A program made the position numbers and the translations under genes. A stretch of 64,000 nt of DNA from the IMG/VR virus record IMGVR_UViG_3300050500_000418; one strand, written 5' to 3'. Below the pieces are notes generated by a model. It ran no database searches. It was not told the origin of the DNA and was given only the letters and a program-made list of their open reading frames with translations. This document shows positions 1 to 64,000 of this stretch, in pieces; the first letter of the stretch is position 1, and each line of letters opens with the position of its first letter. The DNA comes from a virus.

Positions 1-1
1 G

Positions 2-58
2 AAGGGCGGCTGCGGCATCCACGGCTTCATCCGCAACGGCCTGTGGGTGCCAGCGTGA
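2..58 (+). CDS. hypothetical protein, 3' end only (partial at window edge)
   Basis: Open frame from window edge to TGA 56-58; stop overlaps next start (GTGA). Confidence 0.35.
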   Translation, partial: KGGCGIHGFIRNGLWVPA

Positions 59-243
59 CGGACCGGGCCGACTTCAACGCCCGCCAACACGACCGCATCG
101 TGGAGCGCATCATCGGCAGGCCCCTCACTGACGAGGTCCGCGCCGAGCTGGCCGCCATGGACGACGACGACCGGGACACGTGGCCCGCCTGGTGGCGCGA
201 GCGGGTCGAGGCGGCTGAGGCCCTCTGGGACGCGTACGGGTAG
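55..243 (+). CDS. hypothetical protein
   Basis: Frame of ORF-track 43..243; GTG 55 overlaps upstream TGA (alternative GTG 43); G/C-rich third codon positions. Confidence 0.5.
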   Translation: MTDRADFNARQHDRIVERIIGRPLTDEVRAELAAMDDDDRDTWPAWWRERVEAAEALWDAYG

Positions 244-249
244 CCGGCC

Positions 250-266
250 CTAACCGCGGTTAGGGT
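250..266 (+). promoter_or_regulatory. cassette variant: CTAACCGCGGTTAG palindrome with -10 TAGGGT (261-266)
   Basis: 2-mismatch copy of the recurrent palindrome; ATG 274 lies 7 nt after the -10. Confidence 0.45.
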
Positions 267-273
267 GGGCGGC

Positions 274-594
274 ATGCCCGTAGCTGCCACCGCAGAAGAC
301 GTCCTCTCCGCGATGGAGGAGGCGATGGCCTGCCAGATCGGTCCCACCGGCGCCCGCGACGCCATGGAGGCCCTCCGGCATGCCGAGCTCGCCATCATCG
401 TCATGACGCCCGACGAGGCCCGCCACCTGGGCCGCTACAACCAGGCCATGCGTGACCTCCTCAGCCACTCGTCGAAGTGGTCGTACATCCCCGCCAACTT
501 CCTGGACGGTCGCGACGAGGACCCCGCCATCGAGGCGCAGGACCTCCTCGAGAAGGCCGTGCGCGCCCTCAACTCGGACCCTGACCGTGGCTGA
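274..594 (+). CDS. hypothetical protein (leaderless start)
   Basis: ATG 274 in frame of ORF-track 265..594, 7 nt after -10 hexamer, no SD. Confidence 0.6.
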   Translation: MPVAATAEDVLSAMEEAMACQIGPTGARDAMEALRHAELAIIVMTPDEARHLGRYNQAMRDLLSHSSKWSYIPANFLDGRDEDPAIEAQDLLEKAVRALNSDPDRG

Positions 595-862
595 CCTCCA
601 CCCGTACGCGGAGGCCGCAGCCTTCTACTGCCACGCCCTGGGCCTCCCGGCCGGAGACTTCCTCCCCTCGGATGTGCGCCAGGATCGCGCCGATCCGGGG
701 CCGCCCATCGACCCCGGCCCCCCGGAGGAGGCGCCCGTGCTCGGCGGCCGCCGCGAGCTGATGCTGGGCATCTGGCCCGCCGGCCGCGGCGGTGAACCCC
801 TCATCGTCGAGGCCGTCTACGACGAGCCGGGTGACTGCCCCGGCCACGAGGCCCCCGCATGA
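587..862 (+). CDS. hypothetical protein
   Basis: GTG 587 in frame of ORF-track 452..862; 8-nt overlap with upstream gene. Confidence 0.5.
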   Translation: MADLHPYAEAAAFYCHALGLPAGDFLPSDVRQDRADPGPPIDPGPPEEAPVLGGRRELMLGIWPAGRGGEPLIVEAVYDEPGDCPGHEAPA

Positions 863-1371
863 GCCCGGGCGGCATCGAGGTGACGCATGGAGAGGTCACC
901 GAGCACGTGATCATCATGGAGGTGGCCGGCCAACCCGTCATCGTGGTCGGCACCCAAGGCGGCGATGAGGTCGCGGACGCTGCCCAGAAGATCGCCGAGG
1001 CCCTCCACGCTGAAGCCGGCCAGCCCGTGCCCATCCTCATCGACCAGGTCACGAAGGACGTGCGCCAGCTCGTGGGCGTCACCAACTACGGCCCCCGCTT
1101 GACCCCGGCGCCGCCCGGCCAAGGCCAGGGCCGCTACTTCCTCGTCGTCCTCAACAACGACGGCCTGCGTCACTGGCGGGAGGGCCCCGGCCGAGGCGTC
1201 CCCCGCAACCGCCAGATCATCGCTTACACCAACACCCCCGACGGCGCGGACAGGTTCCGCGGGCACCGCCTCAGGGAAGGCGACCAGCTCATCTCCTGGG
1301 GCGCCTGGATGACGGGCCGCTACGCCAACCGTGTCCGCAACGAGGTCGCCAACATCCAGAGGCCCGGCTGA
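859..1371 (+). CDS. hypothetical protein
   Basis: ORF track; ATGA overlap with upstream stop; strong GC3. Confidence 0.6.
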   Translation: MSPGGIEVTHGEVTEHVIIMEVAGQPVIVVGTQGGDEVADAAQKIAEALHAEAGQPVPILIDQVTKDVRQLVGVTNYGPRLTPAPPGQGQGRYFLVVLNNDGLRHWREGPGRGVPRNRQIIAYTNTPDGADRFRGHRLREGDQLISWGAWMTGRYANRVRNEVANIQRPG

Positions 1372-2132
1372 TGCGCGCCATCCCCATCCCCGACCACATC
1401 GCCAAGCACCTAGGCGGCCGACGCGCCATCTTCGGTGAGCCCGGCGACCCGACCCGCACCGACGTGCGCCCCTGCGAGTACCTGGCCACCCCCTCCCAGC
1501 TTTACCCCCACCGCTTCGCATACACCGCCCTCATCGAGCTGGAACCGGAGGAGCGCACCGCGATCGCTGAGGGCGCCCAGATCCTCCTCGTCCTCGATGG
1601 CGCCGAGGTGCCCTGGGCCCTCATGGCCTACATCCCCCCGCCACCCCCCCGACGCCGACCCGCCCAGGGAGACCACATGAGCCGTGCCCGTCTTGTAGCG
1701 ATCCTCACCCTCGCCGCGCTGGCGCTGTCCTGCGCCGCCATCATCCTGGCCGGCTGCGCCTCATCCGAGTCCACCAGCACCAGCGGCGAGCCCTGGTCCG
1801 CCGAGTCGGCTGACCCCGACTTCCTGCGCCGCGCCGCGGATGTCCTCGCCAACGCAGACGAGCACGTCCGCGGCTGGAACGTGGCCGTCGTCCTCGCCGA
1901 GGACGACGAGGGTTACTCGGCGCGGTGGGTCGTCCTCGATGACGCCGGTGAGCTGACGATCCTGGAGCCGGCCTACACCTGCAACGACGATGACACCACC
2001 GAGGAGGGGGACCTGTACCTGATGCTCTCCCCCGGCGACCTCATCGCGTGGGACCCCAAGGGCAACGACACCCGCCTGTGCACCGCCGAGGTTGACGTGA
2101 CCGCGGTGGGCGCGGCGTTGCCCCCGGCATGA
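1371..2132 (+). CDS. hypothetical protein with internal signal-peptide/lipobox-like segment (..LALSCAAIILAGC..)
   Basis: ORF track; TGATG overlap; internal ATG 1677 (MSRARLVAILTLAAL..LAGC) could be an alternative lipoprotein start. Confidence 0.55.
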   Translation: MRAIPIPDHIAKHLGGRRAIFGEPGDPTRTDVRPCEYLATPSQLYPHRFAYTALIELEPEERTAIAEGAQILLVLDGAEVPWALMAYIPPPPPRRRPAQGDHMSRARLVAILTLAALALSCAAIILAGCASSESTSTSGEPWSAESADPDFLRRAADVLANADEHVRGWNVAVVLAEDDEGYSARWVVLDDAGELTILEPAYTCNDDDTTEEGDLYLMLSPGDLIAWDPKGNDTRLCTAEVDVTAVGAALPPA

Positions 2133-2626
2133 GCAGCGACCACGACGCCGTCCTCGAGGAGGTGGCCGATGTCGTCGTCGCGTGCGCCGATGCCATCGGC
2201 CGGGCCGGGGCCCTCGACTTCACCGTGGGGCACCTCGACGATGACGTGCCCGTGCACATGGCCCGCTGGTACGCCCAGGCCACCTGGCAAGGACGACGGG
2301 TCATCATCGAGAACCAACAGTCCCCGGCGCATGCCTGTGACCGCCTCGTCCGCCAGATCCTGGAGGGTGGCGTCTGCAACCACTGCCTGCGGCCCATCAC
2401 CCTCGGCCGCTACCACCCCGCCCAGTGCGTCTGGAGGCGCACCGGCGACCGGTGGGACCGGACGTGCCTGGACCAGCCCGACATCGGCCCCGGCTGGGAG
2501 CGCATCGGCAAGATGATCCGAGCCGTTCCGGGTGGCCCCGCTGACCCGGCCCGGCCTCCGGTGAAGGGGAGCCGCCGACGCAAACCCGGTCACCGATCCG
2601 GCAAGAAGGGCAAACGCCGTGGATGA
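2129..2626 (+). CDS. hypothetical protein (Lys/Arg-rich C-terminus)
   Basis: ORF track; ATGA overlap with upstream stop. Confidence 0.55.
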   Translation: MSSDHDAVLEEVADVVVACADAIGRAGALDFTVGHLDDDVPVHMARWYAQATWQGRRVIIENQQSPAHACDRLVRQILEGGVCNHCLRPITLGRYHPAQCVWRRTGDRWDRTCLDQPDIGPGWERIGKMIRAVPGGPADPARPPVKGSRRRKPGHRSGKKGKRRG

Positions 2627-2871
2627 CTACAAGGAAGGCCACGCCCGTGCCTGAGATGCTGCACCTGCCCGCCAGCCTGGCCACAGTCCTCACCGTCGGC
2701 GCCGGGTCCTACGCCATGCCCGGCTGCGCCGGTGGCACCTGGCTCGACACGGACCTCCACGCCAAGCTCCTGGTCGACGCCTTCGGCCTCGGGGGCCTCG
2801 GCCCGGACGGGTACCGGGAGATCATCACCACCGACAACCACTGGTCCGCCTGGGCACCGGGGCCATCGTGA
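2623..2871 (+). CDS. hypothetical protein
   Basis: ORF track; ATGA overlap. Confidence 0.5.
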   Translation: MTTRKATPVPEMLHLPASLATVLTVGAGSYAMPGCAGGTWLDTDLHAKLLVDAFGLGGLGPDGYREIITTDNHWSAWAPGPS

Positions 2872-3110
2872 TGCCAAAGGGCCACCCCAAGCTCCGCAAC
2901 CAGAAGATCAACAAGCGCTACCGGCGCCTCGTGGAGGCGGCCATCGCCCGCGGGTGGGTCCTGTCCTATGAGGGCAAGCACCCCAAGCTCACCGCACCCA
3001 ACGGCGACGTGGCCACGCCCATCCCCTCCAAGGACCACCAGGGCCTCGAAGCCCGCTTCCGCAAGCTCCTCACGACCCACTCCACCTTCCTGGAAGACCC
3101 CCTGGCATGA
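2868..3110 (+). CDS. small basic protein (only weak HicA-like resemblance)
   Basis: ORF track; GTGA-type overlap; ..YEGKHPKLTAPNGDVATPIP.. pattern. Confidence 0.5.
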   Translation: MMPKGHPKLRNQKINKRYRRLVEAAIARGWVLSYEGKHPKLTAPNGDVATPIPSKDHQGLEARFRKLLTTHSTFLEDPLA

Positions 3111-3316
3111 ACCTCCTACGCGCCCTCCTGGCCTGGCACCGCCGCCCCCACCTGACCGAGCCGGAGATCTTCGCCCTCATCGTCCTCGTGGCCATGTGCT
3201 TCGCGACCATCGTCACCGGCTGGCCCGCGGGCACCGCCGCCCAGGTCGCGGCCCTCACCATCGGGGTGCCCGCCGGGGCCTACCTGGCCCGCGACCTCTT
3301 CCGGGCCATGCCGTGA
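3107..3316 (+). CDS. small membrane protein
   Basis: ORF track; ATGA overlap; two hydrophobic stretches. Confidence 0.55.
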   Translation: MNLLRALLAWHRRPHLTEPEIFALIVLVAMCFATIVTGWPAGTAAQVAALTIGVPAGAYLARDLFRAMP

Positions 3317-3981
3317 CGGCCGAGCGCTGCCCCGCCTGCGGCCACATGGCCGATATCGACCACGACGACACCACCGGCGCCGGCCGCTGGTCCTCCCACC
3401 CCGCCTCGACCGAGCAGCGCATCGGCGAGGAGCAGCATCCCGCCCGCTGGGATGACGACGAGGACCCGCCTCCCCCGCCCACCCGCGACTGCGCCACCTC
3501 GTGGCTTGATGTCCGCCTCGTGCCCCCAGCGGCCGAGCCGGCCGGCGAGTCGTGCCCCTGGCCGAGCTCGGCCATGAAGGTCACCCTCGCTCTGGCCCGC
3601 TTCTGGTACTCCCTGCCCCACCAGTCCACCGGCGGCATCTACCACGTCGTCCTCGATGACGGGAACATCGAAGCCCACTTCGTGGAGCACTGCCGCGACG
3701 AGGCCATCACCGCCGGCTACGAGCTGGGCATCGAGCTCGGCCAGCGCCTCATGGGCCTCACCTACGGGCAACGCTGGTGGGTGTACCGAGCACTCTCGGA
3801 GAAGGCGTGGCTGGAGCTGGGCGTCCGGGCCTACCAGGTGGGCTGGACGATCGCGAACATCACTGACCCGATGATCCGTGGCGTCCTGCAACCCCACGTG
3901 GACCGGCACGGCCACCTCCCCCACGACTTCGACTTCGACCGGGACCACCCGTGGACGCCCGCCGAGGAGTCACCCACTTGA
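3313..3981 (+). CDS. hypothetical protein
   Basis: GTG 3313 (GTGA overlap) in frame of ORF-track 2968..3981; stop TGA lies inside the next -35 TTGACC. Confidence 0.6.
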   Translation: MTAERCPACGHMADIDHDDTTGAGRWSSHPASTEQRIGEEQHPARWDDDEDPPPPPTRDCATSWLDVRLVPPAAEPAGESCPWPSSAMKVTLALARFWYSLPHQSTGGIYHVVLDDGNIEAHFVEHCRDEAITAGYELGIELGQRLMGLTYGQRWWVYRALSEKAWLELGVRAYQVGWTIANITDPMIRGVLQPHVDRHGHLPHDFDFDRDHPWTPAEESPT

Positions 3982-4007
3982 CCGAACCCACTAACCCGGG
4001 TTAGCGT
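3978..4007 (+). promoter_or_regulatory. promoter/operator cassette: -35 TTGACC, CTAACCCGGGTTAG, -10 TAGCGT
   Basis: Exact palindrome 3991-4004; 18-nt -35/-10 spacing; ATG 4014 6 nt after -10. Confidence 0.65.
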
Positions 4008-4013
4008 CTGGGT

Positions 4014-4376
4014 ATGAGCACGCAGCCCACCACCGACTGCCACGCCGCCTTTCCCGGGCACGTGCGCAGCCACTCCCACAACTCCTGCCCCGACTGCGGC
4101 GGCTGGATCGACGCCCCGGCCGACCCGCCCACCACCACCTACGAGGCGATCTTCCCCAAGGCCCGCATGGCCGACGAGCTCGCCGAGCGCATCACCACCA
4201 TGCCGTACGGCGCCACCAACGTCGTGCACCAGCCCCGCACCCGCAAGGTCATCTTCGACGGGCCGGCCACCCGGGCCTACCGCATGGACATCGCCGAGAC
4301 CATCGGCTACTTCGGGTCCCCGCCCAGCGGCCCCGTGGCCACCCTGGACGGCATCCCCACCCCCCGCTCCTACTAG
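4014..4376 (+). CDS. hypothetical protein (leaderless, MST.. start)
   Basis: ORF track; ATGAGCAC directly after cassette. Confidence 0.65.
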   Translation: MSTQPTTDCHAAFPGHVRSHSHNSCPDCGGWIDAPADPPTTTYEAIFPKARMADELAERITTMPYGATNVVHQPRTRKVIFDGPATRAYRMDIAETIGYFGSPPSGPVATLDGIPTPRSY

Positions 4377-4403
4377 CCTCCCCTGCTGGGGAGAGGCAAT
4401 CCA

Positions 4404-4431
4404 CCGGGGCCAGCGTTCGCGCTGGCCCCGG
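4404..4431 (+). terminator. intrinsic-terminator-like hairpin
   Basis: 12-bp perfect stem CCGGGGCCAGCG/CGCTGGCCCCGG with TTCG loop, downstream of CDS 4014..4376. Confidence 0.6.
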
Positions 4432-4513
4432 TCCGCGTCTCGGGCCTACACTCACCCCTGTGACCCGGGCCGCCCTGCGCCGAGAACGAGAGCGTCGACA
4501 TCACGCTCACCTC

Positions 4514-4588
4514 GGCGCGGTCGTCTAGCTGGCCCAGGACCCCCGGCTTTCAACCGGGACAACGCGGGTTCGATCCCCGCTCGCGCCG
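4514..4588 (+). tRNA. tRNA-Glu (anticodon TTC)
   Basis: Hand-folded cloverleaf: acceptor GGCGCGG/TCGCGCC, D-arm TCGTCTAGCTGGCCCAGGAC, anticodon loop CTTTCAA, T-arm GCGGGTTCGATCCCCGC. Confidence 0.85.
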
Positions 4589-4597
4589 CCCAGCGAT

Positions 4598-4668
4598 GCC
4601 CCCATCGTCTAGTGGCAGGACAGCACGTTCTCAGCGTGCAAGCGCGGGTCCGATTCCCGCTGGGGGCA
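4598..4668 (+). tRNA. tRNA-Glu (anticodon CTC)
   Basis: Acceptor GCCCCCA/TGGGGGC, anticodon arm GCACG-TTCTCAG-CGTGC, T-arm GCGGGTCCGATTCCCGC. Confidence 0.8.
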
Positions 4669-4673
4669 CCCAA

Positions 4674-4745
4674 GCCTTCATAGCTCAGCGGAGAGAGCAG
4701 CGGCCTACGGAGCCGTGTGCCCAGGTTCGAGTCCTGGTGAGGGCG
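4674..4745 (+). tRNA. tRNA-Arg (anticodon ACG)
   Basis: Acceptor GCCTTCA/TGAGGGC (one G-U), D-arm GCTCAGCGGAGAGAGC, anticodon loop CTACGGA, T-arm CCAGGTTCGAGTCCTGG. Confidence 0.8.
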
Positions 4746-4746
4746 C

Positions 4747-4819
4747 GGTGGCCGTAGCTCAGTGGTAGAGCGCCGGATTGTGCCCCCGGATGCCACGGGT
4801 CCGATTCCCGTCGGTCACC
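4747..4819 (+). tRNA. tRNA-His (anticodon GTG), candidate
   Basis: Extra 5' G(-1) opposite discriminator C as in tRNA-His; loop TTGTGCC. Weakened by an A-C mismatch closing the anticodon stem and C at position 37. Confidence 0.6.
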
Positions 4820-4836
4820 CCAACCCCCCCACCCCG

Positions 4837-4853
4837 CTAACCGGTGTTAGGGT
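4837..4853 (+). promoter_or_regulatory. cassette variant CTAACCGGTGTTAG with -10 TAGGGT
   Basis: 3-mismatch palindrome copy; ATG 4860 6 nt after -10. Confidence 0.45.
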
Positions 4854-4859
4854 CGGCGC

Positions 4860-5450
4860 ATGCTCCTACACCTGACCGAGGTGCACGCCCCCGGCGGCCG
4901 AGGCCCCCGACCCGTGCGCATCAACCCCGAGGCCATCGCCATGTACCGAGAGCCGGGAGGCACGGCCGGCTCCCCCGACGGGGCCGGTACCTACATGAGC
5001 CTCATCGGCGACCGGGGCCTCTACCTGGCCGAGACCCCCGAGCAGATCGACGAGGCGTGGGAGCGCATCTACCCCACCTTCGACATCGAGGACCGCGTCG
5101 AGGTGGCTGTGGGCCTCATCGAGGACATCACCCTGCCCCTGGACACCGTGCGGGCCGGCGATGACGGCAGCCTCGTGGCCACCGGCACCCTGTCCGAGGA
5201 GTGGCTCGCCGCCCACCCCGTCGTCGCTGAGCGGCTGCGCACCGCCAGCGCCGATGACCCGCAGCTCGTCGAGGTCAACCTCGACGACATGGACCTGGAC
5301 GCCACCGAGGCGGAGCGTGGCGTGCGCCTCGTCATCGAGCGGCGCGACCAGGGCGCCGACCTCAACGCCTGGACGGAGGTCTACACCCTGTGGGACCGGG
5401 AGGTCCCCGTGGGCACCTTCCCCGACTACCGCATCACCCCCGGCCCGTGA
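4860..5450 (+). CDS. hypothetical protein (leaderless)
   Basis: ORF track; ATG immediately after cassette. Confidence 0.65.
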   Translation: MLLHLTEVHAPGGRGPRPVRINPEAIAMYREPGGTAGSPDGAGTYMSLIGDRGLYLAETPEQIDEAWERIYPTFDIEDRVEVAVGLIEDITLPLDTVRAGDDGSLVATGTLSEEWLAAHPVVAERLRTASADDPQLVEVNLDDMDLDATEAERGVRLVIERRDQGADLNAWTEVYTLWDREVPVGTFPDYRITPGP

Positions 5451-6088
5451 CGGACTGGCTCGACCTCACCGGCGACGACGGCAAGCCCACCCACGTGGCC
5501 GTCGACCACATCCTCTACCTGAGGCCCTCCACGGTGGGCAAGGGCACCCTCATCCACTTCGCCGGCCGCCAGGCCGTGGGCGTCTCCCAGAGCATGGCCG
5601 AGATCCGCGGCATCCTCACCGCCCTCGACGAGGTGCACCAGGCCGAGGGCCCGGCCAGCGTCCGAGCCCAGCTCGCCGCCATCATGTACCCGCCCCTCCC
5701 GCCGCTGCCCCGACGCCGGCCCGGCATCGAGCCCGTCGAGGAGCGCCCCGGGACGCCGCCGATCATCAGCCACCTGATGCTCTGCGAGGGCACGGGCTTC
5801 GTGGCCCGCCGGACTAGCGACCCGTCCGGGGCCACCGTGTGCATCGTGTGCGAGCAGACCGTCACCGCCTCCGGGCAGGACTGGCTCGTCGACGCCCACC
5901 CCGGCAACCCCTGCCCCGGAGGCGGGCGCCTCCAACCCACCGACGTGCCCCACGTGACCGGCTCCTGCCACGTGTGCGGCCGCCTCAACGTGGGCATCGA
6001 GTACGGCGTGCTCCGCGCCCACGTCGCGCCCATGACTGACGCCGACGCCGACCGCATCACCAACACTCCCGAGGCCCCCACCCCATGA
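5447..6088 (+). CDS. hypothetical protein with two CxxC pairs (zinc-ribbon-like)
   Basis: GTG 5447 (GTGA overlap) in frame of ORF-track 5390..6088; CIVCEQ and CHVCGR motifs. Confidence 0.6.
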   Translation: MTDWLDLTGDDGKPTHVAVDHILYLRPSTVGKGTLIHFAGRQAVGVSQSMAEIRGILTALDEVHQAEGPASVRAQLAAIMYPPLPPLPRRRPGIEPVEERPGTPPIISHLMLCEGTGFVARRTSDPSGATVCIVCEQTVTASGQDWLVDAHPGNPCPGGGRLQPTDVPHVTGSCHVCGRLNVGIEYGVLRAHVAPMTDADADRITNTPEAPTP

Positions 6089-6420
6089 CCACCCCCACGC
6101 CCCTCGCCATCCCCGCGTCGGAGGTCCTCGAGTTGCCCCTCCGGCGCACCTGCGACCTCCACAACGTCACCGGCGCAGAGACCATCGGCGCCGCCCTCGC
6201 CGCGATCCTGGCCGCCCTGTGGCAGGACCACGCCGGCAACGTGTCCGGGAAGCGCCCCTTCGGGAACAGCTCGTGGCGGTACGACCTCTACGAGGCCCTC
6301 GGCGACGCCGGCCTCATCAAGGTCACCTACGACGAGCACGAGCCCCTCGACATCGAGGACGTCGACTCGGCGATGGGCGACCGGTACATCCTCGCGGCCT
6401 GCAACGCCCTGGCCCCCTAG
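6085..6420 (+). CDS. hypothetical protein
   Basis: ORF track; ATGA overlap. Confidence 0.6.
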   Translation: MTTPTPLAIPASEVLELPLRRTCDLHNVTGAETIGAALAAILAALWQDHAGNVSGKRPFGNSSWRYDLYEALGDAGLIKVTYDEHEPLDIEDVDSAMGDRYILAACNALAP

Positions 6421-6422
6421 GG

Positions 6423-6438
6423 CTAACCCGGGTAAGGT
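6423..6438 (+). promoter_or_regulatory. cassette variant CTAACCCGGGTAAG with -10 TAAGGT, upstream of tRNA-Gln
   Basis: 1-mismatch palindrome copy; no start codon follows; next feature is the tRNA at 6552. Confidence 0.45.
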
Positions 6439-6551
6439 CCACCACCGCGGGCGGGTAGGGCGCCGGGGCGCCGGCCACCGATCCTGCGCCCAGGGGCGCC
6501 GCCCTCCGGCCATCCGCTGGAGCGGCGGCGGCCCGCCCGCACCCCACACCT

Positions 6552-6624
6552 TCGCGGGTAGTTCAATCGGCAGAACGCCAGCCTCTGGAGCTGGATGTTG
6601 GAGGTTCGAACCCTCCCCTGCGAG
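6552..6624 (+). tRNA. tRNA-Gln (anticodon CTG)
   Basis: Acceptor TCGCGGG/CCTGCGA (one G-U), anticodon arm CCAGC-CTCTGGA-GCTGG, T-arm GGAGGTTCGAACCCTCC. Confidence 0.8.
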
Positions 6625-6806
6625 CCGGGACCGGAGGCTTCCCCCTCTGGGCCACGGGCCTGCCTGTGGCGGAGGCTGGGAGCTGGCGCGTCAGTGCGGC
6701 CTCTGGTCCTGACCCTTCCCTGCCCGTCACACCGGAACACCAGCAGGCCCGGCGCCGGGTCCGAGCGTGGCCAGGAGGCGGGCAAGGGAAGCCGGCCCCC
6801 CGTCCA

Positions 6807-6823
6807 CTAACCCGTGTTAGTGT
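6807..6823 (+). promoter_or_regulatory. cassette variant CTAACCCGTGTTAG with -10 TAGTGT
   Basis: 1-mismatch palindrome; ATG 6830 6 nt after -10. Confidence 0.5.
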
Positions 6824-6829
6824 AGGGGG

Positions 6830-7222
6830 ATGCTTACCCCTGACATCGTCGAGTGGATCAACCAGGACCTCAACTACACCCGCCCCGGGTGGAAGGTGTC
6901 CGCCGCTGAGGTGCCCTGCCCTCACGTGGACGTGGATGGGCAGTGGCCCGTCCTCTTCGTGTCGTACGTCGAGGCGGATACCACGCCCGGCGGGACGGGC
7001 GCCCCCTTCCCCCAGACCCGGACCATCCTCATCGACCCCCGCCTCGTCGGTGACGCCGATGACCTGGCCGCCCTGGTCTTCGGGCACATCCTGTGGAGCG
7101 TCATCCACGAGGAGCGGGAGCGCTTCATGGTCAACGGCGCCCAGCCCTACTTCCCGCACCACACCGCCACCCGCGAGACGTGGGACGCCCGCCGCGGCCG
7201 CGTCCTCGCCCAAGTCGACTGA
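6830..7222 (+). CDS. hypothetical protein (leaderless)
   Basis: ORF track; start directly after cassette. Confidence 0.6.
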   Translation: MLTPDIVEWINQDLNYTRPGWKVSAAEVPCPHVDVDGQWPVLFVSYVEADTTPGGTGAPFPQTRTILIDPRLVGDADDLAALVFGHILWSVIHEERERFMVNGAQPYFPHHTATRETWDARRGRVLAQVD

Positions 7223-7226
7223 CCCC

Positions 7227-7256
7227 TCGACACCGCCCGCTAACCACGGTTAGGGT
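7227..7256 (+). promoter_or_regulatory. cassette variant: -35 TCGACA, CTAACCACGGTTAG, -10 TAGGGT
   Basis: 2-mismatch palindrome; 18-nt spacing; ATGAGCAC at 7265. Confidence 0.5.
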
Positions 7257-7264
7257 CAACCGCT

Positions 7265-7801
7265 ATGAGCACCGATCGCGCTGAGGGCCCGGACCCGCTG
7301 TACTGCGCGGCCCGCCCCTGCCCCACCTGCCCCGAGGCCGTCCGCACCCCCGCCGGCATCTGGGCCGCCCACGAGTACGAGAAGCTCGCCGCCTACGACG
7401 AGGACGCCGCCACCGGCCGGGCGCCCTTCGGCGTCTTCCACTGCCACCAGGAGAACGCCACCGGCCGCCCCAGCGTGTGCGTCGGGTGGCTGGGCATCCA
7501 CGGCACCGACGCCATCGCCGTGCGCCTCGCCCTGTCCCGCGGGCAGCTCATCCCCGCTGACGTCGAGAAGGCCCAGGCGACCGACGTCGAGTTGTACCCC
7601 ACCGGTACGGCGGCCCGCGATGCTGGCCTCGCCGGCATCACCAACCCGAGTCCCGAGGCCCACGCCGCCATGGCCCGCCTGGCCCGCAAGGGCGCCGGCC
7701 TGCCACAGACCGAGCACGAGCACGCCCAGGAACCCGCATGTACCACGAGTTGCGCCGCCACCGATGCCGGCGCCGACCCTACGGAACCCGATGCCACATG
7801 A
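7265..7801 (+). CDS. hypothetical protein (leaderless, MST.. start)
   Basis: ORF track. Confidence 0.65.
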   Translation: MSTDRAEGPDPLYCAARPCPTCPEAVRTPAGIWAAHEYEKLAAYDEDAATGRAPFGVFHCHQENATGRPSVCVGWLGIHGTDAIAVRLALSRGQLIPADVEKAQATDVELYPTGTAARDAGLAGITNPSPEAHAAMARLARKGAGLPQTEHEHAQEPACTTSCAATDAGADPTEPDAT

Positions 7802-7965
7802 CGCCGCCCTACCCGCCCCCGCCGCCTCCTCCGCCCGTGCCTCCCGCCCGGGAACGCCTCACCGAGGAGCGCATCCGCCAGATCCGCTTGACAGGCGCCT
7901 GCATCGTCACCCTCACCATCCTGGCCGCCATCTTCATGGTGGTCATCATCGGAAAGGTCATCTGA
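7798..7965 (+). CDS. small Pro-rich membrane protein
   Basis: ATG 7798 (ATGA overlap) in frame of ORF-track 7738..7965; C-terminal hydrophobic helix. Confidence 0.5.
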   Translation: MTPPYPPPPPPPPVPPARERLTEERIRQIRLTGACIVTLTILAAIFMVVIIGKVI

Positions 7966-7967
7966 CC

Positions 7968-8240
7968 GTGGACCAGCCCACCCCCACCGATCGCGTCCCC
8001 TCCGAGTGCCCCAACTGCAAGGGCGCCGGCATCGTCCCCGACGCCGCCACCGAGCCCGAGCTCGCCCAGTTCGCCGCGGCGTGCGGCGCGCTGCCCGGCG
8101 ACGACTGCCCCAACTGTGAGGGCCGCGGCATCCTCGACGCCCCCGGCGACCAGCCCTCCCGCGAGGACCTCGACGCCATGGCAGGCGGCATGATCGACGG
8201 CCTCGCCCTCTACCTAGGCGACGAGGACGGCTGCCGCTGA
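7968..8240 (+). CDS. small protein with two CPNCxGxG zinc-finger-like motifs
   Basis: GTG 7968 in frame of ORF-track 7620..8240; CPNCKGAG and CPNCEGRG. Confidence 0.55.
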   Translation: MDQPTPTDRVPSECPNCKGAGIVPDAATEPELAQFAAACGALPGDDCPNCEGRGILDAPGDQPSREDLDAMAGGMIDGLALYLGDEDGCR

Positions 8241-8587
8241 TGGCCGGCCACCTGGCCATCTCGTGCCAGCTCCTGCCCACCGAGGCCCACCAGTGGCACC
8301 CCGGAGCGGCAGGCGGCGACACCTGCATCTGCGGGAGGGTCACGAAGGCCAGGGCCTGCCGCGTCTGCGGATGCACCGAGGCGGACGCGTGCCTCGATGA
8401 GATGGGCGACCCGTGCGGCTGGGCCGAGAACATGGGCGACCTGTGCACATCCTGCGTCGTGCCCCTCGAGCTGTGCACCGGCGACACGCCCGAGTGTCCC
8501 CACCTCTACTGCCCCGACGGGTGGCACACCGGCGACGACCTTCCCTGCTCCTGCACCCCGGGCTGCGCCGCCACCGAGGACGAGTAG
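8240..8587 (+). CDS. Cys-rich hypothetical protein
   Basis: ORF track; TGATG overlap; CRVCGCTEADAC..LCTSC cluster. Confidence 0.6.
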   Translation: MAGHLAISCQLLPTEAHQWHPGAAGGDTCICGRVTKARACRVCGCTEADACLDEMGDPCGWAENMGDLCTSCVVPLELCTGDTPECPHLYCPDGWHTGDDLPCSCTPGCAATEDE

Positions 8588-8781
8588 TGGCCCTCTTCGC
8601 GCCGGAGGGCCGGCCCCGCGGCTGCCACAGCAGCGTGACCCTCCGCATGACCTTCCACACCTGGACGGGCGGCATGTTCACCCTGGCCCCCTGTGACTGC
8701 GGCCGGGCCCTCGCCTCCGGACTGGGCTTCGGCACAGTCACCCTCGACCAGGACCCCGCGGCGGAGGCGGGGCCAGCGTGA
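8587..8781 (+). CDS. hypothetical protein
   Basis: GTG 8587 overlapping upstream TAG, in frame of ORF-track 8413..8781. Confidence 0.4.
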   Translation: MALFAPEGRPRGCHSSVTLRMTFHTWTGGMFTLAPCDCGRALASGLGFGTVTLDQDPAAEAGPA

Positions 8782-9371
8782 ACGGCCCCTACGACGACCC
8801 TGACGTCACCCTGGAGGAGGTCACCGCCCCCCATCCCGTGGGCTTCTACCTAGCGCCCGGTCCCCTCCCCGACGTGCCCCGAGCCCGGCGCCCTCCGCCC
8901 GGGATGTTCACCACGGCCATGGGCCTCGTCCTCCTGGTCGCCGCCGTGAGCGTCGCATACGTCGTCGGCCCCCTCGCCGACCTCACCCAGGGCACCACCC
9001 GCCCGGCCCCGGAGGTCGCCGAAGACGCACCGCCCGCATCCTCGACCACCACCACGACCACGGCGAGGCCCACCACCTCAGCGCCGGCCACCACAGCCCC
9101 TCAGCCCCCGCCTCCTGCCCCGACGATCCCGCCGGCCTCCACCACGAGCCTGGCGCCCACGCCGGCCACCACCGCCCCACCGACGACCGCATCCACCACA
9201 ACGAGTACCACCGCCCCGCCCACCACCTCGACCAGCACCACCAGCACGACCATCCCCCCGTCGACGACGCCGCCGACGGTTCCATGCCCGGGAGATCCAA
9301 CATGCCCACCCCCCTCCGTACCCGAGCCCGCCGCCGACTCATCCTCTTCGCCCTCCGCCACCCCCGGGTAG
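8778..9371 (+). CDS. membrane-anchored Thr/Pro-rich protein
   Basis: ORF track; GTGA overlap; one TM helix then about 110 aa of T/P/S/A repeats. Confidence 0.6.
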   Translation: MNGPYDDPDVTLEEVTAPHPVGFYLAPGPLPDVPRARRPPPGMFTTAMGLVLLVAAVSVAYVVGPLADLTQGTTRPAPEVAEDAPPASSTTTTTTARPTTSAPATTAPQPPPPAPTIPPASTTSLAPTPATTAPPTTASTTTSTTAPPTTSTSTTSTTIPPSTTPPTVPCPGDPTCPPPSVPEPAADSSSSPSATPG

Positions 9372-9392
9372 CCAGGGCACTACACAAGGTCG

Positions 9393-9409
9393 CTAACCGG
9401 TGTTAGTGT
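9393..9409 (+). promoter_or_regulatory. cassette variant CTAACCGGTGTTAG with -10 TAGTGT, heads the MC-array operon
   Basis: 3-mismatch palindrome; ATG 9418 8 nt after -10. Confidence 0.5.
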
Positions 9410-9417
9410 GGCCGGCC

Positions 9418-9627
9418 ATGTGTGACAACTCCAGCAACGGCCACGGCTCCGACTCTGACGCCGGAACGGCCGCCCGGGGCGCCGGCCAGGGATCGAGCCT
9501 CTCCGCCATCTTCGGCCGGCCCACCGACCGGACCACGCCCTCCGGGCGCAATGGCCACCGCATCGGCCTCACCCGCCTGCTGACCCTCGACGTGGCCCGC
9601 CGACTCGCCGCGAGGGGGACCGCCTGA
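9418..9627 (+). CDS. MC-array unit 1 (MCDNSSNGHG..)
   Basis: ATGTGT at 9418 in frame of ORF-track 9400..9627; leaderless position. Confidence 0.6.
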   Translation: MCDNSSNGHGSDSDAGTAARGAGQGSSLSAIFGRPTDRTTPSGRNGHRIGLTRLLTLDVARRLAARGTA

Positions 9628-9773
9628 TGTGCGTGGAACGGACCCGCACCGACGCCGACGGCAACGAGGTCACCGAGATCTGGGTCCGCCGCAACCCCTG
9701 GCGTGAGGGGCCGCCGCCCATGCCCCTCACCCGCCTCCTCCGGCGACTCGCCGGCCTGATCCATGTGCGCTGA
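9627..9773 (+). CDS. MC-array unit 2 (MCVERTRT.., 48 aa)
   Basis: Hand translation; TGATGTGC stop/start overlap; below ORF-track size cut-off. Confidence 0.45.
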   Translation: MCVERTRTDADGNEVTEIWVRRNPWREGPPPMPLTRLLRRLAGLIHVR

Positions 9774-10011
9774 GTCGAACGGCCACGGCGGCGACGGCAA
9801 CGCCCAGAGCGCCGTGAACGATCACACCGGCCGCACCACCTGGGAGGGCATCACCCGCCGAGGCCAGCGCCCCGGCCGCCGCCCCTCCGGCGGCAACGGC
9901 CGCGACGGATCCCACCCCCGATGGGGCACCCCCATGACACGCATCAGCATCCGCCGACGGCTGGCCATCCGCCTCGCCGCAGCGAGCCTGACCTACCTGG
10001 CCACCCGCTGA
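9763..10011 (+). CDS. MC-array unit 3 (MCAESNGHGGDG..)
   Basis: ORF track. Confidence 0.55.
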   Translation: MCAESNGHGGDGNAQSAVNDHTGRTTWEGITRRGQRPGRRPSGGNGRDGSHPRWGTPMTRISIRRRLAIRLAAASLTYLATR

Positions 10012-10190
10012 TGTGCGATAGCAGCAACGGCAACGGCCACGGCGCCCCCGGCGATGCCCGCCGCGTCATCGACCACGCCACCCCCGACCGGCGACGCCGG
10101 CACTTCCTGGGCGGCTGGTCCATCCGCCACCGAGGCAACGGCCACCCACCCCAGCCCGCGCCCACCGCACCTGAGCACGAGGACACCTGA
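10011..10190 (+). CDS. MC-array unit 4 (MCDSSNGNGHG..)
   Basis: ATG 10011 (TGATGTGC overlap) in frame of ORF-track 9921..10190. Confidence 0.55.
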   Translation: MCDSSNGNGHGAPGDARRVIDHATPDRRRRHFLGGWSIRHRGNGHPPQPAPTAPEHEDT

Positions 10191-10192
10191 CG

Positions 10193-10444
10193 ATGTGCGA
10201 TGGAAACGACGGCCCCAAGCGGGGCCGCACCGCAAGAGGCTGGTACGGAGAGCAGTACGACCTCCGCACCCGTGAGGAGCGAAGCCGCTACCCCCGCAGC
10301 GCCGGCAACACCAACCCCGAGGGCCCCGGCTGGCAGCCCCCGCCCCCGACCCGCCGCGGCTGGGAGAAGCCCCCTGACCAGTGGATGGGCCGCACCCTAT
10401 GGCCCATCGCACTACTCACCCGCCTCATCCCCCGGAGGACCTGA
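10193..10444 (+). CDS. MC-array unit 5 (MCDGNDGPKRG..)
   Basis: ORF track; TGAcgATGTGC junction. Confidence 0.55.
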   Translation: MCDGNDGPKRGRTARGWYGEQYDLRTREERSRYPRSAGNTNPEGPGWQPPPPTRRGWEKPPDQWMGRTLWPIALLTRLIPRRT

Positions 10445-10446
10445 CG

Positions 10447-10959
10447 ATGTGCAAGCCCCACCCCACTGATCCCCGCTACTGGTCCAACCCCCCGGACATG
10501 ACCGACCACCCACCACGCGGTGGGATGCAGAACTTCCAGGCCGTCACCGCACCCCTCGTGGCGCTGAGCATCCTCATGGCCTGCACCAACGGCGACGGGG
10601 ATGATGGCGGCGGCCGGCCCGGCCCCCTGGCCCGAGCCCGGGCCTACATGAACGAGCCCATCGATGACGCCCGCGCCCCGCGCAACGGCCCACGCCCGGC
10701 GCCGCCCTTCCACTGGGCCATCCCCGCCGCGCGGGGCCTCCTCCTGATGTGCACAGGCGGTGATGAGAGCGACGACGTGTCCGGGGGTACCCCGCCGCGC
10801 CCCGGCTGGCCGAGCCGCAACGAGGCTGACCAGACGGCACCCCCGGGCGGCTGGGGCAAGTTCAGGATCAGGCCCAAGGGCACGCACGGCCCGTGGAACT
10901 TCCGGCGCATCCTCGACCTGGCCCTGCACCGCCACCCCGCCTACAACCGGCGCGCCTGA
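10447..10959 (+). CDS. MC-array unit 6, composite (MCKPHP.. + signal/lipobox-like LVALSILMAC-TNGDGDD + in-frame MCTGGDESDD)
   Basis: ATG 10447 in frame of ORF-track 10381..10959; TGAcgATGTGC junction; internal in-frame CTGATGTGC at 10744. Confidence 0.55.
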   Translation: MCKPHPTDPRYWSNPPDMTDHPPRGGMQNFQAVTAPLVALSILMACTNGDGDDGGGRPGPLARARAYMNEPIDDARAPRNGPRPAPPFHWAIPAARGLLLMCTGGDESDDVSGGTPPRPGWPSRNEADQTAPPGGWGKFRIRPKGTHGPWNFRRILDLALHRHPAYNRRA

Positions 10960-11483
10960 TGTGCAAGCCCCGCCCCGGTCCCCGGTCCTACCGGGGACCG
11001 GGCGAACCGCAGGGAGGCCTCGACCCCCACCTCAGGGCCAGGACCGCCCAACCCTCCAACGATCGGAGACCGACCATGTGCGACCCCGCAGACCGCGGCC
11101 CCTCCCAGACCATCGAACGACGAGGCGCCCGGCGAGCCCACGATGTCACCACCGGCCGCGAGGACTGGTGGAAGGGCCACGGCTTCATCCCCCTCGCCGT
11201 GCTGGCCCTGGTGACTCTGGCTTGCCCCAACGGCGATGACGGCAACGGTGACCCCGCCGCTCCCCTGCGCGACGTGGACCCCTCCCAGGCCCCGCCCCCG
11301 CGGACCTTCCGGCTCATGACGTGGCTTCGCCAGTCGACCACCAGCGATGGGGGCAACCTCCTCCGCCAGGGCCGACCGGTCGCGTGGTTCCGGTGGACGT
11401 TCCTGGACCTGGACCGGCACGCCCAGGGCTGCCAGTGGGTCCGCTTCCTGCGGGCCCTCGGCTACCGCCGGACGGCCGCGTGA
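10959..11483 (+). CDS. MC-array unit 7, composite (MCKPRP.. + in-frame MCDPADR.. + LAVLALVTLAC-PNGDDGNGD)
   Basis: ATG 10959 (TGATGTGC overlap) in frame of ORF-track 10893..11483. Confidence 0.55.
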   Translation: MCKPRPGPRSYRGPGEPQGGLDPHLRARTAQPSNDRRPTMCDPADRGPSQTIERRGARRAHDVTTGREDWWKGHGFIPLAVLALVTLACPNGDDGNGDPAAPLRDVDPSQAPPPRTFRLMTWLRQSTTSDGGNLLRQGRPVAWFRWTFLDLDRHAQGCQWVRFLRALGYRRTAA

Positions 11484-11620
11484 TGTGCCGGGGCAAGGAC
11501 AACCCCTACATCAAGCGCCCGGCCCCGCCGCCCTCGACCAGCGCGGCCGCTACGCCCCGAGCCCGGCGATCGAAGTGGATCGCCCCCTTCCGGCGCGTCC
11601 TGGCCCTGAGGGCCGCGTGA
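11483..11620 (+). CDS. MC-array unit 8 (MCRGKDNPY.., 45 aa)
   Basis: ATG 11483 (TGATGTGC overlap) in frame of ORF-track 11321..11620. Confidence 0.5.
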   Translation: MCRGKDNPYIKRPAPPPSTSAAATPRARRSKWIAPFRRVLALRAA

Positions 11621-11757
11621 TGTGCGGCCACCAGCAGGAGCCGCCCCCGCCGCCGCTCAAGCCCCCCCAGAAGACCGGCCTCGGCCTCGTGAGCGAGCGG
11701 CGCGGGTGGCTGGGCATGATCGTGCGGCTCCTACGCCGCCGGCCCATCATCGCCTGA
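11620..11757 (+). CDS. MC-array unit 9 (MCGHQQEPP.., 45 aa)
   Basis: ATG 11620 (TGATGTGC overlap) in frame of ORF-track 11347..11757; same length as unit 8. Confidence 0.5.
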   Translation: MCGHQQEPPPPPLKPPQKTGLGLVSERRGWLGMIVRLLRRRPIIA

Positions 11758-12119
11758 TGTGCCAACTCGACCGCCTCCCCGCCGACCAGGCCAGGGAGCT
11801 GAACGCCCGCTACCGCAAGGATGGACACGCCATGTGCTCCAACGATGAGCCCGGCCAGAACCACACCGTCTGCCGGTACCGCCCCGACATGGACGATCCC
11901 TTCAACTCCAACCGCTTCGGTGCGCTGGCCCTGGCCTGCTCCGGCAACGGCACCGACGACGCCGCCGACCAGACGCCCCCCGCCGGCCGCAGCCCCGAGC
12001 CCTACGGCCGAGACTTCGGCTCCCGCCTGCCCCGCTTCTTCGATCGGGCCATCCTGGCCATCGCCTCCGCGGTGGCCTTCGTGGTCGGCTGGACTGTGCG
12101 CGGCCCCGAGGCTCGGTGA
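11757..12119 (+). CDS. MC-array unit 10, composite (MCQLDR.. + in-frame MCSNDEPG.. + FGALALAC-SGNGTDD + C-terminal TM)
   Basis: ATG 11757 (TGATGTGC overlap) in frame of ORF-track 11622..12119. Confidence 0.55.
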   Translation: MCQLDRLPADQARELNARYRKDGHAMCSNDEPGQNHTVCRYRPDMDDPFNSNRFGALALACSGNGTDDAADQTPPAGRSPEPYGRDFGSRLPRFFDRAILAIASAVAFVVGWTVRGPEAR

Positions 12120-12340
12120 TGTGCACCAACCAGAACAGCGGCTCAGGCGAGGGCGGCAGGGACATCGGAAGCGTCGGCGGCTGGGCCACACCCCAGGAGT
12201 CCAACGATCACTACGGGGCCTGGGGGCGTCCCTCCGCCCGCGAACGCGAGCAGCACCAGCGCGAGGAACACCGAGGCCGAGGCCGCCCACCGGGACGCGG
12301 TACCCGCGGCGGCCGCTGGCCCCGACCTGACGGCTCATGA
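12119..12340 (+). CDS. MC-array unit 11 (MCTNQNSGSGEGG..)
   Basis: ATG 12119 (TGATGTGC overlap); ORF-track 12116..12340. Confidence 0.55.
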   Translation: MCTNQNSGSGEGGRDIGSVGGWATPQESNDHYGAWGRPSAREREQHQREEHRGRGRPPGRGTRGGRWPRPDGS

Positions 12341-12531
12341 CCGCCTACCGCCGGCACCGCTGGCGCGCCCTCGCCGCCGGCATCGTGGCCTTCGGCGTCA
12401 CCGTCACCGGCGCCTGCCAGACGCCACCCGATGATGACGACCGGCCCGGCCATACCGACACGAGCCAGACCCCCAACCGGTGCGCCGACGTCGACGGGAC
12501 GGGCCAGGACTGCGAGGACCTGGCCCCATGA
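12337..12531 (+). CDS. small putative lipoprotein (..GVTVTGAC-QTPPDDDD)
   Basis: ORF track; ATGA overlap; basic n-region, hydrophobic core, lipobox-like Cys. Confidence 0.55.
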   Translation: MTAYRRHRWRALAAGIVAFGVTVTGACQTPPDDDDRPGHTDTSQTPNRCADVDGTGQDCEDLAP

Positions 12532-12773
12532 CGACCGAGCTCACCGCAGAGGATCACCTCCTCGAGGTCCTCGATGAGATGCGCGTGCCCATCATCGGCC
12601 CGGCCATCCTCCCCACCCGGGAGGCGGCCGCCGTCGTGGCGCTGCCCATCACCCACGTGAAACTCCGTGCCCTCCGCCGCCGCGGGTACGGCACGTGCGC
12701 CGCCGGCTCCAGCCACGCCTACGTGTGGCCCCCCGACCCCAACCCCCAGGAGTCCCCCGATGTGCAAGAGTGA
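12528..12773 (+). CDS. putative helix-turn-helix DNA-binding protein (excisionase/MerR-like pattern)
   Basis: ATG 12528 (ATGA overlap) in frame of ORF-track 12480..12773; ..ILPTREAAAVVALPITHVKLRALRRRGYG.. Confidence 0.45.
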   Translation: MTTELTAEDHLLEVLDEMRVPIIGPAILPTREAAAVVALPITHVKLRALRRRGYGTCAAGSSHAYVWPPDPNPQESPDVQE

Positions 12774-12939
12774 GCCGCCCCGCCCCAACACCCCCGAGGC
12801 CCGCCGCCAGGCCGACGAGACCCTCGGCCGCATGAAGAGTGAAGGGCCAGACCCCCGCCCGAACGGCCCGTGGACCGCAGCGATGCGCCTCACCGGGGAC
12901 CTCCTATGGTGGGCAACCCGCCGGCCCCGATCAACGTGA
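12760..12939 (+). CDS. MC-family outlier (MCKSEPPRP..)
   Basis: ATGTGC 12760 in frame of ORF-track 12667..12939; N-terminus like units 6 and 7. Confidence 0.45.
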   Translation: MCKSEPPRPNTPEARRQADETLGRMKSEGPDPRPNGPWTAAMRLTGDLLWWATRRPRST

Positions 12940-13322
12940 CGGACGCCGAGGACCAGCACCAGGCCCTGCTGGGGGCCCTCATCGGTGACCGCCGCGACGA
13001 GTGGCGGACCAGCAACCACTTCCGGTTCGGCATCCTCCAGCTCGCGTCCTGGCTGCCCCACCTCGTGGATGCCATCGCCGACCAGGCCGCGAAGGCCGAC
13101 GAGGCGCAGCGCCTCCTCATCGAGATCGAGAAGCGCACCCTCCCGCCCACCTTCCGCCTTGAATCCACCGAGGCCGGCATCAAGGCCACCGTCGGCGACA
13201 AGACCGAGCAGCGCCGCGCCACCGCCGCGGGCATGGGCCTCGACCTGGACGAGCTGGAGGGCGCCGCCCGGTCCGTCATCTTCCATCCCAACGTCATCGA
13301 CGAGGCCAGCCCGGAGGCGTAA
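12906..13322 (+). CDS. hypothetical protein
   Basis: Frame of ORF-track 12870..13322; start uncertain (ATG 12906 or GTG 12870). Confidence 0.5.
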   Translation: MVGNPPAPINVTDAEDQHQALLGALIGDRRDEWRTSNHFRFGILQLASWLPHLVDAIADQAAKADEAQRLLIEIEKRTLPPTFRLESTEAGIKATVGDKTEQRRATAAGMGLDLDELEGAARSVIFHPNVIDEASPEA

Positions 13323-13400
13323 CCTCCCGGGGGTGCGCCAGCGACCTACCCCGCCGCCGATGTAGGGCCTGAACGCCACCGCGCGTCCAGGCCCTCATGG

Positions 13401-13472
13401 CTGGGCGTAGCGCAGCGGTAGCGCACCCGGTTCGGGACCGGGAGGCCGGGCGTTCGAATCGCCCCGCCCAGA
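13401..13472 (+). tRNA. tRNA-Pro (anticodon CGG)
   Basis: Acceptor CTGGGCG/CGCCCAG (C1:G72), D-arm GCGCAGCGGTAGCGC, anticodon arm CCCGG-TTCGGGA-CCGGG, T-arm GGGCGTTCGAATCGCCC. Confidence 0.8.
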
Positions 13473-13475
13473 CCC

Positions 13476-13505
13476 TTGAGCATCCCACCTAACCCCGGTT
13501 AGGGT
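13476..13505 (+). promoter_or_regulatory. cassette variant: -35 TTGAGC, CTAACCCCGGTTAG, -10 TAGGGT
   Basis: 1-mismatch palindrome; 18-nt spacing; ATG 13512 6 nt after -10. Confidence 0.5.
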
Positions 13506-13511
13506 CGGCGT

Positions 13512-13703
13512 ATGCCTGACGAGACGCCCGGCCAGCCTGCCGGCCCCCAGACGCCCACCCATCCCGCTCCCCTCGTGCCCAGCGCACTCGGGAGGGCCCG
13601 CCGAGCTCAGGCCCGGAGAGGCGCAGAGAGGGCCGACGCACGTGGCCTCACGGGCTGCGCCGCCGCCCCTGAGGCTGAGGACCCCGACCCGCGCGAGGCG
13701 TGA
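13512..13703 (+). CDS. hypothetical protein (leaderless)
   Basis: ORF track. Confidence 0.5.
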   Translation: MPDETPGQPAGPQTPTHPAPLVPSALGRARRAQARRGAERADARGLTGCAAAPEAEDPDPREA

Positions 13704-13897
13704 CGCTGAGTACTCAGCCCCGCCGCTCGAGGAGACTGTTTGACGCCGGCCTCCTCACCACCGTGACGACGGGCATGGCCATCTTCTACGCGTCGATGAC
13801 GCCAGCGGTCCTCTACGCCCTCGTGTACGTGACCCTCGTGACCGCCGGAGGCGCCGTCTCCAGGTGGGCCTGGCGCTCCGACCCTAACCCGGGTTAG
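13700..13897 (+). CDS. small membrane protein
   Basis: ORF track; GTGA overlap; ends ..NPG-TAG inside the next palindrome. Confidence 0.5.
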   Translation: MTLSTQPRRSRRLFDAGLLTTVTTGMAIFYASMTPAVLYALVYVTLVTAGGAVSRWAWRSDPNPG

Positions 13898-13900
13898 GGT
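13884..13900 (+). promoter_or_regulatory. cassette: CTAACCCGGGTTAG with -10 TAGGGT
   Basis: Exact palindrome; ATG 13908 7 nt after -10. Confidence 0.55.
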
Positions 13901-13907
13901 CGGAGGC

Positions 13908-14261
13908 ATGAGCAACCCCAACACGGCGCCTGACCGTGAGGTCATCGTGTACCTCATCGCCGACTTCATCGGCGCCTACTCCCCCGCCGCCGAGGTCTAT
14001 GAGGCGGCCCGCTACCCCGCCCGCCGCAACATCGACACTGAGGTCCGCAAGGCCATCTGGACCTTCGCCTCCGAGCCGGGCGCCATCATCCTGGAGCCCG
14101 ACGCTGAGACTGTGGCCCTGCGCCAGGCCTGGGAGGACGCCGGCCACCGCCGCCTCGGTCAGGGCGACGTCATCGTCGTGGACGGCCGGGCCTACACCGT
14201 GACGGCCGCCGGCTACCGGCCCATCACCTTTGACGCTCAGCGTCAGGTGGTGACGGTCTGA
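13908..14261 (+). CDS. hypothetical protein (leaderless)
   Basis: ORF track. Confidence 0.65.
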   Translation: MSNPNTAPDREVIVYLIADFIGAYSPAAEVYEAARYPARRNIDTEVRKAIWTFASEPGAIILEPDAETVALRQAWEDAGHRRLGQGDVIVVDGRAYTVTAAGYRPITFDAQRQVVTV

Positions 14262-14488
14262 TGCCGGAGAGCCTCATGCCCGTCACCCGTGTCTGCGTGG
14301 GTGACCGCGTCCGCCTCGACGGGAAGGTCTACACCGTCGCTGTGTCTGAGCCCTGCGACCTCAACGCCGGGGCCTGGCACCTGGAGATGGAGGAGGACGA
14401 TCCGAACGCCCCCTCGGGCTGGCCCTACAGCATCCGCTACCTCAACCCCGACGCCACCATCGAGCGCATCAAGGCGGTCACGGGCTGA
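14261..14488 (+). CDS. hypothetical protein
   Basis: ORF track; TGATG overlap. Confidence 0.6.
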   Translation: MPESLMPVTRVCVGDRVRLDGKVYTVAVSEPCDLNAGAWHLEMEEDDPNAPSGWPYSIRYLNPDATIERIKAVTG

Positions 14489-14718
14489 TGGCCCGCCCCA
14501 TCGTCCCGACCCTCACCCCGGAGGAGTCGCGCCAGGCCAAGGCCGCCGCCTTCGCCAACACCCTGGGCCTAGACGGTGACGCCCTCTTCCGCGCCGCCAT
14601 CGCCGTCTGGTCGAACCTCAACCCCCAGAAGACGAGCTTCGACCGGGCCCTCAGCGTCGCCGGCTCCGCCCTCCGGGCCGCGGCCGACCCCTCGACACCC
14701 ACGCCTAACCCGGGTTAG
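14488..14718 (+). CDS. hypothetical protein
   Basis: ORF track; TGATG overlap; stop TAG is the end of the next palindrome. Confidence 0.6.
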   Translation: MARPIVPTLTPEESRQAKAAAFANTLGLDGDALFRAAIAVWSNLNPQKTSFDRALSVAGSALRAAADPSTPTPNPG

Positions 14719-14721
14719 CAT
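14692..14721 (+). promoter_or_regulatory. cassette: -35 TCGACA, CTAACCCGGGTTAG, -10 TAGCAT
   Basis: Exact palindrome; 18-nt spacing; ATGAGCAC at 14729. Confidence 0.6.
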
Positions 14722-14728
14722 CCCCCGC

Positions 14729-15046
14729 ATGAGCACCCACCCCCTCCAGCCCCGCCCTGAGGTCCTCGTCTGCCATGACCTGGGCCAGCCGCGGGACGGC
14801 CGCCCCGCCCCCGACCTGGACGCCCTCCTGGCCCGCCTCGAGAAGGCCGAGCCCGGCGCCGTCACCGACGTGGAGACCCGCCACGAGCAGACCTACGGGC
14901 GGCCGGAGGGGACCACCCACCCCGTCCACTACATCACCTTCAACGCGGCCCGGCTGCGTAACACCGAGGCGCAGGGCTACGGGTACCGCCTGGGCTTCGT
15001 GTCCAGCGTCTCCAGCGTCGCTGGGACCAGGCCGGGCCTCTTCTGA
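14729..15046 (+). CDS. hypothetical protein (leaderless, MST.. start)
   Basis: ATG 14729 in frame of ORF-track 14576..15046. Confidence 0.6.
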   Translation: MSTHPLQPRPEVLVCHDLGQPRDGRPAPDLDALLARLEKAEPGAVTDVETRHEQTYGRPEGTTHPVHYITFNAARLRNTEAQGYGYRLGFVSSVSSVAGTRPGLF

Positions 15047-15453
15047 TGCACGTGGACGAGGCGGCCGCCTACGCCGCATGGATCGCCGGTGAGCCGGTAC
15101 CCTGCACCTGCGGCGCCCTCCTGACCCGCACCACCTGGGTCGGGCGCCGCGAGGACCTGGACCCCCACGATGAGCCGGAGGGGACGTGGGCGCACCAGGG
15201 CGCCCACGGTGAGATCCTCGAGACCGGCCACCGGGCCGTCCCCGCGACCTGGCAGCGCCCACCCGTAGAGGTCATCGATGCGACGACTGATGACGTCCGC
15301 TCGGCGCTGCGATCGCACCTGGCCGACGCCGACGTCACACGCGCCCAGATCGACGCTGAGACGGCCGCCGGCCGCTGGTCCGCCAACGAGCACCGGTGGC
15401 TGGCCTGGGCCTCTCACTTCGCTGGGCTGTGCGGTATCCAGGGCGAGCCATGA
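15046..15453 (+). CDS. hypothetical protein
   Basis: ORF track; TGATG overlap. Confidence 0.6.
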   Translation: MHVDEAAAYAAWIAGEPVPCTCGALLTRTTWVGRREDLDPHDEPEGTWAHQGAHGEILETGHRAVPATWQRPPVEVIDATTDDVRSALRSHLADADVTRAQIDAETAAGRWSANEHRWLAWASHFAGLCGIQGEP

Positions 15454-15458
15454 CGCCC

Positions 15459-15488
15459 TCGACACGACCCGCTAACCCGGGTTACTAT
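15459..15488 (+). promoter_or_regulatory. cassette: -35 TCGACA, CTAACCCGGGTTAC, -10 TACTAT
   Basis: Exact 12-mer core; 18-nt spacing; ATGAGCAC at 15496. Confidence 0.6.
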
Positions 15489-15495
15489 CCAGGGC

Positions 15496-15885
15496 ATGAG
15501 CACCACCTTCGCTACTGAGCCCAACGGCCGCCCCCTGTGCCCGTGGGTGACCACCGTCCCGGCCACCCCGTACAACGTGTGGCACGGCGCCCGCTTCAAC
15601 CTGGCCGCCGCCCGCTTCGACCGCAAGGCCGACGCCCTCGGCCTCACCGATGAGGAGATCGGCGGCGGCTACGCCACCCGCGAGCAGGCCCTCTGGGACG
15701 CCGCCGTCGAGCACCTCCTGACCATCGAGCTGGAGCGGCCCACCCTGCGGGAGGCCATCGCCGCTACCCGCCTGTGGGACGAGAAGCACGCCGCTGGCCT
15801 CTGCCCCGCTGAGGCCGTAGCCTGGGCGCTCAACCTGCCCCAGGGCATGACGGACCGCCTCCTGCGGGACGCCCCGTCCATGTGA
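15496..15885 (+). CDS. hypothetical protein (leaderless, MST.. start)
   Basis: ORF track. Confidence 0.65.
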   Translation: MSTTFATEPNGRPLCPWVTTVPATPYNVWHGARFNLAAARFDRKADALGLTDEEIGGGYATREQALWDAAVEHLLTIELERPTLREAIAATRLWDEKHAAGLCPAEAVAWALNLPQGMTDRLLRDAPSM

Positions 15886-15891
15886 TCGCCG

Positions 15892-15929
15892 GAGGAGGGG
15901 GCGCCCCGCACCCGGGGCGCCCCCTCCTC
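15892..15929 (+). terminator. intrinsic-terminator-like hairpin
   Basis: About 16-bp GC stem GAGGAGGGGGCGCCCC/GGGGCGCCCCCTCCTC right after stop of 15496..15885. Confidence 0.6.
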
Positions 15930-15940
15930 GCGTCTCCCGC

Positions 15941-15970
15941 TAGACCGATGGCGCTAACCCGGGTTAGTAT
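15941..15970 (+). promoter_or_regulatory. cassette: -35 TAGACC, CTAACCCGGGTTAG, -10 TAGTAT
   Basis: Exact palindrome; 18-nt spacing; ATGAGCAC at 15977. Confidence 0.6.
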
Positions 15971-15976
15971 CTTCGT

Positions 15977-16204
15977 ATGAGCACGAACCCCTTCGGACCA
16001 GTCCCCATGGGCCACCTGTTCACCTTCGCCGTCGTGTACGGCACCGGCCCCGACGCCACCATCGAGGAGATCGACGTGGAGGCTCCCAATCTGGACTCGG
16101 CCCGCAAGGCCGCTGAGGCCCAGGCGGCCGCCGAGCTGGAACCCGGCTGGGACCGCATCGTCCCCATGGCCCCCGGCGGCTCCGGTGGCCTGGTCATCTT
16201 CTGA
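15977..16204 (+). CDS. hypothetical protein (leaderless, MST.. start)
   Basis: ORF track. Confidence 0.65.
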   Translation: MSTNPFGPVPMGHLFTFAVVYGTGPDATIEEIDVEAPNLDSARKAAEAQAAAELEPGWDRIVPMAPGGSGGLVIF

Positions 16205-16454
16205 CCTCCCGGCGGCCCGCCGCCTGGTCCGTGCACTCGACGGGCTGGGCGGCGGGCCGGAGGGGACCCTCACCCTGGGCCGCGCCATGACGCCCGCCCA
16301 GTGGGAGCAGGCGGCCGTGCACCTGGCCGGCATGGCCGCGCCCACCATCCCCGTGATTGAGGCGGCCCTGGGCATGCTCACCGACCGCGTCGGGTGCGCT
16401 CTGGCGTGGGACCGCCTCACCCACGGCAACTTCCCCCACCGCCGCCCCGCTTGA
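16185..16454 (+). CDS. hypothetical protein
   Basis: ORF track (GTG start, 20-nt overlap; start uncertain); stop TGA lies inside next -35 TTGACA. Confidence 0.45.
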   Translation: MAWSSSDLPAARRLVRALDGLGGGPEGTLTLGRAMTPAQWEQAAVHLAGMAAPTIPVIEAALGMLTDRVGCALAWDRLTHGNFPHRRPA

Positions 16455-16480
16455 CAGACGCCGCTAACCCGGGTTAGTGT
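16451..16480 (+). promoter_or_regulatory. cassette: -35 TTGACA, CTAACCCGGGTTAG, -10 TAGTGT
   Basis: Consensus -35, exact palindrome, 18-nt spacing; ATGAGCAC at 16488. Confidence 0.7.
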
Positions 16481-16487
16481 CATCGGC

Positions 16488-16817
16488 ATGAGCACCGACT
16501 ACACCAGCGCCTGCAACGAAGCTGCCACCGCCCAGGGCCTCGACCCCATCACCGCTGCCCTCACCGCGGCGGGCATCGACCATGACGTCGCCCAGACCGG
16601 CGGCTTCTGCATGGTCATCGAGATCACCTCCGCCCACGACGCCGGCGCCAAGCTGTGCATGACGGCCGACACCGCTGAGGACGGCGAGGCCCTCGTGTGC
16701 TACCTGTCCGCTGACGCCGCCCAGGGCGAGGCCGACGAGGTCCTCGTGGGCGACCTGCCCATCGAGGTCGCCGTGGCCACGGCCCGCAGCTTCGTGGACA
16801 GCGGCATCGTCCCCTGA
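16488..16817 (+). CDS. hypothetical acidic protein (leaderless, MST.. start)
   Basis: ORF track. Confidence 0.65.
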   Translation: MSTDYTSACNEAATAQGLDPITAALTAAGIDHDVAQTGGFCMVIEITSAHDAGAKLCMTADTAEDGEALVCYLSADAAQGEADEVLVGDLPIEVAVATARSFVDSGIVP

Positions 16818-16828
16818 CCCCTTCCGCC

Positions 16829-16861
16829 AGATGCCGCCGGGCCACCGCCCCGGCGGCATCT
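16829..16861 (+). terminator. intrinsic-terminator-like hairpin
   Basis: 13-bp stem AGATGCCGCCGGG/CCCGGCGGCATCT followed by TCGCG. Confidence 0.6.
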
Positions 16862-16873
16862 TCGCGCTCACCC

Positions 16874-16903
16874 TTGACCGAACCCGCTAACCCGGGTTAG
16901 TAT
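16874..16903 (+). promoter_or_regulatory. cassette: -35 TTGACC, CTAACCCGGGTTAG, -10 TAGTAT
   Basis: 33-nt near-identity with copies at 3977 and 26113; ATGAGCAC at 16910. Confidence 0.7.
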
Positions 16904-16909
16904 CTTCCT

Positions 16910-17110
16910 ATGAGCACGACGCACCTGAGCCGCAGCCCCCGCTTCATCCGCAAGGGCGACGTCATCGTCGCCGGTGTGACCCGCAAGGTCGTCAACCACG
17001 TCGTCGCCACCGACGGGGGCATGCTCATCACCACCACCTACCAGGGCCGCACCGGCCGCATGGTCTACAGCGACTCGGTGCGCTTCGACATCGAGCGGCC
17101 GGCCGCCTGA
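16910..17110 (+). CDS. hypothetical protein (leaderless, MST.. start)
   Basis: ORF track. Confidence 0.65.
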   Translation: MSTTHLSRSPRFIRKGDVIVAGVTRKVVNHVVATDGGMLITTTYQGRTGRMVYSDSVRFDIERPAA

Positions 17111-17123
17111 GAGTGAGACCCGC

Positions 17124-17158
17124 CAGCGGCGCCGCACCCACCAGGGGCGGCGCCGCTG
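17124..17158 (+). terminator. intrinsic-terminator-like hairpin
   Basis: 12-bp stem CAGCGGCGCCGC/GCGGCGCCGCTG. Confidence 0.55.
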
Positions 17159-17177
17159 CCGCGTCCGGGGCGCTCAC

Positions 17178-17189
17178 GTGGGTTAGCGT
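17178..17189 (+). promoter_or_regulatory. degenerate half-cassette (GTGGGTTAG) with -10 TAGCGT
   Basis: Right half of palindrome only; ATG 17197 7 nt after -10. Confidence 0.35.
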
Positions 17190-17196
17190 GGCCGGC

Positions 17197-17376
17197 ATGA
17201 ACCCCCGCGACGCCTACCGCATCCTCTCCGAGCGGCTGCCCGCCGATCCCTCCGACAACGATCCCATCCCCGTCCCGCCCGCCGCCGTGCGGGCCCTCCT
17301 CCCCGGCCCCCAGAACGTGGCCCGCCTCCTGATCCTCCTCGGCGTCGCCTTCCTCGTGGGCCGGGCCAGCAAGTAG
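17197..17376 (+). CDS. small membrane protein (leaderless)
   Basis: ATG 17197 in frame of ORF-track 17113..17376; C-terminal TM helix. Confidence 0.5.
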   Translation: MNPRDAYRILSERLPADPSDNDPIPVPPAAVRALLPGPQNVARLLILLGVAFLVGRASK

Positions 17377-17389
17377 CCCACCAGCTACG

Positions 17390-17420
17390 AGGGCCGCCAC
17401 TGTGCCCGGTGGCGGCCCTC
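17390..17420 (+). terminator. intrinsic-terminator-like hairpin
   Basis: 12-bp stem GAGGGCCGCCAC/GTGGCGGCCCTC. Confidence 0.55.
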
Positions 17421-17433
17421 AACGCGCCCGGGG

Positions 17434-17450
17434 CTAACCCGGGTTAATGT
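17434..17450 (+). promoter_or_regulatory. cassette: CTAACCCGGGTTAA with -10 TAATGT
   Basis: Exact 12-mer core; GTG 17458 7 nt after -10. Confidence 0.55.
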
Positions 17451-17457
17451 AACGGCC

Positions 17458-18009
17458 GTGACCGACGCACAGACCGAGACCGAGGCGCCCCGCGCCTACC
17501 AGCACCCGCCCTTCATGGTCGAGCGCATCGCCGCCACCATCGCATCGGTGAGCACGCCCCTCTCCCTGACCGAGATGCCCGCCGGCGTCCGCACCGTCGT
17601 GGAGGCGCTGGCCCGGGAAGTCCTCGACGCCATCCGCGGTGACGAGGCCGACTGGCCCGAGCCGCCCCTGGAGCGGGCCCTCACTCCCGATGAGGTGGAC
17701 CGCATCACCCACAGCTACGACCGCACGGGCGTCCTCTTCAAAGACATCTACCGGCTGGCGGACAGCCACCGCCTCATCCACAACGCCCTCCTCGAGGAGT
17801 ACAAGGACACTGAGGCGGACCGCTCCACGGGCGGCCGCTACCTGGGCGAGTTGCTGTGGCTCGTCGCCCACCTCGCCGACCGGGTCTCGCCTGAGGTCCT
17901 GCTGCCGCCCCGCCTGGCCGGCCACGTGGCCGGCGCCCGCGCCATCTATGACCCCGGCCGCTACACCGTGGGCGTCCCGGTCGCGAGCACGGCCCCCGCC
18001 TCAGAGTGA
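17458..18009 (+). CDS. hypothetical protein (leaderless GTG start)
   Basis: ORF track. Confidence 0.6.
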   Translation: MTDAQTETEAPRAYQHPPFMVERIAATIASVSTPLSLTEMPAGVRTVVEALAREVLDAIRGDEADWPEPPLERALTPDEVDRITHSYDRTGVLFKDIYRLADSHRLIHNALLEEYKDTEADRSTGGRYLGELLWLVAHLADRVSPEVLLPPRLAGHVAGARAIYDPGRYTVGVPVASTAPASE

Positions 18010-18680
18010 AGGCCCTCACCGTCAAGGCCCACTGGGGCCTGTGCCTGGTAGGCGGCTTCAAGTGGATCGAGACGAGGCCCCGCCCGTGCAAGTACCGGGG
18101 CCGGCTGGCCATCCACCACAACCGCGACCGCCAGAGCTTCTGGGAGGTGTGGCACGCCGGCCACCAGTACGCCTACAGCGTCGAGGCCCGCATCGTCGCC
18201 GCGATCTCCAGCCTCGAGCTTGACCTCGTGGCCGACGATGACGACTACTTCTGCGCCATCACCGGGGGCGTCGAGCTCGTTGAGTGTGTGCCCATCGTGG
18301 CCGAGCCCTTCGAAGCGACGCCAGAGGCGCTGGCCGCCGGGGCCATCGTCGTGGACGCGGCCGGGGACCGGGCCTGCTACTACCGGCCCGGCATCGGGAC
18401 CAGCGAGGCGTGCCTGGACGTCTCCGACCAGCTCCCCCTCGGCGACTTCACTCCAGGGCGCTACGGCCTCATCATGCGGGACCCCGCGACCATCCTCGAC
18501 CGGTGCCCCTACTGCTGGGGCCGCGGCGAGGTGGACCCTGACCCTGACGTGGGCGGCGTGATCATCGAGGCCCACGGCCGGCGCCACCAGCAGTGCCCCG
18601 TCTGCGGGGGCAAGGGCGCCACCCCCGCCCCGGTCCCCGCCCGCGGGCAAGTCTCCGTCCCCTGGAACTGGAACCCATGA
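18006..18680 (+). CDS. ASCH-like domain protein with C-terminal CxxCxGxG zinc-finger motifs
   Basis: ORF track; GTGA overlap; ..KWIETRPRPCKYRGRLAIHH.. plus CPYCWGRG and CPVCGGKG. Confidence 0.5.
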   Translation: MKALTVKAHWGLCLVGGFKWIETRPRPCKYRGRLAIHHNRDRQSFWEVWHAGHQYAYSVEARIVAAISSLELDLVADDDDYFCAITGGVELVECVPIVAEPFEATPEALAAGAIVVDAAGDRACYYRPGIGTSEACLDVSDQLPLGDFTPGRYGLIMRDPATILDRCPYCWGRGEVDPDPDVGGVIIEAHGRRHQQCPVCGGKGATPAPVPARGQVSVPWNWNP

Positions 18681-19078
18681 CGAGCCAGCCCCGTCACCCT
18701 CGGCCGCCCATGCGCTTCCCGGGCGCTCATGGCTCCGTCCCCGCCCGGCACCGAGGACCGCGCCGGTGGATACTCGGCCACTGTGGCGCCTGCACGCTGC
18801 CCCTCGCTGTGGCCGGCGTCCAGGACGGGAGCGTCCACGTGTGGCGCGCCGTCAAAGTCGACAACGAGCGCCTCCGTGACATCCAGTCACAGAACCCGGG
18901 CTGGCCCGCCCACGGCACATGGATAGCCAGCCCCACCAACCTCACTGAGTGGGCCCTAGCCACTCGATGCCCCCGGTGCCAGACCCGCCACACCATCACC
19001 CACCCCCAAGCCCTGGCGCTGGCCTCAGCGGCCATCTCGGCTGGCGCCCGCCGCTTCACCATCGGAGAGACCCCATGA
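18677..19078 (+). CDS. hypothetical protein
   Basis: ATG 18677 (ATGA overlap) in frame of ORF-track 18593..19078. Confidence 0.55.
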   Translation: MTSQPRHPRPPMRFPGAHGSVPARHRGPRRWILGHCGACTLPLAVAGVQDGSVHVWRAVKVDNERLRDIQSQNPGWPAHGTWIASPTNLTEWALATRCPRCQTRHTITHPQALALASAAISAGARRFTIGETP

Positions 19079-19320
19079 ACCGCCACCGCCTCGCCATCAC
19101 CGCCGCCGCCGTGCCCGGCATCATCCTTGGGACGTGCATCCTCGTGGGGCACTGGGCGCGTTGCCCCGAGCGGTCCCGCGGCCACGGCCGCTGCGTCCTG
19201 GCCCGCGGCCACGCCCGCCCCGAGGGCGGCCGCTCCGCGCCGAGCACGACCCGCCACATCGGCGTCCACGGCCGCGGATGGACGAAGGTCACCGTCCAGC
19301 ACGTGCGCCGCGTCAGCTAG
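19075..19320 (+). CDS. small basic membrane protein
   Basis: ATG 19075 (ATGA overlap) in frame of ORF-track 18949..19320. Confidence 0.5.
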   Translation: MNRHRLAITAAAVPGIILGTCILVGHWARCPERSRGHGRCVLARGHARPEGGRSAPSTTRHIGVHGRGWTKVTVQHVRRVS

Positions 19321-19340
19321 ACCCCCCGACCCGTATACAC

Positions 19341-19353
19341 CCCCGGTTACCCT
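19341..19353 (+). promoter_or_regulatory. half-cassette CCCCGGTTA with -10-like TACCCT
   Basis: TACCCT 19348-19353, GTG 19362 8 nt downstream; same TACC(C/G)T-N6-8-GTG layout at 48320 and 50901. Confidence 0.3.
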
Positions 19354-19361
19354 CTCCCCCT

Positions 19362-19616
19362 GTGGGAACCCGACCCATCTGCTACCGGGCAGCACCGGAG
19401 ATCGCGGACCTCGTAGACCGCGCCGCAGCAGATGACGAAGTGACGCGCAGCGACTGGCTCGCCGGCCTCATCGACCGGGGCCTGGAGGGGAAGGGCCTAC
19501 TCTCCGCGGACCAGGTTCGTGAGCGGCGCGTCGCCCGGGTGGCGGCCGCCGACCATGAACGCTCCATGGGCCGCGGCGTCCGCCGATACCGACCCCACCC
19601 CGAGGACTACCAGTGA
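19362..19616 (+). CDS. putative ribbon-helix-helix DNA-binding protein
   Basis: GTG 19362 in frame of ORF-track 19134..19616; ..ICYRAAPEIADLVDRAAADDEVTRSDWLAGLIDRGL.. fits a beta-strand plus two-helix pattern. Confidence 0.45.
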   Translation: MGTRPICYRAAPEIADLVDRAAADDEVTRSDWLAGLIDRGLEGKGLLSADQVRERRVARVAAADHERSMGRGVRRYRPHPEDYQ

Positions 19617-20128
19617 AGTACCTCCGCAGCATCTTCCCGACGATGAACCGCTGGCGCACCGCCGAGGACGATGTGGCCGCCATCCAGCAGGCCGCAGCAC
19701 AGACCGAGGAACGCTTCCTCGTTGATGCGCCCACAACCACCGAGTGGACGGACCCCTCCTCGGACCCGCTGGGCGATGTAGCCGCCGCTGCGGCCCAACT
19801 CCGGGCGACGGCCCTGGCCGCCCGCCGCACCATGGACGCCCACGATGAAGTAACGACGGCCGTCGAGGAGCGCCTGGCCGAGCTCGACGACGAGATCGCC
19901 GGGACGCACCGGCGCATCGCGGCCGCCGCCTGGGCAGAGGTCGCCGAGGCTGGCCTCTTCGACCAGGACCACACCCACACCTGGGACCGCGACGACGTCC
20001 AGGGCCGCCCCGGCTTCGCCTGTGCGTGCGGCAAGTCCAAGTGCGACCTCCTGCGCTGCGTCCTCGAGCAGGACCACGAGCCGCCCCGACACGGCTTCGC
20101 CTCCGACCCGCCTCTACTCGGAGGGTAG
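19613..20128 (+). CDS. hypothetical protein (small-terminase position)
   Basis: ORF track; GTGA overlap; immediately upstream of large terminase. Function assigned by position only. Confidence 0.45.
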   Translation: MKYLRSIFPTMNRWRTAEDDVAAIQQAAAQTEERFLVDAPTTTEWTDPSSDPLGDVAAAAAQLRATALAARRTMDAHDEVTTAVEERLAELDDEIAGTHRRIAAAAWAEVAEAGLFDQDHTHTWDRDDVQGRPGFACACGKSKCDLLRCVLEQDHEPPRHGFASDPPLLGG

Positions 20129-21616
20129 GTGCCCTCCCCGGCCGAGCTGATCGCCGACCGCCTTGCACGGGAGGACCTCACGCCCCAGGAGCGGCGTGAG
20201 GTCCTCAAGACGGTCGCTGGCCGGGCCAGGGACTGGCGCTTCTGGGCCAGACCCGACCAGCTAGAGCCGCCCGGGGACTGGCAAATCTGGCCCGTCATCG
20301 CCGGCCGAGGAGCCGGCAAGACGAGGACGGGCGCCGAGTACTGCATCGACCGGGCCATCCAGTACCACCGGGCCAACGTGGAGATGCGCGGCGGCCTCGT
20401 GGGCCGGACCGCAGCGGACGTCCGCGACACCATGGTCGAGGGTGAGTCGGGCATCATGGCCTGCCTCGACCGCCGCAAGATCGCAGCGAAGTACGAGCCG
20501 GGCCGCCGCCGCATCGTCATCCGGCCCCTGCAAGCGACGCTTCACACCTACTCGGCGATGGAGCCTGACAGCCTCCGAGGCCCCCAGCATCACACCCTGT
20601 GGTGCGATGAGCCCGGGGCCTGGCGCCACCGCACCGACGCCCAGGGCAACAACGCCTGGACGAACGCCCTCTTCGGGTTGCGCCTCGACGCGGCGGGCCT
20701 CATCCCCCGGGTCGTGGCCACCACCACCCCCAAGCCCATCCCCCTCATCAAGGAATGGTTCGAGGCGTGCGCGCCGTGCAAGCGCCCGGCGGGCCACACC
20801 GGCAAGCACGGTGGCCGGGAGGCCCAGGACGACCGGGAGGCCCCCCTGTGCGGCATCATCGACGGCCGCGTCGTCATGACCCGCGGGAGTCTCTACGACA
20901 ACATCGCCCACCTGGCGCCGATGTTCGTCTCCCAGATCGTCGACCGGTACCGGGACTCGCCGCTGGGCGCACAGGAGATCTTCGGGCGCCTCGTCCTGTC
21001 CAACCCCGGGGCCCTCTGGCAGATGGCCAAGATCGAGGCGTCCCGGCGCCTCACCACCCCCGAGTTGTCCCGGGTCATCATCGCCGTGGATCCGCCGGCC
21101 GAGGCCATCGCTGAGTGCGGCATCATCGTGCTGGGCATCGGCGCCTGGGACCGGGAGGTGTACGTCCTCGATGACCTCTCCCTGGTGGCCCGCGGCGAGG
21201 ACTGGGGCGCCAAGATCGTCGAGGCGTACCGCAACACTGAGGGGCTGTACCCCATCGACCCCAGCCTCGTCGTCGCTGAGCGGAACATGGGCGGCGACAT
21301 GGTCCGCACCGTCATTCACCTCCAGGACTCCGGCATCCTCTACGAGCCCGTCAACGCATCACAGTCCAAGTGGGAGCGCGCCGAGCCCGTTGCCTCCGCG
21401 TACAGCCAAGTCCACCACGTGGACTACTTCCCCGACTTGGAGGCTCAGATGTGCACCTGGACGAAGGACGAGGACTTCTCACCGGACCGCCTTGATGCCC
21501 TCGTGCACGGCGTGCGGTACCTCATGCCCCACATCATCGGGGCGCCGGTGCAGAGCTTCTCGGCCGCGGACCTGCAACTCCAGTCGACAGTCATGCAACG
21601 CGGCGACCGCCTGTAG
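20129..21616 (+). CDS. terminase large subunit
   Basis: ORF track; Walker A VIAGRGAGKTRTG, Walker B-like LWCDEPG; size and position typical. Confidence 0.85.
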   Translation: MPSPAELIADRLAREDLTPQERREVLKTVAGRARDWRFWARPDQLEPPGDWQIWPVIAGRGAGKTRTGAEYCIDRAIQYHRANVEMRGGLVGRTAADVRDTMVEGESGIMACLDRRKIAAKYEPGRRRIVIRPLQATLHTYSAMEPDSLRGPQHHTLWCDEPGAWRHRTDAQGNNAWTNALFGLRLDAAGLIPRVVATTTPKPIPLIKEWFEACAPCKRPAGHTGKHGGREAQDDREAPLCGIIDGRVVMTRGSLYDNIAHLAPMFVSQIVDRYRDSPLGAQEIFGRLVLSNPGALWQMAKIEASRRLTTPELSRVIIAVDPPAEAIAECGIIVLGIGAWDREVYVLDDLSLVARGEDWGAKIVEAYRNTEGLYPIDPSLVVAERNMGGDMVRTVIHLQDSGILYEPVNASQSKWERAEPVASAYSQVHHVDYFPDLEAQMCTWTKDEDFSPDRLDALVHGVRYLMPHIIGAPVQSFSAADLQLQSTVMQRGDRL

Positions 21617-21626
21617 ACACCGGCCA

Positions 21627-21643
21627 CTAACCAGGGTTACCGT
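21627..21643 (+). promoter_or_regulatory. cassette variant CTAACCAGGGTTAC with -10-like TACCGT
   Basis: 1-mismatch 12-mer; here followed by a leader with SD-like GAGAGGGG before ATG 21688. Confidence 0.35.
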
Positions 21644-21687
21644 GAGGAGTCCGTAACCGCGACACCGTGAGAGGGGAATCCCCCGCC

Positions 21688-21903
21688 ATGGCCAGCCCCC
21701 AGGACACCACCCACCAGGTCACCGCCATCGGCACAGGCATCAGCCCGACCGCCGTCCGGGCCGCCGCTGAGCGTGCCCAGCGAGACCTCGCCACCATCTA
21801 CGAGACGCAGATCACCGGCCTCGCTGCCGGTGAGCAGCACGCCATCTCAACGGCCCGCTTCGTGTGCTCGGAGATCGTGGACGGCGACCGTCGTGTCATC
21901 TGA
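21688..21903 (+). CDS. hypothetical protein
   Basis: ATG 21688 in frame of ORF-track 21667..21903. Confidence 0.5.
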   Translation: MASPQDTTHQVTAIGTGISPTAVRAAAERAQRDLATIYETQITGLAAGEQHAISTARFVCSEIVDGDRRVI

Positions 21904-22213
21904 CCGAGCCGGCCGGCCGCGAGCGAACCTCGCGGTCGGCCGTCTGGTCGAGAGGGCCCGGGACCTGCTGGCCGCCGGCTGGTCGCCCCTCCACGCCCAG
22001 GGCCAGCACTACTGGGCACGCCGCAGCGGCGGCGTGGAGGAGCGCCAGGACCTAACGCCCGCCGATGGCGTGGCCCTCGACGCGCTGACGATCCTGGGGG
22101 CTGACACCGGCCACGGGTTCCCCCACAGCCACCCCCATGCCGGGCACACCTACCATCACCGGCACCGGGGCGGGCACCGCCGCCACACCCACCTCCTCCA
22201 GGAGCCCGAGTGA
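21893..22213 (+). CDS. hypothetical protein, His-rich C-terminus
   Basis: Frame of ORF-track 21773..22213; start uncertain (GTG 21893). Confidence 0.4.
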   Translation: MSSDRAGRPRANLAVGRLVERARDLLAAGWSPLHAQGQHYWARRSGGVEERQDLTPADGVALDALTILGADTGHGFPHSHPHAGHTYHHRHRGGHRRHTHLLQEPE

Positions 22214-22515
22214 ACGTCTTCCCCATCTCCGTACTCGACCCCGCCAACCCCGCCGTCATCCGGTACCGCGACTGCCGCCTCACCTGGGATGGCACCACCT
22301 CCCGCGTGTGGACGTGGCCCTCCAACGCGCCCAAGGCGTACGCCCTCATCACCGTGGAGGGCACCCCTGAGAACGACGGGAACCTCTACCGCCTCGAGAC
22401 GCCCGACGGCCCGATCCTCCTGCGTGAGGAGGAGTCGTGCGGCTGCGGCTCCAAGCTCAAGGGCTACACCCCCACCGCGGCCAAGCCCACCCGCGCCTTC
22501 ACCGAGTCGCCGTGA
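22210..22515 (+). CDS. hypothetical protein
   Basis: ORF track; GTGA overlap. Confidence 0.55.
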   Translation: MNVFPISVLDPANPAVIRYRDCRLTWDGTTSRVWTWPSNAPKAYALITVEGTPENDGNLYRLETPDGPILLREEESCGCGSKLKGYTPTAAKPTRAFTESP

Positions 22516-22552
22516 TGGCACCCCGGACCCTCACTGAGGAGGAGTCCTGATC

Positions 22553-22828
22553 GTGGCCTGCAAGAAGTGCGGCAACGAGATCGTCTGGATGGCCGTGGAC
22601 CTTCGGACCGGCGCCCGTCGCAACATGCCCGTCGACGCCGGCGTCGGCTCCGACGAGGTCATCCGGCCCCGCCAGGTACCGGATGGGAACCTCCGGCCCA
22701 TGGGCACCACCGTCCAGGGACGCTACGGGCCCGTCAGCCTCGCCAAGTACGTTCCGCCCGGCGAGGGCCGCTACCGCATCCACCAGTGCCCGAGGCGCAA
22801 CGAGACCCGCAGAGGCGCCGCCAGATGA
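22553..22828 (+). CDS. small zinc-ribbon-like protein
   Basis: ORF track; SD-like GAGGAGGAG upstream; CKKC..HQCP. Confidence 0.55.
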   Translation: MACKKCGNEIVWMAVDLRTGARRNMPVDAGVGSDEVIRPRQVPDGNLRPMGTTVQGRYGPVSLAKYVPPGEGRYRIHQCPRRNETRRGAAR

Positions 22829-23145
22829 CCACCACCAACCCGGGCTGCGACATCCCCGGCTGCGTCGTGGATCACCGACCCAAGACGCCGCCCATGGTGG
22901 TCACCGGAGGCTGGTGCGCCCCCATCACGCCCGGGTCGCCTTTCGACTTCTGGGGCGGCATCCGCACGCCGTGGCTCTACCCCGACGACCGGTGGGCCGA
23001 TGACCTCAACGTGACGGCATGGCTGTTCCCCGCCTGGGCTGCGCTGGAGGCCCGGGGCCGCGACTACCGCCGCCGCTACCGCGCCGTGAAGGGCTGCCTC
23101 CGCCTGGCATGGACGGCCGCCCGCCGCCGCACCCATGACCAGTGA
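22825..23145 (+). CDS. hypothetical protein
   Basis: ATG 22825 (ATGA overlap) in frame of ORF-track 22567..23145. Confidence 0.55.
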   Translation: MTTTNPGCDIPGCVVDHRPKTPPMVVTGGWCAPITPGSPFDFWGGIRTPWLYPDDRWADDLNVTAWLFPAWAALEARGRDYRRRYRAVKGCLRLAWTAARRRTHDQ

Positions 23146-23169
23146 TGACTACCCCGAGGACGAGGACAC

Positions 23170-23577
23170 GTGACCATCCACATCGCCGGCCTTGACGTGC
23201 AAGTCGGTCCCCTCGTACGCCAGCTCTGCGCCTGGTGCGGCGAGACCATCGAGAACCGTGACCTGTCCAAGGAGAAGGTGGCCGTCCAGCCCGGCCACCC
23301 CATCCCAGAGACCCGCAGCGGCTGGCCCATCGGCGCCCTCATCGAGATCACCACCAGCCCCACAGGCGGCGGCCGCATCGTGTCCATCGTCGACCACGAC
23401 CCCGCCGTGAAGCTCCCCATCGACTGCTGCGCGATGGATGAACCGGAGGCGACCGACCTCCTCGACCACCCCGACCTGGCCACCCTCGACGGGGACCTCG
23501 ACGAGACGCACGCCCGCATCGCGGACCGCAACAACGACGACGAGCGCGGCCTCTACGGGGGCGGCCCCGCGTCCTGA
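23170..23577 (+). CDS. hypothetical protein
   Basis: ORF track (GTG start). Confidence 0.55.
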   Translation: MTIHIAGLDVQVGPLVRQLCAWCGETIENRDLSKEKVAVQPGHPIPETRSGWPIGALIEITTSPTGGGRIVSIVDHDPAVKLPIDCCAMDEPEATDLLDHPDLATLDGDLDETHARIADRNNDDERGLYGGGPAS

Positions 23578-23610
23578 CGCCCTGCTCCCGGGCCAACTTC
23601 CAGCCCACCC

Positions 23611-23639
23611 TAGACGCTTCCCCTAACCCGGGTTAGCAT
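23611..23639 (+). promoter_or_regulatory. cassette: -35 TAGACG, CTAACCCGGGTTAG, -10 TAGCAT
   Basis: Exact palindrome; ATGAGCAC at 23648. Confidence 0.55.
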
Positions 23640-23647
23640 CAACGGGC

Positions 23648-23860
23648 ATGAGCACTGATGACGTCGACCAGTTCCTCGAGGAGCACGGCCTCACCATCCG
23701 GGTCACCCGGGGGCCGAGCTTCACCGTCGAGGATGAGCTCGGCCAGCTCGTCGTGGACGCCCCCTACCTGGAGGCCCTCGACGCCCTGTCCGAGATCACG
23801 GACGTCGCCGACGCGGACGCCATCCTGTCCGCGGCCGTCGACGGTCGTCTGGCCGCCTGA
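23648..23860 (+). CDS. hypothetical acidic protein (leaderless, MST.. start)
   Basis: ORF track. Confidence 0.6.
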   Translation: MSTDDVDQFLEEHGLTIRVTRGPSFTVEDELGQLVVDAPYLEALDALSEITDVADADAILSAAVDGRLAA

Positions 23861-23916
23861 CTCGGCGCTCTACCCGAGACCGGCCACCGGGCCGGCCCAC
23901 GAGTAGTGGAGCACCC

Positions 23917-24621
23917 GTGAACCTGAACCGACCGCGTCTGGGCCTGGCCGGCCTCGGCGCCCTCATCCTCATGGCCGCCAGCGCATGCTTCCCCCAGTCA
24001 CCCACGCCCGCAGAGCCGTGCCCCACGGACCGGCCCGTCGACGTCTACGAGTTCGGTGACAGCCTCACCGCCTGGGCCAAGAACACCCCCGCCCCCCGGG
24101 CCGGCGAGAGTGAGCCGGGCTTCACCGGCATCTGCCAGCGCTTCACCGAGCAGACGAGCGTGGGCATCTCCGTCAACGCCATGGGAGGCACGAAGGTCCG
24201 CGACCACTTCCCCACGATGCCCAACCTCCTCGCCGGGAAGTGCGCCATGGTCTTCCTGGCCACCAACGACATCGGCAACCTGACCCTCGCCGAGGCGAAG
24301 GCCGACGCTCTGGCCGCCATGAACATCCTCCGCGACGCCGGAGTCCGGCGCATCGTGTGGGGCCTCCTCGACGAGAACAGCGCATCCCACCGCACCGCGG
24401 CCATCGCGTCCAAGACGGTCGCGTACAACGCGTGGCTCATCGACGTGGCCCAGTCGGCCACGTACGGTGACCTCCTGGTCCTCGCTGACTGGCGCGCCGC
24501 GTCCGCCGGCCACGATGACTACCTGCTCCTGGCCAGCAACGATCCCATCCACCACACCGACGCCGGGGCCGACGCCTACGCGGCCTTCATCGTCGCCTCC
24601 TACCTGGAGCTTTGCTCATGA
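23917..24621 (+). CDS. SGNH/GDSL-family hydrolase, putative lipoprotein
   Basis: ORF track; signal + ..LMAASAC; block I FGDSLT, block III LATNDIGN, block V DPIHHTD. Confidence 0.7.
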   Translation: MNLNRPRLGLAGLGALILMAASACFPQSPTPAEPCPTDRPVDVYEFGDSLTAWAKNTPAPRAGESEPGFTGICQRFTEQTSVGISVNAMGGTKVRDHFPTMPNLLAGKCAMVFLATNDIGNLTLAEAKADALAAMNILRDAGVRRIVWGLLDENSASHRTAAIASKTVAYNAWLIDVAQSATYGDLLVLADWRAASAGHDDYLLLASNDPIHHTDAGADAYAAFIVASYLELCS

Positions 24622-24872
24622 TCGTCGCCCTCCAAGCCGCCGGCATCTACGGCGCCGTGGCCCTCACTGTCCTGTGGCTCATGGTCATCGTGGCCATCAT
24701 CCAGGACGCCTTCGCACCGCAGCCCGGCCTCGTGGGGCGCTTCTCGAGCCGCCCCATCCAGGCCCGGCCGCTGCCACCCTCCGTGGCTCTGACCGAGCGC
24801 ATCCAGGCCCGCATCATGGCGGCACCCTCGCCGCTGGCCCTCCCGGTGGCACCATGGCGACCGACGGCCTGA
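24618..24872 (+). CDS. small membrane protein
   Basis: ATG 24618 (ATGA overlap) in frame of ORF-track 24612..24872; hydrophobic N-terminus. Confidence 0.5.
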   Translation: MIVALQAAGIYGAVALTVLWLMVIVAIIQDAFAPQPGLVGRFSSRPIQARPLPPSVALTERIQARIMAAPSPLALPVAPWRPTA

Positions 24873-25312
24873 CCGTCACCCTCCTGGCGTTGCTCGCGAC
24901 GTGGAGCCTCACCCAGCTCGCCACCCGCGACGTCATCACCGCCCGGTACCGGGCGGGCCTTCGCCGATGGCTGAGGGCCCGCCGGCATCGCCAGACCTTC
25001 GTCCCCTACGAGGGTGTGTACCTCTGCTCCTGTGGCTACGAGACGGGCGACCAGGACGCCTTCGTGGACCACATCGTTGTCGGCCGCGTCGAGGCGACGC
25101 AGGGCTGGGCGTACAAGCTCACCACGTGCCCATGGTGCGTGAGCTTCTACATCGCCGCCGTCGTGGGACTCAGCGCGGCGTGGCTGGGCGACACCTTCTG
25201 GTGGCAAGTCACCGCGTTCGCCCTCGGCGCCCGGGTCTTCACCGGTGCGACCGTCACGAAGCTAGGACCACCCCCCGACGACGACGAGGACATCGCCGAT
25301 GATCCCCTCTGA
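24854..25312 (+). CDS. DUF1360-like membrane protein
   Basis: ATG 24854 in frame of ORF-track 24467..25312; ..LTQLATRDVIT.. and ..TTCPWCVSFYIAAVVG.. motifs. Confidence 0.55.
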   Translation: MATDGLTVTLLALLATWSLTQLATRDVITARYRAGLRRWLRARRHRQTFVPYEGVYLCSCGYETGDQDAFVDHIVVGRVEATQGWAYKLTTCPWCVSFYIAAVVGLSAAWLGDTFWWQVTAFALGARVFTGATVTKLGPPPDDDEDIADDPL

Positions 25313-25850
25313 CGACCAGCGCCCCGTGCCCCTACTGATCCTCGACCTCGACGGGACCGTCCGGTTCGGGAAGGACGAGTTGGGGCACTTCGTCAACAGC
25401 CCCGACGACGTGAAGATCTTCCCGGAGGCCATCGATCGCATGGCCGCGTGGAAGGCCCGAGGCGGCCGCATCATCGGCGTGTCCAACCAGGGCGGAGTCG
25501 CCCTGGGCATCGTCACACGCGCCGCTGCCCAAGCGGCCGTCGCCGAGACGAACCGCCAGACGGGCGGCCTCTTCGACGCTGCCCTCCTCTGCCCGCACCA
25601 CCCCCAGGCGCCCGACCCGGCGATGCGCCGCTGCTGGTGCCGCAAGCCCCGCGCCGGCCTGGCCATCGAGGCTGCCACCATCCTGACGATCCACTACCCC
25701 AACGACTACTACCCCGCCGACCAGATGCTCGTCGTGGGTGACCGCGACGAGGACCGAGGGTGCGCCCAGGCCCTGAGCGCGGACTTCCTGCCAGCCAGCG
25801 CTTGGCGCGAGGACGGCCCCACCTCACCCCTCCGAAGCTGCCCCGTATGA
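25299..25850 (+). CDS. HAD-IIIA phosphatase, GmhB-like (heptose bisphosphate phosphatase family)
   Basis: ORF track; DLDGTV, GVSNQ, VGDRDED motifs plus CPHHP..CWCRKP zinc motif. Confidence 0.65.
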   Translation: MIPSDDQRPVPLLILDLDGTVRFGKDELGHFVNSPDDVKIFPEAIDRMAAWKARGGRIIGVSNQGGVALGIVTRAAAQAAVAETNRQTGGLFDAALLCPHHPQAPDPAMRRCWCRKPRAGLAIEAATILTIHYPNDYYPADQMLVVGDRDEDRGCAQALSADFLPASAWREDGPTSPLRSCPV

Positions 25851-26140
25851 GCGACGCGATCATCGGCCCCGTGCAACGGAGGGCCCACGGTGACGTACAC
25901 GCCGCTGTGACGTGCATGCTCCACGGCCAGGACGCCGCCGCCCGCGAGATCCTCTTCACCAGCCCCGCCCCCGTCGCGGTCGCGTACGCCGCCGTCGTCG
26001 AGCTGGTCACCGCCATCCAGACGCTGGGCGAGGTGACGGCCAGCGATCCCAAGGAGGGATGGGCGCTGCTGTGCCAGCACTGGTCCGGCGACCCCGACAC
26101 CGGAGGGCCAGGGTTGACCGAACCCGCTAACCCGGGTTAG
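25847..26140 (+). CDS. hypothetical protein
   Basis: ATG 25847 (ATGA overlap) in frame of ORF-track 25760..26140; reads through next -35 and stops at palindrome TAG. Confidence 0.55.
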   Translation: MSDAIIGPVQRRAHGDVHAAVTCMLHGQDAAAREILFTSPAPVAVAYAAVVELVTAIQTLGEVTASDPKEGWALLCQHWSGDPDTGGPGLTEPANPG

Positions 26141-26143
26141 TAT
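26114..26143 (+). promoter_or_regulatory. cassette: -35 TTGACC, CTAACCCGGGTTAG, -10 TAGTAT
   Basis: Near-identical to copy at 16874; ATGAGCAC at 26150. Confidence 0.7.
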
Positions 26144-26149
26144 CTGGGC

Positions 26150-26740
26150 ATGAGCACGACCGATCGCCAGGCCACCCTCACCATCGCCCTCACGGGCATC
26201 TACCAGGCCATCCGGGCCGCTGGCGTCAGCGACGCCCACTTCGACGCCCTGGCCGAGCGCGTCGAGCTGTTCTACGACCTCGACGAACTGGAGGAGTTCG
26301 TCAGCATGGTCACCATCCGCGTCGAGGACGGCCGTACCGCCTACTCGGCCGCCATGGAAGCCGCCGCCATGCTCGTCGATGACGGCCTCTTCGAGGCGGC
26401 CCGCGCTCACGGCGGCGGCTGGGACGCCCTCTACGGCGCCCCCGAGGCTGAGGACCCCATCTACGCGGACTACTACCACGGCGTGGCCCACGCCCTCCTC
26501 GCCGGTGACGGGCTGCGCCTGTGCACCACCATCGGCCACGAGACCCCGGACCTTGACGTGGCCGAGGCGCTGGTCGCCGTTGCCGTGACCCCCGACCAGG
26601 CCATGGGCCTCGTGTCGGTGACGGTCATCCCCCGGTCGACCATGGTCCACCAGGCGTTCGGTTCGCTGCCTGAGGGCGTCGTGGAGGGTGTGACGACCCT
26701 CGTGCTGGACTGGGAGGAGCAGGTCTACATCCGGCACTAG
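26150..26740 (+). CDS. hypothetical acidic protein (leaderless, MST.. start)
   Basis: ORF track. Confidence 0.65.
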   Translation: MSTTDRQATLTIALTGIYQAIRAAGVSDAHFDALAERVELFYDLDELEEFVSMVTIRVEDGRTAYSAAMEAAAMLVDDGLFEAARAHGGGWDALYGAPEAEDPIYADYYHGVAHALLAGDGLRLCTTIGHETPDLDVAEALVAVAVTPDQAMGLVSVTVIPRSTMVHQAFGSLPEGVVEGVTTLVLDWEEQVYIRH

Positions 26741-26935
26741 CGCCGGCCGGTCCCGGGCCGGTAGCCTCTACAGCCCCGGGACCTCCCTCCCGGCCCCAAC
26801 TCAGTTCCACAGCTCGGCCCCTGGGACGCCCCCCGTCCGGGGGCCGATGCGCGTCTGGTCCCCTGCCCGCCTCGATGGCGACAGGTACGCTCAGCGGCAT
26901 CGTGCCCAGGCATCCCCTCCCGGTGCGGCGCCGCG

Positions 26936-29545
26936 ATGGCTGCTGACGACACAGGCGACCGCGCCGGCGCGTCCGTCGTGCTCGCGTCGCGTCCTGGACG
27001 CCCCGCTCCGGCCCCTCCTGCGGCGTCTCCTGCCATCGAGGCGCCGGCCGCTTCTGCACCCCCCGCCCGGTCCCTGACGGCCGCGGCGCGGCGCATCGAT
27101 CTGACGACCCGCGACGGACGGCGCATCATCACGAAGCCCTCCGAGCGGGACAAGGCCATCTGGTCCTTCATCCGCTCAGTCCCCGAAGCGAAGTTCGCTG
27201 TGCGGTTCATGGGCAACGCCCTATCCCGGGTGACCCTCTACCCGGGCGTCATCGTGGACCCGGCCGAGGCGCCCGTGCCCGTCGACCAAGCCGTCGACGA
27301 CCCTGAGATCAAGCTGCCCCCGCAGATCGCAGCGGACGCCCTATCCGAGCATGAGCGCATCACCGCCGGCCCCGACGGGCAGGCCGGCCTCATGCGCGGA
27401 TTCGGCGAGAACCTGACGGCCACCGGCGAGGCGTACCTGGTGGGCCGCGGCGCCGACGAATTCGACCCCGTCATCGACGACGAGGTGTGGCAGGTCTACT
27501 CCAAGAGCAACATCGTCGCCGGCCGCGGGCAGGACAGCATCCTCCTCAAGTCCAGCCCCAAGGACCCCGGCCGCGAGCTGGCGCCCGACGACCTCCTCTA
27601 CCGCGTCTGGCGCCGCGACACCGAGTGGCCCGACATCGCCGACGCCGGCATCGGGTCGGTCATCGATGAGCTGGAGGAGCTGCTCATCTACTCGCGGCAG
27701 TTCCGCGCCGTGGGCAAGAGCCGCAACCCCGCCGGCATCCTCCTCCTCCCCTCCGAGCTGGACCCGCCCAAGCCCCAGCGCGCCCAGGGCGCCGCCGGCC
27801 AGACGCCCACCCCCGACCCGGCTGACCAGACGCCCGCCGACGGGTGGACGCAATTCGAGACGAGCCTCGTGCGGAGCCTCATCGCTCCCAACGAGGATGA
27901 CGGGTCCGCCGCCAGCGTCGTCCCCCACATCATCAAGGGACCCGGCAGCATCCTCGAGAAGGTCCGCCACCTACTCCTCGACCGGACGATCGACAAGGAA
28001 GCGATCGGCCGCATGAAGTTCCTCATCGAGCGGATCGCGCACGGCGTCGACCTGCCCGTTGAGGTCCTCACCGGCATCGCTGACGCCAACCACTGGACGG
28101 GCTGGCAAATCGAGGACTCCACGTGGAAGGCCCACGTGGAGCCCACCGCCCAAATCCCCGCCATCGGCCTCACGGCCGTGCACCTGCGCCCCGCCCTCCT
28201 CGGGCACGGCCACGACCGCCAGTGGGTCCGCCGCATCGTCTTCGGCGTGGACCCCTCCCGGCTGGTGGTGCGACCCAACCGCGCCGCTGACGCACAGAAG
28301 GCCCATGAGGCCATCGTCATCAGCGACGAGGCGTACCGCGGACACCTGGGCTTCGCCGAGTCCGACGCCCCCACAGAGGAGGAGCGCCTCCGCCGCTACG
28401 CCCTCGAGAAGTCCGGCATCGGCCAGGACATCACAGCCCAGCTCTTCAACTTCCTGCGCCTCCTGCCCCCCGAGGCGCTGGGCCTCGACCCGCACAAGCC
28501 CGTCCTCATCCCCTCCGAGATCGCAGCCAAGGCCGGCGCCGAGGCCGCCATCGAAGTATCCGAGGCCGTCCCCGAGGACGCACCGCCGGCCGATGACGCC
28601 ACCCCCGAGGAGGGCGGCGACCCCACCCCCGACACTGAGCCGGCCGAGCCGCCCGAGGATGACGCTGCGAGTGACACGGCCGCCGGCCTCACCGCCGCGG
28701 GCGTCGAGCTCACCGGCCTCGGCGAGACCCTTGACGGCATCGAGACCCGCCTCCGGGACCGCCTCCAAGTCGCCGCGTCCGGCGAGATGAACAGGGCCCT
28801 CACCCGAGCAGGCAACCGCATCCGCGGGTCCGTGCAAGGCGACCCCGAGGCGCGCGACGAGGTCAACGGCGTGCCCGCCGAATCGGTGGGCCTCATCCTG
28901 GGCACCGAACGCTCACCCGTCACTGACCCTGAGCAGCTCCTGGTCGGCGCCTTCGAGGACCTACGCGGCCAGTGGGACGCCTGGGTCACTGACGCTGAGG
29001 CGGCCGCCGCCACCGCTGTGGCCACCAGCTCAACCACCGACGCCACGCCCGATGACGGGAGCACCGACCGTGACGCCGGCTGGACTGCCCTGTACCTCGG
29101 CCTCCTGGCCTACGCAGCGCCCCGCATCTTCCAGGCCGTAGACGCTGAGGGAGGCGAGGCTGATCTGACGCTGTCGGTGCCCGCCGGCATCATCCGCGAC
29201 GCCCTGACCGTCGCCGGTGGGGGCCAGAGCGGGTTCGCTCCGGCCGGCCTCGTGGGCCAAGTCGGTCCGCCAGGTCTGCTGACGGGCCCCCGCTGGCGCG
29301 AGCGCCTCGCCGCCCAGGGCATCCGAGTCGTGGCCCTCACCTGGAACGTGGGCTTCCCCTCCGCTCCCTTCGCCCCGCATCAGGCCCTCGCCGGGACCGT
29401 CTTCAGTGACTGGCAGGACCCGCAACTCACGAACGGGGGGACGTTCCCCGCCACATCCCACTTCTACCCAGGAGACCATCGAGGCTGTCAGTGCTCCACC
29501 GGCTCGATCCTGGTACAACTCAATCGACAGGAGGACGCAGCATGA
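26936..29545 (+). CDS. portal protein, apparently fused to a C-terminal MuF/SPP1-gp7-like head-morphogenesis domain
   Basis: ORF track; 869 aa between terminase and protease; C-terminal ..HFYPGDHRGCQCSTG.. resembles the MuF HPNCRC motif. N-terminal start uncertain. Confidence 0.6.
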   Translation: MAADDTGDRAGASVVLASRPGRPAPAPPAASPAIEAPAASAPPARSLTAAARRIDLTTRDGRRIITKPSERDKAIWSFIRSVPEAKFAVRFMGNALSRVTLYPGVIVDPAEAPVPVDQAVDDPEIKLPPQIAADALSEHERITAGPDGQAGLMRGFGENLTATGEAYLVGRGADEFDPVIDDEVWQVYSKSNIVAGRGQDSILLKSSPKDPGRELAPDDLLYRVWRRDTEWPDIADAGIGSVIDELEELLIYSRQFRAVGKSRNPAGILLLPSELDPPKPQRAQGAAGQTPTPDPADQTPADGWTQFETSLVRSLIAPNEDDGSAASVVPHIIKGPGSILEKVRHLLLDRTIDKEAIGRMKFLIERIAHGVDLPVEVLTGIADANHWTGWQIEDSTWKAHVEPTAQIPAIGLTAVHLRPALLGHGHDRQWVRRIVFGVDPSRLVVRPNRAADAQKAHEAIVISDEAYRGHLGFAESDAPTEEERLRRYALEKSGIGQDITAQLFNFLRLLPPEALGLDPHKPVLIPSEIAAKAGAEAAIEVSEAVPEDAPPADDATPEEGGDPTPDTEPAEPPEDDAASDTAAGLTAAGVELTGLGETLDGIETRLRDRLQVAASGEMNRALTRAGNRIRGSVQGDPEARDEVNGVPAESVGLILGTERSPVTDPEQLLVGAFEDLRGQWDAWVTDAEAAAATAVATSSTTDATPDDGSTDRDAGWTALYLGLLAYAAPRIFQAVDAEGGEADLTLSVPAGIIRDALTVAGGGQSGFAPAGLVGQVGPPGLLTGPRWRERLAAQGIRVVALTWNVGFPSAPFAPHQALAGTVFSDWQDPQLTNGGTFPATSHFYPGDHRGCQCSTGSILVQLNRQEDAA

Positions 29546-31197
29546 GGACCTGGACGAGCCCGGCCGGCATCGCGTACGAGGACGTGCAAACGGGCGACGG
29601 GCGCATCTTCGTCGCCGGGTGCTTCTACTGGGACGACCCCGGGCAAGGCTGGCCCCACCGCCTCGACATCGAAGACGACGGGTGGCACGACGGGGCCCTC
29701 CTCATCGGGACCATCCGCACCATGGAACGCCGCGGCGACGGGACCATCGGCGCCGAGGGGTGGATGGACGACGAGACGACGGCCGGCATGGTCGCCGCCC
29801 GGATGCACGACCAGGGCATGCCCCTGGGCGTCTCCGTGGACCTCGACGACATGGCAGTCGAGTTCGTGGCCACCGACCTCGAGGAACCCGAGTCCGAGGA
29901 GGAGATGAGCGTGGTGTACGCCGCGCAGGGCCTCACCGCCTCGGCCATCTTCACCGACACCGGCGAGCTCCACTCCCTGAGCATCCCGGGCCTGCGCGGC
30001 GTCCTCGCCGCCGCCGGCATGGAGGGACTCCTCGCAGCGGCCGGCGACGGGGACCCCGACGACGGCGTCGTCATGTGGGCCGACTCCATGGACTCCATGA
30101 TCATGCGCTGCACCCGCGCTCGCATCCGCGGCCTCACCGAGGTGCAGATCCCCGCCTTCGCGCGGGCGGCCCTCCTCTACGCCGACGCCGGCGCCCCCGC
30201 CGACGACAGCGCACCCGAGGATGAGCCGGCCGTCGAGGAAGGCGACGGTGACGCCTCGGTGCGCGTCACCCACGAGCCCGCCCCGGAGACCACGGCCACG
30301 GGGTGCGGAGGTGAGTGTGGCTGCGGAGGTGATTGCGACGGTCAAGCCCTCGCCGCCGCGGCCACCACCTCCACCATCCCCGTGCGTCCCCCGGCCGCCT
30401 ACTTCACCGACCCGGGCTTCAGCAACGACGACGTCATCACTGTGGAGGACCCCGACACGGGCCGCACCCTGCGCGGCGTCCCGATGCAGTACCTCCCCTC
30501 CGGTGAGGTCCTGGGGCACATCGCCATGTGGGGCCAGTGCCACACCGGCTCCCCCTCCGGGCAGTGCGTCCTCACGCCCCACTCAGCATCCGGGTACCGG
30601 TGGTTCCAGCCCGGCCACATCGAGCTCGATGACGGGACCCTCCGCCCCAGCGGCAACCTGACGCTGGGCGGCGGCCACGCCGACGTCATGCTCTCCTACC
30701 GGGCCGCCCTCAACCACTACGACGACGTGAGCACCCAGGCCGCCCAGATCACAGCAGGCGAGGACCGCTACGGCGTATGGGTCCACGGCGCGGGCCTCCC
30801 GGACGTGTGGGACAACGAGCTGACCATGCGCAAGCTCCGGGCCGCCAGCCCCTCAGGGGACTGGCGATGGATCGGCGGCACCCTGGAGCTGATCATCGCC
30901 CACTGCGTCAACGGCCCCGGCTTCCCTGTTCCCCGCGCGCAGGTCGCATCGGGCGGGACCGTCACAGCCCTCGTCGCCGCGGGCGCCCGGGACATGGCAC
31001 TCCTCGCCGCCGCTGCACGAGGCGAGGCGGACCCGGCCGCCGCTCTGGCAGCGGAGGTCCGCGAGGCCATCGCCGCTGGCATCGCTGACGGCGTAGGCCA
31101 GGTGCTGGGAGCGCAGAGGGCACGCGAGACCGCCGACGCTCGGCGACGCCTCCTCGCCTCCCGCCGCGATCGCGTAGTGGCCAGCCTCAAGGGCTAG
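29542..31197 (+). CDS. prohead (capsid maturation) protease, HK97-type, with long C-terminal extension
   Basis: ATG 29542 (ATGA overlap) in frame of ORF-track 29491..31197; ..GWHDGALLIGTI.. and ..PLGVSVDLDD.. resemble His/Ser catalytic regions. Confidence 0.55.
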   Translation: MRTWTSPAGIAYEDVQTGDGRIFVAGCFYWDDPGQGWPHRLDIEDDGWHDGALLIGTIRTMERRGDGTIGAEGWMDDETTAGMVAARMHDQGMPLGVSVDLDDMAVEFVATDLEEPESEEEMSVVYAAQGLTASAIFTDTGELHSLSIPGLRGVLAAAGMEGLLAAAGDGDPDDGVVMWADSMDSMIMRCTRARIRGLTEVQIPAFARAALLYADAGAPADDSAPEDEPAVEEGDGDASVRVTHEPAPETTATGCGGECGCGGDCDGQALAAAATTSTIPVRPPAAYFTDPGFSNDDVITVEDPDTGRTLRGVPMQYLPSGEVLGHIAMWGQCHTGSPSGQCVLTPHSASGYRWFQPGHIELDDGTLRPSGNLTLGGGHADVMLSYRAALNHYDDVSTQAAQITAGEDRYGVWVHGAGLPDVWDNELTMRKLRAASPSGDWRWIGGTLELIIAHCVNGPGFPVPRAQVASGGTVTALVAAGARDMALLAAAARGEADPAAALAAEVREAIAAGIADGVGQVLGAQRARETADARRRLLASRRDRVVASLKG

Positions 31198-31202
31198 GAC
31201 TA

Positions 31203-31220
31203 CAAGGGCCAACGGCCCCA
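31203..31220 (+). repeat. direct repeat CAAGGGCCAACGGCCCC(A); partner at 31371-31388
   Basis: 17/18 match with one indel; the pair flanks the terminator and promoter cassette. Confidence 0.6.
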
Positions 31221-31237
31221 TCCATACCCCCACAAGC

Positions 31238-31267
31238 CCGGCCCCCGCCCCACCAGGCGGGGGCCGG
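31238..31267 (+). terminator. intrinsic-terminator-like hairpin after protease gene
   Basis: 12-bp perfect stem CCGGCCCCCGCC/GGCGGGGGCCGG, 6-nt loop. Confidence 0.55.
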
Positions 31268-31332
31268 CACGCGTCCGCAGCCCCTGCGACCTGCCCAAAC
31301 AAACCCGGGTTAGAAAAGTTCCGCCCAAACGC

Positions 31333-31362
31333 TTGACCTGCTGCGCTAACCCGGGTTAGTGT
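31333..31362 (+). promoter_or_regulatory. cassette: -35 TTGACC, CTAACCCGGGTTAG, -10 TAGTGT, with no start codon after it
   Basis: Exact palindrome 31346-31359; 18-nt spacing; expected start-site region CTCTCTTGCAAGG has no ATG/GTG. Confidence 0.65.
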
Positions 31363-31751
31363 CTCTCTTGCAAGGCCAACGGCCCCCCGGGGCCACCGGC
31401 CCCCGGTCCTTGAAAACTGAACCAACCGCCTGGCCAGTGGCCGGGCAGCCCGCAAGGTGGGCCACCGCCGACGCCATGAGCGTGCCGGGGAGCGGAGCCA
31501 CATCTTCGAGGGAACCATCGCTCAGCCCACGGGCTGGGGGGACTCCCCGGTACCTGCCCGGCCACAACGGCCAGCGACCACCCCTGGGGTAGTGAACCCA
31601 GCCGCGAGGCTGGGGAGGCACGACCTGCGGGAGCCCCACTAGCAACACCGGTGGGTGTCTGATCCCAGGGGAGGTCACACCATCGTTGAGGTGGTAGTCG
31701 GAGCACCGGCCATCCGCCGGGACCGCCGGCCATGACGCCTCAACCAAATCG

Positions 31752-31834
31752 CCGGAAGATGCGGGTTCGACTCCCGTCCAGTCCACAACGAGGGCTGGTA
31801 GCTCAACGGTCAGAGCACCGGGTTTCTTGTTCGG
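31752..31834 (+). ncRNA. circularly permuted tRNA-like module inside the large RNA
   Basis: Order: T-arm GCGGG-TTCGACT-CCCGT, CCAGTCC, 7-nt loop, GGGCTGG (7 complementary pairs incl. one G-U), D-arm GCTC-AACGGTCA-GAGC, then CCGGG-TTTCTTG-TTCGG hairpin. Confidence 0.55.
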
Positions 31835-32170
31835 TGAGAGCGGCCAACCACATGGGTGGCCCGCCGCTCGCCCAGGGTTCTACGTGGCCAACGCCTGGCT
31901 CCCTGGCACCGAACATCCCTCCGCCGGCCGCTGCCTGGATCCGCCTCCCAGGCGGCGGCCGCCGGCACACCTCCACCACGCCTCGCCCCCCGTGGCAGGT
32001 GGAGGCGACGCGAGGACCCCGGGGGCCGGCCACGCAGAACCGCCACTCGTCGCCGGTCACCGGGGCCTCGACCACCCACCCGCCGCCCGCGGCGGACCGA
32101 CCCTGAGCGCAGGCGCCCTCCGCCCGCCTGGTGATGACCAGCCCCACCCCGCCAGGGCTGTTCAGGGTCG

Positions 32171-32260
32171 GTCCCTGCGGGGGCCGCACCGACTCCGAGA
32201 CTGGCCACCGGACTCCCATCCACGGTCACTGCTCCGGGCTGGTGCGGCCCCCGCAGGGAC
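32171..32260 (+). repeat. 20-bp perfect inverted repeat (long-range helix) within the large RNA
   Basis: GTCCCTGCGGGGGCCGCACC (32171-32190) and its exact reverse complement (32241-32260), 50 nt apart. Confidence 0.8.
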
Positions 32261-32473
32261 GGGACTCCCTGCTCCCAACACGCCGGCCCGATGCCGGCAC
32301 CCGCAATACCAGCGCAGCGGCCGGGCCTCTTCGCCGTAGAGAGGCCCGGCCCTGCGTGGGCGCCACACCCACCCGGCCCCGTTCGAACGCATCGACCACG
32401 GAGGAGCGAGGCCCGGGGCGGCCTTGAACGCAGGGTGTGACGCCCACGCAGGAGGTGCCTGCGCGTGCTCAAA

Positions 32474-32501
32474 GAAGCCCCCGACTCCGGTCGGGGGCTT
32501 C
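32474..32501 (+). terminator. intrinsic terminator
   Basis: 12-bp perfect stem GAAGCCCCCGAC/GTCGGGGGCTTC, TCCG loop, then TTCGCG. Confidence 0.65.
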
Positions 32502-32563
32502 TTCGCGTCCCCGGACGCTCCCGCCTCACGCCCCCTCTCTGAGCCTCGACGGCGTCAAGGTGC

Positions 32564-32593
32564 TTGCACCCGCCGTCACCTACGTCCTACGAT
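32564..32593 (+). promoter_or_regulatory. possible SigA-type promoter without palindrome (TTGCAC-N18-TACGAT) upstream of capsid gene
   Basis: Hexamer match and spacing only; would give an approximately 130-nt leader. Confidence 0.3.
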
Positions 32594-32731
32594 CCCGTCA
32601 GCTTCCAGCCGTCCCTAGGGCGGCTCCGGTAGCGGCCATAGGTCCCGAGGGCCTGCACCGTTCTTGCGTGCGCCCCGAGGATCGCGTCTGGCGTACGCCC
32701 CCACGTACGACCCGAAGCGAGGCCCTTCCGC

Positions 32732-34672
32732 ATGGAAACCCTCATCCAGCTCCTGACCGCCTACGGCGCGTCGGAGGAGATCGTCGCTCTCGCTCAGCGG
32801 CTGGTGGACGCCACCGTCCCCGAGCCGGCCGAGGGTGACACCGAGCCCGAGTCCCGCCTCCTGTCCTGGCAGGGCGACCCCCTGACCGACGCCGAGCTGG
32901 AGACCCTGCGCACCTACCTGGAGGGTCTGGGCGACGACAACGACGCCGAGATCGAACTCCTCGAGGCTGCCCTCGACGGCGTGTCCCGCATCCGCGAGGA
33001 GGAGACCTACCGCGACGCAGCGGCCGAGGCGGCCGCCAGCGAGCGCGAGGACCTCGTCACCCGCCTGCGCGGCGAGCGCGCCGAGGAGGCCGGCGACGAG
33101 GGCGGCGACCCCGCCGAGGGCGACGACGAGGACGAGAACGACGGCGGCGACCCCGCCGAGGGCGACGACCCCGAGGCGACCGACGATGCCGGCGCCGAGG
33201 AGGAGGAAGGGGACCGGGAGCCGGTCCTGGCCGGCGCCGTTCCGGGCCGACGCGTCTCACGCTCCGAGCTGGCCCGCCGCCAGCCCCGCCGCCAGCCCCC
33301 CAACCCGGCCCCGGACCCCGCCGACACGACCACGGCCGCCCTGTCCGACATCGTCTTCGCCGCGGACGTCCCCGAGACGCCCGCCGGTCGCATCACCCAC
33401 ACCCTCGCGGACGTCGACAGGGCGCTGGAGCGTCGCCGCGACGGCTTCCGCCGCACCCACCGAGGCCGCGGCGCGAGCTCGGCCGGCCACTCCAAGGACG
33501 GCGAGGCCGGCCCCCAGGAGTACCTGACGGTCGCGACCGTCATGTCCGACTACCCCGAGAACCGTCGCCTCATGGACGCGGACGGCGAGATGCTGTCCTC
33601 GGCCCAGGTCACCCGCATCATCCGGGAGGCCATCGACGACGGCATCGCGGCGACTCGCGAGCGGGGCGGCATGGTGGCGGCCGGTGGCCTGTGCGCCCTG
33701 CCCACGCCGCTCTACAACGTCGTCACGTACGGCAACCCCCGACGGCCCATCCGGGACCAGGCCCTCGTCAGCTTCCAGGCGGCCCGCGGTGGCGTCACCG
33801 ACCTCACGCCGCCCACCCTGGGCAACATCCTCACGGGCGACGCCGCCGGCCGGGCCATCAGCGAGTGGACCGTGCAGAACGACACGGACGCCACCGCCGG
33901 CACCCCCACCAAGCCGTGCCAGCGCGTCACCTGCGGCGCCCAGCGCACCACCCAGATCTACGCCGTCACCTACTGCCTGACGGTCGGCAACATCCTGGCC
34001 CGGACGTACCCCGAGCTGCAGAACGCCTGGTCCAGCCTGGCGCTCATCGCGCACGCCCGGTTCTCCGAGGCCCTGATGTTCGCCCGCCTCCAGACGCTGG
34101 CGACGACGACGACCAACACGATGACGGACTTCTCCGCGTCGCGGGACGTCCTCACGATCCTCGACCAGACGGCCGCCGGCATGCGCTCGCGGCACCGCCT
34201 GGACGACGACTTCCCCTTCATCGTGATCCTCCCGTCGCTGCTGAACACCATCTTCCGCATCGACATCTCCCGCAGCCTGCCCGGCGGCAGCTTCCAGGAG
34301 AACCTCACGCTGGCCCAGGCGCAGATCAACGCGTGGTTCGCCTCCCGGTTCATCACGCCCGTGTGGTCACCGGACGTGAACACCATCGGCAACCAGGGCG
34401 CGGACACCGCCCTGGCCGCCCTCCCGCCGACCATCAACTACGTGATGTACCCGGCGGGGACCTTCATCCACCTCGACGGCGGCGAGCTGGATCTGGGCGT
34501 CGTGCGCGACACCGCGACCAACGCGGTGAACGACTTCCAGGTCTTCTCGGAGACCTTCGAGAACGTTCACATGGTCGGCCCGGAGGCCATCGACGGGACC
34601 ATCGACGTGTGCCCCTCCGGTGCCGTCGCCGGCACCATCGACCCGGCGCCCTTCTGCGCCTCCTACACCTGA
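32732..34672 (+). CDS. major capsid protein with long acidic N-terminal (scaffold/delta-like) region
   Basis: ORF track; position after protease; first approximately 230 aa Asp/Glu/Ala-rich. C-terminal approximately 400 aa has capsid-like composition. No separate scaffold gene seen. Confidence 0.7.
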   Translation: METLIQLLTAYGASEEIVALAQRLVDATVPEPAEGDTEPESRLLSWQGDPLTDAELETLRTYLEGLGDDNDAEIELLEAALDGVSRIREEETYRDAAAEAAASEREDLVTRLRGERAEEAGDEGGDPAEGDDEDENDGGDPAEGDDPEATDDAGAEEEEGDREPVLAGAVPGRRVSRSELARRQPRRQPPNPAPDPADTTTAALSDIVFAADVPETPAGRITHTLADVDRALERRRDGFRRTHRGRGASSAGHSKDGEAGPQEYLTVATVMSDYPENRRLMDADGEMLSSAQVTRIIREAIDDGIAATRERGGMVAAGGLCALPTPLYNVVTYGNPRRPIRDQALVSFQAARGGVTDLTPPTLGNILTGDAAGRAISEWTVQNDTDATAGTPTKPCQRVTCGAQRTTQIYAVTYCLTVGNILARTYPELQNAWSSLALIAHARFSEALMFARLQTLATTTTNTMTDFSASRDVLTILDQTAAGMRSRHRLDDDFPFIVILPSLLNTIFRIDISRSLPGGSFQENLTLAQAQINAWFASRFITPVWSPDVNTIGNQGADTALAALPPTINYVMYPAGTFIHLDGGELDLGVVRDTATNAVNDFQVFSETFENVHMVGPEAIDGTIDVCPSGAVAGTIDPAPFCASYT

Positions 34673-34747
34673 TCCTGGCCACGTAGCGCACGCAAGGCCC
34701 CGGGCCCCCTTGTGGGCCCGGGGCCTGTGGCCGGAGAGAGGACGTAG

Positions 34748-35623
34748 ATGCTCAACGACATCATCCAGGCGCCGCCCAACCGCCAGCCCAATACCGGCCT
34801 CCTCGCCCTCGCCGCGCTGCCTGAGGTGGAGGGGCAGGCATGGGAGGGCGGCTTCGGGTTCAACCCCGAGACCTGCGACGACGGCCTCATCCTGGAGATC
34901 AACTGCGACACGCCCGACCCCGAGGATGACGACAAGGAAGTCGGCGACAACCCGGCGGCCGTGTCCTACATCCCCGGCATGCTCGTGGGCGGCTTCAAGT
35001 GCACGACCATGTCACGCGTCGGCGACGAGCAGGGACGGGCCAACCGGCACCTCCTGACCGTCGAGTCGCGACTCCTCGAGCGGCTCCTGTGGACGGGTGA
35101 GGCGGCCAACACCGTCGCGCCCTTCGACGATCGCATGCACCTGGCCGATGGGAACTCCACGGACATCGCGGCCGGCGCGGCCCTCGACCCGCGGCACGGG
35201 TTTGCCCTCATGGACCAGCGCCTGACGACGTGCCTCCACAACGTGCAGGGCATGATCCACATGCCCCCATACGCGCTGGCCGTGCTGGCCGAGGCGAATG
35301 CCGTGCACTACCAGGGCAACCGGTGGCTCTCCCCCAACGGCAACATCATCGTCGCTGGGGCCGGCTACACGGGCCAGGGACCCCGGGCCACAGCGGCCGA
35401 CCCTCTGCCCGCCGCCCCCGACTTCGATGCCGTGACCCCGCCCAACGACGTGTGGATCTACGGCACGTCGCTGGTCAACGTCCTCCTGGGCGATCGACAG
35501 GACTACGCGGACGTGGACCGCAGCGTCAACACCCGCCGCATCATCCAAGAACGAGCCGGCGCCGCCTTCTGGGGCAACTGCTGCCAGCTCGCGGCCCAGC
35601 TCGACTTCACCCCGCCCGCCTGA
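34748..35623 (+). CDS. hypothetical structural protein (by position)
   Basis: ORF track; SD-like GGAGAGAGGA upstream. Confidence 0.55.
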   Translation: MLNDIIQAPPNRQPNTGLLALAALPEVEGQAWEGGFGFNPETCDDGLILEINCDTPDPEDDDKEVGDNPAAVSYIPGMLVGGFKCTTMSRVGDEQGRANRHLLTVESRLLERLLWTGEAANTVAPFDDRMHLADGNSTDIAAGAALDPRHGFALMDQRLTTCLHNVQGMIHMPPYALAVLAEANAVHYQGNRWLSPNGNIIVAGAGYTGQGPRATAADPLPAAPDFDAVTPPNDVWIYGTSLVNVLLGDRQDYADVDRSVNTRRIIQERAGAAFWGNCCQLAAQLDFTPPA

Positions 35624-35642
35624 CCGGGAGGAAGGCACCACC

Positions 35643-36308
35643 ATGGCGAACGCCACTTGCACCCAGCGACTCAAGGTCTGCCACCTGCGCGTCCTGCGCC
35701 TCGACGACGACGGGACGATCTTCGTCGGCGCCGAGTCGCGCTACGAGTACGGAGCACCGGCGACCTTCAGCTACACGGCCACGAGCCCCGACCGGGAGCG
35801 CTTCGAGCAGATCGACGGGTGCGGCGACCAGTGCGCCCTCTACATCGGTCCGCCCAAGGCCGTCGACTCCGCCGACCTCGCCCTCACCACCTGCAACGAT
35901 GACGCCGAGGTGACCGAGCTCCTCGCCGGGGGCGCCGTCATCGACACGGCCACCGGCGGCGGCGACACCATCGGTTACCTCTCCTCGACGGACGCGACCG
36001 TCAACGTCAACGGCGTGGCCATCGAGGTGTGGTCCTACCAGTGGAACGGCCGCCAGCGGGCCCTCCGCAACGGCTCCCCGGCCTTCTACCGCCACACCTT
36101 CCCCATGACGAACTGGGAGGTGGACCAGAAGACCATGGAGAACGCCATGGGCACCGTGAGCTTCACCGGCATCGCGCAGACCAACTCGGGCTTCGCCACC
36201 GGGTACTCGGCCGATCCCTTCCCCGTCTCCATGGGCGAGTCCGTCTACGGGTGGTTCATCGACGACGCCGTGCCGGCCAGCGCCTGCGGGTACCAGGCCG
36301 TCGCCTGA
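35643..36308 (+). CDS. hypothetical structural protein, possible major tail subunit
   Basis: ORF track; beta-rich composition; assignment tentative. Confidence 0.5.
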   Translation: MANATCTQRLKVCHLRVLRLDDDGTIFVGAESRYEYGAPATFSYTATSPDRERFEQIDGCGDQCALYIGPPKAVDSADLALTTCNDDAEVTELLAGGAVIDTATGGGDTIGYLSSTDATVNVNGVAIEVWSYQWNGRQRALRNGSPAFYRHTFPMTNWEVDQKTMENAMGTVSFTGIAQTNSGFATGYSADPFPVSMGESVYGWFIDDAVPASACGYQAVA

Positions 36309-36323
36309 GCCCGGCGGCGGGTC

Positions 36324-37904
36324 ATGGTCGACTGCACGCAGATCCCCGTACCGGTCGAATGCCGGCCGGTACGGGCCTACCCCGCGGATCAGCAACCCCG
36401 CCGCGGCACCACGAGCGCCGACTTGCCACTCACGGAGTACCGCGCCCAGTCGGTGAGGGCCCGCACCGGGAGCAACGCCTGCATCACCGCATGGCTAGGC
36501 GACAGCTTCACCGAGGCGTACAACCCGACGAAGCGCAGCTTCCGATGGATCGAGCGGCTCGCCCACCGCCTCAACACCCGCCGCGAGGCCACCGTCCTCT
36601 ACTACCCCGCCGCAGCCTCCACGTTCTCCACGACGGCCGCGAACACCTGGCCCGGCGGCCAAGCCCCCTGGACGTACACAGGATCAGTGGCCGGCTCCGT
36701 CCTCTACGGCGCCGACCTCCACGCCGTGACCATGTCCGCCGCAGCCACGGCGACCATCGTGTGGTTCGGCGACACCATCAACATCCTCTACACCCGCACC
36801 CCCACCGGACCCTCCGCCGCCGCAGTGACCCTCGACGGTGCCGCCCAAACCGTCATCAACGCCAACGGCACCCTCACCCCCGGCCAGTCCGCCACCTACG
36901 GCACCGTCGGGGACTACGGCGTCCACACCCTCGTCATCACCGCCACCAGCGCGCCCCTCATCCTCGAGGGTGCCCTCGTCCACGATGGAACCCGCATCGG
37001 CTTCGGTGTGCCCTTCGACAGCATCTACACCCTGGCCTTCGGGCACGCCGGCTTCTCCACACAGCACTTCGTGGACAACACCGACTGGGTCAAGAGCCTC
37101 GCCTCCATGGCCGGCACCGCCGCCCTCATCGGCATCAGCCTCGGCCCCAACGACGCACTCGAGGACCGCGACGCCGCCGACTTCGGCGCCAACCTCGTGA
37201 CGATCATGGAGCGCATCGACGCCCAGATCGCCAGCCTGGGCATCACCTCACGGCCCGGCTACATGCTCCTCATGATGCCCACGGCGCCCTTCACCTACGT
37301 GGACGCGGCCCACAACGCCGCCCAACTCTTCAACGAGGAACGGGCCTTCGCCGTTGACCTGGCCGCCCTCCTACCTGACGGAGCGGACGGGTGGGGGACC
37401 TTCGACGCCGGCAACGGCCACCCCAACGACGCCGGGCAACTCTGGATCGCGGACCAAGTCGCCCACATCCTCGACCCCGCCGCCCCCTCCGGGCTGCCCC
37501 GCATGGACCCAGGCGGCCCCCTCATCGAGGCGGCCGACACGCCCACCCGCCGGTCGAGTTGGACGGCCAGCTTCGGCATCACGAACGGCCAGACCTACGA
37601 CACGACCTCAGCGGACAACACCGTCCGCGAGCGCCGGCACCGCAAGTGGTTCGAGCCGGGCACCTACACCGCACGCGTCCGCTACGAGCAGATCACCACC
37701 ACCGGCGGGACCGTCCAAGTCCTCATCGGCAACTCGTCGTGCGGGACCGTGGCCACCACCGGCACCACCGGCACCATCGGAGAGACCGCCCTGGGGACGC
37801 CCGTCGTCATCGACACGCCCGGCTGGTACCCCGTGACCATCCGCAAGACGGCCGCCAGCTCCGCCGCGCTGCGCTTCATGCGCCTCAAGTGCGTCGCGGC
37901 CTGA
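36324..37904 (+). CDS. SGNH/GDSL-hydrolase domain protein with C-terminal beta-rich domain (virion-module location)
   Basis: ORF track; block I WLGDSFTE, block III LGPNDA, later ..GHPND.. motif. Confidence 0.6.
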   Translation: MVDCTQIPVPVECRPVRAYPADQQPRRGTTSADLPLTEYRAQSVRARTGSNACITAWLGDSFTEAYNPTKRSFRWIERLAHRLNTRREATVLYYPAAASTFSTTAANTWPGGQAPWTYTGSVAGSVLYGADLHAVTMSAAATATIVWFGDTINILYTRTPTGPSAAAVTLDGAAQTVINANGTLTPGQSATYGTVGDYGVHTLVITATSAPLILEGALVHDGTRIGFGVPFDSIYTLAFGHAGFSTQHFVDNTDWVKSLASMAGTAALIGISLGPNDALEDRDAADFGANLVTIMERIDAQIASLGITSRPGYMLLMMPTAPFTYVDAAHNAAQLFNEERAFAVDLAALLPDGADGWGTFDAGNGHPNDAGQLWIADQVAHILDPAAPSGLPRMDPGGPLIEAADTPTRRSSWTASFGITNGQTYDTTSADNTVRERRHRKWFEPGTYTARVRYEQITTTGGTVQVLIGNSSCGTVATTGTTGTIGETALGTPVVIDTPGWYPVTIRKTAASSAALRFMRLKCVAA

Positions 37905-37908
37905 CCTG

Positions 37909-38265
37909 ATGGGCGCCACCCTCACGGCGAGCCCGGGCTGCAACTGCGGCGGCGACGTTGCCATCCCACGCGAGAGCATCCAGACGATCACCGTCGAGGA
38001 CCTCGTCTTCCGTGAGGACCCCACCGGCGCGACCGCCGAGTTCGCGTTCCTCGGCCCCGAAGGCACCCGGCCCATCACGAGCTGGACGGCCGGGACCCTC
38101 GGCCCCGTGATCGCAGAGACGGGCGCCTGGCGCACCTCGGCCGAGACCCCCCAGATCGGCACCGGCCCCCTCGACCTGACCGTCGGGTTCTGGCGCCTCT
38201 TCGGACGCTTCACCTTCAGCGGGGACACCATCGTCGTCGAGCTCGGGACGATCCGCATCACCTGA
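37909..38265 (+). CDS. hypothetical protein
   Basis: ORF track. Confidence 0.55.
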   Translation: MGATLTASPGCNCGGDVAIPRESIQTITVEDLVFREDPTGATAEFAFLGPEGTRPITSWTAGTLGPVIAETGAWRTSAETPQIGTGPLDLTVGFWRLFGRFTFSGDTIVVELGTIRIT

Positions 38266-38296
38266 CGGGGGCGACTTCAAGCCAACCGTCATTCCG

Positions 38297-38319
38297 GCGG
38301 GAGATCTTCAACCTCCCGC
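38297..38319 (+). terminator. weak hairpin
   Basis: 7-bp stem GCGGGAG/CTCCCGC with 9-nt loop. Confidence 0.3.
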
Positions 38320-38326
38320 GCCCCGC

Positions 38327-38356
38327 TTGACCTTTCCTGCTAACCCGGGTTAGTGT
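38327..38356 (+). promoter_or_regulatory. cassette: -35 TTGACC, CTAACCCGGGTTAG, -10 TAGTGT
   Basis: Exact palindrome; 18-nt spacing; ATGAGCAC at 38364. Confidence 0.7.
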
Positions 38357-38363
38357 CATCGGT

Positions 38364-38762
38364 ATGAGCACGCACACCACTGACGAAGATGCCCCCCTCA
38401 CCCCGGCCGAGTTTCGGGCCCTGCTCTTCGACAACATGCGGCCGACCCTGCGCCTGGCCGTCGTGCTGGTCCACACCCGGGGCATCACCCCGGAGGCCGT
38501 GGGTGCCGCCCTGGGCTTCACCGACGAGGAGATCGCCGGCATCGCCGAGATGGTCGAGGAGATGGAGCGGCGGCGGCCCACCCTCACCAACCTCATCCCC
38601 GCCCTCCCGCAGGCCGTGCGCTCCCTCGTTGCTCTGGTGCCCGCCGGGGCCGACCGGGCCGCCGCCTTCGGGCAGGTCCGCCACCGCCTCGGCCACGACT
38701 TCGGCGATGATGGCCTCCGGGCCTGGGACGCCGCCGTCCACCACGTGGCCGCCGGCCGCTGA
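38364..38762 (+). CDS. hypothetical protein (leaderless, MST.. start)
   Basis: ORF track. Confidence 0.65.
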   Translation: MSTHTTDEDAPLTPAEFRALLFDNMRPTLRLAVVLVHTRGITPEAVGAALGFTDEEIAGIAEMVEEMERRRPTLTNLIPALPQAVRSLVALVPAGADRAAAFGQVRHRLGHDFGDDGLRAWDAAVHHVAAGR

Positions 38763-38777
38763 TCACCACCCCCAGAC

Positions 38778-38809
38778 AGGGGCGTCGTCCTCCCGGGGGC
38801 GGCGCCCCT
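38778..38809 (+). terminator. intrinsic-terminator-like hairpin
   Basis: About 13-bp stem AGGGGCGTCGTCC/GGGGGCGGCGCCCCT (with G-U pairs) then CTTGCGTT. Confidence 0.5.
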
Positions 38810-38810
38810 C

Positions 38811-38839
38811 TTGCGTTCGGCGCTAACCCGGGTTAGTAT
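38811..38839 (+). promoter_or_regulatory. cassette: -35 TTGCGT, CTAACCCGGGTTAG, -10 TAGTAT
   Basis: Exact palindrome; ATGAGCAC at 38847. Confidence 0.6.
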
Positions 38840-38846
38840 CTTCCCT

Positions 38847-39098
38847 ATGAGCACGACGCACCGAGTCACGAAGCGAGAGATCCCCGCCGAGCGGGTCATG
38901 GAGCTGTTCGCCATGGGCGTTGAGTCCGTCAACGGGGTGGCCGAGCACATGATCGGGCGGACCGTGATGGTCGAGTCGTTCGGCCGGTTCCTGACGGGCC
39001 AGGTCGTGGCCATCGACTTCGACTTCGGCCGCACGGACTTCGTCGTCGCCGGCCAGGGCTTCGAGGTCACCCGCCCGTGGGCGCTGGTCGCCTTCTGA
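38847..39098 (+). CDS. hypothetical protein (leaderless, MST.. start)
   Basis: ATG 38847 in frame of ORF-track 38811..39098. Confidence 0.6.
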   Translation: MSTTHRVTKREIPAERVMELFAMGVESVNGVAEHMIGRTVMVESFGRFLTGQVVAIDFDFGRTDFVVAGQGFEVTRPWALVAF

Positions 39099-39171
39099 CC
39101 TCACCGGGCCGCTAGCCCAACAGGGGGCGCTTCCCACTGGGGAGGCGTCCCTCACGCGTACGCTCAGGGCC

Positions 39172-39987
39172 ATGACGGCCCTCTGCTCCCCGTGGGTGGA
39201 CATCGACAACGTCCGCTACTGCAAGCCCGAGGCGGAGCCTGACGGGCAATTCCAGCGGGCGCTGGAGGCGGCCTCGGGCCTCCTGTTCCGTGCGACCGGG
39301 TACCAGTGGCCCGGCATTTGCACGGACCTCGTGTGGCCCGGCGCCGGTGGCCACACCCTCCAGACGCTCCAGAACCCCACGGGTGAGGGGTCACGGCCCC
39401 TCCCGCTGGCGGAGTGGGACTGGTGGGGCACCGGCCCCTGCTCCTGCGGAGGCGACCCCCTGGGAACGCCCTGCCAGATGCACAGCAACGTGAGGCTCCC
39501 CGGCCACCCCATCGTCGACGTGACCGCCGTGACGATCGACGGGGCGCCCTTCACCGCCTACACCATCGTGGACGACCGGTACCTCGTGCGCACTGACGGG
39601 GGCGTCTGGCCCTGCTGCAACAACCTGATCGCCGACCCCGGCCCCGGCGTCTTCACCATCGAGTACCGGTACGGGTCGGTGCCCGGCCCCGAGGGTGTCC
39701 TCGCAGCCGAGGTCCTGGCGTGCGAGCTGGTCAAGTCCTGGCCGCCGAACAACTGCGACGACTGCCGCCTCCCCCGGCGCCTCACCCAGGCCACCTACGA
39801 GGGCGCGAGCTTCACCGTCCTCGACCCCTTCACCTTCCTGACGGAGGGGCGCTTCGGGATCTACGAGGTTGACGTGTTCCTGGTCGTGGCCAACGGCGGC
39901 CGCCCGATGGGCCAGCCCGCGGCCAAGGTCCTGTCCGCCGCCGAAATGTTCGGCGGCGCCCACCGCGTCCGCGACAACCCGCCGTGA
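39172..39987 (+). CDS. putative head-to-tail connector/adaptor protein
   Basis: ORF track; N-terminal ..ALEAASGLLFRATGYQW.. resembles gp6-type connector proteins; tentative. Confidence 0.45.
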   Translation: MTALCSPWVDIDNVRYCKPEAEPDGQFQRALEAASGLLFRATGYQWPGICTDLVWPGAGGHTLQTLQNPTGEGSRPLPLAEWDWWGTGPCSCGGDPLGTPCQMHSNVRLPGHPIVDVTAVTIDGAPFTAYTIVDDRYLVRTDGGVWPCCNNLIADPGPGVFTIEYRYGSVPGPEGVLAAEVLACELVKSWPPNNCDDCRLPRRLTQATYEGASFTVLDPFTFLTEGRFGIYEVDVFLVVANGGRPMGQPAAKVLSAAEMFGGAHRVRDNPP

Positions 39988-40172
39988 CCCTCCCCTCGAT
40001 CCGCGACGCCTTCGTCTGCGACCCCGGCTGCCCTCGCTGCGCCGGCTCCGGGCACGTCTGCGAGGAGCACCCGGACTGTCCGTGGGATGAGGGTGAAGGG
40101 TGCTGCGGCGCCCCAGGCATGCCCTGCAACCCCGCCTTGCGCGGTGATCCCTCGACCTGGCCGGCCCGCTGA
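39984..40172 (+). CDS. small Cys-rich protein
   Basis: ORF track; GTGA overlap; 9 Cys in 62 aa. Confidence 0.5.
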   Translation: MTLPSIRDAFVCDPGCPRCAGSGHVCEEHPDCPWDEGEGCCGAPGMPCNPALRGDPSTWPAR

Positions 40173-41380
40173 TGCCCGGCCCCCACCGCGTCATCGTCGG
40201 CGAGCCCCCGGCAGAGCCGTCTCCCGCGGCGCCGCGCCGCTACGGTCGCCTCGTGCGCAACCACGACCCCTTCGCCCACCACCGCCGCTACGACGTGCCC
40301 CAGCTCCCCGGCGGGCGCCTCGAGGATGGCCAGGAGCGCCGACCGCAGGTCAACATCCTGGCGTGCGTGGACCGGTACCCGCCCATCCAGAACGCCGGCG
40401 CCGAGTGGATGCTCCACCACCTGCTGCGTGACAGCGTGCGCCGCGGGCACCGGGCCATCGTCGTCACGGCCACACCGGATGCGTACACCCTGGAGGGCGT
40501 CCGCGTCGTGCCCCACCGCGACCTCCACGAGCTGGCCCCCCAAGCCGACGTGATGGTGGGGCACCTCATGTGGACCCGTGAGGCCGTCGAGACGGCCGCC
40601 CTCTACCAGCGGCCCCTCGTGTACCTGGTGCACAACGACGCCCAGCTCCACCACTGGAAGCTCACGCCCGACAACCTGACGATCGCCGTGGCCAACTCCC
40701 GGTGGATCGGCGCCTCATCGGTGGCCAAGTGGGAGCAGGCCCGGGGCGCGGTGGGCCTGGTGCGGCCGCCGGTCCTCATCGATGACTACGCCCTCGCCCG
40801 GGACCCGTGGACGGCACCCTTCGTGACGCTCTCCAACCCCACGAAGGAGAAGGGCGCCGAGGTCTTCTACACCCTGGCCCGCCGGCCGCCGGCGCGCCGC
40901 TACCTGACCGTGGAGGGCGCCTACGGCGAGCAGACCCGCCCCAACCACACCACCCCGAACGTCACGTGGCAGCCCCAGACGGGCGACATGCTCAACGACG
41001 TGTACGCCCACACCCGCGTCCTCCTCGTGCCCTCCTGGTACGAGTCGTGGGGCCGCGTCGCCACCGAGGCGATGTGCTCGGGCATCCCCGTGATCGCGAA
41101 CCCCACCGACGGCCTCGTTGAGGCGCTGGGCACCGCCGGCATCTTCGTGGACCGGACCGACATCGACGGGTGGCAGGCCGTCCTCTCGATGCTCGACGAC
41201 GAGGACTACTACCGCCGGGTCAGCCTCGCCTCCTACCAGCGCGCCTCAGAGCTGACCCTCCAAGCGCAGGGTGACCTCAACGAGTGGAACCGCATCCTCG
41301 AGACGTGCGGCGCCCTCAACCCCTCCACCATGACCGCACCCCCGATCGCTGAGCCGGCGCAAGTAGCGTCACCGGTATGA
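40172..41380 (+). CDS. glycosyltransferase, GT4 / group-1 type
   Basis: ORF track; TGATG overlap; ..LLVPSWYESWGRVATEAMCSGIPVIA.. (E-x7-E region). Confidence 0.7.
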   Translation: MPGPHRVIVGEPPAEPSPAAPRRYGRLVRNHDPFAHHRRYDVPQLPGGRLEDGQERRPQVNILACVDRYPPIQNAGAEWMLHHLLRDSVRRGHRAIVVTATPDAYTLEGVRVVPHRDLHELAPQADVMVGHLMWTREAVETAALYQRPLVYLVHNDAQLHHWKLTPDNLTIAVANSRWIGASSVAKWEQARGAVGLVRPPVLIDDYALARDPWTAPFVTLSNPTKEKGAEVFYTLARRPPARRYLTVEGAYGEQTRPNHTTPNVTWQPQTGDMLNDVYAHTRVLLVPSWYESWGRVATEAMCSGIPVIANPTDGLVEALGTAGIFVDRTDIDGWQAVLSMLDDEDYYRRVSLASYQRASELTLQAQGDLNEWNRILETCGALNPSTMTAPPIAEPAQVASPV

Positions 41381-42006
41381 GTGCCCACGACCCGTACGCC
41401 CCCAAGTCAAAGGTCGGTCCCCACCGCGTCTACGTGGAGCCGCCCCCCGATCCGGCCGACCACGTGCCCGGCCACCCTGAGGACATCCTGGCCTTCCTCC
41501 GGGAGCCCGGCGCCGACCACGCCGAACGGTCCCGGCGCGTGGACCTCGTCGAGGAGGTGGAGCACGCCCGCCCCGGGCGCATGCGCTCCATCATCCTCAC
41601 GGCCGTCGCGTGGAACCGCGGCGTCATCACCGGCGCCACCGCCGACGGTGACGAGTCCTGGGAGGCCGCCATGCGCCAGGCCCTCGCCCAGGCTGGCAGC
41701 ATCCAGGACGCTCCCACCGAACCCGACGAGCAGTCCACCGAGGCCCCCGAGGCCGAGGAGCCCGCCGACGAGGCCGGTCCCCAGGACGCCCCCACCGATG
41801 AGGCCGAGGTGGCGCCCACCCCGCGGTACGCCAGCGACGACGTCCCCAAGAACGCGGCCGACGTGATCGTCTGGATCCAGAGCGCCGCCGATGAGGCCGA
41901 CGCCGCCGAGCGGTCCCAGGCCGCCTGGCTCGTCGAGCTCGCACGCCCCGAGATGCGGACCACCGTCAAGGCCGAGATCGACAAGCACCTCGACGACGAG
42001 GAGTGA
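41377..42006 (+). CDS. hypothetical acidic protein
   Basis: ORF track; ATGA overlap. Confidence 0.6.
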   Translation: MSAHDPYAPKSKVGPHRVYVEPPPDPADHVPGHPEDILAFLREPGADHAERSRRVDLVEEVEHARPGRMRSIILTAVAWNRGVITGATADGDESWEAAMRQALAQAGSIQDAPTEPDEQSTEAPEAEEPADEAGPQDAPTDEAEVAPTPRYASDDVPKNAADVIVWIQSAADEADAAERSQAAWLVELARPEMRTTVKAEIDKHLDDEE

Positions 42007-42632
42007 CCGCCCCCCGCATCGCCGTCGCCTTCATCAGCGACCGCGGAGACCTGCACCTCCCGGACTGCCGCGAGAGTTACCGCGAGCACATCCTCCCCAG
42101 CCTGGCCGCCGCCCCGGTGGACCTCTCGACGCTCATCGTGGATGACCAGGAGCACCACCTGGGGATGGCCGGCGCCGTCCAGACGGCCTGGGCCTGGGCC
42201 CTCGCCGAGGGCGCCGACTACCTCCTGCACATCGAGGAGGACTTCCGCTTCGCTGGTCCCGTTGACGTGTGGCACATGGCCAGCATCCTGGAGCGCTCCA
42301 CCTACCTGGCCCAGATGTGCCTCAAGCGCCAGCCCTGGTCACCTGAGGAGCGGGCCGCCGGTGACATCTTCGCCACCTGGCCCCCCCACGAGCTGCGCCA
42401 GCGGCAGGGCTTCCTCGTGCAGGGGCGCCTCTTCTCACTCAACCCGTGCCTCATCCCCCGCCGCATCCTTGAGTTGGAGTGGCCTTCCGGTCCCCTCGGT
42501 GTGGGCAACGAGGCTGGCTTCACCCAGCGGTGCCTCGACCAGGGCCTGAGCTTCGGGTACTACGGCCGCCGCGACGACCCGCCCCGCGTCATCCACGTGG
42601 GTGACACTCGCGGCGAGGGGTGGCGCCTGTGA
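42003..42632 (+). CDS. putative GT-A-fold glycosyltransferase
   Basis: ORF track; GTGA overlap; ..VDDQEHHLG.. and ..HIEEDF.. acidic motifs; tentative. Confidence 0.45.
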   Translation: MTAPRIAVAFISDRGDLHLPDCRESYREHILPSLAAAPVDLSTLIVDDQEHHLGMAGAVQTAWAWALAEGADYLLHIEEDFRFAGPVDVWHMASILERSTYLAQMCLKRQPWSPEERAAGDIFATWPPHELRQRQGFLVQGRLFSLNPCLIPRRILELEWPSGPLGVGNEAGFTQRCLDQGLSFGYYGRRDDPPRVIHVGDTRGEGWRL

Positions 42633-43333
42633 GGATCATTGATGTCACCCGGGGCCGGTACACCTTCGCCGTCATGGACGATGACCAGACCCGATCTTGG
42701 AACTTCTGGGAGCAGCAGTACGCCTCTGGCGTCTGGGAGCCCCAGGTCCTGGAGGCCATCCATCGGCACCTCACGGATGGTGGCACCTATCTGGACATCG
42801 GCGCCTGGGTTGGCCCGACCGTCCTGTGGGGCGCCCAGCGAGCCGACCACGTCATTGCCATCGAGCCCGACCCCTACGCCGTGCCCGTCCTCCTATCGAA
42901 CGTGGCCATGAACGCGGAGAACGTGAGCATCTGGCCCGCCGCCGTCACCAACGGCATCGTCGGGTCCATCATCCTCCGCAACCGGGCTGACTGGGGCAAC
43001 TCCGGGTCCACGACGATCGCCCCCGAGTTGTACCTCCGCCACTCCGAGGGGGAGGCGCCGATCATCCAAGAGGTGACGGCACCGGCCGTGGACATCGGCG
43101 ACGTCCTGGCCCGCGCCGGCCAGGACCTGGCCCTCGTGAAGATCGACATCGAGGGAGGCGAGGCGGACATCCTGGGGCGCCTCACGGATGTGCGCTGCCC
43201 CATGATCATCTCCATGCACTGGCCGTGGATCGCCGACCGCGACGGAGCCATGGCCGACCTTCGAGCGCTGGGCAAGCTCACCCTCCTGGAGGACTCCGAC
43301 GGGCGCTTCCCTGCCTACCTCGTGAGGCCGTGA
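42629..43333 (+). CDS. FkbM-family methyltransferase
   Basis: Frame of ORF-track 42620..43333 (GTG 42629 gives GTGA overlap); ..YLDIGAWVGPT.., ..IAIEPDP.., ..LVKIDIEGGEADIL.. Confidence 0.7.
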   Translation: MRIIDVTRGRYTFAVMDDDQTRSWNFWEQQYASGVWEPQVLEAIHRHLTDGGTYLDIGAWVGPTVLWGAQRADHVIAIEPDPYAVPVLLSNVAMNAENVSIWPAAVTNGIVGSIILRNRADWGNSGSTTIAPELYLRHSEGEAPIIQEVTAPAVDIGDVLARAGQDLALVKIDIEGGEADILGRLTDVRCPMIISMHWPWIADRDGAMADLRALGKLTLLEDSDGRFPAYLVRP

Positions 43334-43360
43334 TCGGCCGGGTTGCGCGCACGGGTGGTC

Positions 43361-43374
43361 ACCCGGGTTAGGGT
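43361..43374 (+). promoter_or_regulatory. half-cassette ACCCGGGTTAG with -10 TAGGGT; leadered transcript
   Basis: Right half of palindrome; SD GGAAGGAAG precedes ATG 43410. Confidence 0.4.
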
Positions 43375-43409
43375 CGCTGGCTTACCAACCCCCCAGGGAA
43401 GGAAGCCCT

Positions 43410-44087
43410 ATGCGCTCGCTCCGAGCCATCCTGGCCCTCGTGGCCCTGACGCTGGGCCTGACCATCGGTGTGGCATCGTCCGCCTCGCCAGCATCGGCCA
43501 GCCCCCAGACGCAGAAGCCCCCATGCTCCAGCCCCGACGTCGACTGCGATGGGGAGTCCAGCGACGACGCCGAGCCCGGCAACCGGTGCACCTTCGACCA
43601 CGACGGCGACGAGTCCACCCCGGACCTCATCGGTGAGATCGACGAGGAGGGCCGGTGCGTGTGCGCCGAGCCGCCCCCGACGACGACCTCCACCACAGCC
43701 CCACCCACGACGACGTCCACGACCGTGGCCCCAACCACGACCTCTACCATCCTGACGACCTCCACCACGATGCCTCCCCTCCCGGCCACGACCTCCACGA
43801 CGGCCGGCGACGCCAACCTGTACCAGGACTGCGACGACGTGCGCGCCGCGGGCCGAGCGCCCCTCGCCTCCGGTGACGTGGGCTACCGCCCCGGCCTCGA
43901 CGCTGACGGTGACGGCGTCGCCTGCAACGAGCCGTCCTTCGTCGCCGCCCCGCAGACGCCCACCTCAACAGGGCAGTTGCCCCAAACCGGCTCCACGACC
44001 GGCCCCATGGTGGCCACCGGAGCGGGCCTCATCGCTGCGGGCGGCACCATCATGGCCATCGCCCGCCGCCGCCTTCGGGCGGCCTGA
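43410..44087 (+). CDS. secreted LPXTG-anchored surface protein with Excalibur-type calcium-binding domain
   Basis: ORF track; signal peptide; T/P-rich linker; ..DCDDVRAAGRAP..DADGDGVACNE.. C-terminal LPQTG + hydrophobic stretch + RRRLR. Confidence 0.75.
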   Translation: MRSLRAILALVALTLGLTIGVASSASPASASPQTQKPPCSSPDVDCDGESSDDAEPGNRCTFDHDGDESTPDLIGEIDEEGRCVCAEPPPTTTSTTAPPTTTSTTVAPTTTSTILTTSTTMPPLPATTSTTAGDANLYQDCDDVRAAGRAPLASGDVGYRPGLDADGDGVACNEPSFVAAPQTPTSTGQLPQTGSTTGPMVATGAGLIAAGGTIMAIARRRLRAA

Positions 44088-44100
44088 GTCCTCCGCTGGC

Positions 44101-44119
44101 GGGGCGCCTCTTACGCCCC
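44101..44119 (+). terminator. weak hairpin
   Basis: 6-bp stem GGGGCG/CGCCCC, then ATTCGAGG. Confidence 0.3.
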
Positions 44120-44165
44120 ATTCGAGGTGCCCCGCCACCGGCCCCGCCCGGGATACCGTCCCGGG

Positions 44166-44774
44166 ATGATCGCTGTCCTCGGGGCCGGCCCGCACGGCCG
44201 CCAGATCGCCGCCATCCTCCGCGACGAGGGCCGAGGCCCGGTCCTCTACGATGACGACCAGGGCCAGCACCCCCACCTCCTGGACTGCGTAGAGGGCGCC
44301 AAGACGCACCCCTGGATCGCCGGCCAAGCATGGCCCGAGCAGCGCCGGGCCCTCGTCCAGCGCCTCTACGACCGGCGCATCGTGGGACCCCGGGGCGGCG
44401 GCGTCATGCTCTGGCCCGGCGCTCACCTCGGCGATGAGGTGACCATCGGCCACCACACCCACATCCAGTACAACGCCGTCATCGCCCACGGATCGAGCGT
44501 CGGCGAGTTCACCCTCATCTGTGCCGGGGCCGTCCTGGGCGGGGACACGACCGTCGGCCCTGACGTCGTCATCGGATCCAACGCGACCGTGTCCCACGGC
44601 GGCATCACCATCGGCGCCGGGGCCTTCGTCGGGGCCGGCGCCGTGATCATCGATGACGTGCCCCCGGGGGCAGTGGTCGCCGGTAACCCCGGTAAGGTCC
44701 TGGCGTATGACTGGTCCTACCGAGACATGGCGCAAGGCCGCCGAGGACGCGCTGGGGTGGCTCCACCCCTCTGA
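44166..44774 (+). CDS. sugar O-acyltransferase, NeuD/PglD-like (left-handed beta-helix)
   Basis: ATG 44166 in frame of ORF-track 44127..44774; N-terminal IAVLGAGPHG then hexapeptide repeats ..VGAGAVIIDDVPPGAVVAGNPG.. Confidence 0.65.
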   Translation: MIAVLGAGPHGRQIAAILRDEGRGPVLYDDDQGQHPHLLDCVEGAKTHPWIAGQAWPEQRRALVQRLYDRRIVGPRGGGVMLWPGAHLGDEVTIGHHTHIQYNAVIAHGSSVGEFTLICAGAVLGGDTTVGPDVVIGSNATVSHGGITIGAGAFVGAGAVIIDDVPPGAVVAGNPGKVLAYDWSYRDMAQGRRGRAGVAPPL

Positions 44775-45315
44775 GGGCCCCGAGCTGGCCCGTCACGCCG
44801 CGATGGCCGCCCAGGCCCACCCCGGCCTGCCCCTCGTGGAGATCGGCGGCTACGCCGGCAAGAGCGCCTGCTGGATCGGCGAGGCCGCCCGCCAGCACAG
44901 CACCATCCTCTACTCGGTGGACTGGCACCGCGGGTCACCGGAGATGGCCCCGGGCCGCGAGTGCCACCACCCCGAGATGGTCGGCCCCGACGGGCGCTTC
45001 AACAGCCTGCCCTTCTTCCAACGGACGATGCACGTGGCCGGCCTCGAGGACCACGTCGTGCCCGTCGTGGGCAAGTCCGGCATCGTGGGCCGCCGCTGGC
45101 AGACGCCCATCAGCTTCCTGTTCATCGACGGTGGCCACGACGACCAGACCGTCATGGACGACTTCCTCATCTGGGCGCCCCGCATCGCTCCCGCCGGCAT
45201 CCTCGCGTTCCACGACGTGCCCATCCCCGGCATCCAGGCCACCGTCGACCAGGCCATCAACGGGGGCTTCGCTCCCCTCCAGCGCGTCGATGACGCCCTC
45301 TTCCTGCGCCGCTAG
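44707..45315 (+). CDS. class I SAM-dependent methyltransferase (Methyltransf_24-like)
   Basis: ATG 44707 in frame of ORF-track 44653..45315 (start uncertain); ..LVEIGGYAGKS.., ..FIDGGHD.., ..GILAFHDV.. Confidence 0.55.
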   Translation: MTGPTETWRKAAEDALGWLHPSEGPELARHAAMAAQAHPGLPLVEIGGYAGKSACWIGEAARQHSTILYSVDWHRGSPEMAPGRECHHPEMVGPDGRFNSLPFFQRTMHVAGLEDHVVPVVGKSGIVGRRWQTPISFLFIDGGHDDQTVMDDFLIWAPRIAPAGILAFHDVPIPGIQATVDQAINGGFAPLQRVDDALFLRR

Positions 45316-45390
45316 CCGTGAAGCTCATCGCCATCAGCTCATGACCGGGGCGCAGGTCCCACTCGCCAAGTCCTTGGAAGGAGCCGACTC

Positions 45391-46143
45391 TTGCTTATAG
45401 CTATAACGATGGTCCGGGATGAGGCGGACATCCTCCCGTGGACGCTTGAGCACATGCTCGCCCAAGTCGACCACGTGATCATCGCTGACAACCGGTCCGT
45501 GGACGGGTGCGTCGAGGCCGCCATCGCGTACGCCGAGCGGAACATGCCGCCGCCCACCACCACTTCCCGCGTCACCGTCATCGAGGACCCCGAGCCCGCC
45601 TACTACCAGGATGACAAGATGACGGGCCTGGCCCACCAGGCGTGGCAGATGGGCGCCACCTGGGTCGTGCCCTGGGACGCGGACGAAGCGTGGTACCACC
45701 TCGACCAGCTCCGCGAGGACCCGCCCTACGACATCTTGACGGCCCGCCCGTACGTGATGGTCCCCCAACCCGGCGACGATGCTGACGACCCCAACCCCAT
45801 CACCCGGATGTTGTGGCGCACCCCCGGCCCCGAGCCCCTCCCGAAAGTCGTCTTCCGGGCCAACCCCTACGCCCGACTTCACATGGGCAACCACGGCGTA
45901 GACGGCGCCGGCCACCGCGTCCACCACCACGCCCTCGGCTGCCGCCACTACCAGTTCAGGAGCCTCGACCACCTGCGCCGCAAGATCCGCAACGGCATGG
46001 AGGCGTACAACGCCGCCGGAGCAGCCCGCGCATCATCAGGGTCCTACTGGCGCGACCTCGCCGGCATGGCCGCCGCCGGCACCCTGGACGCCTGGTGGGA
46101 CCAGTACGTCACCCAGCCCCTCATCCACGACCCCGACGCGTAA
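45391..46143 (+). CDS. glycosyltransferase family 2-like protein
   Basis: ORF track (TTG start, SD GGAAGGAG 6 nt upstream); ..ITMVRDEADILPWTLEHML..VDHVIIADNRSVDG.. Confidence 0.5.
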   Translation: MLIAITMVRDEADILPWTLEHMLAQVDHVIIADNRSVDGCVEAAIAYAERNMPPPTTTSRVTVIEDPEPAYYQDDKMTGLAHQAWQMGATWVVPWDADEAWYHLDQLREDPPYDILTARPYVMVPQPGDDADDPNPITRMLWRTPGPEPLPKVVFRANPYARLHMGNHGVDGAGHRVHHHALGCRHYQFRSLDHLRRKIRNGMEAYNAAGAARASSGSYWRDLAGMAAAGTLDAWWDQYVTQPLIHDPDA

Positions 46144-46152
46144 GGACGACCC

Positions 46153-46674
46153 GTGCACCTCGACGCCCGCCAGTGGGTAGAACGCTTCGCCGCCGCCGGC
46201 CACCAGGCCCGCATCCTGGATGTGGGCGGCCGCAACATCAACGGCACCGTCCGGGACCTCTTCACCCCCGCCAGCTACACCACCCTGGACATTCGCCCAG
46301 GCCCCGGCGTCGACGTGCAGTGCGACTTCCTGCACTACCACGGCGAGGCCGAGCCCTTCGACATGATCCTTCACCTGGAGGTCGCCGAGCACACCCCCGA
46401 CTGGCGCGACCACCTCACCCACGCCTCCACCCTCCTCCGCCCGGACGGGTACCTCATCTTCACCGCTGCGGGCCCCGGGCGTCTGCCCCACTCGGCCGAG
46501 GATGGCGGGGCCCTCCGGCCCGGCGAGTTCTACGAGAACATCGACTCCACAGAGCTGTCCGGCATCCTGTCCCGGTCCTACTCATCGGCCGTCGTGCGCG
46601 AGGCCCGCGGCGTCCCGGCCGCGTTGCGGCCCGGCGCCCAGCACGGCGACGTTTACGCCACCGCCAGGCGCTGA
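46153..46674 (+). CDS. class I SAM-dependent methyltransferase
   Basis: ORF track; ..ILDVGGRNINGT.., ..FDMILHLEVAEH.., ..LRPDGYLIFT.. Confidence 0.6.
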   Translation: MHLDARQWVERFAAAGHQARILDVGGRNINGTVRDLFTPASYTTLDIRPGPGVDVQCDFLHYHGEAEPFDMILHLEVAEHTPDWRDHLTHASTLLRPDGYLIFTAAGPGRLPHSAEDGGALRPGEFYENIDSTELSGILSRSYSSAVVREARGVPAALRPGAQHGDVYATARR

Positions 46675-46676
46675 CC

Positions 46677-47300
46677 GTGGAGATCGCCGCCATCTGCGTC
46701 AGCCTCCCCTCACGCGGGGACCTGCTGGCCGAGGCCATCGACAGCGTGTACCGCCAGACCCGCCAGCCCGACCACCTCCTCATCGGCGTCGACTACGCCG
46801 GCGTCGGTGAGGTGATGAACATGAACCGCCTCCTGGAGGCGGCCGACCGATCCTCCGGGCAGGACGCCACCGAGCTCGCCTACGCCTTCCTCCACGACGA
46901 TGACACGTGGACGCCCCGCCACCTGGCCATCGCCGAGGAGCACCTCGACGCTGGCCACGACGTGATCGTCGCGGACTGCACCACCACCGGCGGCCGCCCG
47001 CCCCTCGTGCGCCGCTGCGCCGGTGAGGTCGCCGGGGATCCCCGCACCAACTTCGCGGACATCATGCGGGACAATTGGTTCGTCCCCTCCATGGTCGTGG
47101 CCCGCGCCTCAGCCTTCGGTCGGTGGGTGGACGCTGAGCCGGCGCCGCCCGGCTCGCTACCCGGGTCCGGCACGTGGATTGACTGGACGAACTGGCGGCG
47201 CCTCGTCACCTCTGGCGCCCGCTTCTACGCCACCGGCCAGCGCACCGTCTTCTACCGCTTCGGCGACTGGAACGAGGGCAGGTCATGGAGCCCGTCGTAG
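46677..47300 (+). CDS. glycosyltransferase family 2
   Basis: GTG 46677 in the 3' part of ORF-track 45813..47300; ..ICVSLPSRGDLLAEAIDSVYRQT.. and DDD motif. Confidence 0.65.
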   Translation: MEIAAICVSLPSRGDLLAEAIDSVYRQTRQPDHLLIGVDYAGVGEVMNMNRLLEAADRSSGQDATELAYAFLHDDDTWTPRHLAIAEEHLDAGHDVIVADCTTTGGRPPLVRRCAGEVAGDPRTNFADIMRDNWFVPSMVVARASAFGRWVDAEPAPPGSLPGSGTWIDWTNWRRLVTSGARFYATGQRTVFYRFGDWNEGRSWSPS

Positions 47301-48010
47301 ACCTCATCGTGCCCGTGCTGTGGCGCCCCGACAGCGCCCGGCCCTTCGTGCACAGCCTCCGCGAGAGCGTGGACATGGACAGGGTCGCCCTCGTCGCGAT
47401 CGCGTCGGAGCGGGACGTGGCCACCGCACGCGCCTGGCAGCAAGTAGGTGCTGACGTGATGGTCTGCGACGAGCCGGGGACCTTCTCGAGGAAGGTGAAC
47501 CTGGCGTACCGCCAGATCCCCGACCTCGGGACGCCAGCCCCGTGGATGCTCCTCCTCGGCGATGACGTGCGCTTCCACGCGGGGTGGCTCGATGAGGTCC
47601 TGACCGTCGCCCAGGAGACGGGCGCCAGCGTCGTGAACACGAACGACCTGGGCTTCCACAAGGACGCCGCCGGCCCCTCCCACCCCCTCATCTCCCGGGC
47701 CTACGTGGACGCCTACGGCGCCAGCTTCGACGGCCCGGGCGTCGTGTGCCACGAGGGCTATCGGCACTACTACGTCGACGCTGAGATCATGGCCGCAGCG
47801 AAGAACCGGCACCCCGACGGGCGCACGGGCGCCCCCGACGAGGGCCCCAACATGTGGGCCAAGGCCCCCAAGGCCATCATCCAGCACCTCCACCACGTCT
47901 TCGGGACGGCCCCCGTCGACGCCACCTACCAACTCGCCACTGACGGCCTCCACGTCGACAGGGACCTGTTCTACGCCCGCCTGGCCGAGCACCGGCCCCC
48001 GCCCCAGTGA
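47285..48010 (+). CDS. glycosyltransferase family 2-like protein
   Basis: ORF track; ..LIVPVLWRPDSARPFVHSL.. and ..LLLGDDVRFHAGWL.. Confidence 0.55.
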   Translation: MEPVVDLIVPVLWRPDSARPFVHSLRESVDMDRVALVAIASERDVATARAWQQVGADVMVCDEPGTFSRKVNLAYRQIPDLGTPAPWMLLLGDDVRFHAGWLDEVLTVAQETGASVVNTNDLGFHKDAAGPSHPLISRAYVDAYGASFDGPGVVCHEGYRHYYVDAEIMAAAKNRHPDGRTGAPDEGPNMWAKAPKAIIQHLHHVFGTAPVDATYQLATDGLHVDRDLFYARLAEHRPPPQ

Positions 48011-48294
48011 CGGGCAACGGCTGCCCCGTGGAGGGGTGCACCGCCAGCCTGGGACGGGGGAGCTACCGGGAGCGCCACATCCGCCAGCCCCACGTCCGAT
48101 GCTCGTGCGGCTGGGTCGGGATGGCCAAGTCCTTCCGGTCCCACGTGGGGAGCATCCGCCGAGCGGACCGGGCCCTCGGCCGCGAGTCCGTGCCCCATGA
48201 GCGGGCCGCCGTGCTGCGCGACCACCTCCGGCCGCCGGTACTCCCGGCACCGGTCCCGCCGCCGGCCGACTCTCGGCCCGTCATCGAGATCTAA
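48007..48294 (+). CDS. small Cys/His (zinc-finger-like) protein
   Basis: ORF track; GTGA overlap. Confidence 0.5.
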   Translation: MTGNGCPVEGCTASLGRGSYRERHIRQPHVRCSCGWVGMAKSFRSHVGSIRRADRALGRESVPHERAAVLRDHLRPPVLPAPVPPPADSRPVIEI

Positions 48295-48319
48295 CCCCGG
48301 CTAGCGCCGGCACCCTCGG

Positions 48320-48325
48320 TACCGT
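48320..48325 (+). promoter_or_regulatory. -10-like TACCGT 6 nt before GTG 48332 (possible leaderless start), preceded by degenerate palindrome CTAACCCCGGCTAG (48291-48304)
   Basis: Layout matches 19348/19362 and 50901/50914. Confidence 0.3.
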
Positions 48326-48331
48326 GGGCAC

Positions 48332-48562
48332 GTGGACAAGCGCCTGTGCTTCCACCGACGCGAGACGTGCCTCTTCTGCTGGCCCGACGATGACGGCCGG
48401 CCGCCCATCGTGCGCGTCCGCCCCCACTTCTGCTGCCCGTGCTGCGGCCGTCCCGTGGGCACCCGCGCCCCGGCCGGGTGCTGCGGCTCCTGCACGAGCA
48501 AGGGCGTCGTCGCTCTGCGCCTCCCCGGCCACACCCGACGCCGGCGCCGGAGGGCAGCGTGA
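48332..48562 (+). CDS. small Cys-rich protein
   Basis: ORF track; very high GC3; 10 Cys in 76 aa. Confidence 0.55.
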   Translation: MDKRLCFHRRETCLFCWPDDDGRPPIVRVRPHFCCPCCGRPVGTRAPAGCCGSCTSKGVVALRLPGHTRRRRRRAA

Positions 48563-48987
48563 CCGTCAGAGCCGACCGCCTCATCAACGGCCTCCGCTCA
48601 GTCGGCCCCCGCATCCTGTCGGCCGCCATCGACGAGACCGTCGACCAGGCGCGCCGTCACCCCTTCGTGCCCCACGACAAGGGCCAACTCCGAGGGAGCA
48701 TCCGCCGCGACCCCGGCATCATCCTCGCTGGCCCCGTGAGCAGGGGCAAGGTCCGAGCCCCCGTCATCCAAGCCACCACCACGGACAAGGGCGCCCGACC
48801 CCACGTCATCCGGCCCCGCAACCCGGGCGGCCTCCTCGTCTTCTACTGGCCCAAGGCCGGGCAAGTCGTGGCCCTCAAGAAGGTAAACCACCCCGGCAAC
48901 CTGCCCATGCCCTGGTGGCGCGACGTCATCACCCAGAGCTACCGCCAGGCCCTGCCCATCGCCGCCCGCCGCGTCTTCCCCCAGTGA
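48559..48987 (+). CDS. HK97-gp10-like tail-completion/neck protein
   Basis: GTG 48559 (GTGA overlap) in frame of ORF-track 48439..48987; ..RRHPFVPHDKGQLRGSI.. pattern. Confidence 0.55.
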   Translation: MTVRADRLINGLRSVGPRILSAAIDETVDQARRHPFVPHDKGQLRGSIRRDPGIILAGPVSRGKVRAPVIQATTTDKGARPHVIRPRNPGGLLVFYWPKAGQVVALKKVNHPGNLPMPWWRDVITQSYRQALPIAARRVFPQ

Positions 48988-48989
48988 CC

Positions 48990-49019
48990 TTGACCGAGGC
49001 CCCTAACCCGGGTTAGTGT
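48990..49019 (+). promoter_or_regulatory. cassette: -35 TTGACC, CTAACCCGGGTTAG, -10 TAGTGT
   Basis: Exact palindrome; 18-nt spacing; ATGAGCAC at 49027. Confidence 0.7.
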
Positions 49020-49026
49020 CGTCGGC

Positions 49027-49476
49027 ATGAGCACGATCACCGTCTACCACGCTGAGCTCGGCCAGGGCGCCTTCGAGCGCTTCACCGACTCCACGAAGAT
49101 CCAGGGCGTCTACCAGTACGAGCGGGACGTGACAGCCCTCAACGTCCACGAGGTCCTCGAGAACGCCTTCTACCTGTTCAACCAGGACACTGACGCGATC
49201 CCCCACGACGCCCGCTGCACCGACGACGAGTGCATCCTTGTCGGCTGCGCCCGCTTCACCGCCGAGTCGTACCGGACCGTCCGCCTGCGCTCCCTGTCCG
49301 TCGGCGACGTCGTCGTCATCGGCGGCAAGGCCGGTGGCCCCCTCCCGGACGGGACCGGCCCCGGCGAGCAGGCGTACGCCGTGGCGTCCATGGGCTTCGA
49401 CCCGGTGCACGTGCTCCCAGAGCAGATCCTGCCCCTGGAGGTGCACCGCCCCTCGGACGCTCTGCGCTCCGTCTGA
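49027..49476 (+). CDS. hypothetical protein (leaderless, MST.. start)
   Basis: ORF track. Confidence 0.65.
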   Translation: MSTITVYHAELGQGAFERFTDSTKIQGVYQYERDVTALNVHEVLENAFYLFNQDTDAIPHDARCTDDECILVGCARFTAESYRTVRLRSLSVGDVVVIGGKAGGPLPDGTGPGEQAYAVASMGFDPVHVLPEQILPLEVHRPSDALRSV

Positions 49477-49484
49477 CCACCACA

Positions 49485-49517
49485 GAGGCCGCCGGACCTG
49501 CGGGGTTCGGCGGCCTC
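49485..49517 (+). terminator. intrinsic-terminator-like hairpin
   Basis: 10-bp stem GAGGCCGCCG/CGGCGGCCTC. Confidence 0.5.
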
Positions 49518-49531
49518 ACCGCGCCCGCCCC

Positions 49532-49561
49532 TTGACCGACGCCGCTAACCCGGGTTAGTGT
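49532..49561 (+). promoter_or_regulatory. cassette: -35 TTGACC, CTAACCCGGGTTAG, -10 TAGTGT
   Basis: Near-identical to copy at 16451; ATGAGCAC at 49569. Confidence 0.7.
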
Positions 49562-49568
49562 CGTGGGT

Positions 49569-50564
49569 ATGAGCACGCAGCCCCTCCCAGACGGCGCCAT
49601 CGAGATCCCCGGGACGATCGCCTACATCGACCCCATCCGTGGCCTCACCCGCCGCCCCGACTGGCGCCAGGTCATCGACGAGGAGATGAACCGCCCCACC
49701 ACCTGCGGGACCTGCGGCGAGACCTTCCCCTCCGTGGCCGACGAGTTCTTCCACGACTGCGAGCGGCTGGCCAGCGTCCGGGGCTTCATCCCCGGTGACG
49801 CCTCCCAGATCCGCCCCTCCGACGACGTCGACTACCGCCCGTGGGGTGATGGCGAGCCCGGCTCCGGCACGGGCCGGGGGCGCCACCGTGCCCCCCTCAG
49901 CGACGCGCAGGGCGGCCTCATCGAGCGGCTCCTCCACGAGATCGATCCGCTCATCACCGCCGCCGACGTCATGGACGTGTGCGCCGACCTGACCGGCGGC
50001 CGCGACGGCACCGCCTCAGCGCTCATTGACGACCTCTTCGCCCTGAAGGCTTACCTGGCCGGCCCCGCCCCTGCCCCGGCGCCGCTCCCCGCCGGGTGCC
50101 GCCCCAACCGCTACGCAGGCAACTGCCGCCACTGTGGCCAGCACATCGCCGAGCAGGCCGGCCTCCTGTGCAAGGACGCCACCGGACGATGGACCGTCGA
50201 GCACAACGGCACCTGCCCCACCGCTCCGGCCATCAACACCGTGGCCGCCACCGTCCCGGAGGGGCACTACGCCCTGCCCTCCACCGGCGAGAACGACCTG
50301 GTCTTCTACCGCGTCGACCGGCCCACCGAGGGCGCCTTCGCCGGCCGGGTCTTCGTCAAGATGATCGTGGGCGGCAAGCCTGACCGCAACGTGCGCCGCG
50401 ACGCCATCGCCGGCATCCTGGCCCGCATCGAGGCCGCCGGCCCTGAGGCTGCGGGCGAGCTGTACGGCCAGGAGATCGGCCGGTGCTGGAAGTGCAACCG
50501 CACCCTCACCGACGAGGCCTCCCGCGCCGCCGGCATCGGCCCGGACTGCGCCACCCGCGTCTAG
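49569..50564 (+). CDS. hypothetical protein with Cys clusters and C-terminal CWKC..LTD..S..GIGPDC motif (DUF6011-like)
   Basis: ATG 49569 in frame of ORF-track 49563..50564; leaderless. Confidence 0.6.
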   Translation: MSTQPLPDGAIEIPGTIAYIDPIRGLTRRPDWRQVIDEEMNRPTTCGTCGETFPSVADEFFHDCERLASVRGFIPGDASQIRPSDDVDYRPWGDGEPGSGTGRGRHRAPLSDAQGGLIERLLHEIDPLITAADVMDVCADLTGGRDGTASALIDDLFALKAYLAGPAPAPAPLPAGCRPNRYAGNCRHCGQHIAEQAGLLCKDATGRWTVEHNGTCPTAPAINTVAATVPEGHYALPSTGENDLVFYRVDRPTEGAFAGRVFVKMIVGGKPDRNVRRDAIAGILARIEAAGPEAAGELYGQEIGRCWKCNRTLTDEASRAAGIGPDCATRV

Positions 50565-50575
50565 CGGCCACAGGC

Positions 50576-50607
50576 CCGGGAGGCGCCCCTCCGTGCCCGC
50601 CTCCCGG
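50576..50607 (+). terminator. intrinsic-terminator-like hairpin
   Basis: 10-bp stem CCGGGAGGCG/CGCCTCCCGG. Confidence 0.45.
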
Positions 50608-50659
50608 CCTCGGCCCGACCGCACCCCCCGCACCAACCAACAAAGTAGGAGATGCCACC

Positions 50660-50830
50660 ATGGCCACAGAGCAGACCTTCACCGTGAAGGTCAAGGTCAG
50701 GCGCGTCGACGGGCCCGCCGTGGACGACGAGGACGTCGAAGCCACCCTCCATGACGAGATCGGCACCCTGGAGTTCGACGCCGGAGACGAGTCGTCCGTC
50801 TTCAAGGTCGAGGAGGTCGAGGCCGGCTAG
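50660..50830 (+). CDS. small acidic protein
   Basis: ATG 50660 with SD AGGAGA, in frame of ORF-track 50483..50830. Confidence 0.55.
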   Translation: MATEQTFTVKVKVRRVDGPAVDDEDVEATLHDEIGTLEFDAGDESSVFKVEEVEAG

Positions 50831-50860
50831 CGTCCGGCACAGCAGGAGTGTGCTCAGCGG

Positions 50861-50888
50861 CCCAGCCTCCCGACCCCGGGAGGCTGGG
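50861..50888 (+). terminator. intrinsic-terminator-like hairpin
   Basis: 12-bp perfect stem CCCAGCCTCCCG/CGGGAGGCTGGG, ACCC loop. Confidence 0.55.
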
Positions 50889-50900
50889 CCGTCACGCGTC

Positions 50901-50906
50901 TACCCT
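50901..50906 (+). promoter_or_regulatory. -10-like TACCCT 7 nt before GTG 50914
   Basis: Same layout as 19348/19362. Confidence 0.3.
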
Positions 50907-50913
50907 CAGCGGT

Positions 50914-51375
50914 GTGACGACTTCCGCTGACGGCCAGCTCCTCCTCGATACGGCGAAGGCGGCCCTACCCGATGTGGGCCGGGCAATCCTGGCCGCCGGC
51001 CCCAGCCTCGCGATCACCTGCGAGATGATCGCCGTGTACCCCGAGACGGCTGACCCGCAGCGCCAGGGCGGCGAGGCGTCGGGCCTGCCCGGCGGGCAGT
51101 GCATGTACTTCCCGTCCATCCGGTGGAGGGTCATCTACGCCCGGGACTGCTACCCCACCGTCGACGTCGAGAAGCGCAGCCTCCCCGACGCTGACGCGGT
51201 GACGGAGTGGACGAAGATCTACGTGGACCGGTGCGAGTCCCTGCAAGGTGCCCTCCTGGACTTGTCCCTGGCGCAGGGGTGCGGGCGCATCACCGTGGAG
51301 CCTGGCACCTTCCAGGGACCCTCGACCGGCGTGGCGTACGTGTCCGTTCCCGTCCTCGTGGGCCCCGGCGTCTAA
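50914..51375 (+). CDS. hypothetical tail-module protein (sits where a major tail or tail-terminator gene is expected)
   Basis: GTG 50914 in frame of ORF-track 50848..51375, chosen because the hairpin 50861-50888 lies in the longer ORF. Confidence 0.5.
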   Translation: MTTSADGQLLLDTAKAALPDVGRAILAAGPSLAITCEMIAVYPETADPQRQGGEASGLPGGQCMYFPSIRWRVIYARDCYPTVDVEKRSLPDADAVTEWTKIYVDRCESLQGALLDLSLAQGCGRITVEPGTFQGPSTGVAYVSVPVLVGPGV

Positions 51376-51414
51376 CCTGCGTTACTGACCGCCGCACCCC
51401 CCTGGAGGCCCCCC

Positions 51415-51999
51415 GTGTCAGACGCCGCCAACGCTGAGAGCATGCTCACCGCCGCCTTCGTCGAGTTCCTCAAGACGCAAGGGGCGGGCGCCGACGTGCG
51501 CGTCGACGCCCGCGACGATGAGGGTGATGACAACATCCAGTTCGTCAAGAACGGGTGGGTGCGCATCAAGGCCGGCGGCGAGGAGCACCGCCTCCGCAAC
51601 CTCAAGTTCGGGCAGCTCAAGGTCCTGTTCACGCTCCTCGAGGAGCAGCAGGACCTCGTGACCCGCCACCGCGAGACGTGCCTCCGCCAGGAGAACGCCC
51701 TCAAGAAGCGCCTCACGGAGACGATCGATCCCATGGAGGAGTGCGAGGAGAAGTGGCAGGCCCAGGCCGACATCGCCATCCAACTCCGGAGCATCGTGCG
51801 CAGCATCCGGGACAAGGCCGACGAGCTGCGCATGGAGTGGTGGACGAGGGCCTTCGAGATCGCCAACGTGCAACGCTCCGGAGAGACGGAACGCTCCAAG
51901 GGCATCGTGCCCCGAGAGTGGCCCGCCTGGGTCGCTGACGGGAGCCTGCCCACGAAGCTCCTGGAGCACTGGAGGTCGGTCCCTTTGGGCCGTGGGTGA
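51415..51999 (+). CDS. tail assembly chaperone (G-type)
   Basis: ORF track; immediately upstream of tape measure; slippery heptamer near 3' end. Confidence 0.65.
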   Translation: MSDAANAESMLTAAFVEFLKTQGAGADVRVDARDDEGDDNIQFVKNGWVRIKAGGEEHRLRNLKFGQLKVLFTLLEEQQDLVTRHRETCLRQENALKKRLTETIDPMEECEEKWQAQADIAIQLRSIVRSIRDKADELRMEWWTRAFEIANVQRSGETERSKGIVPREWPAWVADGSLPTKLLEHWRSVPLGRG

Positions 52000-52340
52000 A
52001 GGCCAAGCCCGGCCCCGATCCCATCAACCAGGCCGAGCAGATCCCCGGCGGGGCCGTCCTCCTCGAAGAGATGAAGCCCGACGAGCCGGAGTGGCGCACC
52101 GGCACCATCATCGACATGTTCAACGGGGTGTACCGGGAGATGGCCCGCCCCACGAAGCTCCGCCGAGGCTTCGCCCCCACTGAGGTCGACGAGATGGACG
52201 TGTCCACCGTCGGCGTCCTCATCGGCGCCGGCATTGACGTGGACGCCCAGATGCGCAACGAGGTCGCCGAGCTCGCCGCCCGTCGCCGCGCCGGGACCCT
52301 CCCGGACCGGTGGTGGGAGGAGGAGATGACCGACCAGTAG
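51415..52340 (+). CDS. tail assembly chaperone, predicted -1 frameshift fusion (G-T type)
   Basis: Downstream ORF 51996..52340 is in the -1 frame; shift at C CCT TTG (51981-51987). Confidence 0.55.
51981..51987 (+). promoter_or_regulatory. -1 programmed frameshift slippery heptamer CCCTTTG
   Basis: X XXY YYZ pattern in the zero frame (GTC CCT TTG). Confidence 0.55.
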
Positions 52341-52378
52341 AGTGGCCGGCACGCGGGCAGTTGCGGGGTAGCAGCGGC

Positions 52379-52411
52379 CCGGGACGGTGACGTGGGGTGT
52401 CACCGTCCCGG
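52379..52411 (+). other. 13-bp hairpin between chaperone and tape-measure genes
   Basis: CCGGGACGGTGAC / GTCACCGTCCCGG with 7-nt loop; no U tract. Confidence 0.5.
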
Positions 52412-52436
52412 CCGCCGGGCCAGCGTCGCACCTACG

Positions 52437-55400
52437 ATGAGCGCCGTGTCCGACCTCGGCCTTGACGCTGACCTCACCCTCGATATTCGGTCAGCCCTCC
52501 AGGCCGCCGAGCGCCTCCGGGCCACCCTCGACCAGGCCACCAGCGGCCAGACCATCCGCATCGAGGCGGACACTGCTGGCCTAGCCGCCGAGGTCACCGC
52601 CGCCGTAGACGCGGCCGATAGCCAAGTCGTCGTCACCGGCGACGCGACTGACCTCACGAGCGACGTCACCGCCGCTGTGGACGCGGCCGACACGGAGGTC
52701 ACTGTTGATGGTGACTCCGGTCCCCTCAAGCAGTCCGTCAAAGAGGGCCTCGACGACGGCTTCGAGGAGGGCACCTCTGAGCAGCAGCGCCAGGCCCCGG
52801 GCAAGGGCACCGCCGTGGGCGGCGCCTTCGCCAAAGCCTTCTCCCGGTCCGTGTCAGCGGCCGTCAAGGCCCTACCTGACGTTGAGGTCGGCACCGACAC
52901 CAGCCAGGCGCAGCGAGAGATCGCCGGCCTCCGAGATGCCCTCCTGCGCCTGGACAACCAGACCGTGGGCGTCGATATCAGCGACGACGAGGCCATCGCC
53001 GAGCTGGGCCGCATCCAGACCCGCCTCAACGAGATCGACGCAGGCGACGTCTCCACCGCCGTGCGCGTCGACATCGCCGCCGCGACCGCCGCCCTATCCC
53101 AAGTCGGGGCCCAACTCGACCGGGTTGATGGGCAAGTCGCCTCCGTAGGCGCTGCGGCCGGCGACGCCGCCGGGGGTGTGAGCGGCCTTGGGGACGTCCT
53201 CGATGACCTCGACGTCAGCCTCATCGCAGCCTCAGGGTCAGGCGTACGCCTCCGTGCCGTCTTCACAGCCCTGGGCGGCGCCGGCATAGCCACTGGCCTC
53301 TTCCAAGCCGCTCAGGCCGCCTCAGACCTCCAGGAGTCCACCTCCAAGGCGACGGTCGTCTTCGGGGAGGGCATCACCACCGTCCAAGAGTTCGCGGACG
53401 TCAGCGCCGAGAGCGTGGGCCTCAGCGAGGCCGCCGCCCTAGAAGCGACCGCGACCTTCGGCAACCTCTTCGTCGCGCTCGGCGCCACGAAGGAAGCGGC
53501 CACCGAACTGGCCCCCGGCGTCGTCACCCTGGCCGCCGACCTGGCGTCCTTCAACAACCTCTCCGTCGATGAGACCCTCGAGAAGCTCCGGTCGGGCCTC
53601 GTCGGCGAGATCGAACCGCTGCGGTCCCTGGGCATCAGCTTCGGCGCGGCCGAGGTCGAGGCGAAGGCCATGGAGCTGGGCCTCGCATCAGCCAATGGGG
53701 AGATCACCGAGGGGGCCAAGCTCCAAGCCCGCTGGGCCCTCATCCTCGAGCAGTCCACAACGGCCCAGGGTGACTTCGCCCGGACGAGTGACGGGCTGGC
53801 CAACCAGCAGCGCATCCTCACCGCCGAGTTCCAGAACGCCGTCACCACCCTCGGCCAGGCCCTCCTCCCCGCCCTGCTGGAGGGGGTGGGAGTCGCCCGC
53901 GAGGAACTGATCCCCGCCTTCATCGAGCTGGGCACCTCAGTCCTCCCCGCGCTCGCGGACATCTTCGTGGCCCTGCTCCCCGTGGCCGGGTCCTTCACCC
54001 GGCTTCTGGTATCCACGGCCCCCGCTCTTGAGGCTGTGGCCCGTGCCATCGCCAGCGTGCCCCCCGAGCTGATTACCCTCCTGGGCCTCCTCGCTGCCTT
54101 CAAGAGGGTCGGCGGCTCGGACCTCTTCCAGAACCTCAAGCTGGGATTCTCGGACCTGGCCGACCCCAAGAAGGGACCGGGCGGCTTCGGCGTCAGCCTC
54201 AAGCAATCCGTCGGGGACATGGTCGCCGCGAACGCGGCGAGCATCGGCCTGTCACTCGGGCTCGCTGCCATTGGCCTGGCGTTCGAGGAAAGCGCCAAGG
54301 AAGCCGCCGAGTTCGAGCGCAGCGTCGTGCAAATCCAGACAGCGTTTGGTGATGCCTTCGATGAGGGGGCGACCGGGGTCGACGCGTTTGCTGCGGCGTT
54401 CGAGGACCTCGTTGAGCAGGGCGACAGCGGCGTCGGCCTGCTCGCAGCGCTTGGGTTGAGCGCCGAAGAGTTCGGTCAGATCGTCTCCAAGAACGGCGCT
54501 GACACCGACGCGTGGGCGGAGGCGCTGGGGACCACGAGAGAAGAACTGGGGATCCTCGGGCCGATCCTCGACCAGGTCAACGACAAGATCAACCAGGCCG
54601 CGAAACGCCAGGTCGACGCGGTCACAGCATCGTCGGGCCTGTCCGATGAGTTCGTGGACATGGCGGTCAAGGCCAACACCTCAAAGGAAGAGGTGTTGGG
54701 GGTCACGGTCGCGTCGACTGACTACACCACGGTCCTCCAGATCCTCACCGACGAGCAGGCACGGCTGGCCGAGCAGATCGGCGTGACCGTCGATGAGACG
54801 GGCAACCTCGTGGAGGCCACTGGCCCCGCTGCGCTGGCCGCTGACCGCCTGGCCCTTTCCCTCGCCCAAGTCACTGATGACAGCGGCAACCTGAACCTGG
54901 AGCTGGTGGGCCTGGCCACCGTGGCCGGCGACGCGAGGGTCGCGGAGGAGGACCTCCAGAACGTCGCTGACACCCTGGGCGTGAGCCTTGATGACCTCAA
55001 GGGCTTCGTCGAATCAGTCAACGATTCCATCAACCAATTTGCTGAAGACACCGTCTCAAGTCTGCCGACTATTGGTGACATCATCAGCGGGCTGGGCGAC
55101 GAGTTTTCCGCTGAGAACTTTGTTGAGGAGCTGGAGAAGGCCAACGAGGCCATCGCAAACTTCGGTGAGAACCTTGATGTCCTCGCCGACTTCCCGCGCC
55201 TCCAGCGCATCGCCGCCACGCAGGGCCCGGAGGTGGCAGCGGCCTTCGCTGATGCCATCCGGTCCGGCAACCCCGAGATCGCGGCGGCCGCCGAGGAGCA
55301 GCTCGCCATCTACGACCTCAGTCTCGCTGGCATCGACGACAAGGCCCGCAACGAGATCGGCCCCCGCACCGCTGAGGCGACGGGCCTCATAGGCCAGCTC

Positions 55401-56432
55401 GCCACGGAGGCATTCGGGGAGCACTTCAACCCGCAGGCTGAGGCAGCGGCAGCCACCCGCGGGACCATCGCCTCCATCGAGGACGAGAACGCCAACATGG
55501 CCTCCGCTGGCGCCGGCCTCGGGGAGGCCGGCAAGCAAGGCTTCAAGGACGGCATCGGCGGCATGTCCATCGAGGGGGCCGGTGAAGCTGAGTTGACCGT
55601 CAAGGAGATCCAAGCCCACCAGGCCGGAGCCGTCATCGCCGGGGCCCTCTTTGGTGGCGGCGCGACCCTGGGCTTCGGGACTGGCGTCTCACCCATGCCC
55701 GGTGTGGGCGCCCGCTCCGCGGATTTGACGATCGGAGGCATCAGCGGCAGGGCCCCCGCCGCCGGCGTCGCTGGCGGCGTCTTCGGTGGTGGCTTCACCG
55801 GGGGCACCAGGATCGGGGCGGCCGGCATGCCCACCGCTGCGGTAGGAGCCGCCAACTCTGCCATCGCCAAGGTGGCGGCCAAGCAGTCCGCCGCCAGCGG
55901 CGCCGGCTACAGCCTCGGCACGGCACTGGCCCAGGGCATGCAGTCGGGCATCAACGCCGCCGCGCAGGCCGCAGCGAACGCCGCCGCGAACCTCGTGGAG
56001 GCGGCCATCGCCGCTGCCCGGTCAAAGGCCAAGACGGGTTCCCCTTCCAGACTCTTCGCCGAGTTGGGCATCGACATGGGCGAGGGCGTCGCCGTGGGCC
56101 TCGACGCCACCGCCCCAACCGTGGCCGAGAGTGCCGCTGGCCTCGTCACCTCAGCGGCCGCCGCTGCGGCCGGGACCCTCGATGTGGCAGCCCAGGGCCT
56201 GGATGTGGCCGCCGGCCTCGCTCCGGCTGCTCTGGCCGCCGTCACGGCCACCTCAGCGGCAGGCGGGGACACGACGGTCAACGTGCTGCCCGGCGCCGTC
56301 GTCATCCAGTCCACGCCCGGGGAGGACCAGGCGACGTTCGAGCGCAAGGCCCGGGGCGCTGCCAACGCCGTCCTGGCCGAGTGGACGATCGCTCGCCGCA
56401 GCATCGACACGAACGCGAGGATGGGCGGCTAG
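52437..56432 (+). CDS. tape measure protein
   Basis: ATG 52437 in frame of ORF-track 52392..56432; 1331 aa, Ala/Gly-rich, follows chaperones. Confidence 0.8.
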   Translation: MSAVSDLGLDADLTLDIRSALQAAERLRATLDQATSGQTIRIEADTAGLAAEVTAAVDAADSQVVVTGDATDLTSDVTAAVDAADTEVTVDGDSGPLKQSVKEGLDDGFEEGTSEQQRQAPGKGTAVGGAFAKAFSRSVSAAVKALPDVEVGTDTSQAQREIAGLRDALLRLDNQTVGVDISDDEAIAELGRIQTRLNEIDAGDVSTAVRVDIAAATAALSQVGAQLDRVDGQVASVGAAAGDAAGGVSGLGDVLDDLDVSLIAASGSGVRLRAVFTALGGAGIATGLFQAAQAASDLQESTSKATVVFGEGITTVQEFADVSAESVGLSEAAALEATATFGNLFVALGATKEAATELAPGVVTLAADLASFNNLSVDETLEKLRSGLVGEIEPLRSLGISFGAAEVEAKAMELGLASANGEITEGAKLQARWALILEQSTTAQGDFARTSDGLANQQRILTAEFQNAVTTLGQALLPALLEGVGVAREELIPAFIELGTSVLPALADIFVALLPVAGSFTRLLVSTAPALEAVARAIASVPPELITLLGLLAAFKRVGGSDLFQNLKLGFSDLADPKKGPGGFGVSLKQSVGDMVAANAASIGLSLGLAAIGLAFEESAKEAAEFERSVVQIQTAFGDAFDEGATGVDAFAAAFEDLVEQGDSGVGLLAALGLSAEEFGQIVSKNGADTDAWAEALGTTREELGILGPILDQVNDKINQAAKRQVDAVTASSGLSDEFVDMAVKANTSKEEVLGVTVASTDYTTVLQILTDEQARLAEQIGVTVDETGNLVEATGPAALAADRLALSLAQVTDDSGNLNLELVGLATVAGDARVAEEDLQNVADTLGVSLDDLKGFVESVNDSINQFAEDTVSSLPTIGDIISGLGDEFSAENFVEELEKANEAIANFGENLDVLADFPRLQRIAATQGPEVAAAFADAIRSGNPEIAAAAEEQLAIYDLSLAGIDDKARNEIGPRTAEATGLIGQLATEAFGEHFNPQAEAAAATRGTIASIEDENANMASAGAGLGEAGKQGFKDGIGGMSIEGAGEAELTVKEIQAHQAGAVIAGALFGGGATLGFGTGVSPMPGVGARSADLTIGGISGRAPAAGVAGGVFGGGFTGGTRIGAAGMPTAAVGAANSAIAKVAAKQSAASGAGYSLGTALAQGMQSGINAAAQAAANAAANLVEAAIAAARSKAKTGSPSRLFAELGIDMGEGVAVGLDATAPTVAESAAGLVTSAAAAAAGTLDVAAQGLDVAAGLAPAALAAVTATSAAGGDTTVNVLPGAVVIQSTPGEDQATFERKARGAANAVLAEWTIARRSIDTNARMGG

Positions 56433-58861
56433 TGGCCAACGACTGGAACACCAACGCCCCTGCCGTCCTCGGCAACGAGACGATGAACACCGTCGGCTCG
56501 TCCGACCCCATAGCCCAATCACAACCCGGCCTCGTCCAGGGCTTCACCTCGACGGCCACAGAGACGATCACAGACATCGAGTTGGCCCTCGCCTCCGACC
56601 CTGCCGTGACGGCGCCCCTCTACACCCTGTGGGAGGTCTTCACGCAGGGCGCCGAGGACCCCGGGACCCTCCAAGTCGTGGAGTACGCGCCGATCCTCGA
56701 CGAGTCCATCGGCTCCTGGACGGACCCGCTGGGCGGCACCACCAACCTCTACCTCTACATCGACGATCCCGTCGTGTTCCCTCCAGCGTCAGCGACGGAC
56801 TACATCCTCAACATCGGTGGCGGCACCTCCCAGTACCGATGCTCCGTTGACTCCAGCGCCTTCCCTCTGACGGCCCGCGTCTCGAGGCTGTCCATGCGCG
56901 CCGTGGTGGGCCTGGACCCGAATCGCACCAGCACCATCCCCCGCACCTTCACCCTGTCCTTCTTCCACCAGCCCACCTCCACCGTCTACCAGCCCCCCGG
57001 CGCCAGCTTCGTGAACAACGGCCTGGCACCCAACCCCATCGAGGTCTCGATGGGCGAAATCAACCCCGTGACGGGGCTGCCCTGGTGCCCCGATGATGTG
57101 CGCAGCTTCGACTCCGGGGACTGGCACCTTCGCATCACGGCACTAGGCACGGTCGCGTGCGGCGCCGTCGTCCTGTCCATGTCGCTGAAGGTCTCCTACT
57201 GGACGACGGAGAACCGCGACGCCGTGGGCGTGTGGCAGCGCCCCGCCGGGGCCCTCGCCACGATCGTCTCCAGTGACACCCTCGTCGAGCCGGACGGGGC
57301 CGGTGGGTGGGCCACGAACTGGTCGAAGGTCAACGCGACCGACTACCTCCTCGCTCCCCGCTGGGGCCGCGACACCCTCCTGTCAGGGTCCACGACGCCG
57401 GCGTCAGACATCCGGTGGCTGTCCAGTTACCAGGACCTGGGCGATGGCGGGAACCCTGCGGGCATCAGCTACCCGTCGGTGCCCGGCCTCGTCTCCCAAA
57501 CGAATTGGCAAGTCGGGTCCCACGGTGAGCCGGTGCAGGCATTCGAGGGAACGAGCCGGCGCATGGGCCGCTTCGTGCTGCGCACATCGGCACCGGCCGA
57601 CTCGGATGACTCCCAGCCCTACACCATGGAGTTCTCCGGGGACCACCTGCGCGTCCTCGACTCGGGGACCTCGATCGCGCAGCGCATCACGAGCCCGGGC
57701 GCCAACAACTACCTGGGGGTGCGCCTCGTCATCATTCCCCCCAGCACAGCGGACGCGACCCTCACCGTTCGGGTCTTCACGACGGGCGGCGCCCAAGTCG
57801 GCACCGGGGCCTTCACCATCACCGCCGAGGAGGTGCGGGCCCTGCCCCGCATCAACGACACGGAGCTGCGGTACGTGGAGGGCTTCTTCTCCGCGGTGGT
57901 GGCCCTGTCAGCGGCGACGCAATACGACGTGCGCCTCGACGTCGACACGACCGATGACTGGGTCGTGGAGACGCCCTACTGCTACACCGGCGACGCCTCC
58001 TCATCATTCGGTGGTACCACGGACAGCCTCCGGGTAGGCGGCGTGGCCGTCGCTGACGCTGACGCCATGGTCACCATCCTCATCCAGCCCGCGGCGCCCA
58101 CGAACGTGCGAGCCGAGGTCGACCAGCAACCCACCGGTGACGCCCGGTGCTTCTGCAGGGTGCCCTACATCGATCAGAGCCTCGTCCGCTGGACGGCCAC
58201 CGCCCTCGCCGGGAGCTTCTCGCGCTACGAGATCCAACGGCGCTACGACTCCGGGGACGGCACAGAGCCGGTGTGGGAGGACGTGGCCAGCATCGACACC
58301 GAGGCGACGACGTTCTTCGCTGACTACGAGGCCCGCCGCAACCGGTCGGCCCAGTACCGCATCCGCTCCGTGGCCACGACCGCCGCCTTCTCTGACTGGG
58401 CGACGACCGACTGGATCATCCCCCTCACCTACGGGTGCGAGCTGATCCTCACCAGCAACGCCGACCCGAGCCTCCAAGTCGTCTACACCCGGGAGCCGGG
58501 CGTCGACTACACCCCCCTGCGCTCCGACGTCCTCCTCCAGCTAGAGGGCCGCGAGTACCAGGTGGCCTTCAAGGACCCCCAGCGCCGAGGCATGTCCAAG
58601 ACGCTGACCATCGTGGCCAACTTCGGGCAGCAGCCCACCAACCAAGTCGGCCAGGACATCGGTCTGGACGCTGTGTGGGCGCCGCTGGAGGCCCTCGTGG
58701 ACGCGTCGCTGCCCTACGTCTGCGTCCTCGACCACTACGGCAACGTCACGTACGCGCACATCGAGATCGACCAGGCGCGCAACCAGGAACCGGCCTTCCG
58801 GTACCACGCCCGCCTCGTCATAACGCCCCTCACCGGCACGCCGACCGTCGCCACCCCCTGA
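56432..58861 (+). CDS. minor tail protein
   Basis: GTG 56432 (overlaps TAG) in frame of ORF-track 56381..58861; position after tape measure. Confidence 0.6.
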   Translation: MANDWNTNAPAVLGNETMNTVGSSDPIAQSQPGLVQGFTSTATETITDIELALASDPAVTAPLYTLWEVFTQGAEDPGTLQVVEYAPILDESIGSWTDPLGGTTNLYLYIDDPVVFPPASATDYILNIGGGTSQYRCSVDSSAFPLTARVSRLSMRAVVGLDPNRTSTIPRTFTLSFFHQPTSTVYQPPGASFVNNGLAPNPIEVSMGEINPVTGLPWCPDDVRSFDSGDWHLRITALGTVACGAVVLSMSLKVSYWTTENRDAVGVWQRPAGALATIVSSDTLVEPDGAGGWATNWSKVNATDYLLAPRWGRDTLLSGSTTPASDIRWLSSYQDLGDGGNPAGISYPSVPGLVSQTNWQVGSHGEPVQAFEGTSRRMGRFVLRTSAPADSDDSQPYTMEFSGDHLRVLDSGTSIAQRITSPGANNYLGVRLVIIPPSTADATLTVRVFTTGGAQVGTGAFTITAEEVRALPRINDTELRYVEGFFSAVVALSAATQYDVRLDVDTTDDWVVETPYCYTGDASSSFGGTTDSLRVGGVAVADADAMVTILIQPAAPTNVRAEVDQQPTGDARCFCRVPYIDQSLVRWTATALAGSFSRYEIQRRYDSGDGTEPVWEDVASIDTEATTFFADYEARRNRSAQYRIRSVATTAAFSDWATTDWIIPLTYGCELILTSNADPSLQVVYTREPGVDYTPLRSDVLLQLEGREYQVAFKDPQRRGMSKTLTIVANFGQQPTNQVGQDIGLDAVWAPLEALVDASLPYVCVLDHYGNVTYAHIEIDQARNQEPAFRYHARLVITPLTGTPTVATP

Positions 58862-58867
58862 GGCCCG

Positions 58868-59941
58868 ATGGTCTACGCCCCCACCACTGACCAGCTCCTC
58901 AACCTGGATGGCGTGTACCAGCGCAGCGACAGCTTCCGCTTCGTCCTCCTCGACCGTGACGAGCAGACCATCGGTGACCTGTACCCCAACCTGAGTCGCA
59001 CCCCCACCGTGGGCTTCAACAGCTCCGGGCAGAATCCCCGGAGCCTCACGAACTTCGACCTGACGCCCGACCAGCAAGCCGACATCAACATCCTCAGCGA
59101 CCGGGTGCAGGTCTTCATGGACCTGGAGAACGGCGATAGTTACAGCCTCGGGATCTTCCTGTGGGGCAACGGCGACCGCCCCTACTACTCGTGGGGCGAG
59201 GCCCTCGTGTCCTCCCTCGTAGACAAGAGCCTGATCCTCAACCAGGGCATCAAGAAGACGATCGGCTTCAACCGGGGCGCCGATGTTGGCATCGCTGCGC
59301 TGGGCGTGGCCCTGGAGGTCCTGGCCCTCGATGAGATCATCCTGGATGCCATCAGCGCGGACCTGGGCGCCTCCCGCGCCGATGCGCCGGGCACCTCCAG
59401 GACGCAGATCCTGGCCGACTTCATGGAGCTCGTCGGGTTCCTGCCCCCCCACTTCAACCGGGACGGGAAGCTGCGCCTCACCGATACGCCCGACCTGACG
59501 ATGGTCACGCCCACCATCCCCGCGTACACCGTGGGCGCTGACTCGCGGGTCATCGTGAACAGCGTCACCCGCAGCGACGATGGCCTCCAGGCGCCCAACA
59601 CCTACATCGTGTATGAGACGTCCGGGCAGTCCACCGTCCGCGGCGAGTACAACATCGACTCCTCCGAGCCGCACTCCGAGGACGCCCGCGGCTTCCCCGT
59701 GCCCAAAGTCGAGGGGCGCACCGGCCTGAGGACGACCGCCCAGGCCAACAAGGCCGCGAAGGCCATGGCCACCACCCGCTCCGAGACGTTCAAGTGGGTG
59801 AACTGGTCGACGCCCGCCGACCCCCGCCACGACGCGTGGGACCCCGTCACCGTCCTGGGCATCACCTACATCGAGACGGCATGGTCGCTTCCGTGCGTGC
59901 CAGGCGGCGTCATGACGCACACCGCGAGGACGGTCTACTGA
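58868..59941 (+). CDS. minor tail protein
   Basis: ORF track; position. Confidence 0.55.
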   Translation: MVYAPTTDQLLNLDGVYQRSDSFRFVLLDRDEQTIGDLYPNLSRTPTVGFNSSGQNPRSLTNFDLTPDQQADINILSDRVQVFMDLENGDSYSLGIFLWGNGDRPYYSWGEALVSSLVDKSLILNQGIKKTIGFNRGADVGIAALGVALEVLALDEIILDAISADLGASRADAPGTSRTQILADFMELVGFLPPHFNRDGKLRLTDTPDLTMVTPTIPAYTVGADSRVIVNSVTRSDDGLQAPNTYIVYETSGQSTVRGEYNIDSSEPHSEDARGFPVPKVEGRTGLRTTAQANKAAKAMATTRSETFKWVNWSTPADPRHDAWDPVTVLGITYIETAWSLPCVPGGVMTHTARTVY

Positions 59942-60249
59942 TGGCCCTCTCCAGCGCCGAACGTGACCGCATCGTGGCCGACGTCCTCCGCCAGGTCGCG
60001 CCCCTCCTCCAGCAGGCCGTCACCTCATCAGTCAACGTGGCCCTGGCCCGAGTCCGCATCACCCGCTTCGTGGGCGCGAGCGTGCAGGATGCTGATGGCG
60101 ACGTCGTCTACGTGGCCCCCGACGATGACCCGTCCACGACCATCGAGGCGACCCGCCTATCGGCATCCCAGGTGGCCGGCACCCGCTGCCTCCTGATCTT
60201 CTCCAGCGAGCTGCGCGGCGCCGTCTACGCCGTGGGCGTCATCCCATAG
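59941..60249 (+). CDS. hypothetical tail-module protein
   Basis: ATG 59941 (TGATG overlap) in frame of ORF-track 59794..60249. Confidence 0.5.
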   Translation: MALSSAERDRIVADVLRQVAPLLQQAVTSSVNVALARVRITRFVGASVQDADGDVVYVAPDDDPSTTIEATRLSASQVAGTRCLLIFSSELRGAVYAVGVIP

Positions 60250-60261
60250 GAGGGCCCGCCC

Positions 60262-60711
60262 TTGACCTGCGACACCAACGAGATCGACTTCGACGAGCTC
60301 CTGTCAAACGTCACGATCTCGGCCATCGGCAACATCCTCACCGTGACCGCTGTGACGGAGCTGCTCCGCGTGTCAGTCCCGGACTTGCCCGCCCCCGTGT
60401 ACGTAGGCGGCCAGGCCGCCGTCCAGAACGCCACCGCCGGCAACAGCAACCTGGACGTGTACCTCGTCATCGGCCCCGCATCAGCGGCCGGGACCCTCTC
60501 GGCCGCCTCCGCCATCGACGCGCACGGCGTCATCAACGTGGGCGGCTCCACGACTGAGCCCCCCGGCCGCAAACTGCGCGTCGAGCGGCGCATCCCCGCC
60601 CACTCCCCCGGCGACTACATCCTGGGAGCCTGGCGCGAGACAGGCTCCGACACCGGCGCCGCCGTCGGCAACGCCGTCACACCCATCCAGGCATGGGCAC
60701 GCCGCGCATGA
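60262..60711 (+). CDS. hypothetical protein
   Basis: ORF track (TTG start, SD AGGAGGG upstream). Confidence 0.5.
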   Translation: MTCDTNEIDFDELLSNVTISAIGNILTVTAVTELLRVSVPDLPAPVYVGGQAAVQNATAGNSNLDVYLVIGPASAAGTLSAASAIDAHGVINVGGSTTEPPGRKLRVERRIPAHSPGDYILGAWRETGSDTGAAVGNAVTPIQAWARRA

Positions 60712-61499
60712 CGTCCCGCCTCTGGCGCGCCTACACCACCCGCCGCGTCGGCGCCTACGTCGCCTCTGAGACGCAAATCGAGTACAAGAGCAGCCTGCGG
60801 TCGAGCACCGGCCGCGTGCCCATCATCTACTGCCACGGCCTCCTCGCCGCAGCCGCGGACCTGCGCAAGACGTCCTATGTGCCCCGCTTCGGGGCCATCG
60901 CCGAGTTGGCCGGTCCCGTCCTCGTCGCCGATCTGGGCGGCCTCGCCACATGGGCCAACGACACGGTTGTAGCCGTGACGACGGGCCGCATCGACGTCCT
61001 CGTCGCGTGGGCCGGAACGAACCTGGGCACCCGAACGGACAAGGTCTTCATCGCCGGGGAGTCCATGGGAAGCCTGGCCGCCCTGAACTGGGCGTGGCGC
61101 AACCCCACCCGCTGCGCCGGCATCTGGCTACGGGCGCCCATCACCCGCATGCAAGAACTCCACAACCGCCTCCTCGGGCACCCCACCCTCTCCGGCATCC
61201 CTTCCACCATGGAAACCGCGTACACCAACATCGCCGGCCTCTCCGCCGCCTACCCCACCCACGACCCCGCCGACCCCGCCAACACCACCGCCCACGGCGT
61301 CCTCACATCCTTCGGAGGCCGCACCCGCCTCGACGCCACCAGCGATGACGAGGTCGTTCCCTCCACCGAGCCCATCCTGTACGCCAACACCTACGGCGCC
61401 GAGTTGCACATGCGACCCGGCGACCACGATTCCAACCTCATCACCCCCATCACCGAGGTCGCCGAGTGGATAGCGACGACCATCGACGCCAACTCCTAG
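60708..61499 (+). CDS. alpha/beta-hydrolase (esterase/lipase-like, GESMG nucleophile elbow)
   Basis: ATG 60708 (ATGA overlap) in frame of ORF-track 60693..61499; ..IIYCHGL.. and ..FIAGESMGSLAAL.. Confidence 0.55.
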   Translation: MTSRLWRAYTTRRVGAYVASETQIEYKSSLRSSTGRVPIIYCHGLLAAAADLRKTSYVPRFGAIAELAGPVLVADLGGLATWANDTVVAVTTGRIDVLVAWAGTNLGTRTDKVFIAGESMGSLAALNWAWRNPTRCAGIWLRAPITRMQELHNRLLGHPTLSGIPSTMETAYTNIAGLSAAYPTHDPADPANTTAHGVLTSFGGRTRLDATSDDEVVPSTEPILYANTYGAELHMRPGDHDSNLITPITEVAEWIATTIDANS

Positions 61500-61509
61500 G
61501 ATCGCCACC

Positions 61510-61734
61510 ATGGCCGAGCGACACTTGCGAGTCACCCAACAGAGGACTCCCGAGCTGGGCGGCCTCGTCGAGCTGGCCCACGGCACCATCAACGACGGCG
61601 ACGACACGGTGCACCTCACGCTCCTGTTCCCCGCCGAGCGGCAAGTCGAGATGCCCCTCGGGCAACTCGAGGCGCAGGTCGCGTCCGTCAACGAGAACAG
61701 CGGATGGGCCACCGTCCTCGTCTGGGACGACTAG
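61510..61734 (+). CDS. hypothetical protein
   Basis: ORF track. Confidence 0.5.
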   Translation: MAERHLRVTQQRTPELGGLVELAHGTINDGDDTVHLTLLFPAERQVEMPLGQLEAQVASVNENSGWATVLVWDD

Positions 61735-61741
61735 CGGCCCC

Positions 61742-62122
61742 GTGGCCGAGCCCGCCACGATCCTCACCGCCATCACCACCGCCGGCTCGGTCCTCCTGGG
61801 AGGCGGGGCCCTCTGGCGATCCATGCGCCAGGACACGACCAACGCCGCCAGCACCCGCACAGACGCGGCGATCGCGAGCCTCGAACGGCAACTCGCTGAC
61901 CGCACGACCGCCGAGCAAACCCTCCGGTCCGAACTGAACGCTGAGCGCGCCGAGCGGAGAGCCTCCGAGGAGCGGCTGCGCCGGGAGCACGCCGAACAGG
62001 TCGCCGCCCTCCAACAGGCCCTAAGTGACGTGCGTGTCCTCGTGGCCCGATGCGAGGAACGCAACAAAGTCCTCGACCAGCGCCTGGGCCTCGACCGGGA
62101 GGAACACGATGAGCGTCCGTGA
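61742..62122 (+). CDS. membrane-anchored coiled-coil protein (lysis-region location)
   Basis: GTG 61742 in frame of ORF-track 61466..62122; N-terminal TM then Arg/Glu-rich helix. Confidence 0.45.
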   Translation: MAEPATILTAITTAGSVLLGGGALWRSMRQDTTNAASTRTDAAIASLERQLADRTTAEQTLRSELNAERAERRASEERLRREHAEQVAALQQALSDVRVLVARCEERNKVLDQRLGLDREEHDERP

Positions 62123-62528
62123 GACTCTACGAGCTCGCCGCTGGTGGCGCTGGCAGACGGCCGCCGCCGCATCAGGCCTCACCCTGTCCCTCACCGCCGG
62201 CATCTCCGTGGGCACCAACTACCTCGACGAGCGGTCCGATGTGGCCAACGACGAGGCGGCCCGACTGCGGTCCCAACGCGCTGACTACGAGGCCGAGTGT
62301 CGCTTCACGCTCAACCTGGACGTCCTCGTCATCGAGGGTGAGCAACTCGACGGGATGAGCGACCTCCTCTCAGCCCTCGCCGCCGAGGACCGGGACCAGG
62401 CCCTCACCGTCGTCGGGCACCTCGTTGACCTGAAGAGGCAGAAGGACGCCGCCGAGGAACGCCGCGCCGGAGCTGTGGAGACGTGCAACCGCCAGGCCCA
62501 CGACCTGTACCCCACCCCTGGCGGGTGA
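62109..62528 (+). CDS. membrane-anchored protein (lysis-region location)
   Basis: ATG 62109 in frame of ORF-track 62025..62528; basic N-terminus plus TM. Confidence 0.45.
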   Translation: MSVRETLRARRWWRWQTAAAASGLTLSLTAGISVGTNYLDERSDVANDEAARLRSQRADYEAECRFTLNLDVLVIEGEQLDGMSDLLSALAAEDRDQALTVVGHLVDLKRQKDAAEERRAGAVETCNRQAHDLYPTPGG

Positions 62529-62547
62529 GGCCGGTACCCTCACCGGT

Positions 62548-62883
62548 ATGAGCGAAACCGACACCGTCGGCTGGATCATCGAAGAGGCCACCGACCACGA
62601 CGACGCGCCGGGCGGAGGCATCGACGACTGCACCGGCGCCACCCTGGAGGGGACCGTCGACCAGCTCACCGCCGACGACGAGCTGGCCGCCACGCTGACG
62701 GTCCCCGTCGAAGGTCTGGATGGCGTCAACCTCCCCGACAACGACGAGGCTGCCGCCACCTACGGCGACGGCACCGAAGACCACGAACCCACGCCCCCCA
62801 CCCCCGAGCCCGAGGCGGCCGAGGACGAGGCGGCCTACGAGGCGGACGTGCGACGCCAACTCCGAGGGCCGACCGGTGGCTGA
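62548..62883 (+). CDS. hypothetical acidic protein
   Basis: ORF track. Confidence 0.5.
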   Translation: MSETDTVGWIIEEATDHDDAPGGGIDDCTGATLEGTVDQLTADDELAATLTVPVEGLDGVNLPDNDEAAATYGDGTEDHEPTPPTPEPEAAEDEAAYEADVRRQLRGPTGG

Positions 62884-63610
62884 CGCCAGCTTCGGCCGCG
62901 GGTACCCCGACTGCTCCTACCCCAAGGTCACCCTGTCCAAGGCCGGCGGCCTTCGCGTCGTGGTCCACCGCGAGCTGGCCGACCTGTTCTCCATGCTCAT
63001 CGACCTGACCGAGATGATGGGCTACGACATCCAGGTCGGGCAGACGTGGGGCGCCGCGTGCCGGCCCATCCGCGGGACCCAAACCCCGAGCAACCACTCG
63101 TGGGGCACGGCCCTCGACATCAACAGCCTCCAGAACCCGCAGCGTCGGCCCATCAAGACGAACATGCCCAAGCGGGTCGTGGACCTCTGGAAGAACCACG
63201 GCTTCCGGTGGGGCGGCGACTACCAGACCTCCACGCCGGACCCCATGCACATGGAGTTCATGGGCACCGTCGCCCAAGCCCGCGCCATCACCGCACGCCT
63301 CCGGGCCTTCCTCGAGGACAGCAACCCGGCCACCCCCAAGCCCCCCGCCACCCCACCGGCCCTCGCCGGCAAGCCCGCGTGGCGCAAGTACCCCGGTCCC
63401 GTCAGGCTGGGCATGGGCACACCCGAGCGGCCAAGCCCCGCCGTGAAGGTGTGGCAGCAACTCCTCGTGGACCGGGGCTACCGCCTCAAAGTCGACGGCG
63501 TCTTCGGGCTGGCCACGAACCACGTCGTCATGGATTGGCAGCGCAAGCACGGCCTCAAGATCGACGGCATCGGCGGCACAGCGACCTGGCACCAGCTCCT
63601 CTACGGCTGA
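62876..63610 (+). CDS. endolysin: M15-family (VanY-like) peptidase with C-terminal peptidoglycan-binding domain
   Basis: GTG 62876 in frame of ORF-track 62720..63610; ..SNHSWGTALDIN.., ..DPMHMEF.. PG_binding_1-like ..VKVWQQLLVDRGYRLKVDGVFG.. Confidence 0.75.
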   Translation: MADASFGRGYPDCSYPKVTLSKAGGLRVVVHRELADLFSMLIDLTEMMGYDIQVGQTWGAACRPIRGTQTPSNHSWGTALDINSLQNPQRRPIKTNMPKRVVDLWKNHGFRWGGDYQTSTPDPMHMEFMGTVAQARAITARLRAFLEDSNPATPKPPATPPALAGKPAWRKYPGPVRLGMGTPERPSPAVKVWQQLLVDRGYRLKVDGVFGLATNHVVMDWQRKHGLKIDGIGGTATWHQLLYG

Positions 63611-63621
63611 ACGGAGACCAC

Positions 63622-64000
63622 ATGCTCGCCACCCTCACAGCGCTGGCACAGGATGCCGGCAACGCCACCCCCGACTCACCCGTCGGGACGGTCTTCACCA
63701 TCAACAACAGCCTCGTCCTCCTCCTGGTGGGCTTCGTGCTGCCCCTGGTGAACGGCCTCCTCAACCACCCCAGCAACCCCGCGTGGGTGAAGATCGGCCT
63801 CGCCGGTGCCCTGGCCGCCGTGGGCAACGCCTTCGTGCAGACAATCCAGGACGACGGGACGGCGATCCTCTCGCAGGAGTGGCTCCTCCAGACGCTCATC
63901 ATCTTCGCCACCGGCATCGGCACGTACCTCGGCGTCTGGGACCCCCTCCTCCGGTCGAGGGGCGGCCTCAACCAGGCCACCGGGCCAGGCGTCATCCGGC
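63622..64000 (+). CDS. putative holin / membrane protein (partial, runs off window)
   Basis: Hand translation from ATG 63622 (SD GGAG upstream); several hydrophobic helices; no stop before window end. Confidence 0.45.
   Translation, partial: MLATLTALAQDAGNATPDSPVGTVFTINNSLVLLLVGFVLPLVNGLLNHPSNPAWVKIGLAGALAAVGNAFVQTIQDDGTAILSQEWLLQTLIIFATGIGTYLGVWDPLLRSRGGLNQATGPGVIR

Follow-up and report, generated by a model that had tools for sequence, protein, structure and literature searches.

A Recurrent Palindrome-Containing Promoter Cassette with Predicted Leaderless Starts in an Actinobacterial Phage Genome

Why does the same 12-bp palindrome, TAACCCGGGTTA, recur in front of so many unrelated genes of one phage? 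The genome in question is that of an uncultured actinobacterial phage, which, when reassembled, is circular and 101,203 bp long; the window analyzed here is a stretch of 64,000 nt. A first-pass annotation of the window had proposed that a promoter, an operator and a leaderless start are reused as one cassette gated by a single dimeric regulator. Our best explanation, to which we assign a probability of roughly 60%, is that the copies are promoters of the sigma-A type that give rise to leaderless mRNAs and incorporate a putative operator for a dimeric regulator, probably a repressor. About 30 genes of the ~101-kb phage may be driven from a single compact control module present in nearly identical copies.

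Copy Number and Symmetry of the Palindrome

The window contains 15 exact copies of TAACCCGGGTTA, all at the coordinates annotated in the first pass and confirming the repeated cassette, compared with 0 expected (0 of 100 dinucleotide shuffles had a copy). When up to three mismatches were allowed, there were 36 matches versus 8.0 ± 2.7 expected, and the whole genome has 37 sites with up to two mismatches versus ~2 in the shuffles. The near-copies at 251, 4838, 6424, 6808, 7241, 9394, 13490, 21628 and 48292 all carry one or two mismatches, and right half-sites are present near 17174, 19338, 31301 and 43359.

The core, TAAC-N4-GTTA, is invariant and occurs 31 times in the genome compared with ~0.1 expected; the center varies, being CCGG in 19 copies and another tetranucleotide, including CGCG, CGGT, CACG and CAGG, in 12. 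TAAC and GTTA at spacings of 0–3 and 5–10, or in everted or direct arrangements, occur nowhere in the genome; 31 of its 53 TAAC and 31 of its 46 GTTA tetramers fall within the N4 sites, and just one site retains only one of its halves intact. The symmetry is therefore strict. All copies point along the direction of the genes.

Promoter Layout and Predicted Leaderless Starts

In 27 of the 37 genomic sites, the palindrome is preceded by a TTGACC/TCGACA/TAGAC -35 hexamer and runs into a TAGNNT -10 hexamer, whose first bases are the 3' TAG of the palindrome. The -35 (TTGACC, TTGACA, TCGACA or TAGACN) lies 18 nt, sometimes 17 nt, upstream of the -10, and an ATG or GTG follows 6–8 nt past the -10, again in 27 of the 37 sites. 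No Shine-Dalgarno (SD) sequence precedes the cassette starts (SD score 0–2). The reported layout is thus borne out, and it is complete, with -35, palindrome, -10 and start codon, at 20 sites in the window. The claim that the -10 always begins with TAG applies to most copies; 15473 (TACTAT), 17435 (TAATGT) and 21628 (TACCGT) depart from it, and 48292, 31301, 51373 and 27222 lack a credible -10. At four sites, all without a good -35, the inner G is replaced by T, which creates an extended -10 (TGT-TAGNNT).

Do these elements behave as promoters in silico? A scan of 13–27 kb with the E. coli sigma-70 consensus returned four matches, all of them cassettes, versus 0.4 expected, and in ~20 cases the cassette start codon is the one chosen by an independent gene caller. 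The start codons coincide with the predicted +1, relative to which the dyad is centered at about -16.5. The reading of the cassettes as sigma-70-type promoters for leaderless mRNAs, already suggested in the first pass, is supported by every in silico test available, as the promoter scan, the gene calls and the SD absence all agree.

The conservation extends into the coding sequence. The octamer ATGAGCAC occurs 16 times in 82.7 kb compared with 0.7 expected and 0 on the other strand, and 15 of these 16, or 18 of 19 in the whole genome, are cassette start codons. The proteins encoded downstream are unrelated ORFans with no mutual similarity, and the common ATGAGCAC cannot therefore be explained by gene duplication. 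Among the copies in this genome, variation affects the discriminator and the 8-nt spacer but not the palindrome.

Distribution of the Cassettes

All copies described here are on the plus strand. Full cassettes with the -35 TTGACC 18 bp from the -10 are found at 3978–4021 (TAGCGT, palindrome 3992, ATGAGCAC 4014), 16874–16917 (TAGTAT, 16888, 16910; upstream hairpin), 26114–26157 (TAGTAT, 26128, 26150), 38327–38371 (TAGTGT, 38341, 38364), 48990–49034 (TAGTGT, 49004, 49027) and, heading a DUF6011 protein gene, 49532–49576 (TAGTGT, 49546, 49569; upstream 15-bp hairpin). With the same 18-bp spacing and ATGAGCAC start, TCGACA is used at 14692–14736 (TAGCAT, 14706, 14729) and 15459–15503 (TACTAT, 15473, 15496), TAGACC at 15941–15984 (TAGTAT, 15955, 15977; perfect 17-bp hairpin 5' of the cassette) and TTGACA at 16451–16495 (TAGTGT, 16465, 16488).

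Further cassettes start with ATGAGCAC at 7227–7272 (DUF6283 gene; TCGACA, TAACCACGGTTA at 7241, TAGGGT, start 7265), 23610–23655 (TAGACG, palindrome 23624, TAGCAT, start 23648) and 38810–38854 (palindrome 38824, TAGTAT, start 38847; 14-bp hairpin immediately 5'). The cassette at 9380–9425 (TAACCGGTGTTA at 9394, TAGTGT, ATG 9418) heads an array of small Met-Cys genes, and that at 13476–13519 (TTGAGC, TAACCCCGGTTA at 13490, TAGGGT, ATG 13512) follows a tRNA-Pro gene. The 63-codon ORF from ATG 13512 is absent from the gene caller's set. The -35 is weak at 237–281 (TAACCGCGGTTA at 251, TAGGGT, leaderless ATG 274) and 13871–13915 (palindrome 13885, TAGGGT, ATGAGCAA 13908). It is missing at 4824–4867, immediately 3' of a tRNA cluster (TAACCGGTGTTA at 4838, extended -10 TGT-TAGGGT, ATG 4860), and at 17421–17465 (palindrome 17435, TAATGT, GTG 17458; upstream 14-bp hairpin). 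An extended -10, TGT-TAGTGT, is also present at 6794–6837 (TAACCCGTGTTA at 6808, ATG 6830).

The near-copy TAACCCGGGTAA at 6424–6441 adjoins the preceding stop codon, with a possible -10 (TAAGGT) and a tRNA-Gln gene 110 nt downstream. Only the right half survives at 17174–17204 (TCACGTGGGTTA, TAGCGT, ATG 17197) and at 43359–43376 (TCACCCGGGTTA plus TAGGGT; the gene at 43410 starts 51 nt later). A promoter-like copy 3' of the large terminase gene occupies 21614–21643 (TAGACA, TAACCAGGGTTA at 21628, TACCGT); the following gene lies 60 nt further on and is leadered. At 31333–31362, a perfect promoter-operator copy (TTGACC-18-TAGTGT, palindrome 31347) has no start codon and faces a 1.35-kb non-coding stretch; 46 bp 5' of its palindrome lies an extra near-copy, AAACCCGGGTTA (31301–31312), which has no -10 of its own and is possibly an auxiliary operator. 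The weak copy TAACCCCGGTAA (44684–44714), within the 3' end of a gene and with the next gene's ATG at 44707, is doubtful as a promoter.

Perfect 11–17-bp hairpins lie ahead of six cassettes. In the virion region, the genes driven by cassettes are for the most part small inserted ORFans and not structural genes. The first-pass statement that no copy occurs past 49.6 kb is correct for the window, except for a doubtful two-mismatch site at 51373, but not for the full genome, where perfect cassettes resume at 64106 (106 bp beyond the window end) and continue at 64539, 72393, 75473, 76477 and 87042.

Conservation in Other Phages

In a groundwater relative (~70% identical), two orthologous promoters keep TAAC/GTTA, the -10 and ATGAGCAC, the rest having diverged; the identical positions fall mainly in CTAAC..GTTAG, the -10 and CATGAGCAC. 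Retention of the half-sites indicates selection and not recent copying alone. More distant relatives (27–50% amino acid identity) keep the palindrome 5' of the orthologous Gam and DUF6011 genes, but the DUF6011 orthologues have a leader and an SD sequence.

The palindrome also occurs in the Arthrobacter phage Wheelbite at eight sites versus 0.18 expected, all intergenic and in promoter spacers. Since Wheelbite and our phage have almost no proteins in common, a common phage-encoded binder is not evident. In two other IMG/VR lineages, the palindrome sits in the promoter spacer 2–4 nt 5' of the -10 without overlapping it. Such differences in register fit steric occlusion rather than a polymerase contact or an activator that depends on the face of the helix, and they would fit a binder that is distinct from sigma. 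The presence of the palindrome in promoters of cultured, otherwise unrelated Arthrobacter phages makes the system experimentally testable.

Search for a Regulator

The notion of one regulator gating the promoters is well motivated as far as the operator is concerned (symmetry, center at -16.5, kept half-sites), but the regulator itself was not found. Neither of the two candidates named in the first pass is supported: 12528–12773 has no Pfam or PHROG match, and 19362–19616 has no PHROG match and sits where no gene was called. Pfam and PHROG searches of candidate small proteins gave only sub-threshold HTH matches, and precomputed Pfam assignments, which cover almost every gene in the genome, contain no integrase, repressor or Cro-like protein. 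We could not link any DNA-binding protein to the palindrome, and its binder could be encoded by the phage or by the host. Outside the window are a DNA_methylase gene and PAPS-reductase/ParB-like genes.

Discussion

We propose that every copy acts as a self-contained module for starting both transcription and translation, built from three parts. The first would be a promoter for the host primary sigma factor (SigA/HrdB, sigma-70-type), T(T/C/A)GAC(C/A), 18 bp, TAGNNT. The second would be a leaderless start, in which transcription from, or 1–2 nt ahead of, the A of the ATG would yield an mRNA without leader or SD that is translated via the leaderless route, as is common in Actinobacteria; the start ATGAGCAC(G/C) would belong to the conserved module. 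The third would be the operator, the dyad C-TAAC-N4-GTTA-G over about -23 to -10, which would fill the promoter spacer and supply the first bases of the -10. By binding one dimeric sequence-specific protein, the dyad would obstruct access of sigma/RNAP, and ~30 promoters around the 101-kb genome would consequently switch together; the result would be either immunity-type repression or the timed silencing of early and moron-like genes. The transcription start sites, the binding of a protein and the direction of regulation are all inferred from sequence. It is less obvious why a lytic phage would need ~30 repressor sites, and the operator model does not account for the conservation of ATGAGCAC.

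Could the binder instead be a conserved host transcription factor exploited by phages, for instance a LexA-like protein, a regulator of the LacI family or an XRE-type dimer, BldD-like or other? In that case, the phage promoters would be under the control of host physiology. We consider this unlikely, though it is the strongest of the alternatives. TAAC-N4-GTTA occurs in promoters of lineages with almost no common proteins, and the Pfam and PHROG searches yielded no phage regulator. The half-sites fit the BldD box, TNAC/GTNA (PMC4151990), but that box has N5 spacing, and TAAC-N5-GTTA is absent from the genome; the N4 spacing matches that of the Gram-positive LexA box, but this box requires GAAC/GTTC, and such boxes are likewise absent. 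The exact 12-mer adjoins LacI-family regulator genes in Lentzea, Micromonospora and Microbacterium genomes, yet the CG that LacI-type hinge binding would lead one to expect at the center is not conserved. Furthermore, our scan of bacterial genomes gave mostly single, apparently chance matches, and pattern scans of IMG/VR limited the motif to a few actinophage lineages and, within the set of isolate-derived genomes identified, to Arthrobacter cluster AL.

Somewhat less probable still is a positive element recognized, in the manner of MerR or MotA, by a phage activator or an RNAP-appropriating factor. The long conserved block resembles phage-specific promoters, and the copies at 251, 4838, 6808, 13885 and 17435, which have no recognizable -35, may need help; mostly, however, such copies have an extended -10 instead. 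Many copies (TTGACC-18-TAGTAT) are close to consensus without help, and most have near-consensus -35 and -10 hexamers 18 bp apart, for which no activator is needed. MerR-type spacer-binding activators need 19–20-bp spacers and a fixed register, whereas here the spacers are 17–18 bp and the phage lineages differ in register by several bp. A dimer centered at -16.5 would, moreover, clash with sigma.

It is improbable that the repeats arose mainly from cassette mobility through recombination or gene conversion, comparable to T4 PeSL cassettes or moron boundaries, with a palindrome that has no binding function of its own. The first-pass suggestion of whole-cassette copying is upheld by mosaic sub-families with common spacers and/or early codons (3992/16888/26128, 16465/38341/49546 and 16888/38824); the unrelated ORFans behind the cassettes, many inserted among structural genes, and the six upstream hairpins fit a moron layout. 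The relatives indicate selection as well, and copying alone fails to explain an invariant palindrome beside a varying spacer and discriminator, the exclusive N4 spacing, the half-sites surviving at orthologous promoters of the 70%-identity relative, or the other registers in unrelated phages. Mobility and operator function are compatible, and probably both apply.

A DNA modification or restriction target, or an RNA hairpin or terminator, is very improbable. In favor of such a role are the CCCGGG within the site and two features encoded by the phage, a C5 cytosine methylase and an IbrA/ParB-like module, the latter common to Wheelbite and one other palindrome-bearing lineage. Against it, the center varies while the outer TAAC/GTTA does not, IbrA homologues occur in other phages without the palindrome, the predicted start point is downstream of the site, and no stable hairpin can form from a perfect palindrome of 12 nt.

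Promoter cassettes with a built-in putative operator would place this phage alongside phiC31, L5, BPs and Cluster O, whose known systems are of the same kind as the cassette set described here.

A Strict Dyad Repeated around the Phage Genome

The 64-kb window is part of a complete, circularly permuted genome, which we closed as a 101,203-bp circle by walking outward with the flanks of window genes and two proteins from a homology search. The genome was assembled independently in two samples, as the circularly permuted ENA metagenome contigs ERZ27257655:k141_4629075 (101,343 bp) and ERZ27257760:k141_4352694 (101,344 bp). All genes of the circle lie on one strand, in which C outnumbers G (GC skew about -0.13). 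The G+C content of the window is 71%, and essentially every gene in it is on the + strand.

All 15 exact copies of the 12-bp palindrome TAACCCGGGTTA that the first-pass annotation had placed in the window were confirmed in position, and 100 shuffles produced none. When up to three mismatches were allowed, the window held 36 matches compared with 8 expected, and the whole genome held 37 sites with at most two mismatches (19 exact, nine with one, and nine with two) compared with ~2 in shuffles. The core of the dyad, TAAC-N4-GTTA, occurs 31 times genome-wide, against about 0.1 expected from base composition; its centre is CCGG in 19 copies and one of seven other tetramers in the remaining 12. The arrangement is strict: zero copies of TAAC/GTTA were found genome-wide at spacings of 0–3 and 5–10 or in everted or direct orientation, and only one site has a single intact half. 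Furthermore, of the 53 TAAC and 46 GTTA tetramers in the genome, 31 each lie in the dyad sites, and the k-mers of the palindrome are, generic GC-rich coding words aside, its most over-represented 10-mers.

The Dyad Lies within Predicted Leaderless Promoters

The aligned cassettes read CTTGAC(C/A) - N8 - C TAACCCGGGTTA G (T/G)(A/G)TC - N5-6 - ATGAGCAC(G/C). The -10 is a TANNNT hexamer that opens with the 3' TAG of the dyad (TAGTGT, TAGTAT, TAGGGT, TAGCGT, or TAGCAT; the exceptions are TACTAT, TAATGT, and TACCGT), and the -35 (TTGACC, TTGACA, TCGACA, or TAGACN) lies 18 (17) bp before it. Most copies have the elements of a sigma-70-type (SigA/HrdB) promoter, namely a TTGACN-like -35, a 16–19-bp spacer, and TANNNT, and a scan of 13–27 kb with the E. 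coli promoter consensus returned four matches (0.4 expected), all of them cassettes. Four sites have a T in place of the right half's inner G (TAACCGGTGTTA or TAACCCGTGTTA), which gives an extended -10 (TGT-TAGNNT), and a usable -35 is missing from all four. This trade-off is that expected of real promoters.

An ATG or GTG lies 6–8 nt past the -10, that is, at the predicted +1, in 27 of the 37 sites, and in about 20 cases the cassette start is also the start in independent gene calls on public contigs. No Shine-Dalgarno sequence precedes the cassette starts (SD score 0–2), compared with its presence in 54 of the 141 genes overall. With a start codon at the predicted +1 and no SD, the cassettes are predicted promoters of leaderless mRNAs. 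Some copies have other settings: those at 21628 and 43359 precede leadered genes (leaders of about 50–60 nt), the copy at 64539 stands ahead of Gam, which has an SD, and the copy at 6424 possibly serves tRNA-Gln.

The perfect cassette promoter at 31347 faces 1.35 kb of DNA (31358-32700) that begins directly 3' of it and has no coding signal, and a second near-operator (31301) lies 46 bp upstream of its palindrome. The stretch contains a tRNA-like module (31792-31874), a weak tRNA match, and a terminator-like hairpin at about 32475-32503. Its best Rfam match (31753-31820) is YrlA (Y RNA-like), at 33.5 bits and E = 4e-5, which is under the gathering score of 69. The product could be a long non-coding RNA of the phage, Y-RNA-like or of another kind.

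Conservation extends into the coding sequence. The genome has 19 ATGAGCAC octamers, 18 of which are cassette start codons, and none on the opposite strand. The proteins behind the cassettes, almost all of them ORFans, have no detectable mutual similarity, and no paralogy was found among the cassette genes. Since the octamer is conserved even though these proteins are dissimilar, its conservation is better explained by regulation than as a remnant of gene duplication. In a separate and less likely reading, leaderless initiation would be specifically enhanced by the conserved AUGAGCAC 5' end. In the Cluster K start-associated sequence, conservation covers the ribosome-binding site and reaches directly up to the start codon. 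Here, there is no SD, and the conserved block is a predicted promoter.

Copying and Selection Probably Both Act on the Cassettes

The first-pass annotation had proposed that whole cassettes were copied, and the cassettes indeed form sub-families that have a common -35-to-dyad spacer and/or common codons 2–6, in mosaic combinations (-7721/7241/14706/15473, 3992/16888/26128, and 16465/38341/49546). The copies at 3992 and 49546 also have the continuation ...ACGCAGCCC in common, and those at 16888 and 38824 the continuation ...ACGACGCACC. This pattern fits duplication or gene conversion. The dyad stays invariant while the neighbouring sequence varies, and copying and selection probably both act on the cassettes.

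Footprints were also obtained from relatives. A metagenome scan for the dyad plus ATGAGCAC found two short Hainich groundwater contigs, L277 and L278. L278 has four cassettes within 2.8 kb. L277 shares about 70% identity with the 75–77 kb region of the genome, and the two orthologous cassettes it carries are likewise 1 kb apart. When each was aligned with its counterpart, the identical bases clustered in C-TAAC..GGTTAG, the -10, and CATGAGCAC, whereas the -35 and spacer had diverged, as had the discriminator and the centre of the dyad. In more distant IMG/VR relatives (27–50% aa identity), GTAGAC-N8/9-CTAACCCG(G/T)GTTAG is retained ahead of the Gam and DUF6011 orthologues, which sometimes have a leader and SD and sometimes start with a leaderless ATGACA.

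Perfect 11–17-bp G+C hairpins precede six cassettes, which therefore look like insulated, moron-like units. As to a possible moron or mobile-cassette nature, the genes are unrelated and the cassettes are mosaic; strong upstream hairpins are found in only 6–7 of 27 cassettes compared with a 16% background, which is not significant overall, and upstream terminators were rejected as a general cassette feature.

Gene Content and Distribution of the Cassettes

The phage is a large siphovirus-like actinophage that is apparently non-temperate and lytic-looking; the precomputed Pfam tables, which cover nearly all genes of the genome, list no integrase or recognisable repressor. Megablast with 20 kb and with the 50-nt cassette consensus gave no nucleotide-level match among GenBank phages, and the nearest cultured relatives have only about 36% aa identity in capsid and terminase. 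The window encodes the large terminase (20129-21616), a 646-aa capsid protein (32732-34672) with ~37% identity to its counterparts in Arthrobacter phage Atuin and Gordonia GMA2/Forza-type phages, the tape measure (52392-56432), and a lysis block (about 60-64 kb). Further round the circle lie Gam, ERF, DnaC-like, helicase, ParB/IbrA-like, and C5-methylase genes and many ORFan genes.

On the circular map, cassette promoters are found all through the early region, which runs from 64 kb round to 20 kb, and also before small genes that interrupt the structural gene series (23.6, 26.1, 38.3, 38.8, 49.0, and 49.5 kb). No convincing copy lies at the capsid gene or in the uninterrupted tail and lysis block (50–64 kb), where the one site, at 51373, is doubtful.

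Several other features of the genome were observed. Only residues about 255–635 of the major capsid protein align to other actinophage capsid proteins, and the 250 residues at the N-terminus could represent a fused domain, either a scaffold or protease-like. The structural-gene region also encodes two GDSL-lipase-like proteins and a group-1 glycosyltransferase (23917-24621, 36324-37904, and 40172-41380). A 920-aa ResIII/Helicase_C helicase (10653-13415 of L254, a genome part outside the window; ~72.7–75.5 kb on the circle) has a weak LAGLIDADG_3 match, which may mark an intein or homing-endonuclease insertion. At ~77.7–81 kb and 88–90 kb on the circle (L254 15627-19501, and 6218-7867 of L256, also outside the window) lie ParB-like, PAPS-reductase/DUF3440 (IbrA-like), ParB_N, and glutamine-amidotransferase genes, with a cupin and a C5 cytosine DNA methylase downstream; this may be a DNA-modification or regulatory module. 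Six tRNA genes were found (Glu-TTC, Glu-CTC, Arg-ACG, His-GTG, Gln-CTG, and Pro-CGG; 4513-4822, 6552-6626, and 13401-13474), and one cassette immediately follows the tRNA cluster and another tRNA-Pro, which therefore both lie at transcription-unit ends. Finally, at 9418-12300, at least 12 successive small ORFs (45–170 codons) all start with ATGTG(C/T), encoding Met-Cys. They are mostly linked through overlapping stop/start codons (cTGATGTGC) and show no clear paralogy outside their N-termini; the leaderless gene behind cassette 9394 opens the series.

The Same Dyad in Other Phages and in Bacteria

The dyad is present in the cultured Arthrobacter phages Wheelbite, Laroye, and Waltz. Wheelbite (cluster AL; host Arthrobacter sp. 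ATCC 21022; L027 in our IMG/VR set) carries eight TAAC-N4-GTTA sites in 59.9 kb compared with 0.18 expected, or 12 compared with 0.75 when one outer mismatch is allowed. All are intergenic, 37–156 nt upstream of annotated genes, and the usual layout is TTGAC(A/C)-N2-TAACCNNGGTTA-N3-4-TANNNT; two degenerate copies, that of lysin A among them, have the window-type register and a leaderless start. In Waltz, an 84%-identical relative of Wheelbite, the sites are kept with a different centre (they read TAACCCCCGTTA); a concerted change was considered and rejected, as this is ordinary variation of the N4 centre. Two further contigs carry CCCTTGACAGACC-TAACCSSGGTTA-GG-TAGAGT (3300032322_000399) and TTGCAACC-TAACCSSGGTTA-GGT-TANNNT (3300013308_000381). 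The paper describing the cluster AL phages makes no mention of such a motif, and a literature search for the 12-mer returned cloning primers only.

Could TAAC-N4-GTTA be a common "actinophage operator", at which one conserved trans-acting protein acts on primary-sigma promoters of several otherwise unrelated lineages, namely that of the 101-kb phage with its relatives, Arthrobacter cluster AL, and at least two more from IMG/VR? We consider this unlikely. Such a protein might belong to the hosts, as a factor found across diverse Actinobacteria, or be the product of a small regulator gene travelling between phages, and a single cellular or phage signal would then gate early and moron transcription across phage families.

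Among the matches listed in a 14-mer scan of bacterial genomes, most were single and chance-like and none was a multi-copy actinobacterial genome or prophage; the scan is not informative about a host regulon. The only pattern among these matches was adjacency to LacI-family genes in three genera: an exact TAACCCGGGTTA adjoins LacI-family regulator genes in the bacterial sequences L049, L062, L090, and L112 (Lentzea, Micromonospora twice, and Microbacterium oleivorans). In Lentzea, it lies upstream of a large secreted protein, and in Microbacterium, two copies lie 32 bp apart. The bacterial TAACCCGGGTTA is probably the operator of that LacI subfamily.

A Putative Repressor Operator and Its Candidate Binders

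If transcription starts at the start codon, the 14-bp dyad would span about -23 to -10, with its centre at about -16.5, thus combining dyad symmetry with overlap of the core promoter as in operators of the phiC31 CIR and BPs OR type. Binding of a dimer would obstruct region 2/3 of sigma, and one regulator would switch about 30 promoters. We favour a putative repressor operator because many copies lie in near-consensus promoters that need no activator. A polymerase contact or a geometry-dependent activator site is unlikely, because the dyad-to--10 register shifts by several bp between lineages. A MerR-type activator site would have a 19–20-bp spacer and a dyad at a fixed register, whereas the spacers here are 17–18 bp. 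The dyad appears to behave like an independent protein-binding site placed wherever the promoter gets occluded.

A host factor is a possible binder. Among phage proteins, Pfam and PHROG searches with all plausible small proteins gave nothing above threshold, and the two regulators suggested by the first-pass annotation (12528-12773 and 19362-19616) did not reach a family threshold either. Only sub-threshold HTH matches (one at 5128-5496 of sequence L037, E about 0.01) and a TerS-like HTH protein of 260 aa were found. A protein with an RHH-looking N-terminus, a 59-aa AbrB/antitoxin-like protein, and proteins with HTH-looking C-termini were rejected as regulators, all being below family threshold; the AbrB/antitoxin-like match (L037 7889-8068) has a PHROG E of 5e-4. 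Also below threshold is a weak HicA-toxin-like match of a 79-aa protein at 2871-3110 (Pfam E = 0.016).

ParB/IbrA proteins were also considered. By BLAST and phmmer, the phage and Wheelbite have in common only a TerS-like HTH, an HNH, a VRR-NUC-like protein, and an IbrA(PAPS-reductase/DUF3440)/ParB-like module, the IbrA-like and ParB-like genes of which correspond to Wheelbite gp2, gp6, and gp7; a search for proteins shared between palindrome-bearing lineages recovered only the TerS-like HTH and the IbrA/ParB-like module. The association was dropped because the IbrA homologues retrieved from IMG/VR lie in low-GC phages without the palindrome.

Comparison with Known Systems

A few actinophages (phiC31, L5, BPs, and Cluster O) are known to carry regulatory sites in multiple copies. 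What differs here is the fusion of a promoter, a putative operator, and a leaderless start in a ~45-bp unit that is used ~30 times per genome, with phylogenetic footprints that show exactly which bases of the cassette matter. The cassette, whose function we infer from sequence, is a clean natural system in which to study how large lytic-looking actinophages time the expression of their many ORFan genes and which bases after a 5' AUG favour leaderless expression. It is also a ready-made, compact, and probably regulatable expression part for high-GC Actinobacteria. As the dyad occurs in the cultured phages Wheelbite, Laroye, and Waltz, the hypothesis is directly testable (dyad probe CTAACCCGGGTTAG, its half-site mutant CGCACCCGGGTGCG, and ATGTCGACC as a synonymous recoding of ATGAGCAC).

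Morons and T4 PeSL are autonomous promoter-gene(-terminator) units between conserved genes. Similarly, likeness among the cassettes is confined to the regulatory part, and the inserted genes have no assigned function; however, the host and promoter type differ, the cassette adds an operator-like dyad and a leaderless start, and a clear upstream hairpin is found in six units only. KorB of plasmid RK2, a ParB-family global repressor, acts on about 12 palindromic operators (OB) at promoters. This is likewise a global regulon with one palindrome at many promoters of a mobile element, and ParB-like genes are present in the phage and Wheelbite, but the analysis found no link between these proteins and the dyad, and IbrA/ParB modules occur in phages without the palindrome.

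The Gram-positive LexA (Cheo/SOS) box, GAAC-N4-GTTC, has the spacing and three of the four half-site bases of the phage dyad, but the outer base is G/C and not T/A, and the genome has no copy of it. The BldD box, TNAC-N5-GTNA (13 bp; PMC4151990), has matching half-sites, but the phage spacing is one bp shorter; the 101 kb contain no TAAC-N5-GTTA and only three TNAC-N5-GTNA.

phiC31 and L5 have dispersed repressor sites, 18–30 per genome, and the phiC31 CIRs and L5 stoperators resemble the present system in that a short site is repeated across the genome and one protein acts over many transcription units (PMC4557955). However, L5 stoperators are asymmetric (13–14 bp), oriented with transcription, and monomer-bound and act on elongation in transcribed DNA, whereas the phage site is a strict, perfect dyad that forms part of the core promoter and precedes the predicted start. 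Furthermore, both phages are temperate with known repressors and lack a fixed leaderless start, whereas no repressor or integrase was found here. In BPs, the 12-bp palindromic operator CGACATATGTCG occurs at five regulatory regions (PMC4557955), compared with about 30 in our phage; it is one half of a composite site, is unrelated in sequence, and lacks a conserved start-codon block.

In Cluster O mycobacteriophages, which have predicted leaderless SigA promoters, an unexplained dyad of 17 bp, TGTTCGG-N3-CCGAACA, is repeated more than 30 times per genome; as here, the repeats are invariant dyads with a variable centre, mostly at gene boundaries (PMC4351075). On the other hand, they differ in sequence and spacing, are not reported in promoters, are unoriented, and lie inside genes in about a third of cases, whereas the phage dyad is in fixed register with the -35, the -10, and the start codon. 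Thus, the phage differs from the known systems in joining promoter, dyad, leaderless start, and conserved 5' coding octamer in one fixed module, in an apparently non-temperate 101-kb genome, and with a dyad common to unrelated lineages.

Follow-up and report, generated by a model that had tools for sequence, protein, structure and literature searches.

The window is a 64-kb stretch of phage DNA, and the entire phage is coded on the + strand. ATGTG(C/T) starts lie at 9418, 9627, 9763, 10011, 10193, 10447, 10747, 10959, 11076, 11483, 11620, 11757, 11832, 12119, and 12760; all 15 positions given in the earlier note are correct on re-count. On the + strand of the window, 15 of the 23 ATGTG(C/T) hexamers fall within 9418-12760. 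Fewer than one had been expected per 3.3 kb, and the computed expectation is indeed about 0.4-0.95 per 3.35 kb, with a Poisson P of 1e-13 to 1e-18. Both strands of the whole window hold 38 copies against 36.2 expected from shuffling, so the unusual part is the clustering.

Organization of the Met-Cys array

Eleven consecutive Met-Cys ORFs start at 9418, 9627, 9763, 10011, 10193, 10447, 10959, 11483, 11620, 11757, and 12119 and comprise 69, 48, 82, 59, 83, 170, 174, 45, 45, 120, and 73 codons, respectively. These lengths agree with the earlier description of eleven ORFs of 45-174 codons in which units 8 and 9 both have 45, and a public gene caller independently found 10 of the 11. Along the chain, seven junctions overlap by one base, two carry a 2-nt spacer (TGAcgATG), and one (9763) overlaps by 11 nt. 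Eight (C/G)TGATGTGC junctions had been claimed. All eight motifs are present. At 10745, however, the frame of the 10447 ORF continues across the motif (..GLLLMCTGG..), so that this copy is no stop/start and seven true junctions are left; the two TGAcgATGTGC junctions are present as described. The hexamers at 10747, 11076, and 11832 encode internal, in-frame Met-Cys. The features of the transcription unit are as follows.

9381..9409, + strand: promoter/operator copy with -35-like TACACA (9381-9386), 17-nt spacer, and -10 TAGTGT (9404-9409)
9418..9627, + strand: mini-gene 1, 69 aa, MCDNSSNGHG..., sole Cys is Cys2; called by the public gene caller
9627..9773, + strand: mini-gene 2, 48 aa, MCVERTRTD...LTRLLRRLAGLIHVR; start within the gene 1 stop (CTGATGTGC)
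9763..10011, + strand: mini-gene 3, 82 aa, MCAESNGHGGDG...; 11-nt overlap with gene 2
10011..10190, + strand: mini-gene 4, 59 aa, MCDSSNGNGHG..., without a hydrophobic tail
10193..10444, + strand: mini-gene 5, 83 aa, MCDGNDGPKRG..WYGEQYDLRTREERSRY..
10447..10959, + strand: gene 6, 170 aa, three units; unit 1 (MCKPHP...) is followed by an h-region with lipobox ..LVALSILMA/C46 TNGDGDD and by internal ..GLLLM/C TGGDESDD at 10747 (the slash precedes the Cys, here and below)
10959..11483, + strand: gene 7, 174 aa; MCKPRP.., internal Shine-Dalgarno (SD)-led MCDPADRG at 11076, then an h-region with lipobox ..LAVLALVTLA/C PNGDDGNGD and a conserved C-terminal domain, WFRWTFLDLDRHAQGCQW
11483..11620, + strand: mini-gene 8, 45 aa, MCRGKDNPY...WIAPFRRVLALRAA
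11620..11757, + strand: mini-gene 9, 45 aa, MCGHQQEPPPPP...WLGMIVRLLRRRPIIA; called by the public gene caller
11757..12119, + strand: gene 10, 120 aa; MCQLDRL.., internal MCSNDEPG at 11832, ..FGALALA/C SGNGTDD, and a C-terminal hydrophobic helix
12119..12340, + strand: mini-gene 11, 73 aa, MCTNQNSGSGEGG...GRPPGRGTRGGRW; missed by the public gene caller
12337..12531, + strand: small putative classical lipoprotein precursor, 64 aa, MTAYRRHRWRALAAGIVAFGVTVTGA/C QTPPDDDD, joined to gene 11 through an ATGA overlap; signal peptide and lipobox judged by rule (PROSITE PS51257 pattern, by eye)
12528..12773, + strand: 81-aa ORF of the same operon; start not Met-Cys, no family match
12760..12939, + strand: outlying Met-Cys mini-gene, 59 aa, MCKSEPPRPNTPE...
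12906..13322, + strand: 138-aa ORF, the final protein gene ahead of the next promoter cassette
13401..13474, + strand: tRNA-Pro (CGG), at the distal end of the transcription unit

The N-terminal sequences quoted in the earlier note are right, as is its view that the products have an architecture in common rather than a sequence: Met-Cys, a polar stretch, a basic stretch, and a hydrophobic/Arg tail follow one another in that order. The proposed C-terminal Trp/Arg/Leu amphipathic helix survives in part, in that a hydrophobic, Arg-rich tail is found in many products, but the hydrophobic moment gives it no significant amphipathicity. Cys2 is the sole Cys in each of nine short ORFs, and eight of the nine have a pI of 10.4-12.

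Transcription and coding capacity

The spacer of the promoter contains a degenerate palindrome, CTAACCGGTGTTAG, at 9393-9406, within the cassette copy GCTAACCGGTGTTAGTGT at 9392-9409, which departs from the consensus at two positions. The window has about 22 + strand copies of GCTAACCCGGGTTAGTGT, and the promoter at 9381..9409 is one of these with 2 mismatches. The ATG of the first cistron lies 8 nt past the -10 element, so this cistron is leaderless or nearly so. There is no + strand cassette between the 9392 copy and 13488, and no terminator-like site was found on the + strand. The region thus forms one promoter-to-promoter + strand unit, as the earlier note had proposed from a single cassette promoter and the lack of internal cassettes or hairpins. 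The hallmarks of a translationally coupled operon (overlapping or near stop-start junctions on one strand without internal promoters or terminators) are present, and the best explanation of the region is a single, putatively early operon of this kind that would begin with the promoter (9381-9409) and end near 13400.

On compositional and comparative grounds, the Met-Cys ORFs are coding. A GC3 frame switch coincides with each ATGTGC. Relative to L004, a 95%-identical relative of the window, synonymous and non-synonymous changes stand at 42:35 in the called frames and at 16:59 and 11:65 in the remaining + frames, while substitutions by codon position number 22/15/46 (P = 7e-5). Purifying selection is moderate, with about half of codon changes synonymous against this one relative. 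The alternative that the ORFs are not genes, and that the ATGTGC spacing marks a DNA repeat or site array or coding in another frame or strand, draws on the many long spurious ORFs that high GC yields on both strands. Comparative data refute it and leave it almost no probability: orthologous proteins are present in other contigs, and the greatest synonymous excess against L004 is in the called frames. GC3 periodicity tracks the called frames, several of which are spanned by long minus-strand ORFs, and switches at every junction. The array is not covered by any repeat family, and the whole phage is + strand coded.

Conservation and lipoprotein-like features

Between L004 and the window, two cassettes differ entirely, namely the 10193 ORF and, in the 11483 ORF, the N-terminal half, and gene 10 carries one indel. 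Such cassette turnover between near-identical phages fits the earlier description of a rapidly diverging array, but the units do not look like private paralogues alone, as at least three of them (10193, 11076, and 12119) have orthologues in distant Met-Cys chains. A phmmer search of 1.84e9 proteins returned nine remote homologues, eight of which begin with MC or GTG-TGC; the ninth has Met-Cys behind a called upstream extension. Four further phage-like metagenome lineages (L089, L093, L094, and L095; 56-71% GC) contain chains of 4-12 Met-Cys ORFs with the junction types of the window array. Across lineages, orthologous mini-proteins align from Met-Cys onward; mini-gene 5 has orthologues at L089 10692 and L094 3191, and mini-gene 11 at L093 2002 and L095 2541. 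The C-terminal domain of gene 7, WFRWTFLDLDRHAQGCQW, is the anchor common to all arrays found and is conserved at 30-57% identity among them. L089 and the window have three additional genes in common. A Met-Cys start is found in 51 of 51 non-redundant array ORFs, a count subject to ascertainment bias because all the other arrays, each of them metagenomic, were found via the one anchor domain. These alignments show that distant phage-like lineages have retained the operon and several of its members, and similarities of the terminase and lipoproteins suggest a host in the Actinobacteria.

The family was unrecognised in the earlier note, and searches of Pfam, NCBIfam, PHROGs, PADLOC, PDB sequences, and INPHARED phage genomes gave no match to the array proteins. 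The mature domain of L089 12100 alone had hits, to genes for hypothetical lipoproteins in Gordonia phages. The AlphaFold models that had been suggested are of low confidence (pLDDT 56 and 48) and lend no structural support to any function. A motif, Q.AVN.HTG..W, can be seen by eye in mini-gene 3 and in the opening unit of each of the L093, L094, and L095 arrays; it is not significant by BLAST.

A link to lipoproteins, absent from the earlier note, appears in internal lipoboxes, post-Cys residues, and lipobox-like upstream C-termini. The array ORFs contain 99 Cys, of which 77 mark the start of a unit; 51 of these open an ORF, 14 belong to an internal ..MC, and 12 follow an h-region and lipobox. 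The residues following Cys are G/S/D/N-rich and alike in all three contexts. The ends of upstream ORFs are lipobox-like, with G/A/S at -1 in 24 of 35 (P = 8e-8) and A/S/T/V/I at -2 in 25 of 35 (P = 5e-10), statistics that count related ORFs as independent and concern codons whose residues an SD-like GGTGA may partly shape. Within each Met-Cys cistron itself, position -1 to Cys is the initiator Met. Fused homologues carry a canonical h-region and lipobox at the same unit position as Met-Cys. In L004, 36 codons of gene 10 are missing from between a pair of TGCTCC (Cys-Ser) repeats, so that a lipobox-like context becomes a plain Met-Cys start and the indel interconverts the two. Judged from these alignments, the start-Cys and lipobox-Cys positions are homologous.

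A signal peptide (charged n-region and h-region before Cys) is absent from all 11 chained ORFs, in which Cys is residue 2 and in-frame sequence upstream is either missing or non-hydrophobic. The short ORFs contain no transmembrane segment, and the mean Kyte-Doolittle hydropathy is about 0.1 in their tails versus 2.3 in true h-regions; canonical Lgt/LspA processing is therefore not expected. The signal-peptide feature is present just at the 12337 gene, which is chained straight to the window array, and at internal sites of the 10447 and 10959 ORFs. We know of no signal-independent lipidation route in bacteria.

Role of the N-terminal cysteine and comparison with known systems

The L004 orthologue of the 10447 ORF begins GTG-TGC, and that of the 12760 gene, though strongly diverged, begins ATG-TGT. 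Cassettes replaced in L004 still start with Met-Cys: an unrelated Met-Cys ORF takes the place of mini-gene 5, and mini-gene 8 retains Met-Cys with its N-terminal half swapped. Met-Cys is likewise retained at leaderless, overlapping, spaced, and SD-led starts, while 0 of 55 other called genes begin this way. The varied start and Cys codons of relatives, together with Met-Cys kept in swapped cassettes, indicate a constraint on the protein, and by this comparison selection on Met-Cys acts at the protein level.

Two alternatives place the constraint elsewhere. UGC/UGU at codon +2 could tie (re-)initiation to charged tRNA-Cys and cysteine supply, or could provide a favourable start context. Leaderless short ORFs in mycobacteria exert Cys-codon-dependent control (bioRxiv 10.1101/834739), ribosomes stall at Cys codons under tRNA-Cys-cleaving toxins (PMC13096801), and in the array a leaderless first cistron is followed by coupled ones throughout. 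This explanation is nonetheless improbable, because a single Cys codon in the first cistron would suffice for control, and Cys is retained at internal in-frame unit starts and behind lipoboxes, where initiation is unnecessary. The character of the post-Cys residues is conserved as well, and other second codons are used at six further (C/G)TGATG junctions in the genome and in roughly 20 leaderless genes of the same phage. Alternatively, Met-Cys might be a neutral founder effect, in which an ancestral gene and its junction were duplicated in tandem and recombination or gene conversion keeps the junction identical, with Cys unselected. Some units are detectably paralogous, and the boundaries of the swapped L004 cassettes fall at ATGTGC and the C-terminal tail. 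Such an origin is already disfavoured and has very little probability: junctions have just 6-9 nt in common without extended DNA identity, start and Cys codons vary synonymously (ATG/GTG, TGC/TGT), Cys2 is invariant across 30-40% identical orthologues and contigs of 56-72% GC, and protein identities of 30-57% between arrays oppose recent horizontal copying.

The explanation favoured here, to which we give about an even chance, is that the coupled operon encodes an early, envelope- or membrane-directed set of conserved mini-proteins that depend on an N-terminal Cys, with Cys right after the initiator Met as the common selected feature. Each unit consists of the Cys, a flexible G/S/D/N-rich tether, a short conserved or basic motif, and a hydrophobic/Arg/Trp tail ending in small residues. 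A unit occurs either as a separate cistron, with the preceding stop overlapping ATG-TGC, or as an in-frame fusion behind a hydrophobic h-region, with a canonical lipobox (..L-A-C) or ..A-M-C at the junction. Given these two forms, the stop/ATG boundary coincides with the position at which signal peptidase II would cleave a lipoprotein precursor, an arrangement that may be called a 'split lipobox'. Met would be removed and the N-terminal Cys would become an attachment point, by lipidation or other thiol/amine chemistry, that brings the mini-proteins to the envelope or membrane. The Lgt/LspA route would be taken by members that have a true signal peptide, and another, unfamiliar one by signal-less members. 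Early in infection the set may act on the envelope of the host, with superinfection exclusion and remodelling of receptor or envelope as examples; host takeover, exclusion, and anti-defence, raised in the earlier note, are putative roles.

It is also conceivable, though rather unlikely, that the mini-proteins are cytoplasmic, basic, and largely disordered, with an N-terminal Cys that serves in chemistry or regulation and does not anchor them in the membrane. That Cys might form a redox or metal site, act as a conditional N-degron, or undergo conjugation catalysed by the phage or host, and the lipoprotein likeness would be an evolutionary relic. The short ORFs suit this reading in having neither signal peptide nor transmembrane segment, in being mostly strongly basic, and in having a single thiol at Cys2. 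Methionine aminopeptidase normally removes Met before Cys, which would expose that thiol. However, a low-complexity tether after Cys with a conserved motif further in is the layout of an anchored protein and not of a catalytic or metal site. Homologues use the same unit start behind canonical lipoboxes, and the lipobox-like residues at -3 to -1 in upstream ORFs would be left unexplained.

Among known systems, aureocin A70 is a leaderless multi-peptide bacteriocin whose small cationic, Trp-containing peptides lack signal peptides and are encoded in a row, and the array resembles it in its row of small cationic, Trp-containing, signal-less products. Corynebacterium PorA/PorH are small signal-less proteins that are lipid-modified on Ser and reach the envelope in Actinobacteria. 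Aureocin A70 and PorA/PorH lack an N-terminal Cys and have no sequence similarity to the array, with which no dedicated transporter or immunity gene of the bacteriocin type was seen. Mycobacterial polycysteine leaderless short ORFs are cysteine-responsive attenuators (bioRxiv 10.1101/834739). The array is like them in that its first cistron is leaderless, Cys codons lie close to the start, and the setting is probably actinobacterial. Each such attenuator is a lone upstream ORF that carries consecutive Cys codons and precedes cysteine-related genes, whereas the array has one Cys per cistron, 45-174 codons, conserved protein sequences, and no cysteine-metabolism gene downstream; an attenuator short ORF was rejected on the single Cys codon, ORF length, and lack of such a gene.

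With one promoter, seven junctions that overlap by one base, and two spaced by 2 nt, the array resembles coupled small-gene phage operons (ATGA/TGATG), and the same stop/start junction type occurs elsewhere in this phage genome. The second codon is unconstrained in ordinary coupled operons but is always Cys in the array. T5 Llp is a small phage lipoprotein made early in infection that acts in superinfection exclusion (bioRxiv 10.64898/2026.03.26.714494). Like T5 Llp and gp95 of Gordonia phage Orchid, the array products are small, putatively early, and putatively Cys-anchored, and gp95, a classical lipoprotein, has a sequence homologue in the gene that ends the L089 array. T5 Llp and gp95 are single genes with ordinary signal peptides, whereas the arrays are 4-12 chained cistrons that are mostly signal-less.

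The closest parallel is with bacterial lipoproteins (Lgt/LspA/Lnt; lipobox [LVI][ASTVI][GAS]C), in which the functional polypeptide starts at an invariant Cys. The array proteins have a G/S/D/N-rich tether after Cys and lipobox-like residues ahead of it, and some members, along with the 12337 gene, have true h-regions and lipoboxes. Unlike bacterial lipoproteins, most members have Cys straight after the initiator Met without a signal peptide, and their -3 to -1 residues sit in the previous cistron, so that a stop/start splits the motif; lipidation is only putative here. Lipoprotein-like proteins without export signals point to an unfamiliar use of the N-terminal cysteine.

Layout of the array and its genome

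The Met-Cys array occupies 9418-12340 on the + strand and consists of 11 consecutive ORFs of 45-174 codons, named here by start coordinate, that begin at ATGTG(C/T) sites. The earlier note listed 15 such sites within 3.3 kb, and every position is right; three of them (10747, 11076 and 11832) are in-frame internal Met-Cys codons, and 12760 is an outlying gene start. Counted on both strands of the window, the motif is as frequent as expected (38 vs 36.2 by shuffling), and its clustering is real, with 15 of the 23 + strand sites lying in 3.35 kb where 0.4-0.95 are expected (P 1e-13 to 1e-18). Seven of the eight claimed (C/G)TGATGTGC junctions are true one-base stop/start overlaps, whereas ORF 10447 continues in frame across the motif at 10745. 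Two more junctions read TGAcgATG, as described before, and the start at 9763 overlaps the preceding ORF by 11 nt.

The window is 71-72% G+C, with all coding on the + strand, and contains a T4-type large terminase (20129-21616) and a long tape-measure-like ORF. Two independent ENA assemblies (ERZ27257760 k141_4352694 and ERZ27257655 k141_4629075; 101,344 and 101,343 bp) have the same sequence with different start points, and one of them ends inside the stretch covered by the window. Because the two contigs share sequence but differ in end points, the genome is probably complete, circularly permuted and ~101 kb long. The nearest terminases are 36-39% identical and mostly belong to actinobacterial phages, which suggests an actinobacterial host. 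The coding strand is C-rich throughout 1-64000 (G 0.31, C 0.40, GC skew ~-0.13), unlike in L089, a remote phage-like metagenome contig with its own Met-Cys chain, where it is G-rich (G 0.40, C 0.30). Six tRNA genes (4513-4822, 6552-6626, 13401-13474) encode Glu-TTC, Glu-CTC, Arg-ACG, His-GTG, Gln-CTG and Pro-CGG; tRNA-Cys is not among them. Two genes of the GDSL/SGNH hydrolase family are present (23917-24621 and 36324-37904), and the first has a homologue at L089 7047-7691, 2.3 kb upstream of that contig's chain.

A promoter/operator cassette, TTGACc..GCTAACCCGGGTTAGTGT followed 7 nt on by ATGAGCAC, is repeated ~22 times on the + strand of the window (for example at 3990, 16463, 31345, 38339 and 49544). 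Its spacer contains a perfect palindrome, CTAACCCGGGTTAG, overlapping a TAGTGT/TAGTAT -10 element. Because ATGAGCAC comes 7 nt after the cassette, many window genes are predicted to be leaderless, starting Met-Ser-Thr. As the earlier note said, a cassette precedes the array (a degenerate copy at 9392-9409 with a degenerate palindrome, 8 nt before the first ATG). The next + strand cassette is at 13488, with no + strand terminator-like site before it, so the following genes would share the array's transcription unit:

12337-12531, + strand: classical small lipoprotein gene
12528-12773, + strand: further ORF
12760-12939, + strand: outlying Met-Cys gene
12906-13322, + strand: further ORF
13401-13474, + strand: tRNA-Pro (CGG), closing the unit

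Both L089 (16642-16803) and the window (12760-12939) have a single additional Met-Cys mini-gene of this style, set apart from the main chain by a few kb or a few genes. Directly upstream of the array, 8778-9371 encodes a protein of 197 aa that combines a single hydrophobic helix with a long mucin-like region rich in Thr and Pro, and that has no family match. A 90-aa ORF at 7968-8240 weakly matches the DnaJ-type CXXCXGXG zinc finger, under the Pfam cut-off, and the L089 array is likewise preceded by several small Cys-rich ORFs.

GC3 is ~0.9 precisely in the called frames, and the frame switches at each ATGTGC. Long minus-strand ORFs span several called frames and have shadow-ORF composition, and a public gene caller independently called 10 of the 11 array ORFs. 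Nine conserved ORFs were compared with L004 (Logan SRR30692733), the sole close relative at ~95% identity. Synonymous and non-synonymous codon changes stand at 42:35 in the called frames vs 16:59 and 11:65 in the other + frames, and substitutions fall 22/15/46 by codon position (P = 7e-5). These figures indicate moderate purifying selection on the called frames. Programmed -1 frameshifting or readthrough fusing the cistrons was rejected: no slippery sequence precedes the stops, and GC3 tracks the new frame past each junction. The amphipathic C-terminal helix proposed for the products is not supported: in 9 of the 12 ORFs the hydrophobic moment does not exceed that of shuffled controls.

Distant relatives and the invariant cysteine

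No array protein matched Pfam, NCBIfam, PHROGs, PADLOC, PDB sequences or deposited phage genomes, in agreement with the earlier view of an unrecognised family. Deposited phages yielded nothing related in DNA and protein searches, and a match to Gordonia phage Clawz was spurious. Word-based searches with the 174-aa ORF returned L004 as the sole match, and of 80 JGI metagenome loci retrieved through the neighbouring DUF6283 gene, none carries a Met-Cys array. When 1.84 billion representative proteins were searched exhaustively with phmmer, by comparison, there were nine remote homologues (34-59% identity) of the C-terminal domain of ORF 11076-11483, here the anchor domain, with the motif WFRW.F.DLD.H..DC.W. 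Eight of them start with MC, or with VC from GTG-TGC, and the ninth has Met-Cys behind a called upstream extension. Four remote contigs carry chains:

Met-Cys chains on remote phage-like metagenome contigs
L089: 57.6 kb, 70% GC; unbroken 12-ORF chain, 10001-12609; ATG/GTG + TGC/TGT starts, mostly via (C/G)TGATGTGC
L093: 63% GC; chain of 8 Met-Cys ORFs
L094: 56% GC; chain of 4 Met-Cys ORFs
L095: 71% GC; chain of 5 Met-Cys ORFs

The anchor domain is common to all arrays, those beyond the window and L004 having all been found through this single domain. Orthologues of window 10193 occur at L089 10692 and L094 3191 (WYGG...QL.REER.R), and those of window 12119 at L093 2002 and L095 2541 (..GRPPGRGT.GG.W); both alignments run from Met-Cys onward. 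L089 ORF tails resemble ..PWFARLTLWAVS, ..PWWFSGLRWVWS and ..GWWFRGLRWVTG, and L089 and the window have three non-array genes in common (31-45% identity), one adjoining the array. With orthologous units and a common architecture in relatives, the Met-Cys operon appears to be an old, conserved feature of a phage group and not a private paralogue burst. The evidence on rapidly diverging private paralogues is mixed: cassette turnover is seen between close relatives, but several units have orthologues in distant arrays.

Further arrays were found neither in IMG/VR scans (promoter motif, terminase, three protein-family profiles, two-junction DNA pattern) nor in GTDB genomes searched with WFRW-domain patterns. 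The two-junction pattern gave only chance matches and simple tandem repeats in GTDB genomes. The latter, at L142 6643-6830 (Conexibacter sp. DBS9H8 chromosome) and in L140 and L111 (Anaerolineae MAG), are a 17-nt GGTGCGGCCTGATGTGC x11 and a ~141-nt repeat, not Met-Cys chains. AlphaFold models of the 135-aa anchor protein were uninformative (pLDDT 56 alone, 48 with a 7-sequence alignment). Literature searches covering Met-Cys starts and lipoprotein-like arrays in phages turned up no account of Met-Cys gene chains.

The L004 orthologue of 10447 starts GTG-TGC and that of 12760 has TGT; an unrelated 67-codon ORF replaces 10193 and is still Met-Cys; and the N-terminal half of 11483 is swapped with its Met-Cys start retained. 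The Cys codon is present at every start type, namely leaderless, one-base overlap, 11-nt overlap, 2-nt spacer and SD-led internal. At six other (C/G)TGATG junctions in the genome the second codons are CGC, CCA, GCC, CCG, GCC and CAC, and there is no Met-Cys start among the 55 other called genes. No DNA conservation was found past 6-9 nt of the junction, and Cys2 is the sole cysteine in the nine short ORFs. Because start and Cys codons vary, cassettes are swapped, all junction types carry Cys and other TGATG junctions do not favour it, the selected feature is cysteine at protein position 2, and a DNA- or RNA-level cause of ATGTGC was rejected. Integron- or invertase-like cassette shuffling was also rejected, with no long conserved sites and no nearby recombinase.

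The lipoprotein connection

The five arrays and the singleton homologues together give 51 non-redundant ORFs, and all 51 start Met-Cys. The 99 cysteines comprise 51 at ORF starts, 14 in internal ..M-C, and 12 behind a 12-15-residue hydrophobic stretch with a canonical lipobox, such as ..LVLAIVALA|C, ..LLLATMLA|C and ..LAVLALVTLA|C; of the other 22, most are the anchor domain's invariant Cys or fall within a folded domain. In all three contexts the residues that follow Cys are alike, with G, S, D, N and P predominating. In L089 the chain ends with a gene whose product has a Met-Cys unit, then an h-region, the lipobox ..ILLGG|C and a folded domain. The folded domain is a homologue of gp95 from Gordonia phage Orchid, which is an ordinary lipoprotein precursor (MKKLIALVFMSLFIVTA|C). 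The window and L004 differ by a 36-codon indel, flanked by TGCTCC (Cys-Ser) repeats, that makes a plain Met-Cys start out of a lipobox-like context.

Cistrons that precede a Met-Cys cistron end in G/A/S at -1 in 24 of 35 cases (background 0.25, P = 8e-8), in A/S/T/V/I at -2 in 25 of 35 (P = 5e-10) and in a hydrophobic residue at -3 in 16 of 35, counts that treat related ORFs as independent at positions overlapping SD-like GGTGA sequences. Because upstream cistrons end in lipobox-like residues, the stop/ATG would lie at the exact position of a would-be signal peptidase II cut, an arrangement named the 'split lipobox'. The upstream tails are weakly hydrophobic (mean Kyte-Doolittle 0.1 vs 2.3 in true h-regions), and no hidden signal peptides exist upstream of Met-Cys starts.

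Competing explanations and known systems

The comparisons establish an operon of conserved mini-proteins, predicted to be translationally coupled, with the N-terminal Cys under selection, and the units are homologous to the Cys-plus-tether module of lipoproteins. An invariant position 2 in 51 otherwise very diverse proteins, from contigs of 56-72% GC, is a strong functional signature, and we know of no process that accounts for it. In the favoured reading, Met would be removed and the protein would then be attached through its Cys, so that the tethered motif sits at the membrane or envelope. Those members that have a real signal peptide would follow the ordinary Lgt/LspA route and the signal-less majority some other route. 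An early, envelope-directed role, such as exclusion or receptor/envelope remodelling, is favoured, given that the array lies early and close to its promoter and is associated with genuine small lipoproteins of phages. All of the evidence is computational, and this overall reading stands at about even chances. Its categorically new element, that bacteria or these phages use a translation-start Cys as a covalent attachment point independently of a signal peptide, is unlikely. Two forms of such a route would fit what was observed. In one, the N-terminal Cys would be acylated on the inner side of the membrane, perhaps by an SGNH/GDSL enzyme of the phage, although the tie of that candidate acyl-transfer enzyme to the array is pure speculation; in the other, the signal-like tail of the preceding cistron would aid export during coupled translation.

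A cytoplasmic reactive N-terminal Cys, acting as a redox site, metal site, degron or conjugation site, is itself rather unlikely. A translational role of the Cys codon has precedents in mycobacterial polycysteine attenuators (bioRxiv 10.1101/834739) and in toxins that cleave tRNA-Cys (PMC13096801), but Cys is also retained at unit starts without initiation, and this role is very improbable. Less probable again is a neutral founder effect behind Met-Cys, and that the array is non-coding DNA can be practically dismissed.

The array links the Met-Cys start to the lipoprotein lipobox, with natural interconversion of both, and makes concrete the question of whether a Cys from translation initiation, not signal peptidase II, can serve anchoring or modification. 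If it can, this would be a new bacterial way to make membrane-tethered peptides and would give a function to a block of phage 'dark matter' genes, the split-lipobox operon yielding many lipopeptide-like effectors per mRNA without signal-peptide processing. If it cannot, what remains is an operon that defines several new families of conserved mini-proteins, together with a recognisable genomic signature, chains of (C/G)TGATGTGC, for locating them.

The array units resemble mature lipoproteins in that their post-Cys composition is typical of the latter's flexible tether. Unlike bacterial lipoproteins, the closest known kind, most array members do not have the defining signal peptide, and they are therefore not classed as lipoproteins. 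Ordinary coupled operons leave the second codon free, whereas in the Met-Cys operon it is always Cys.
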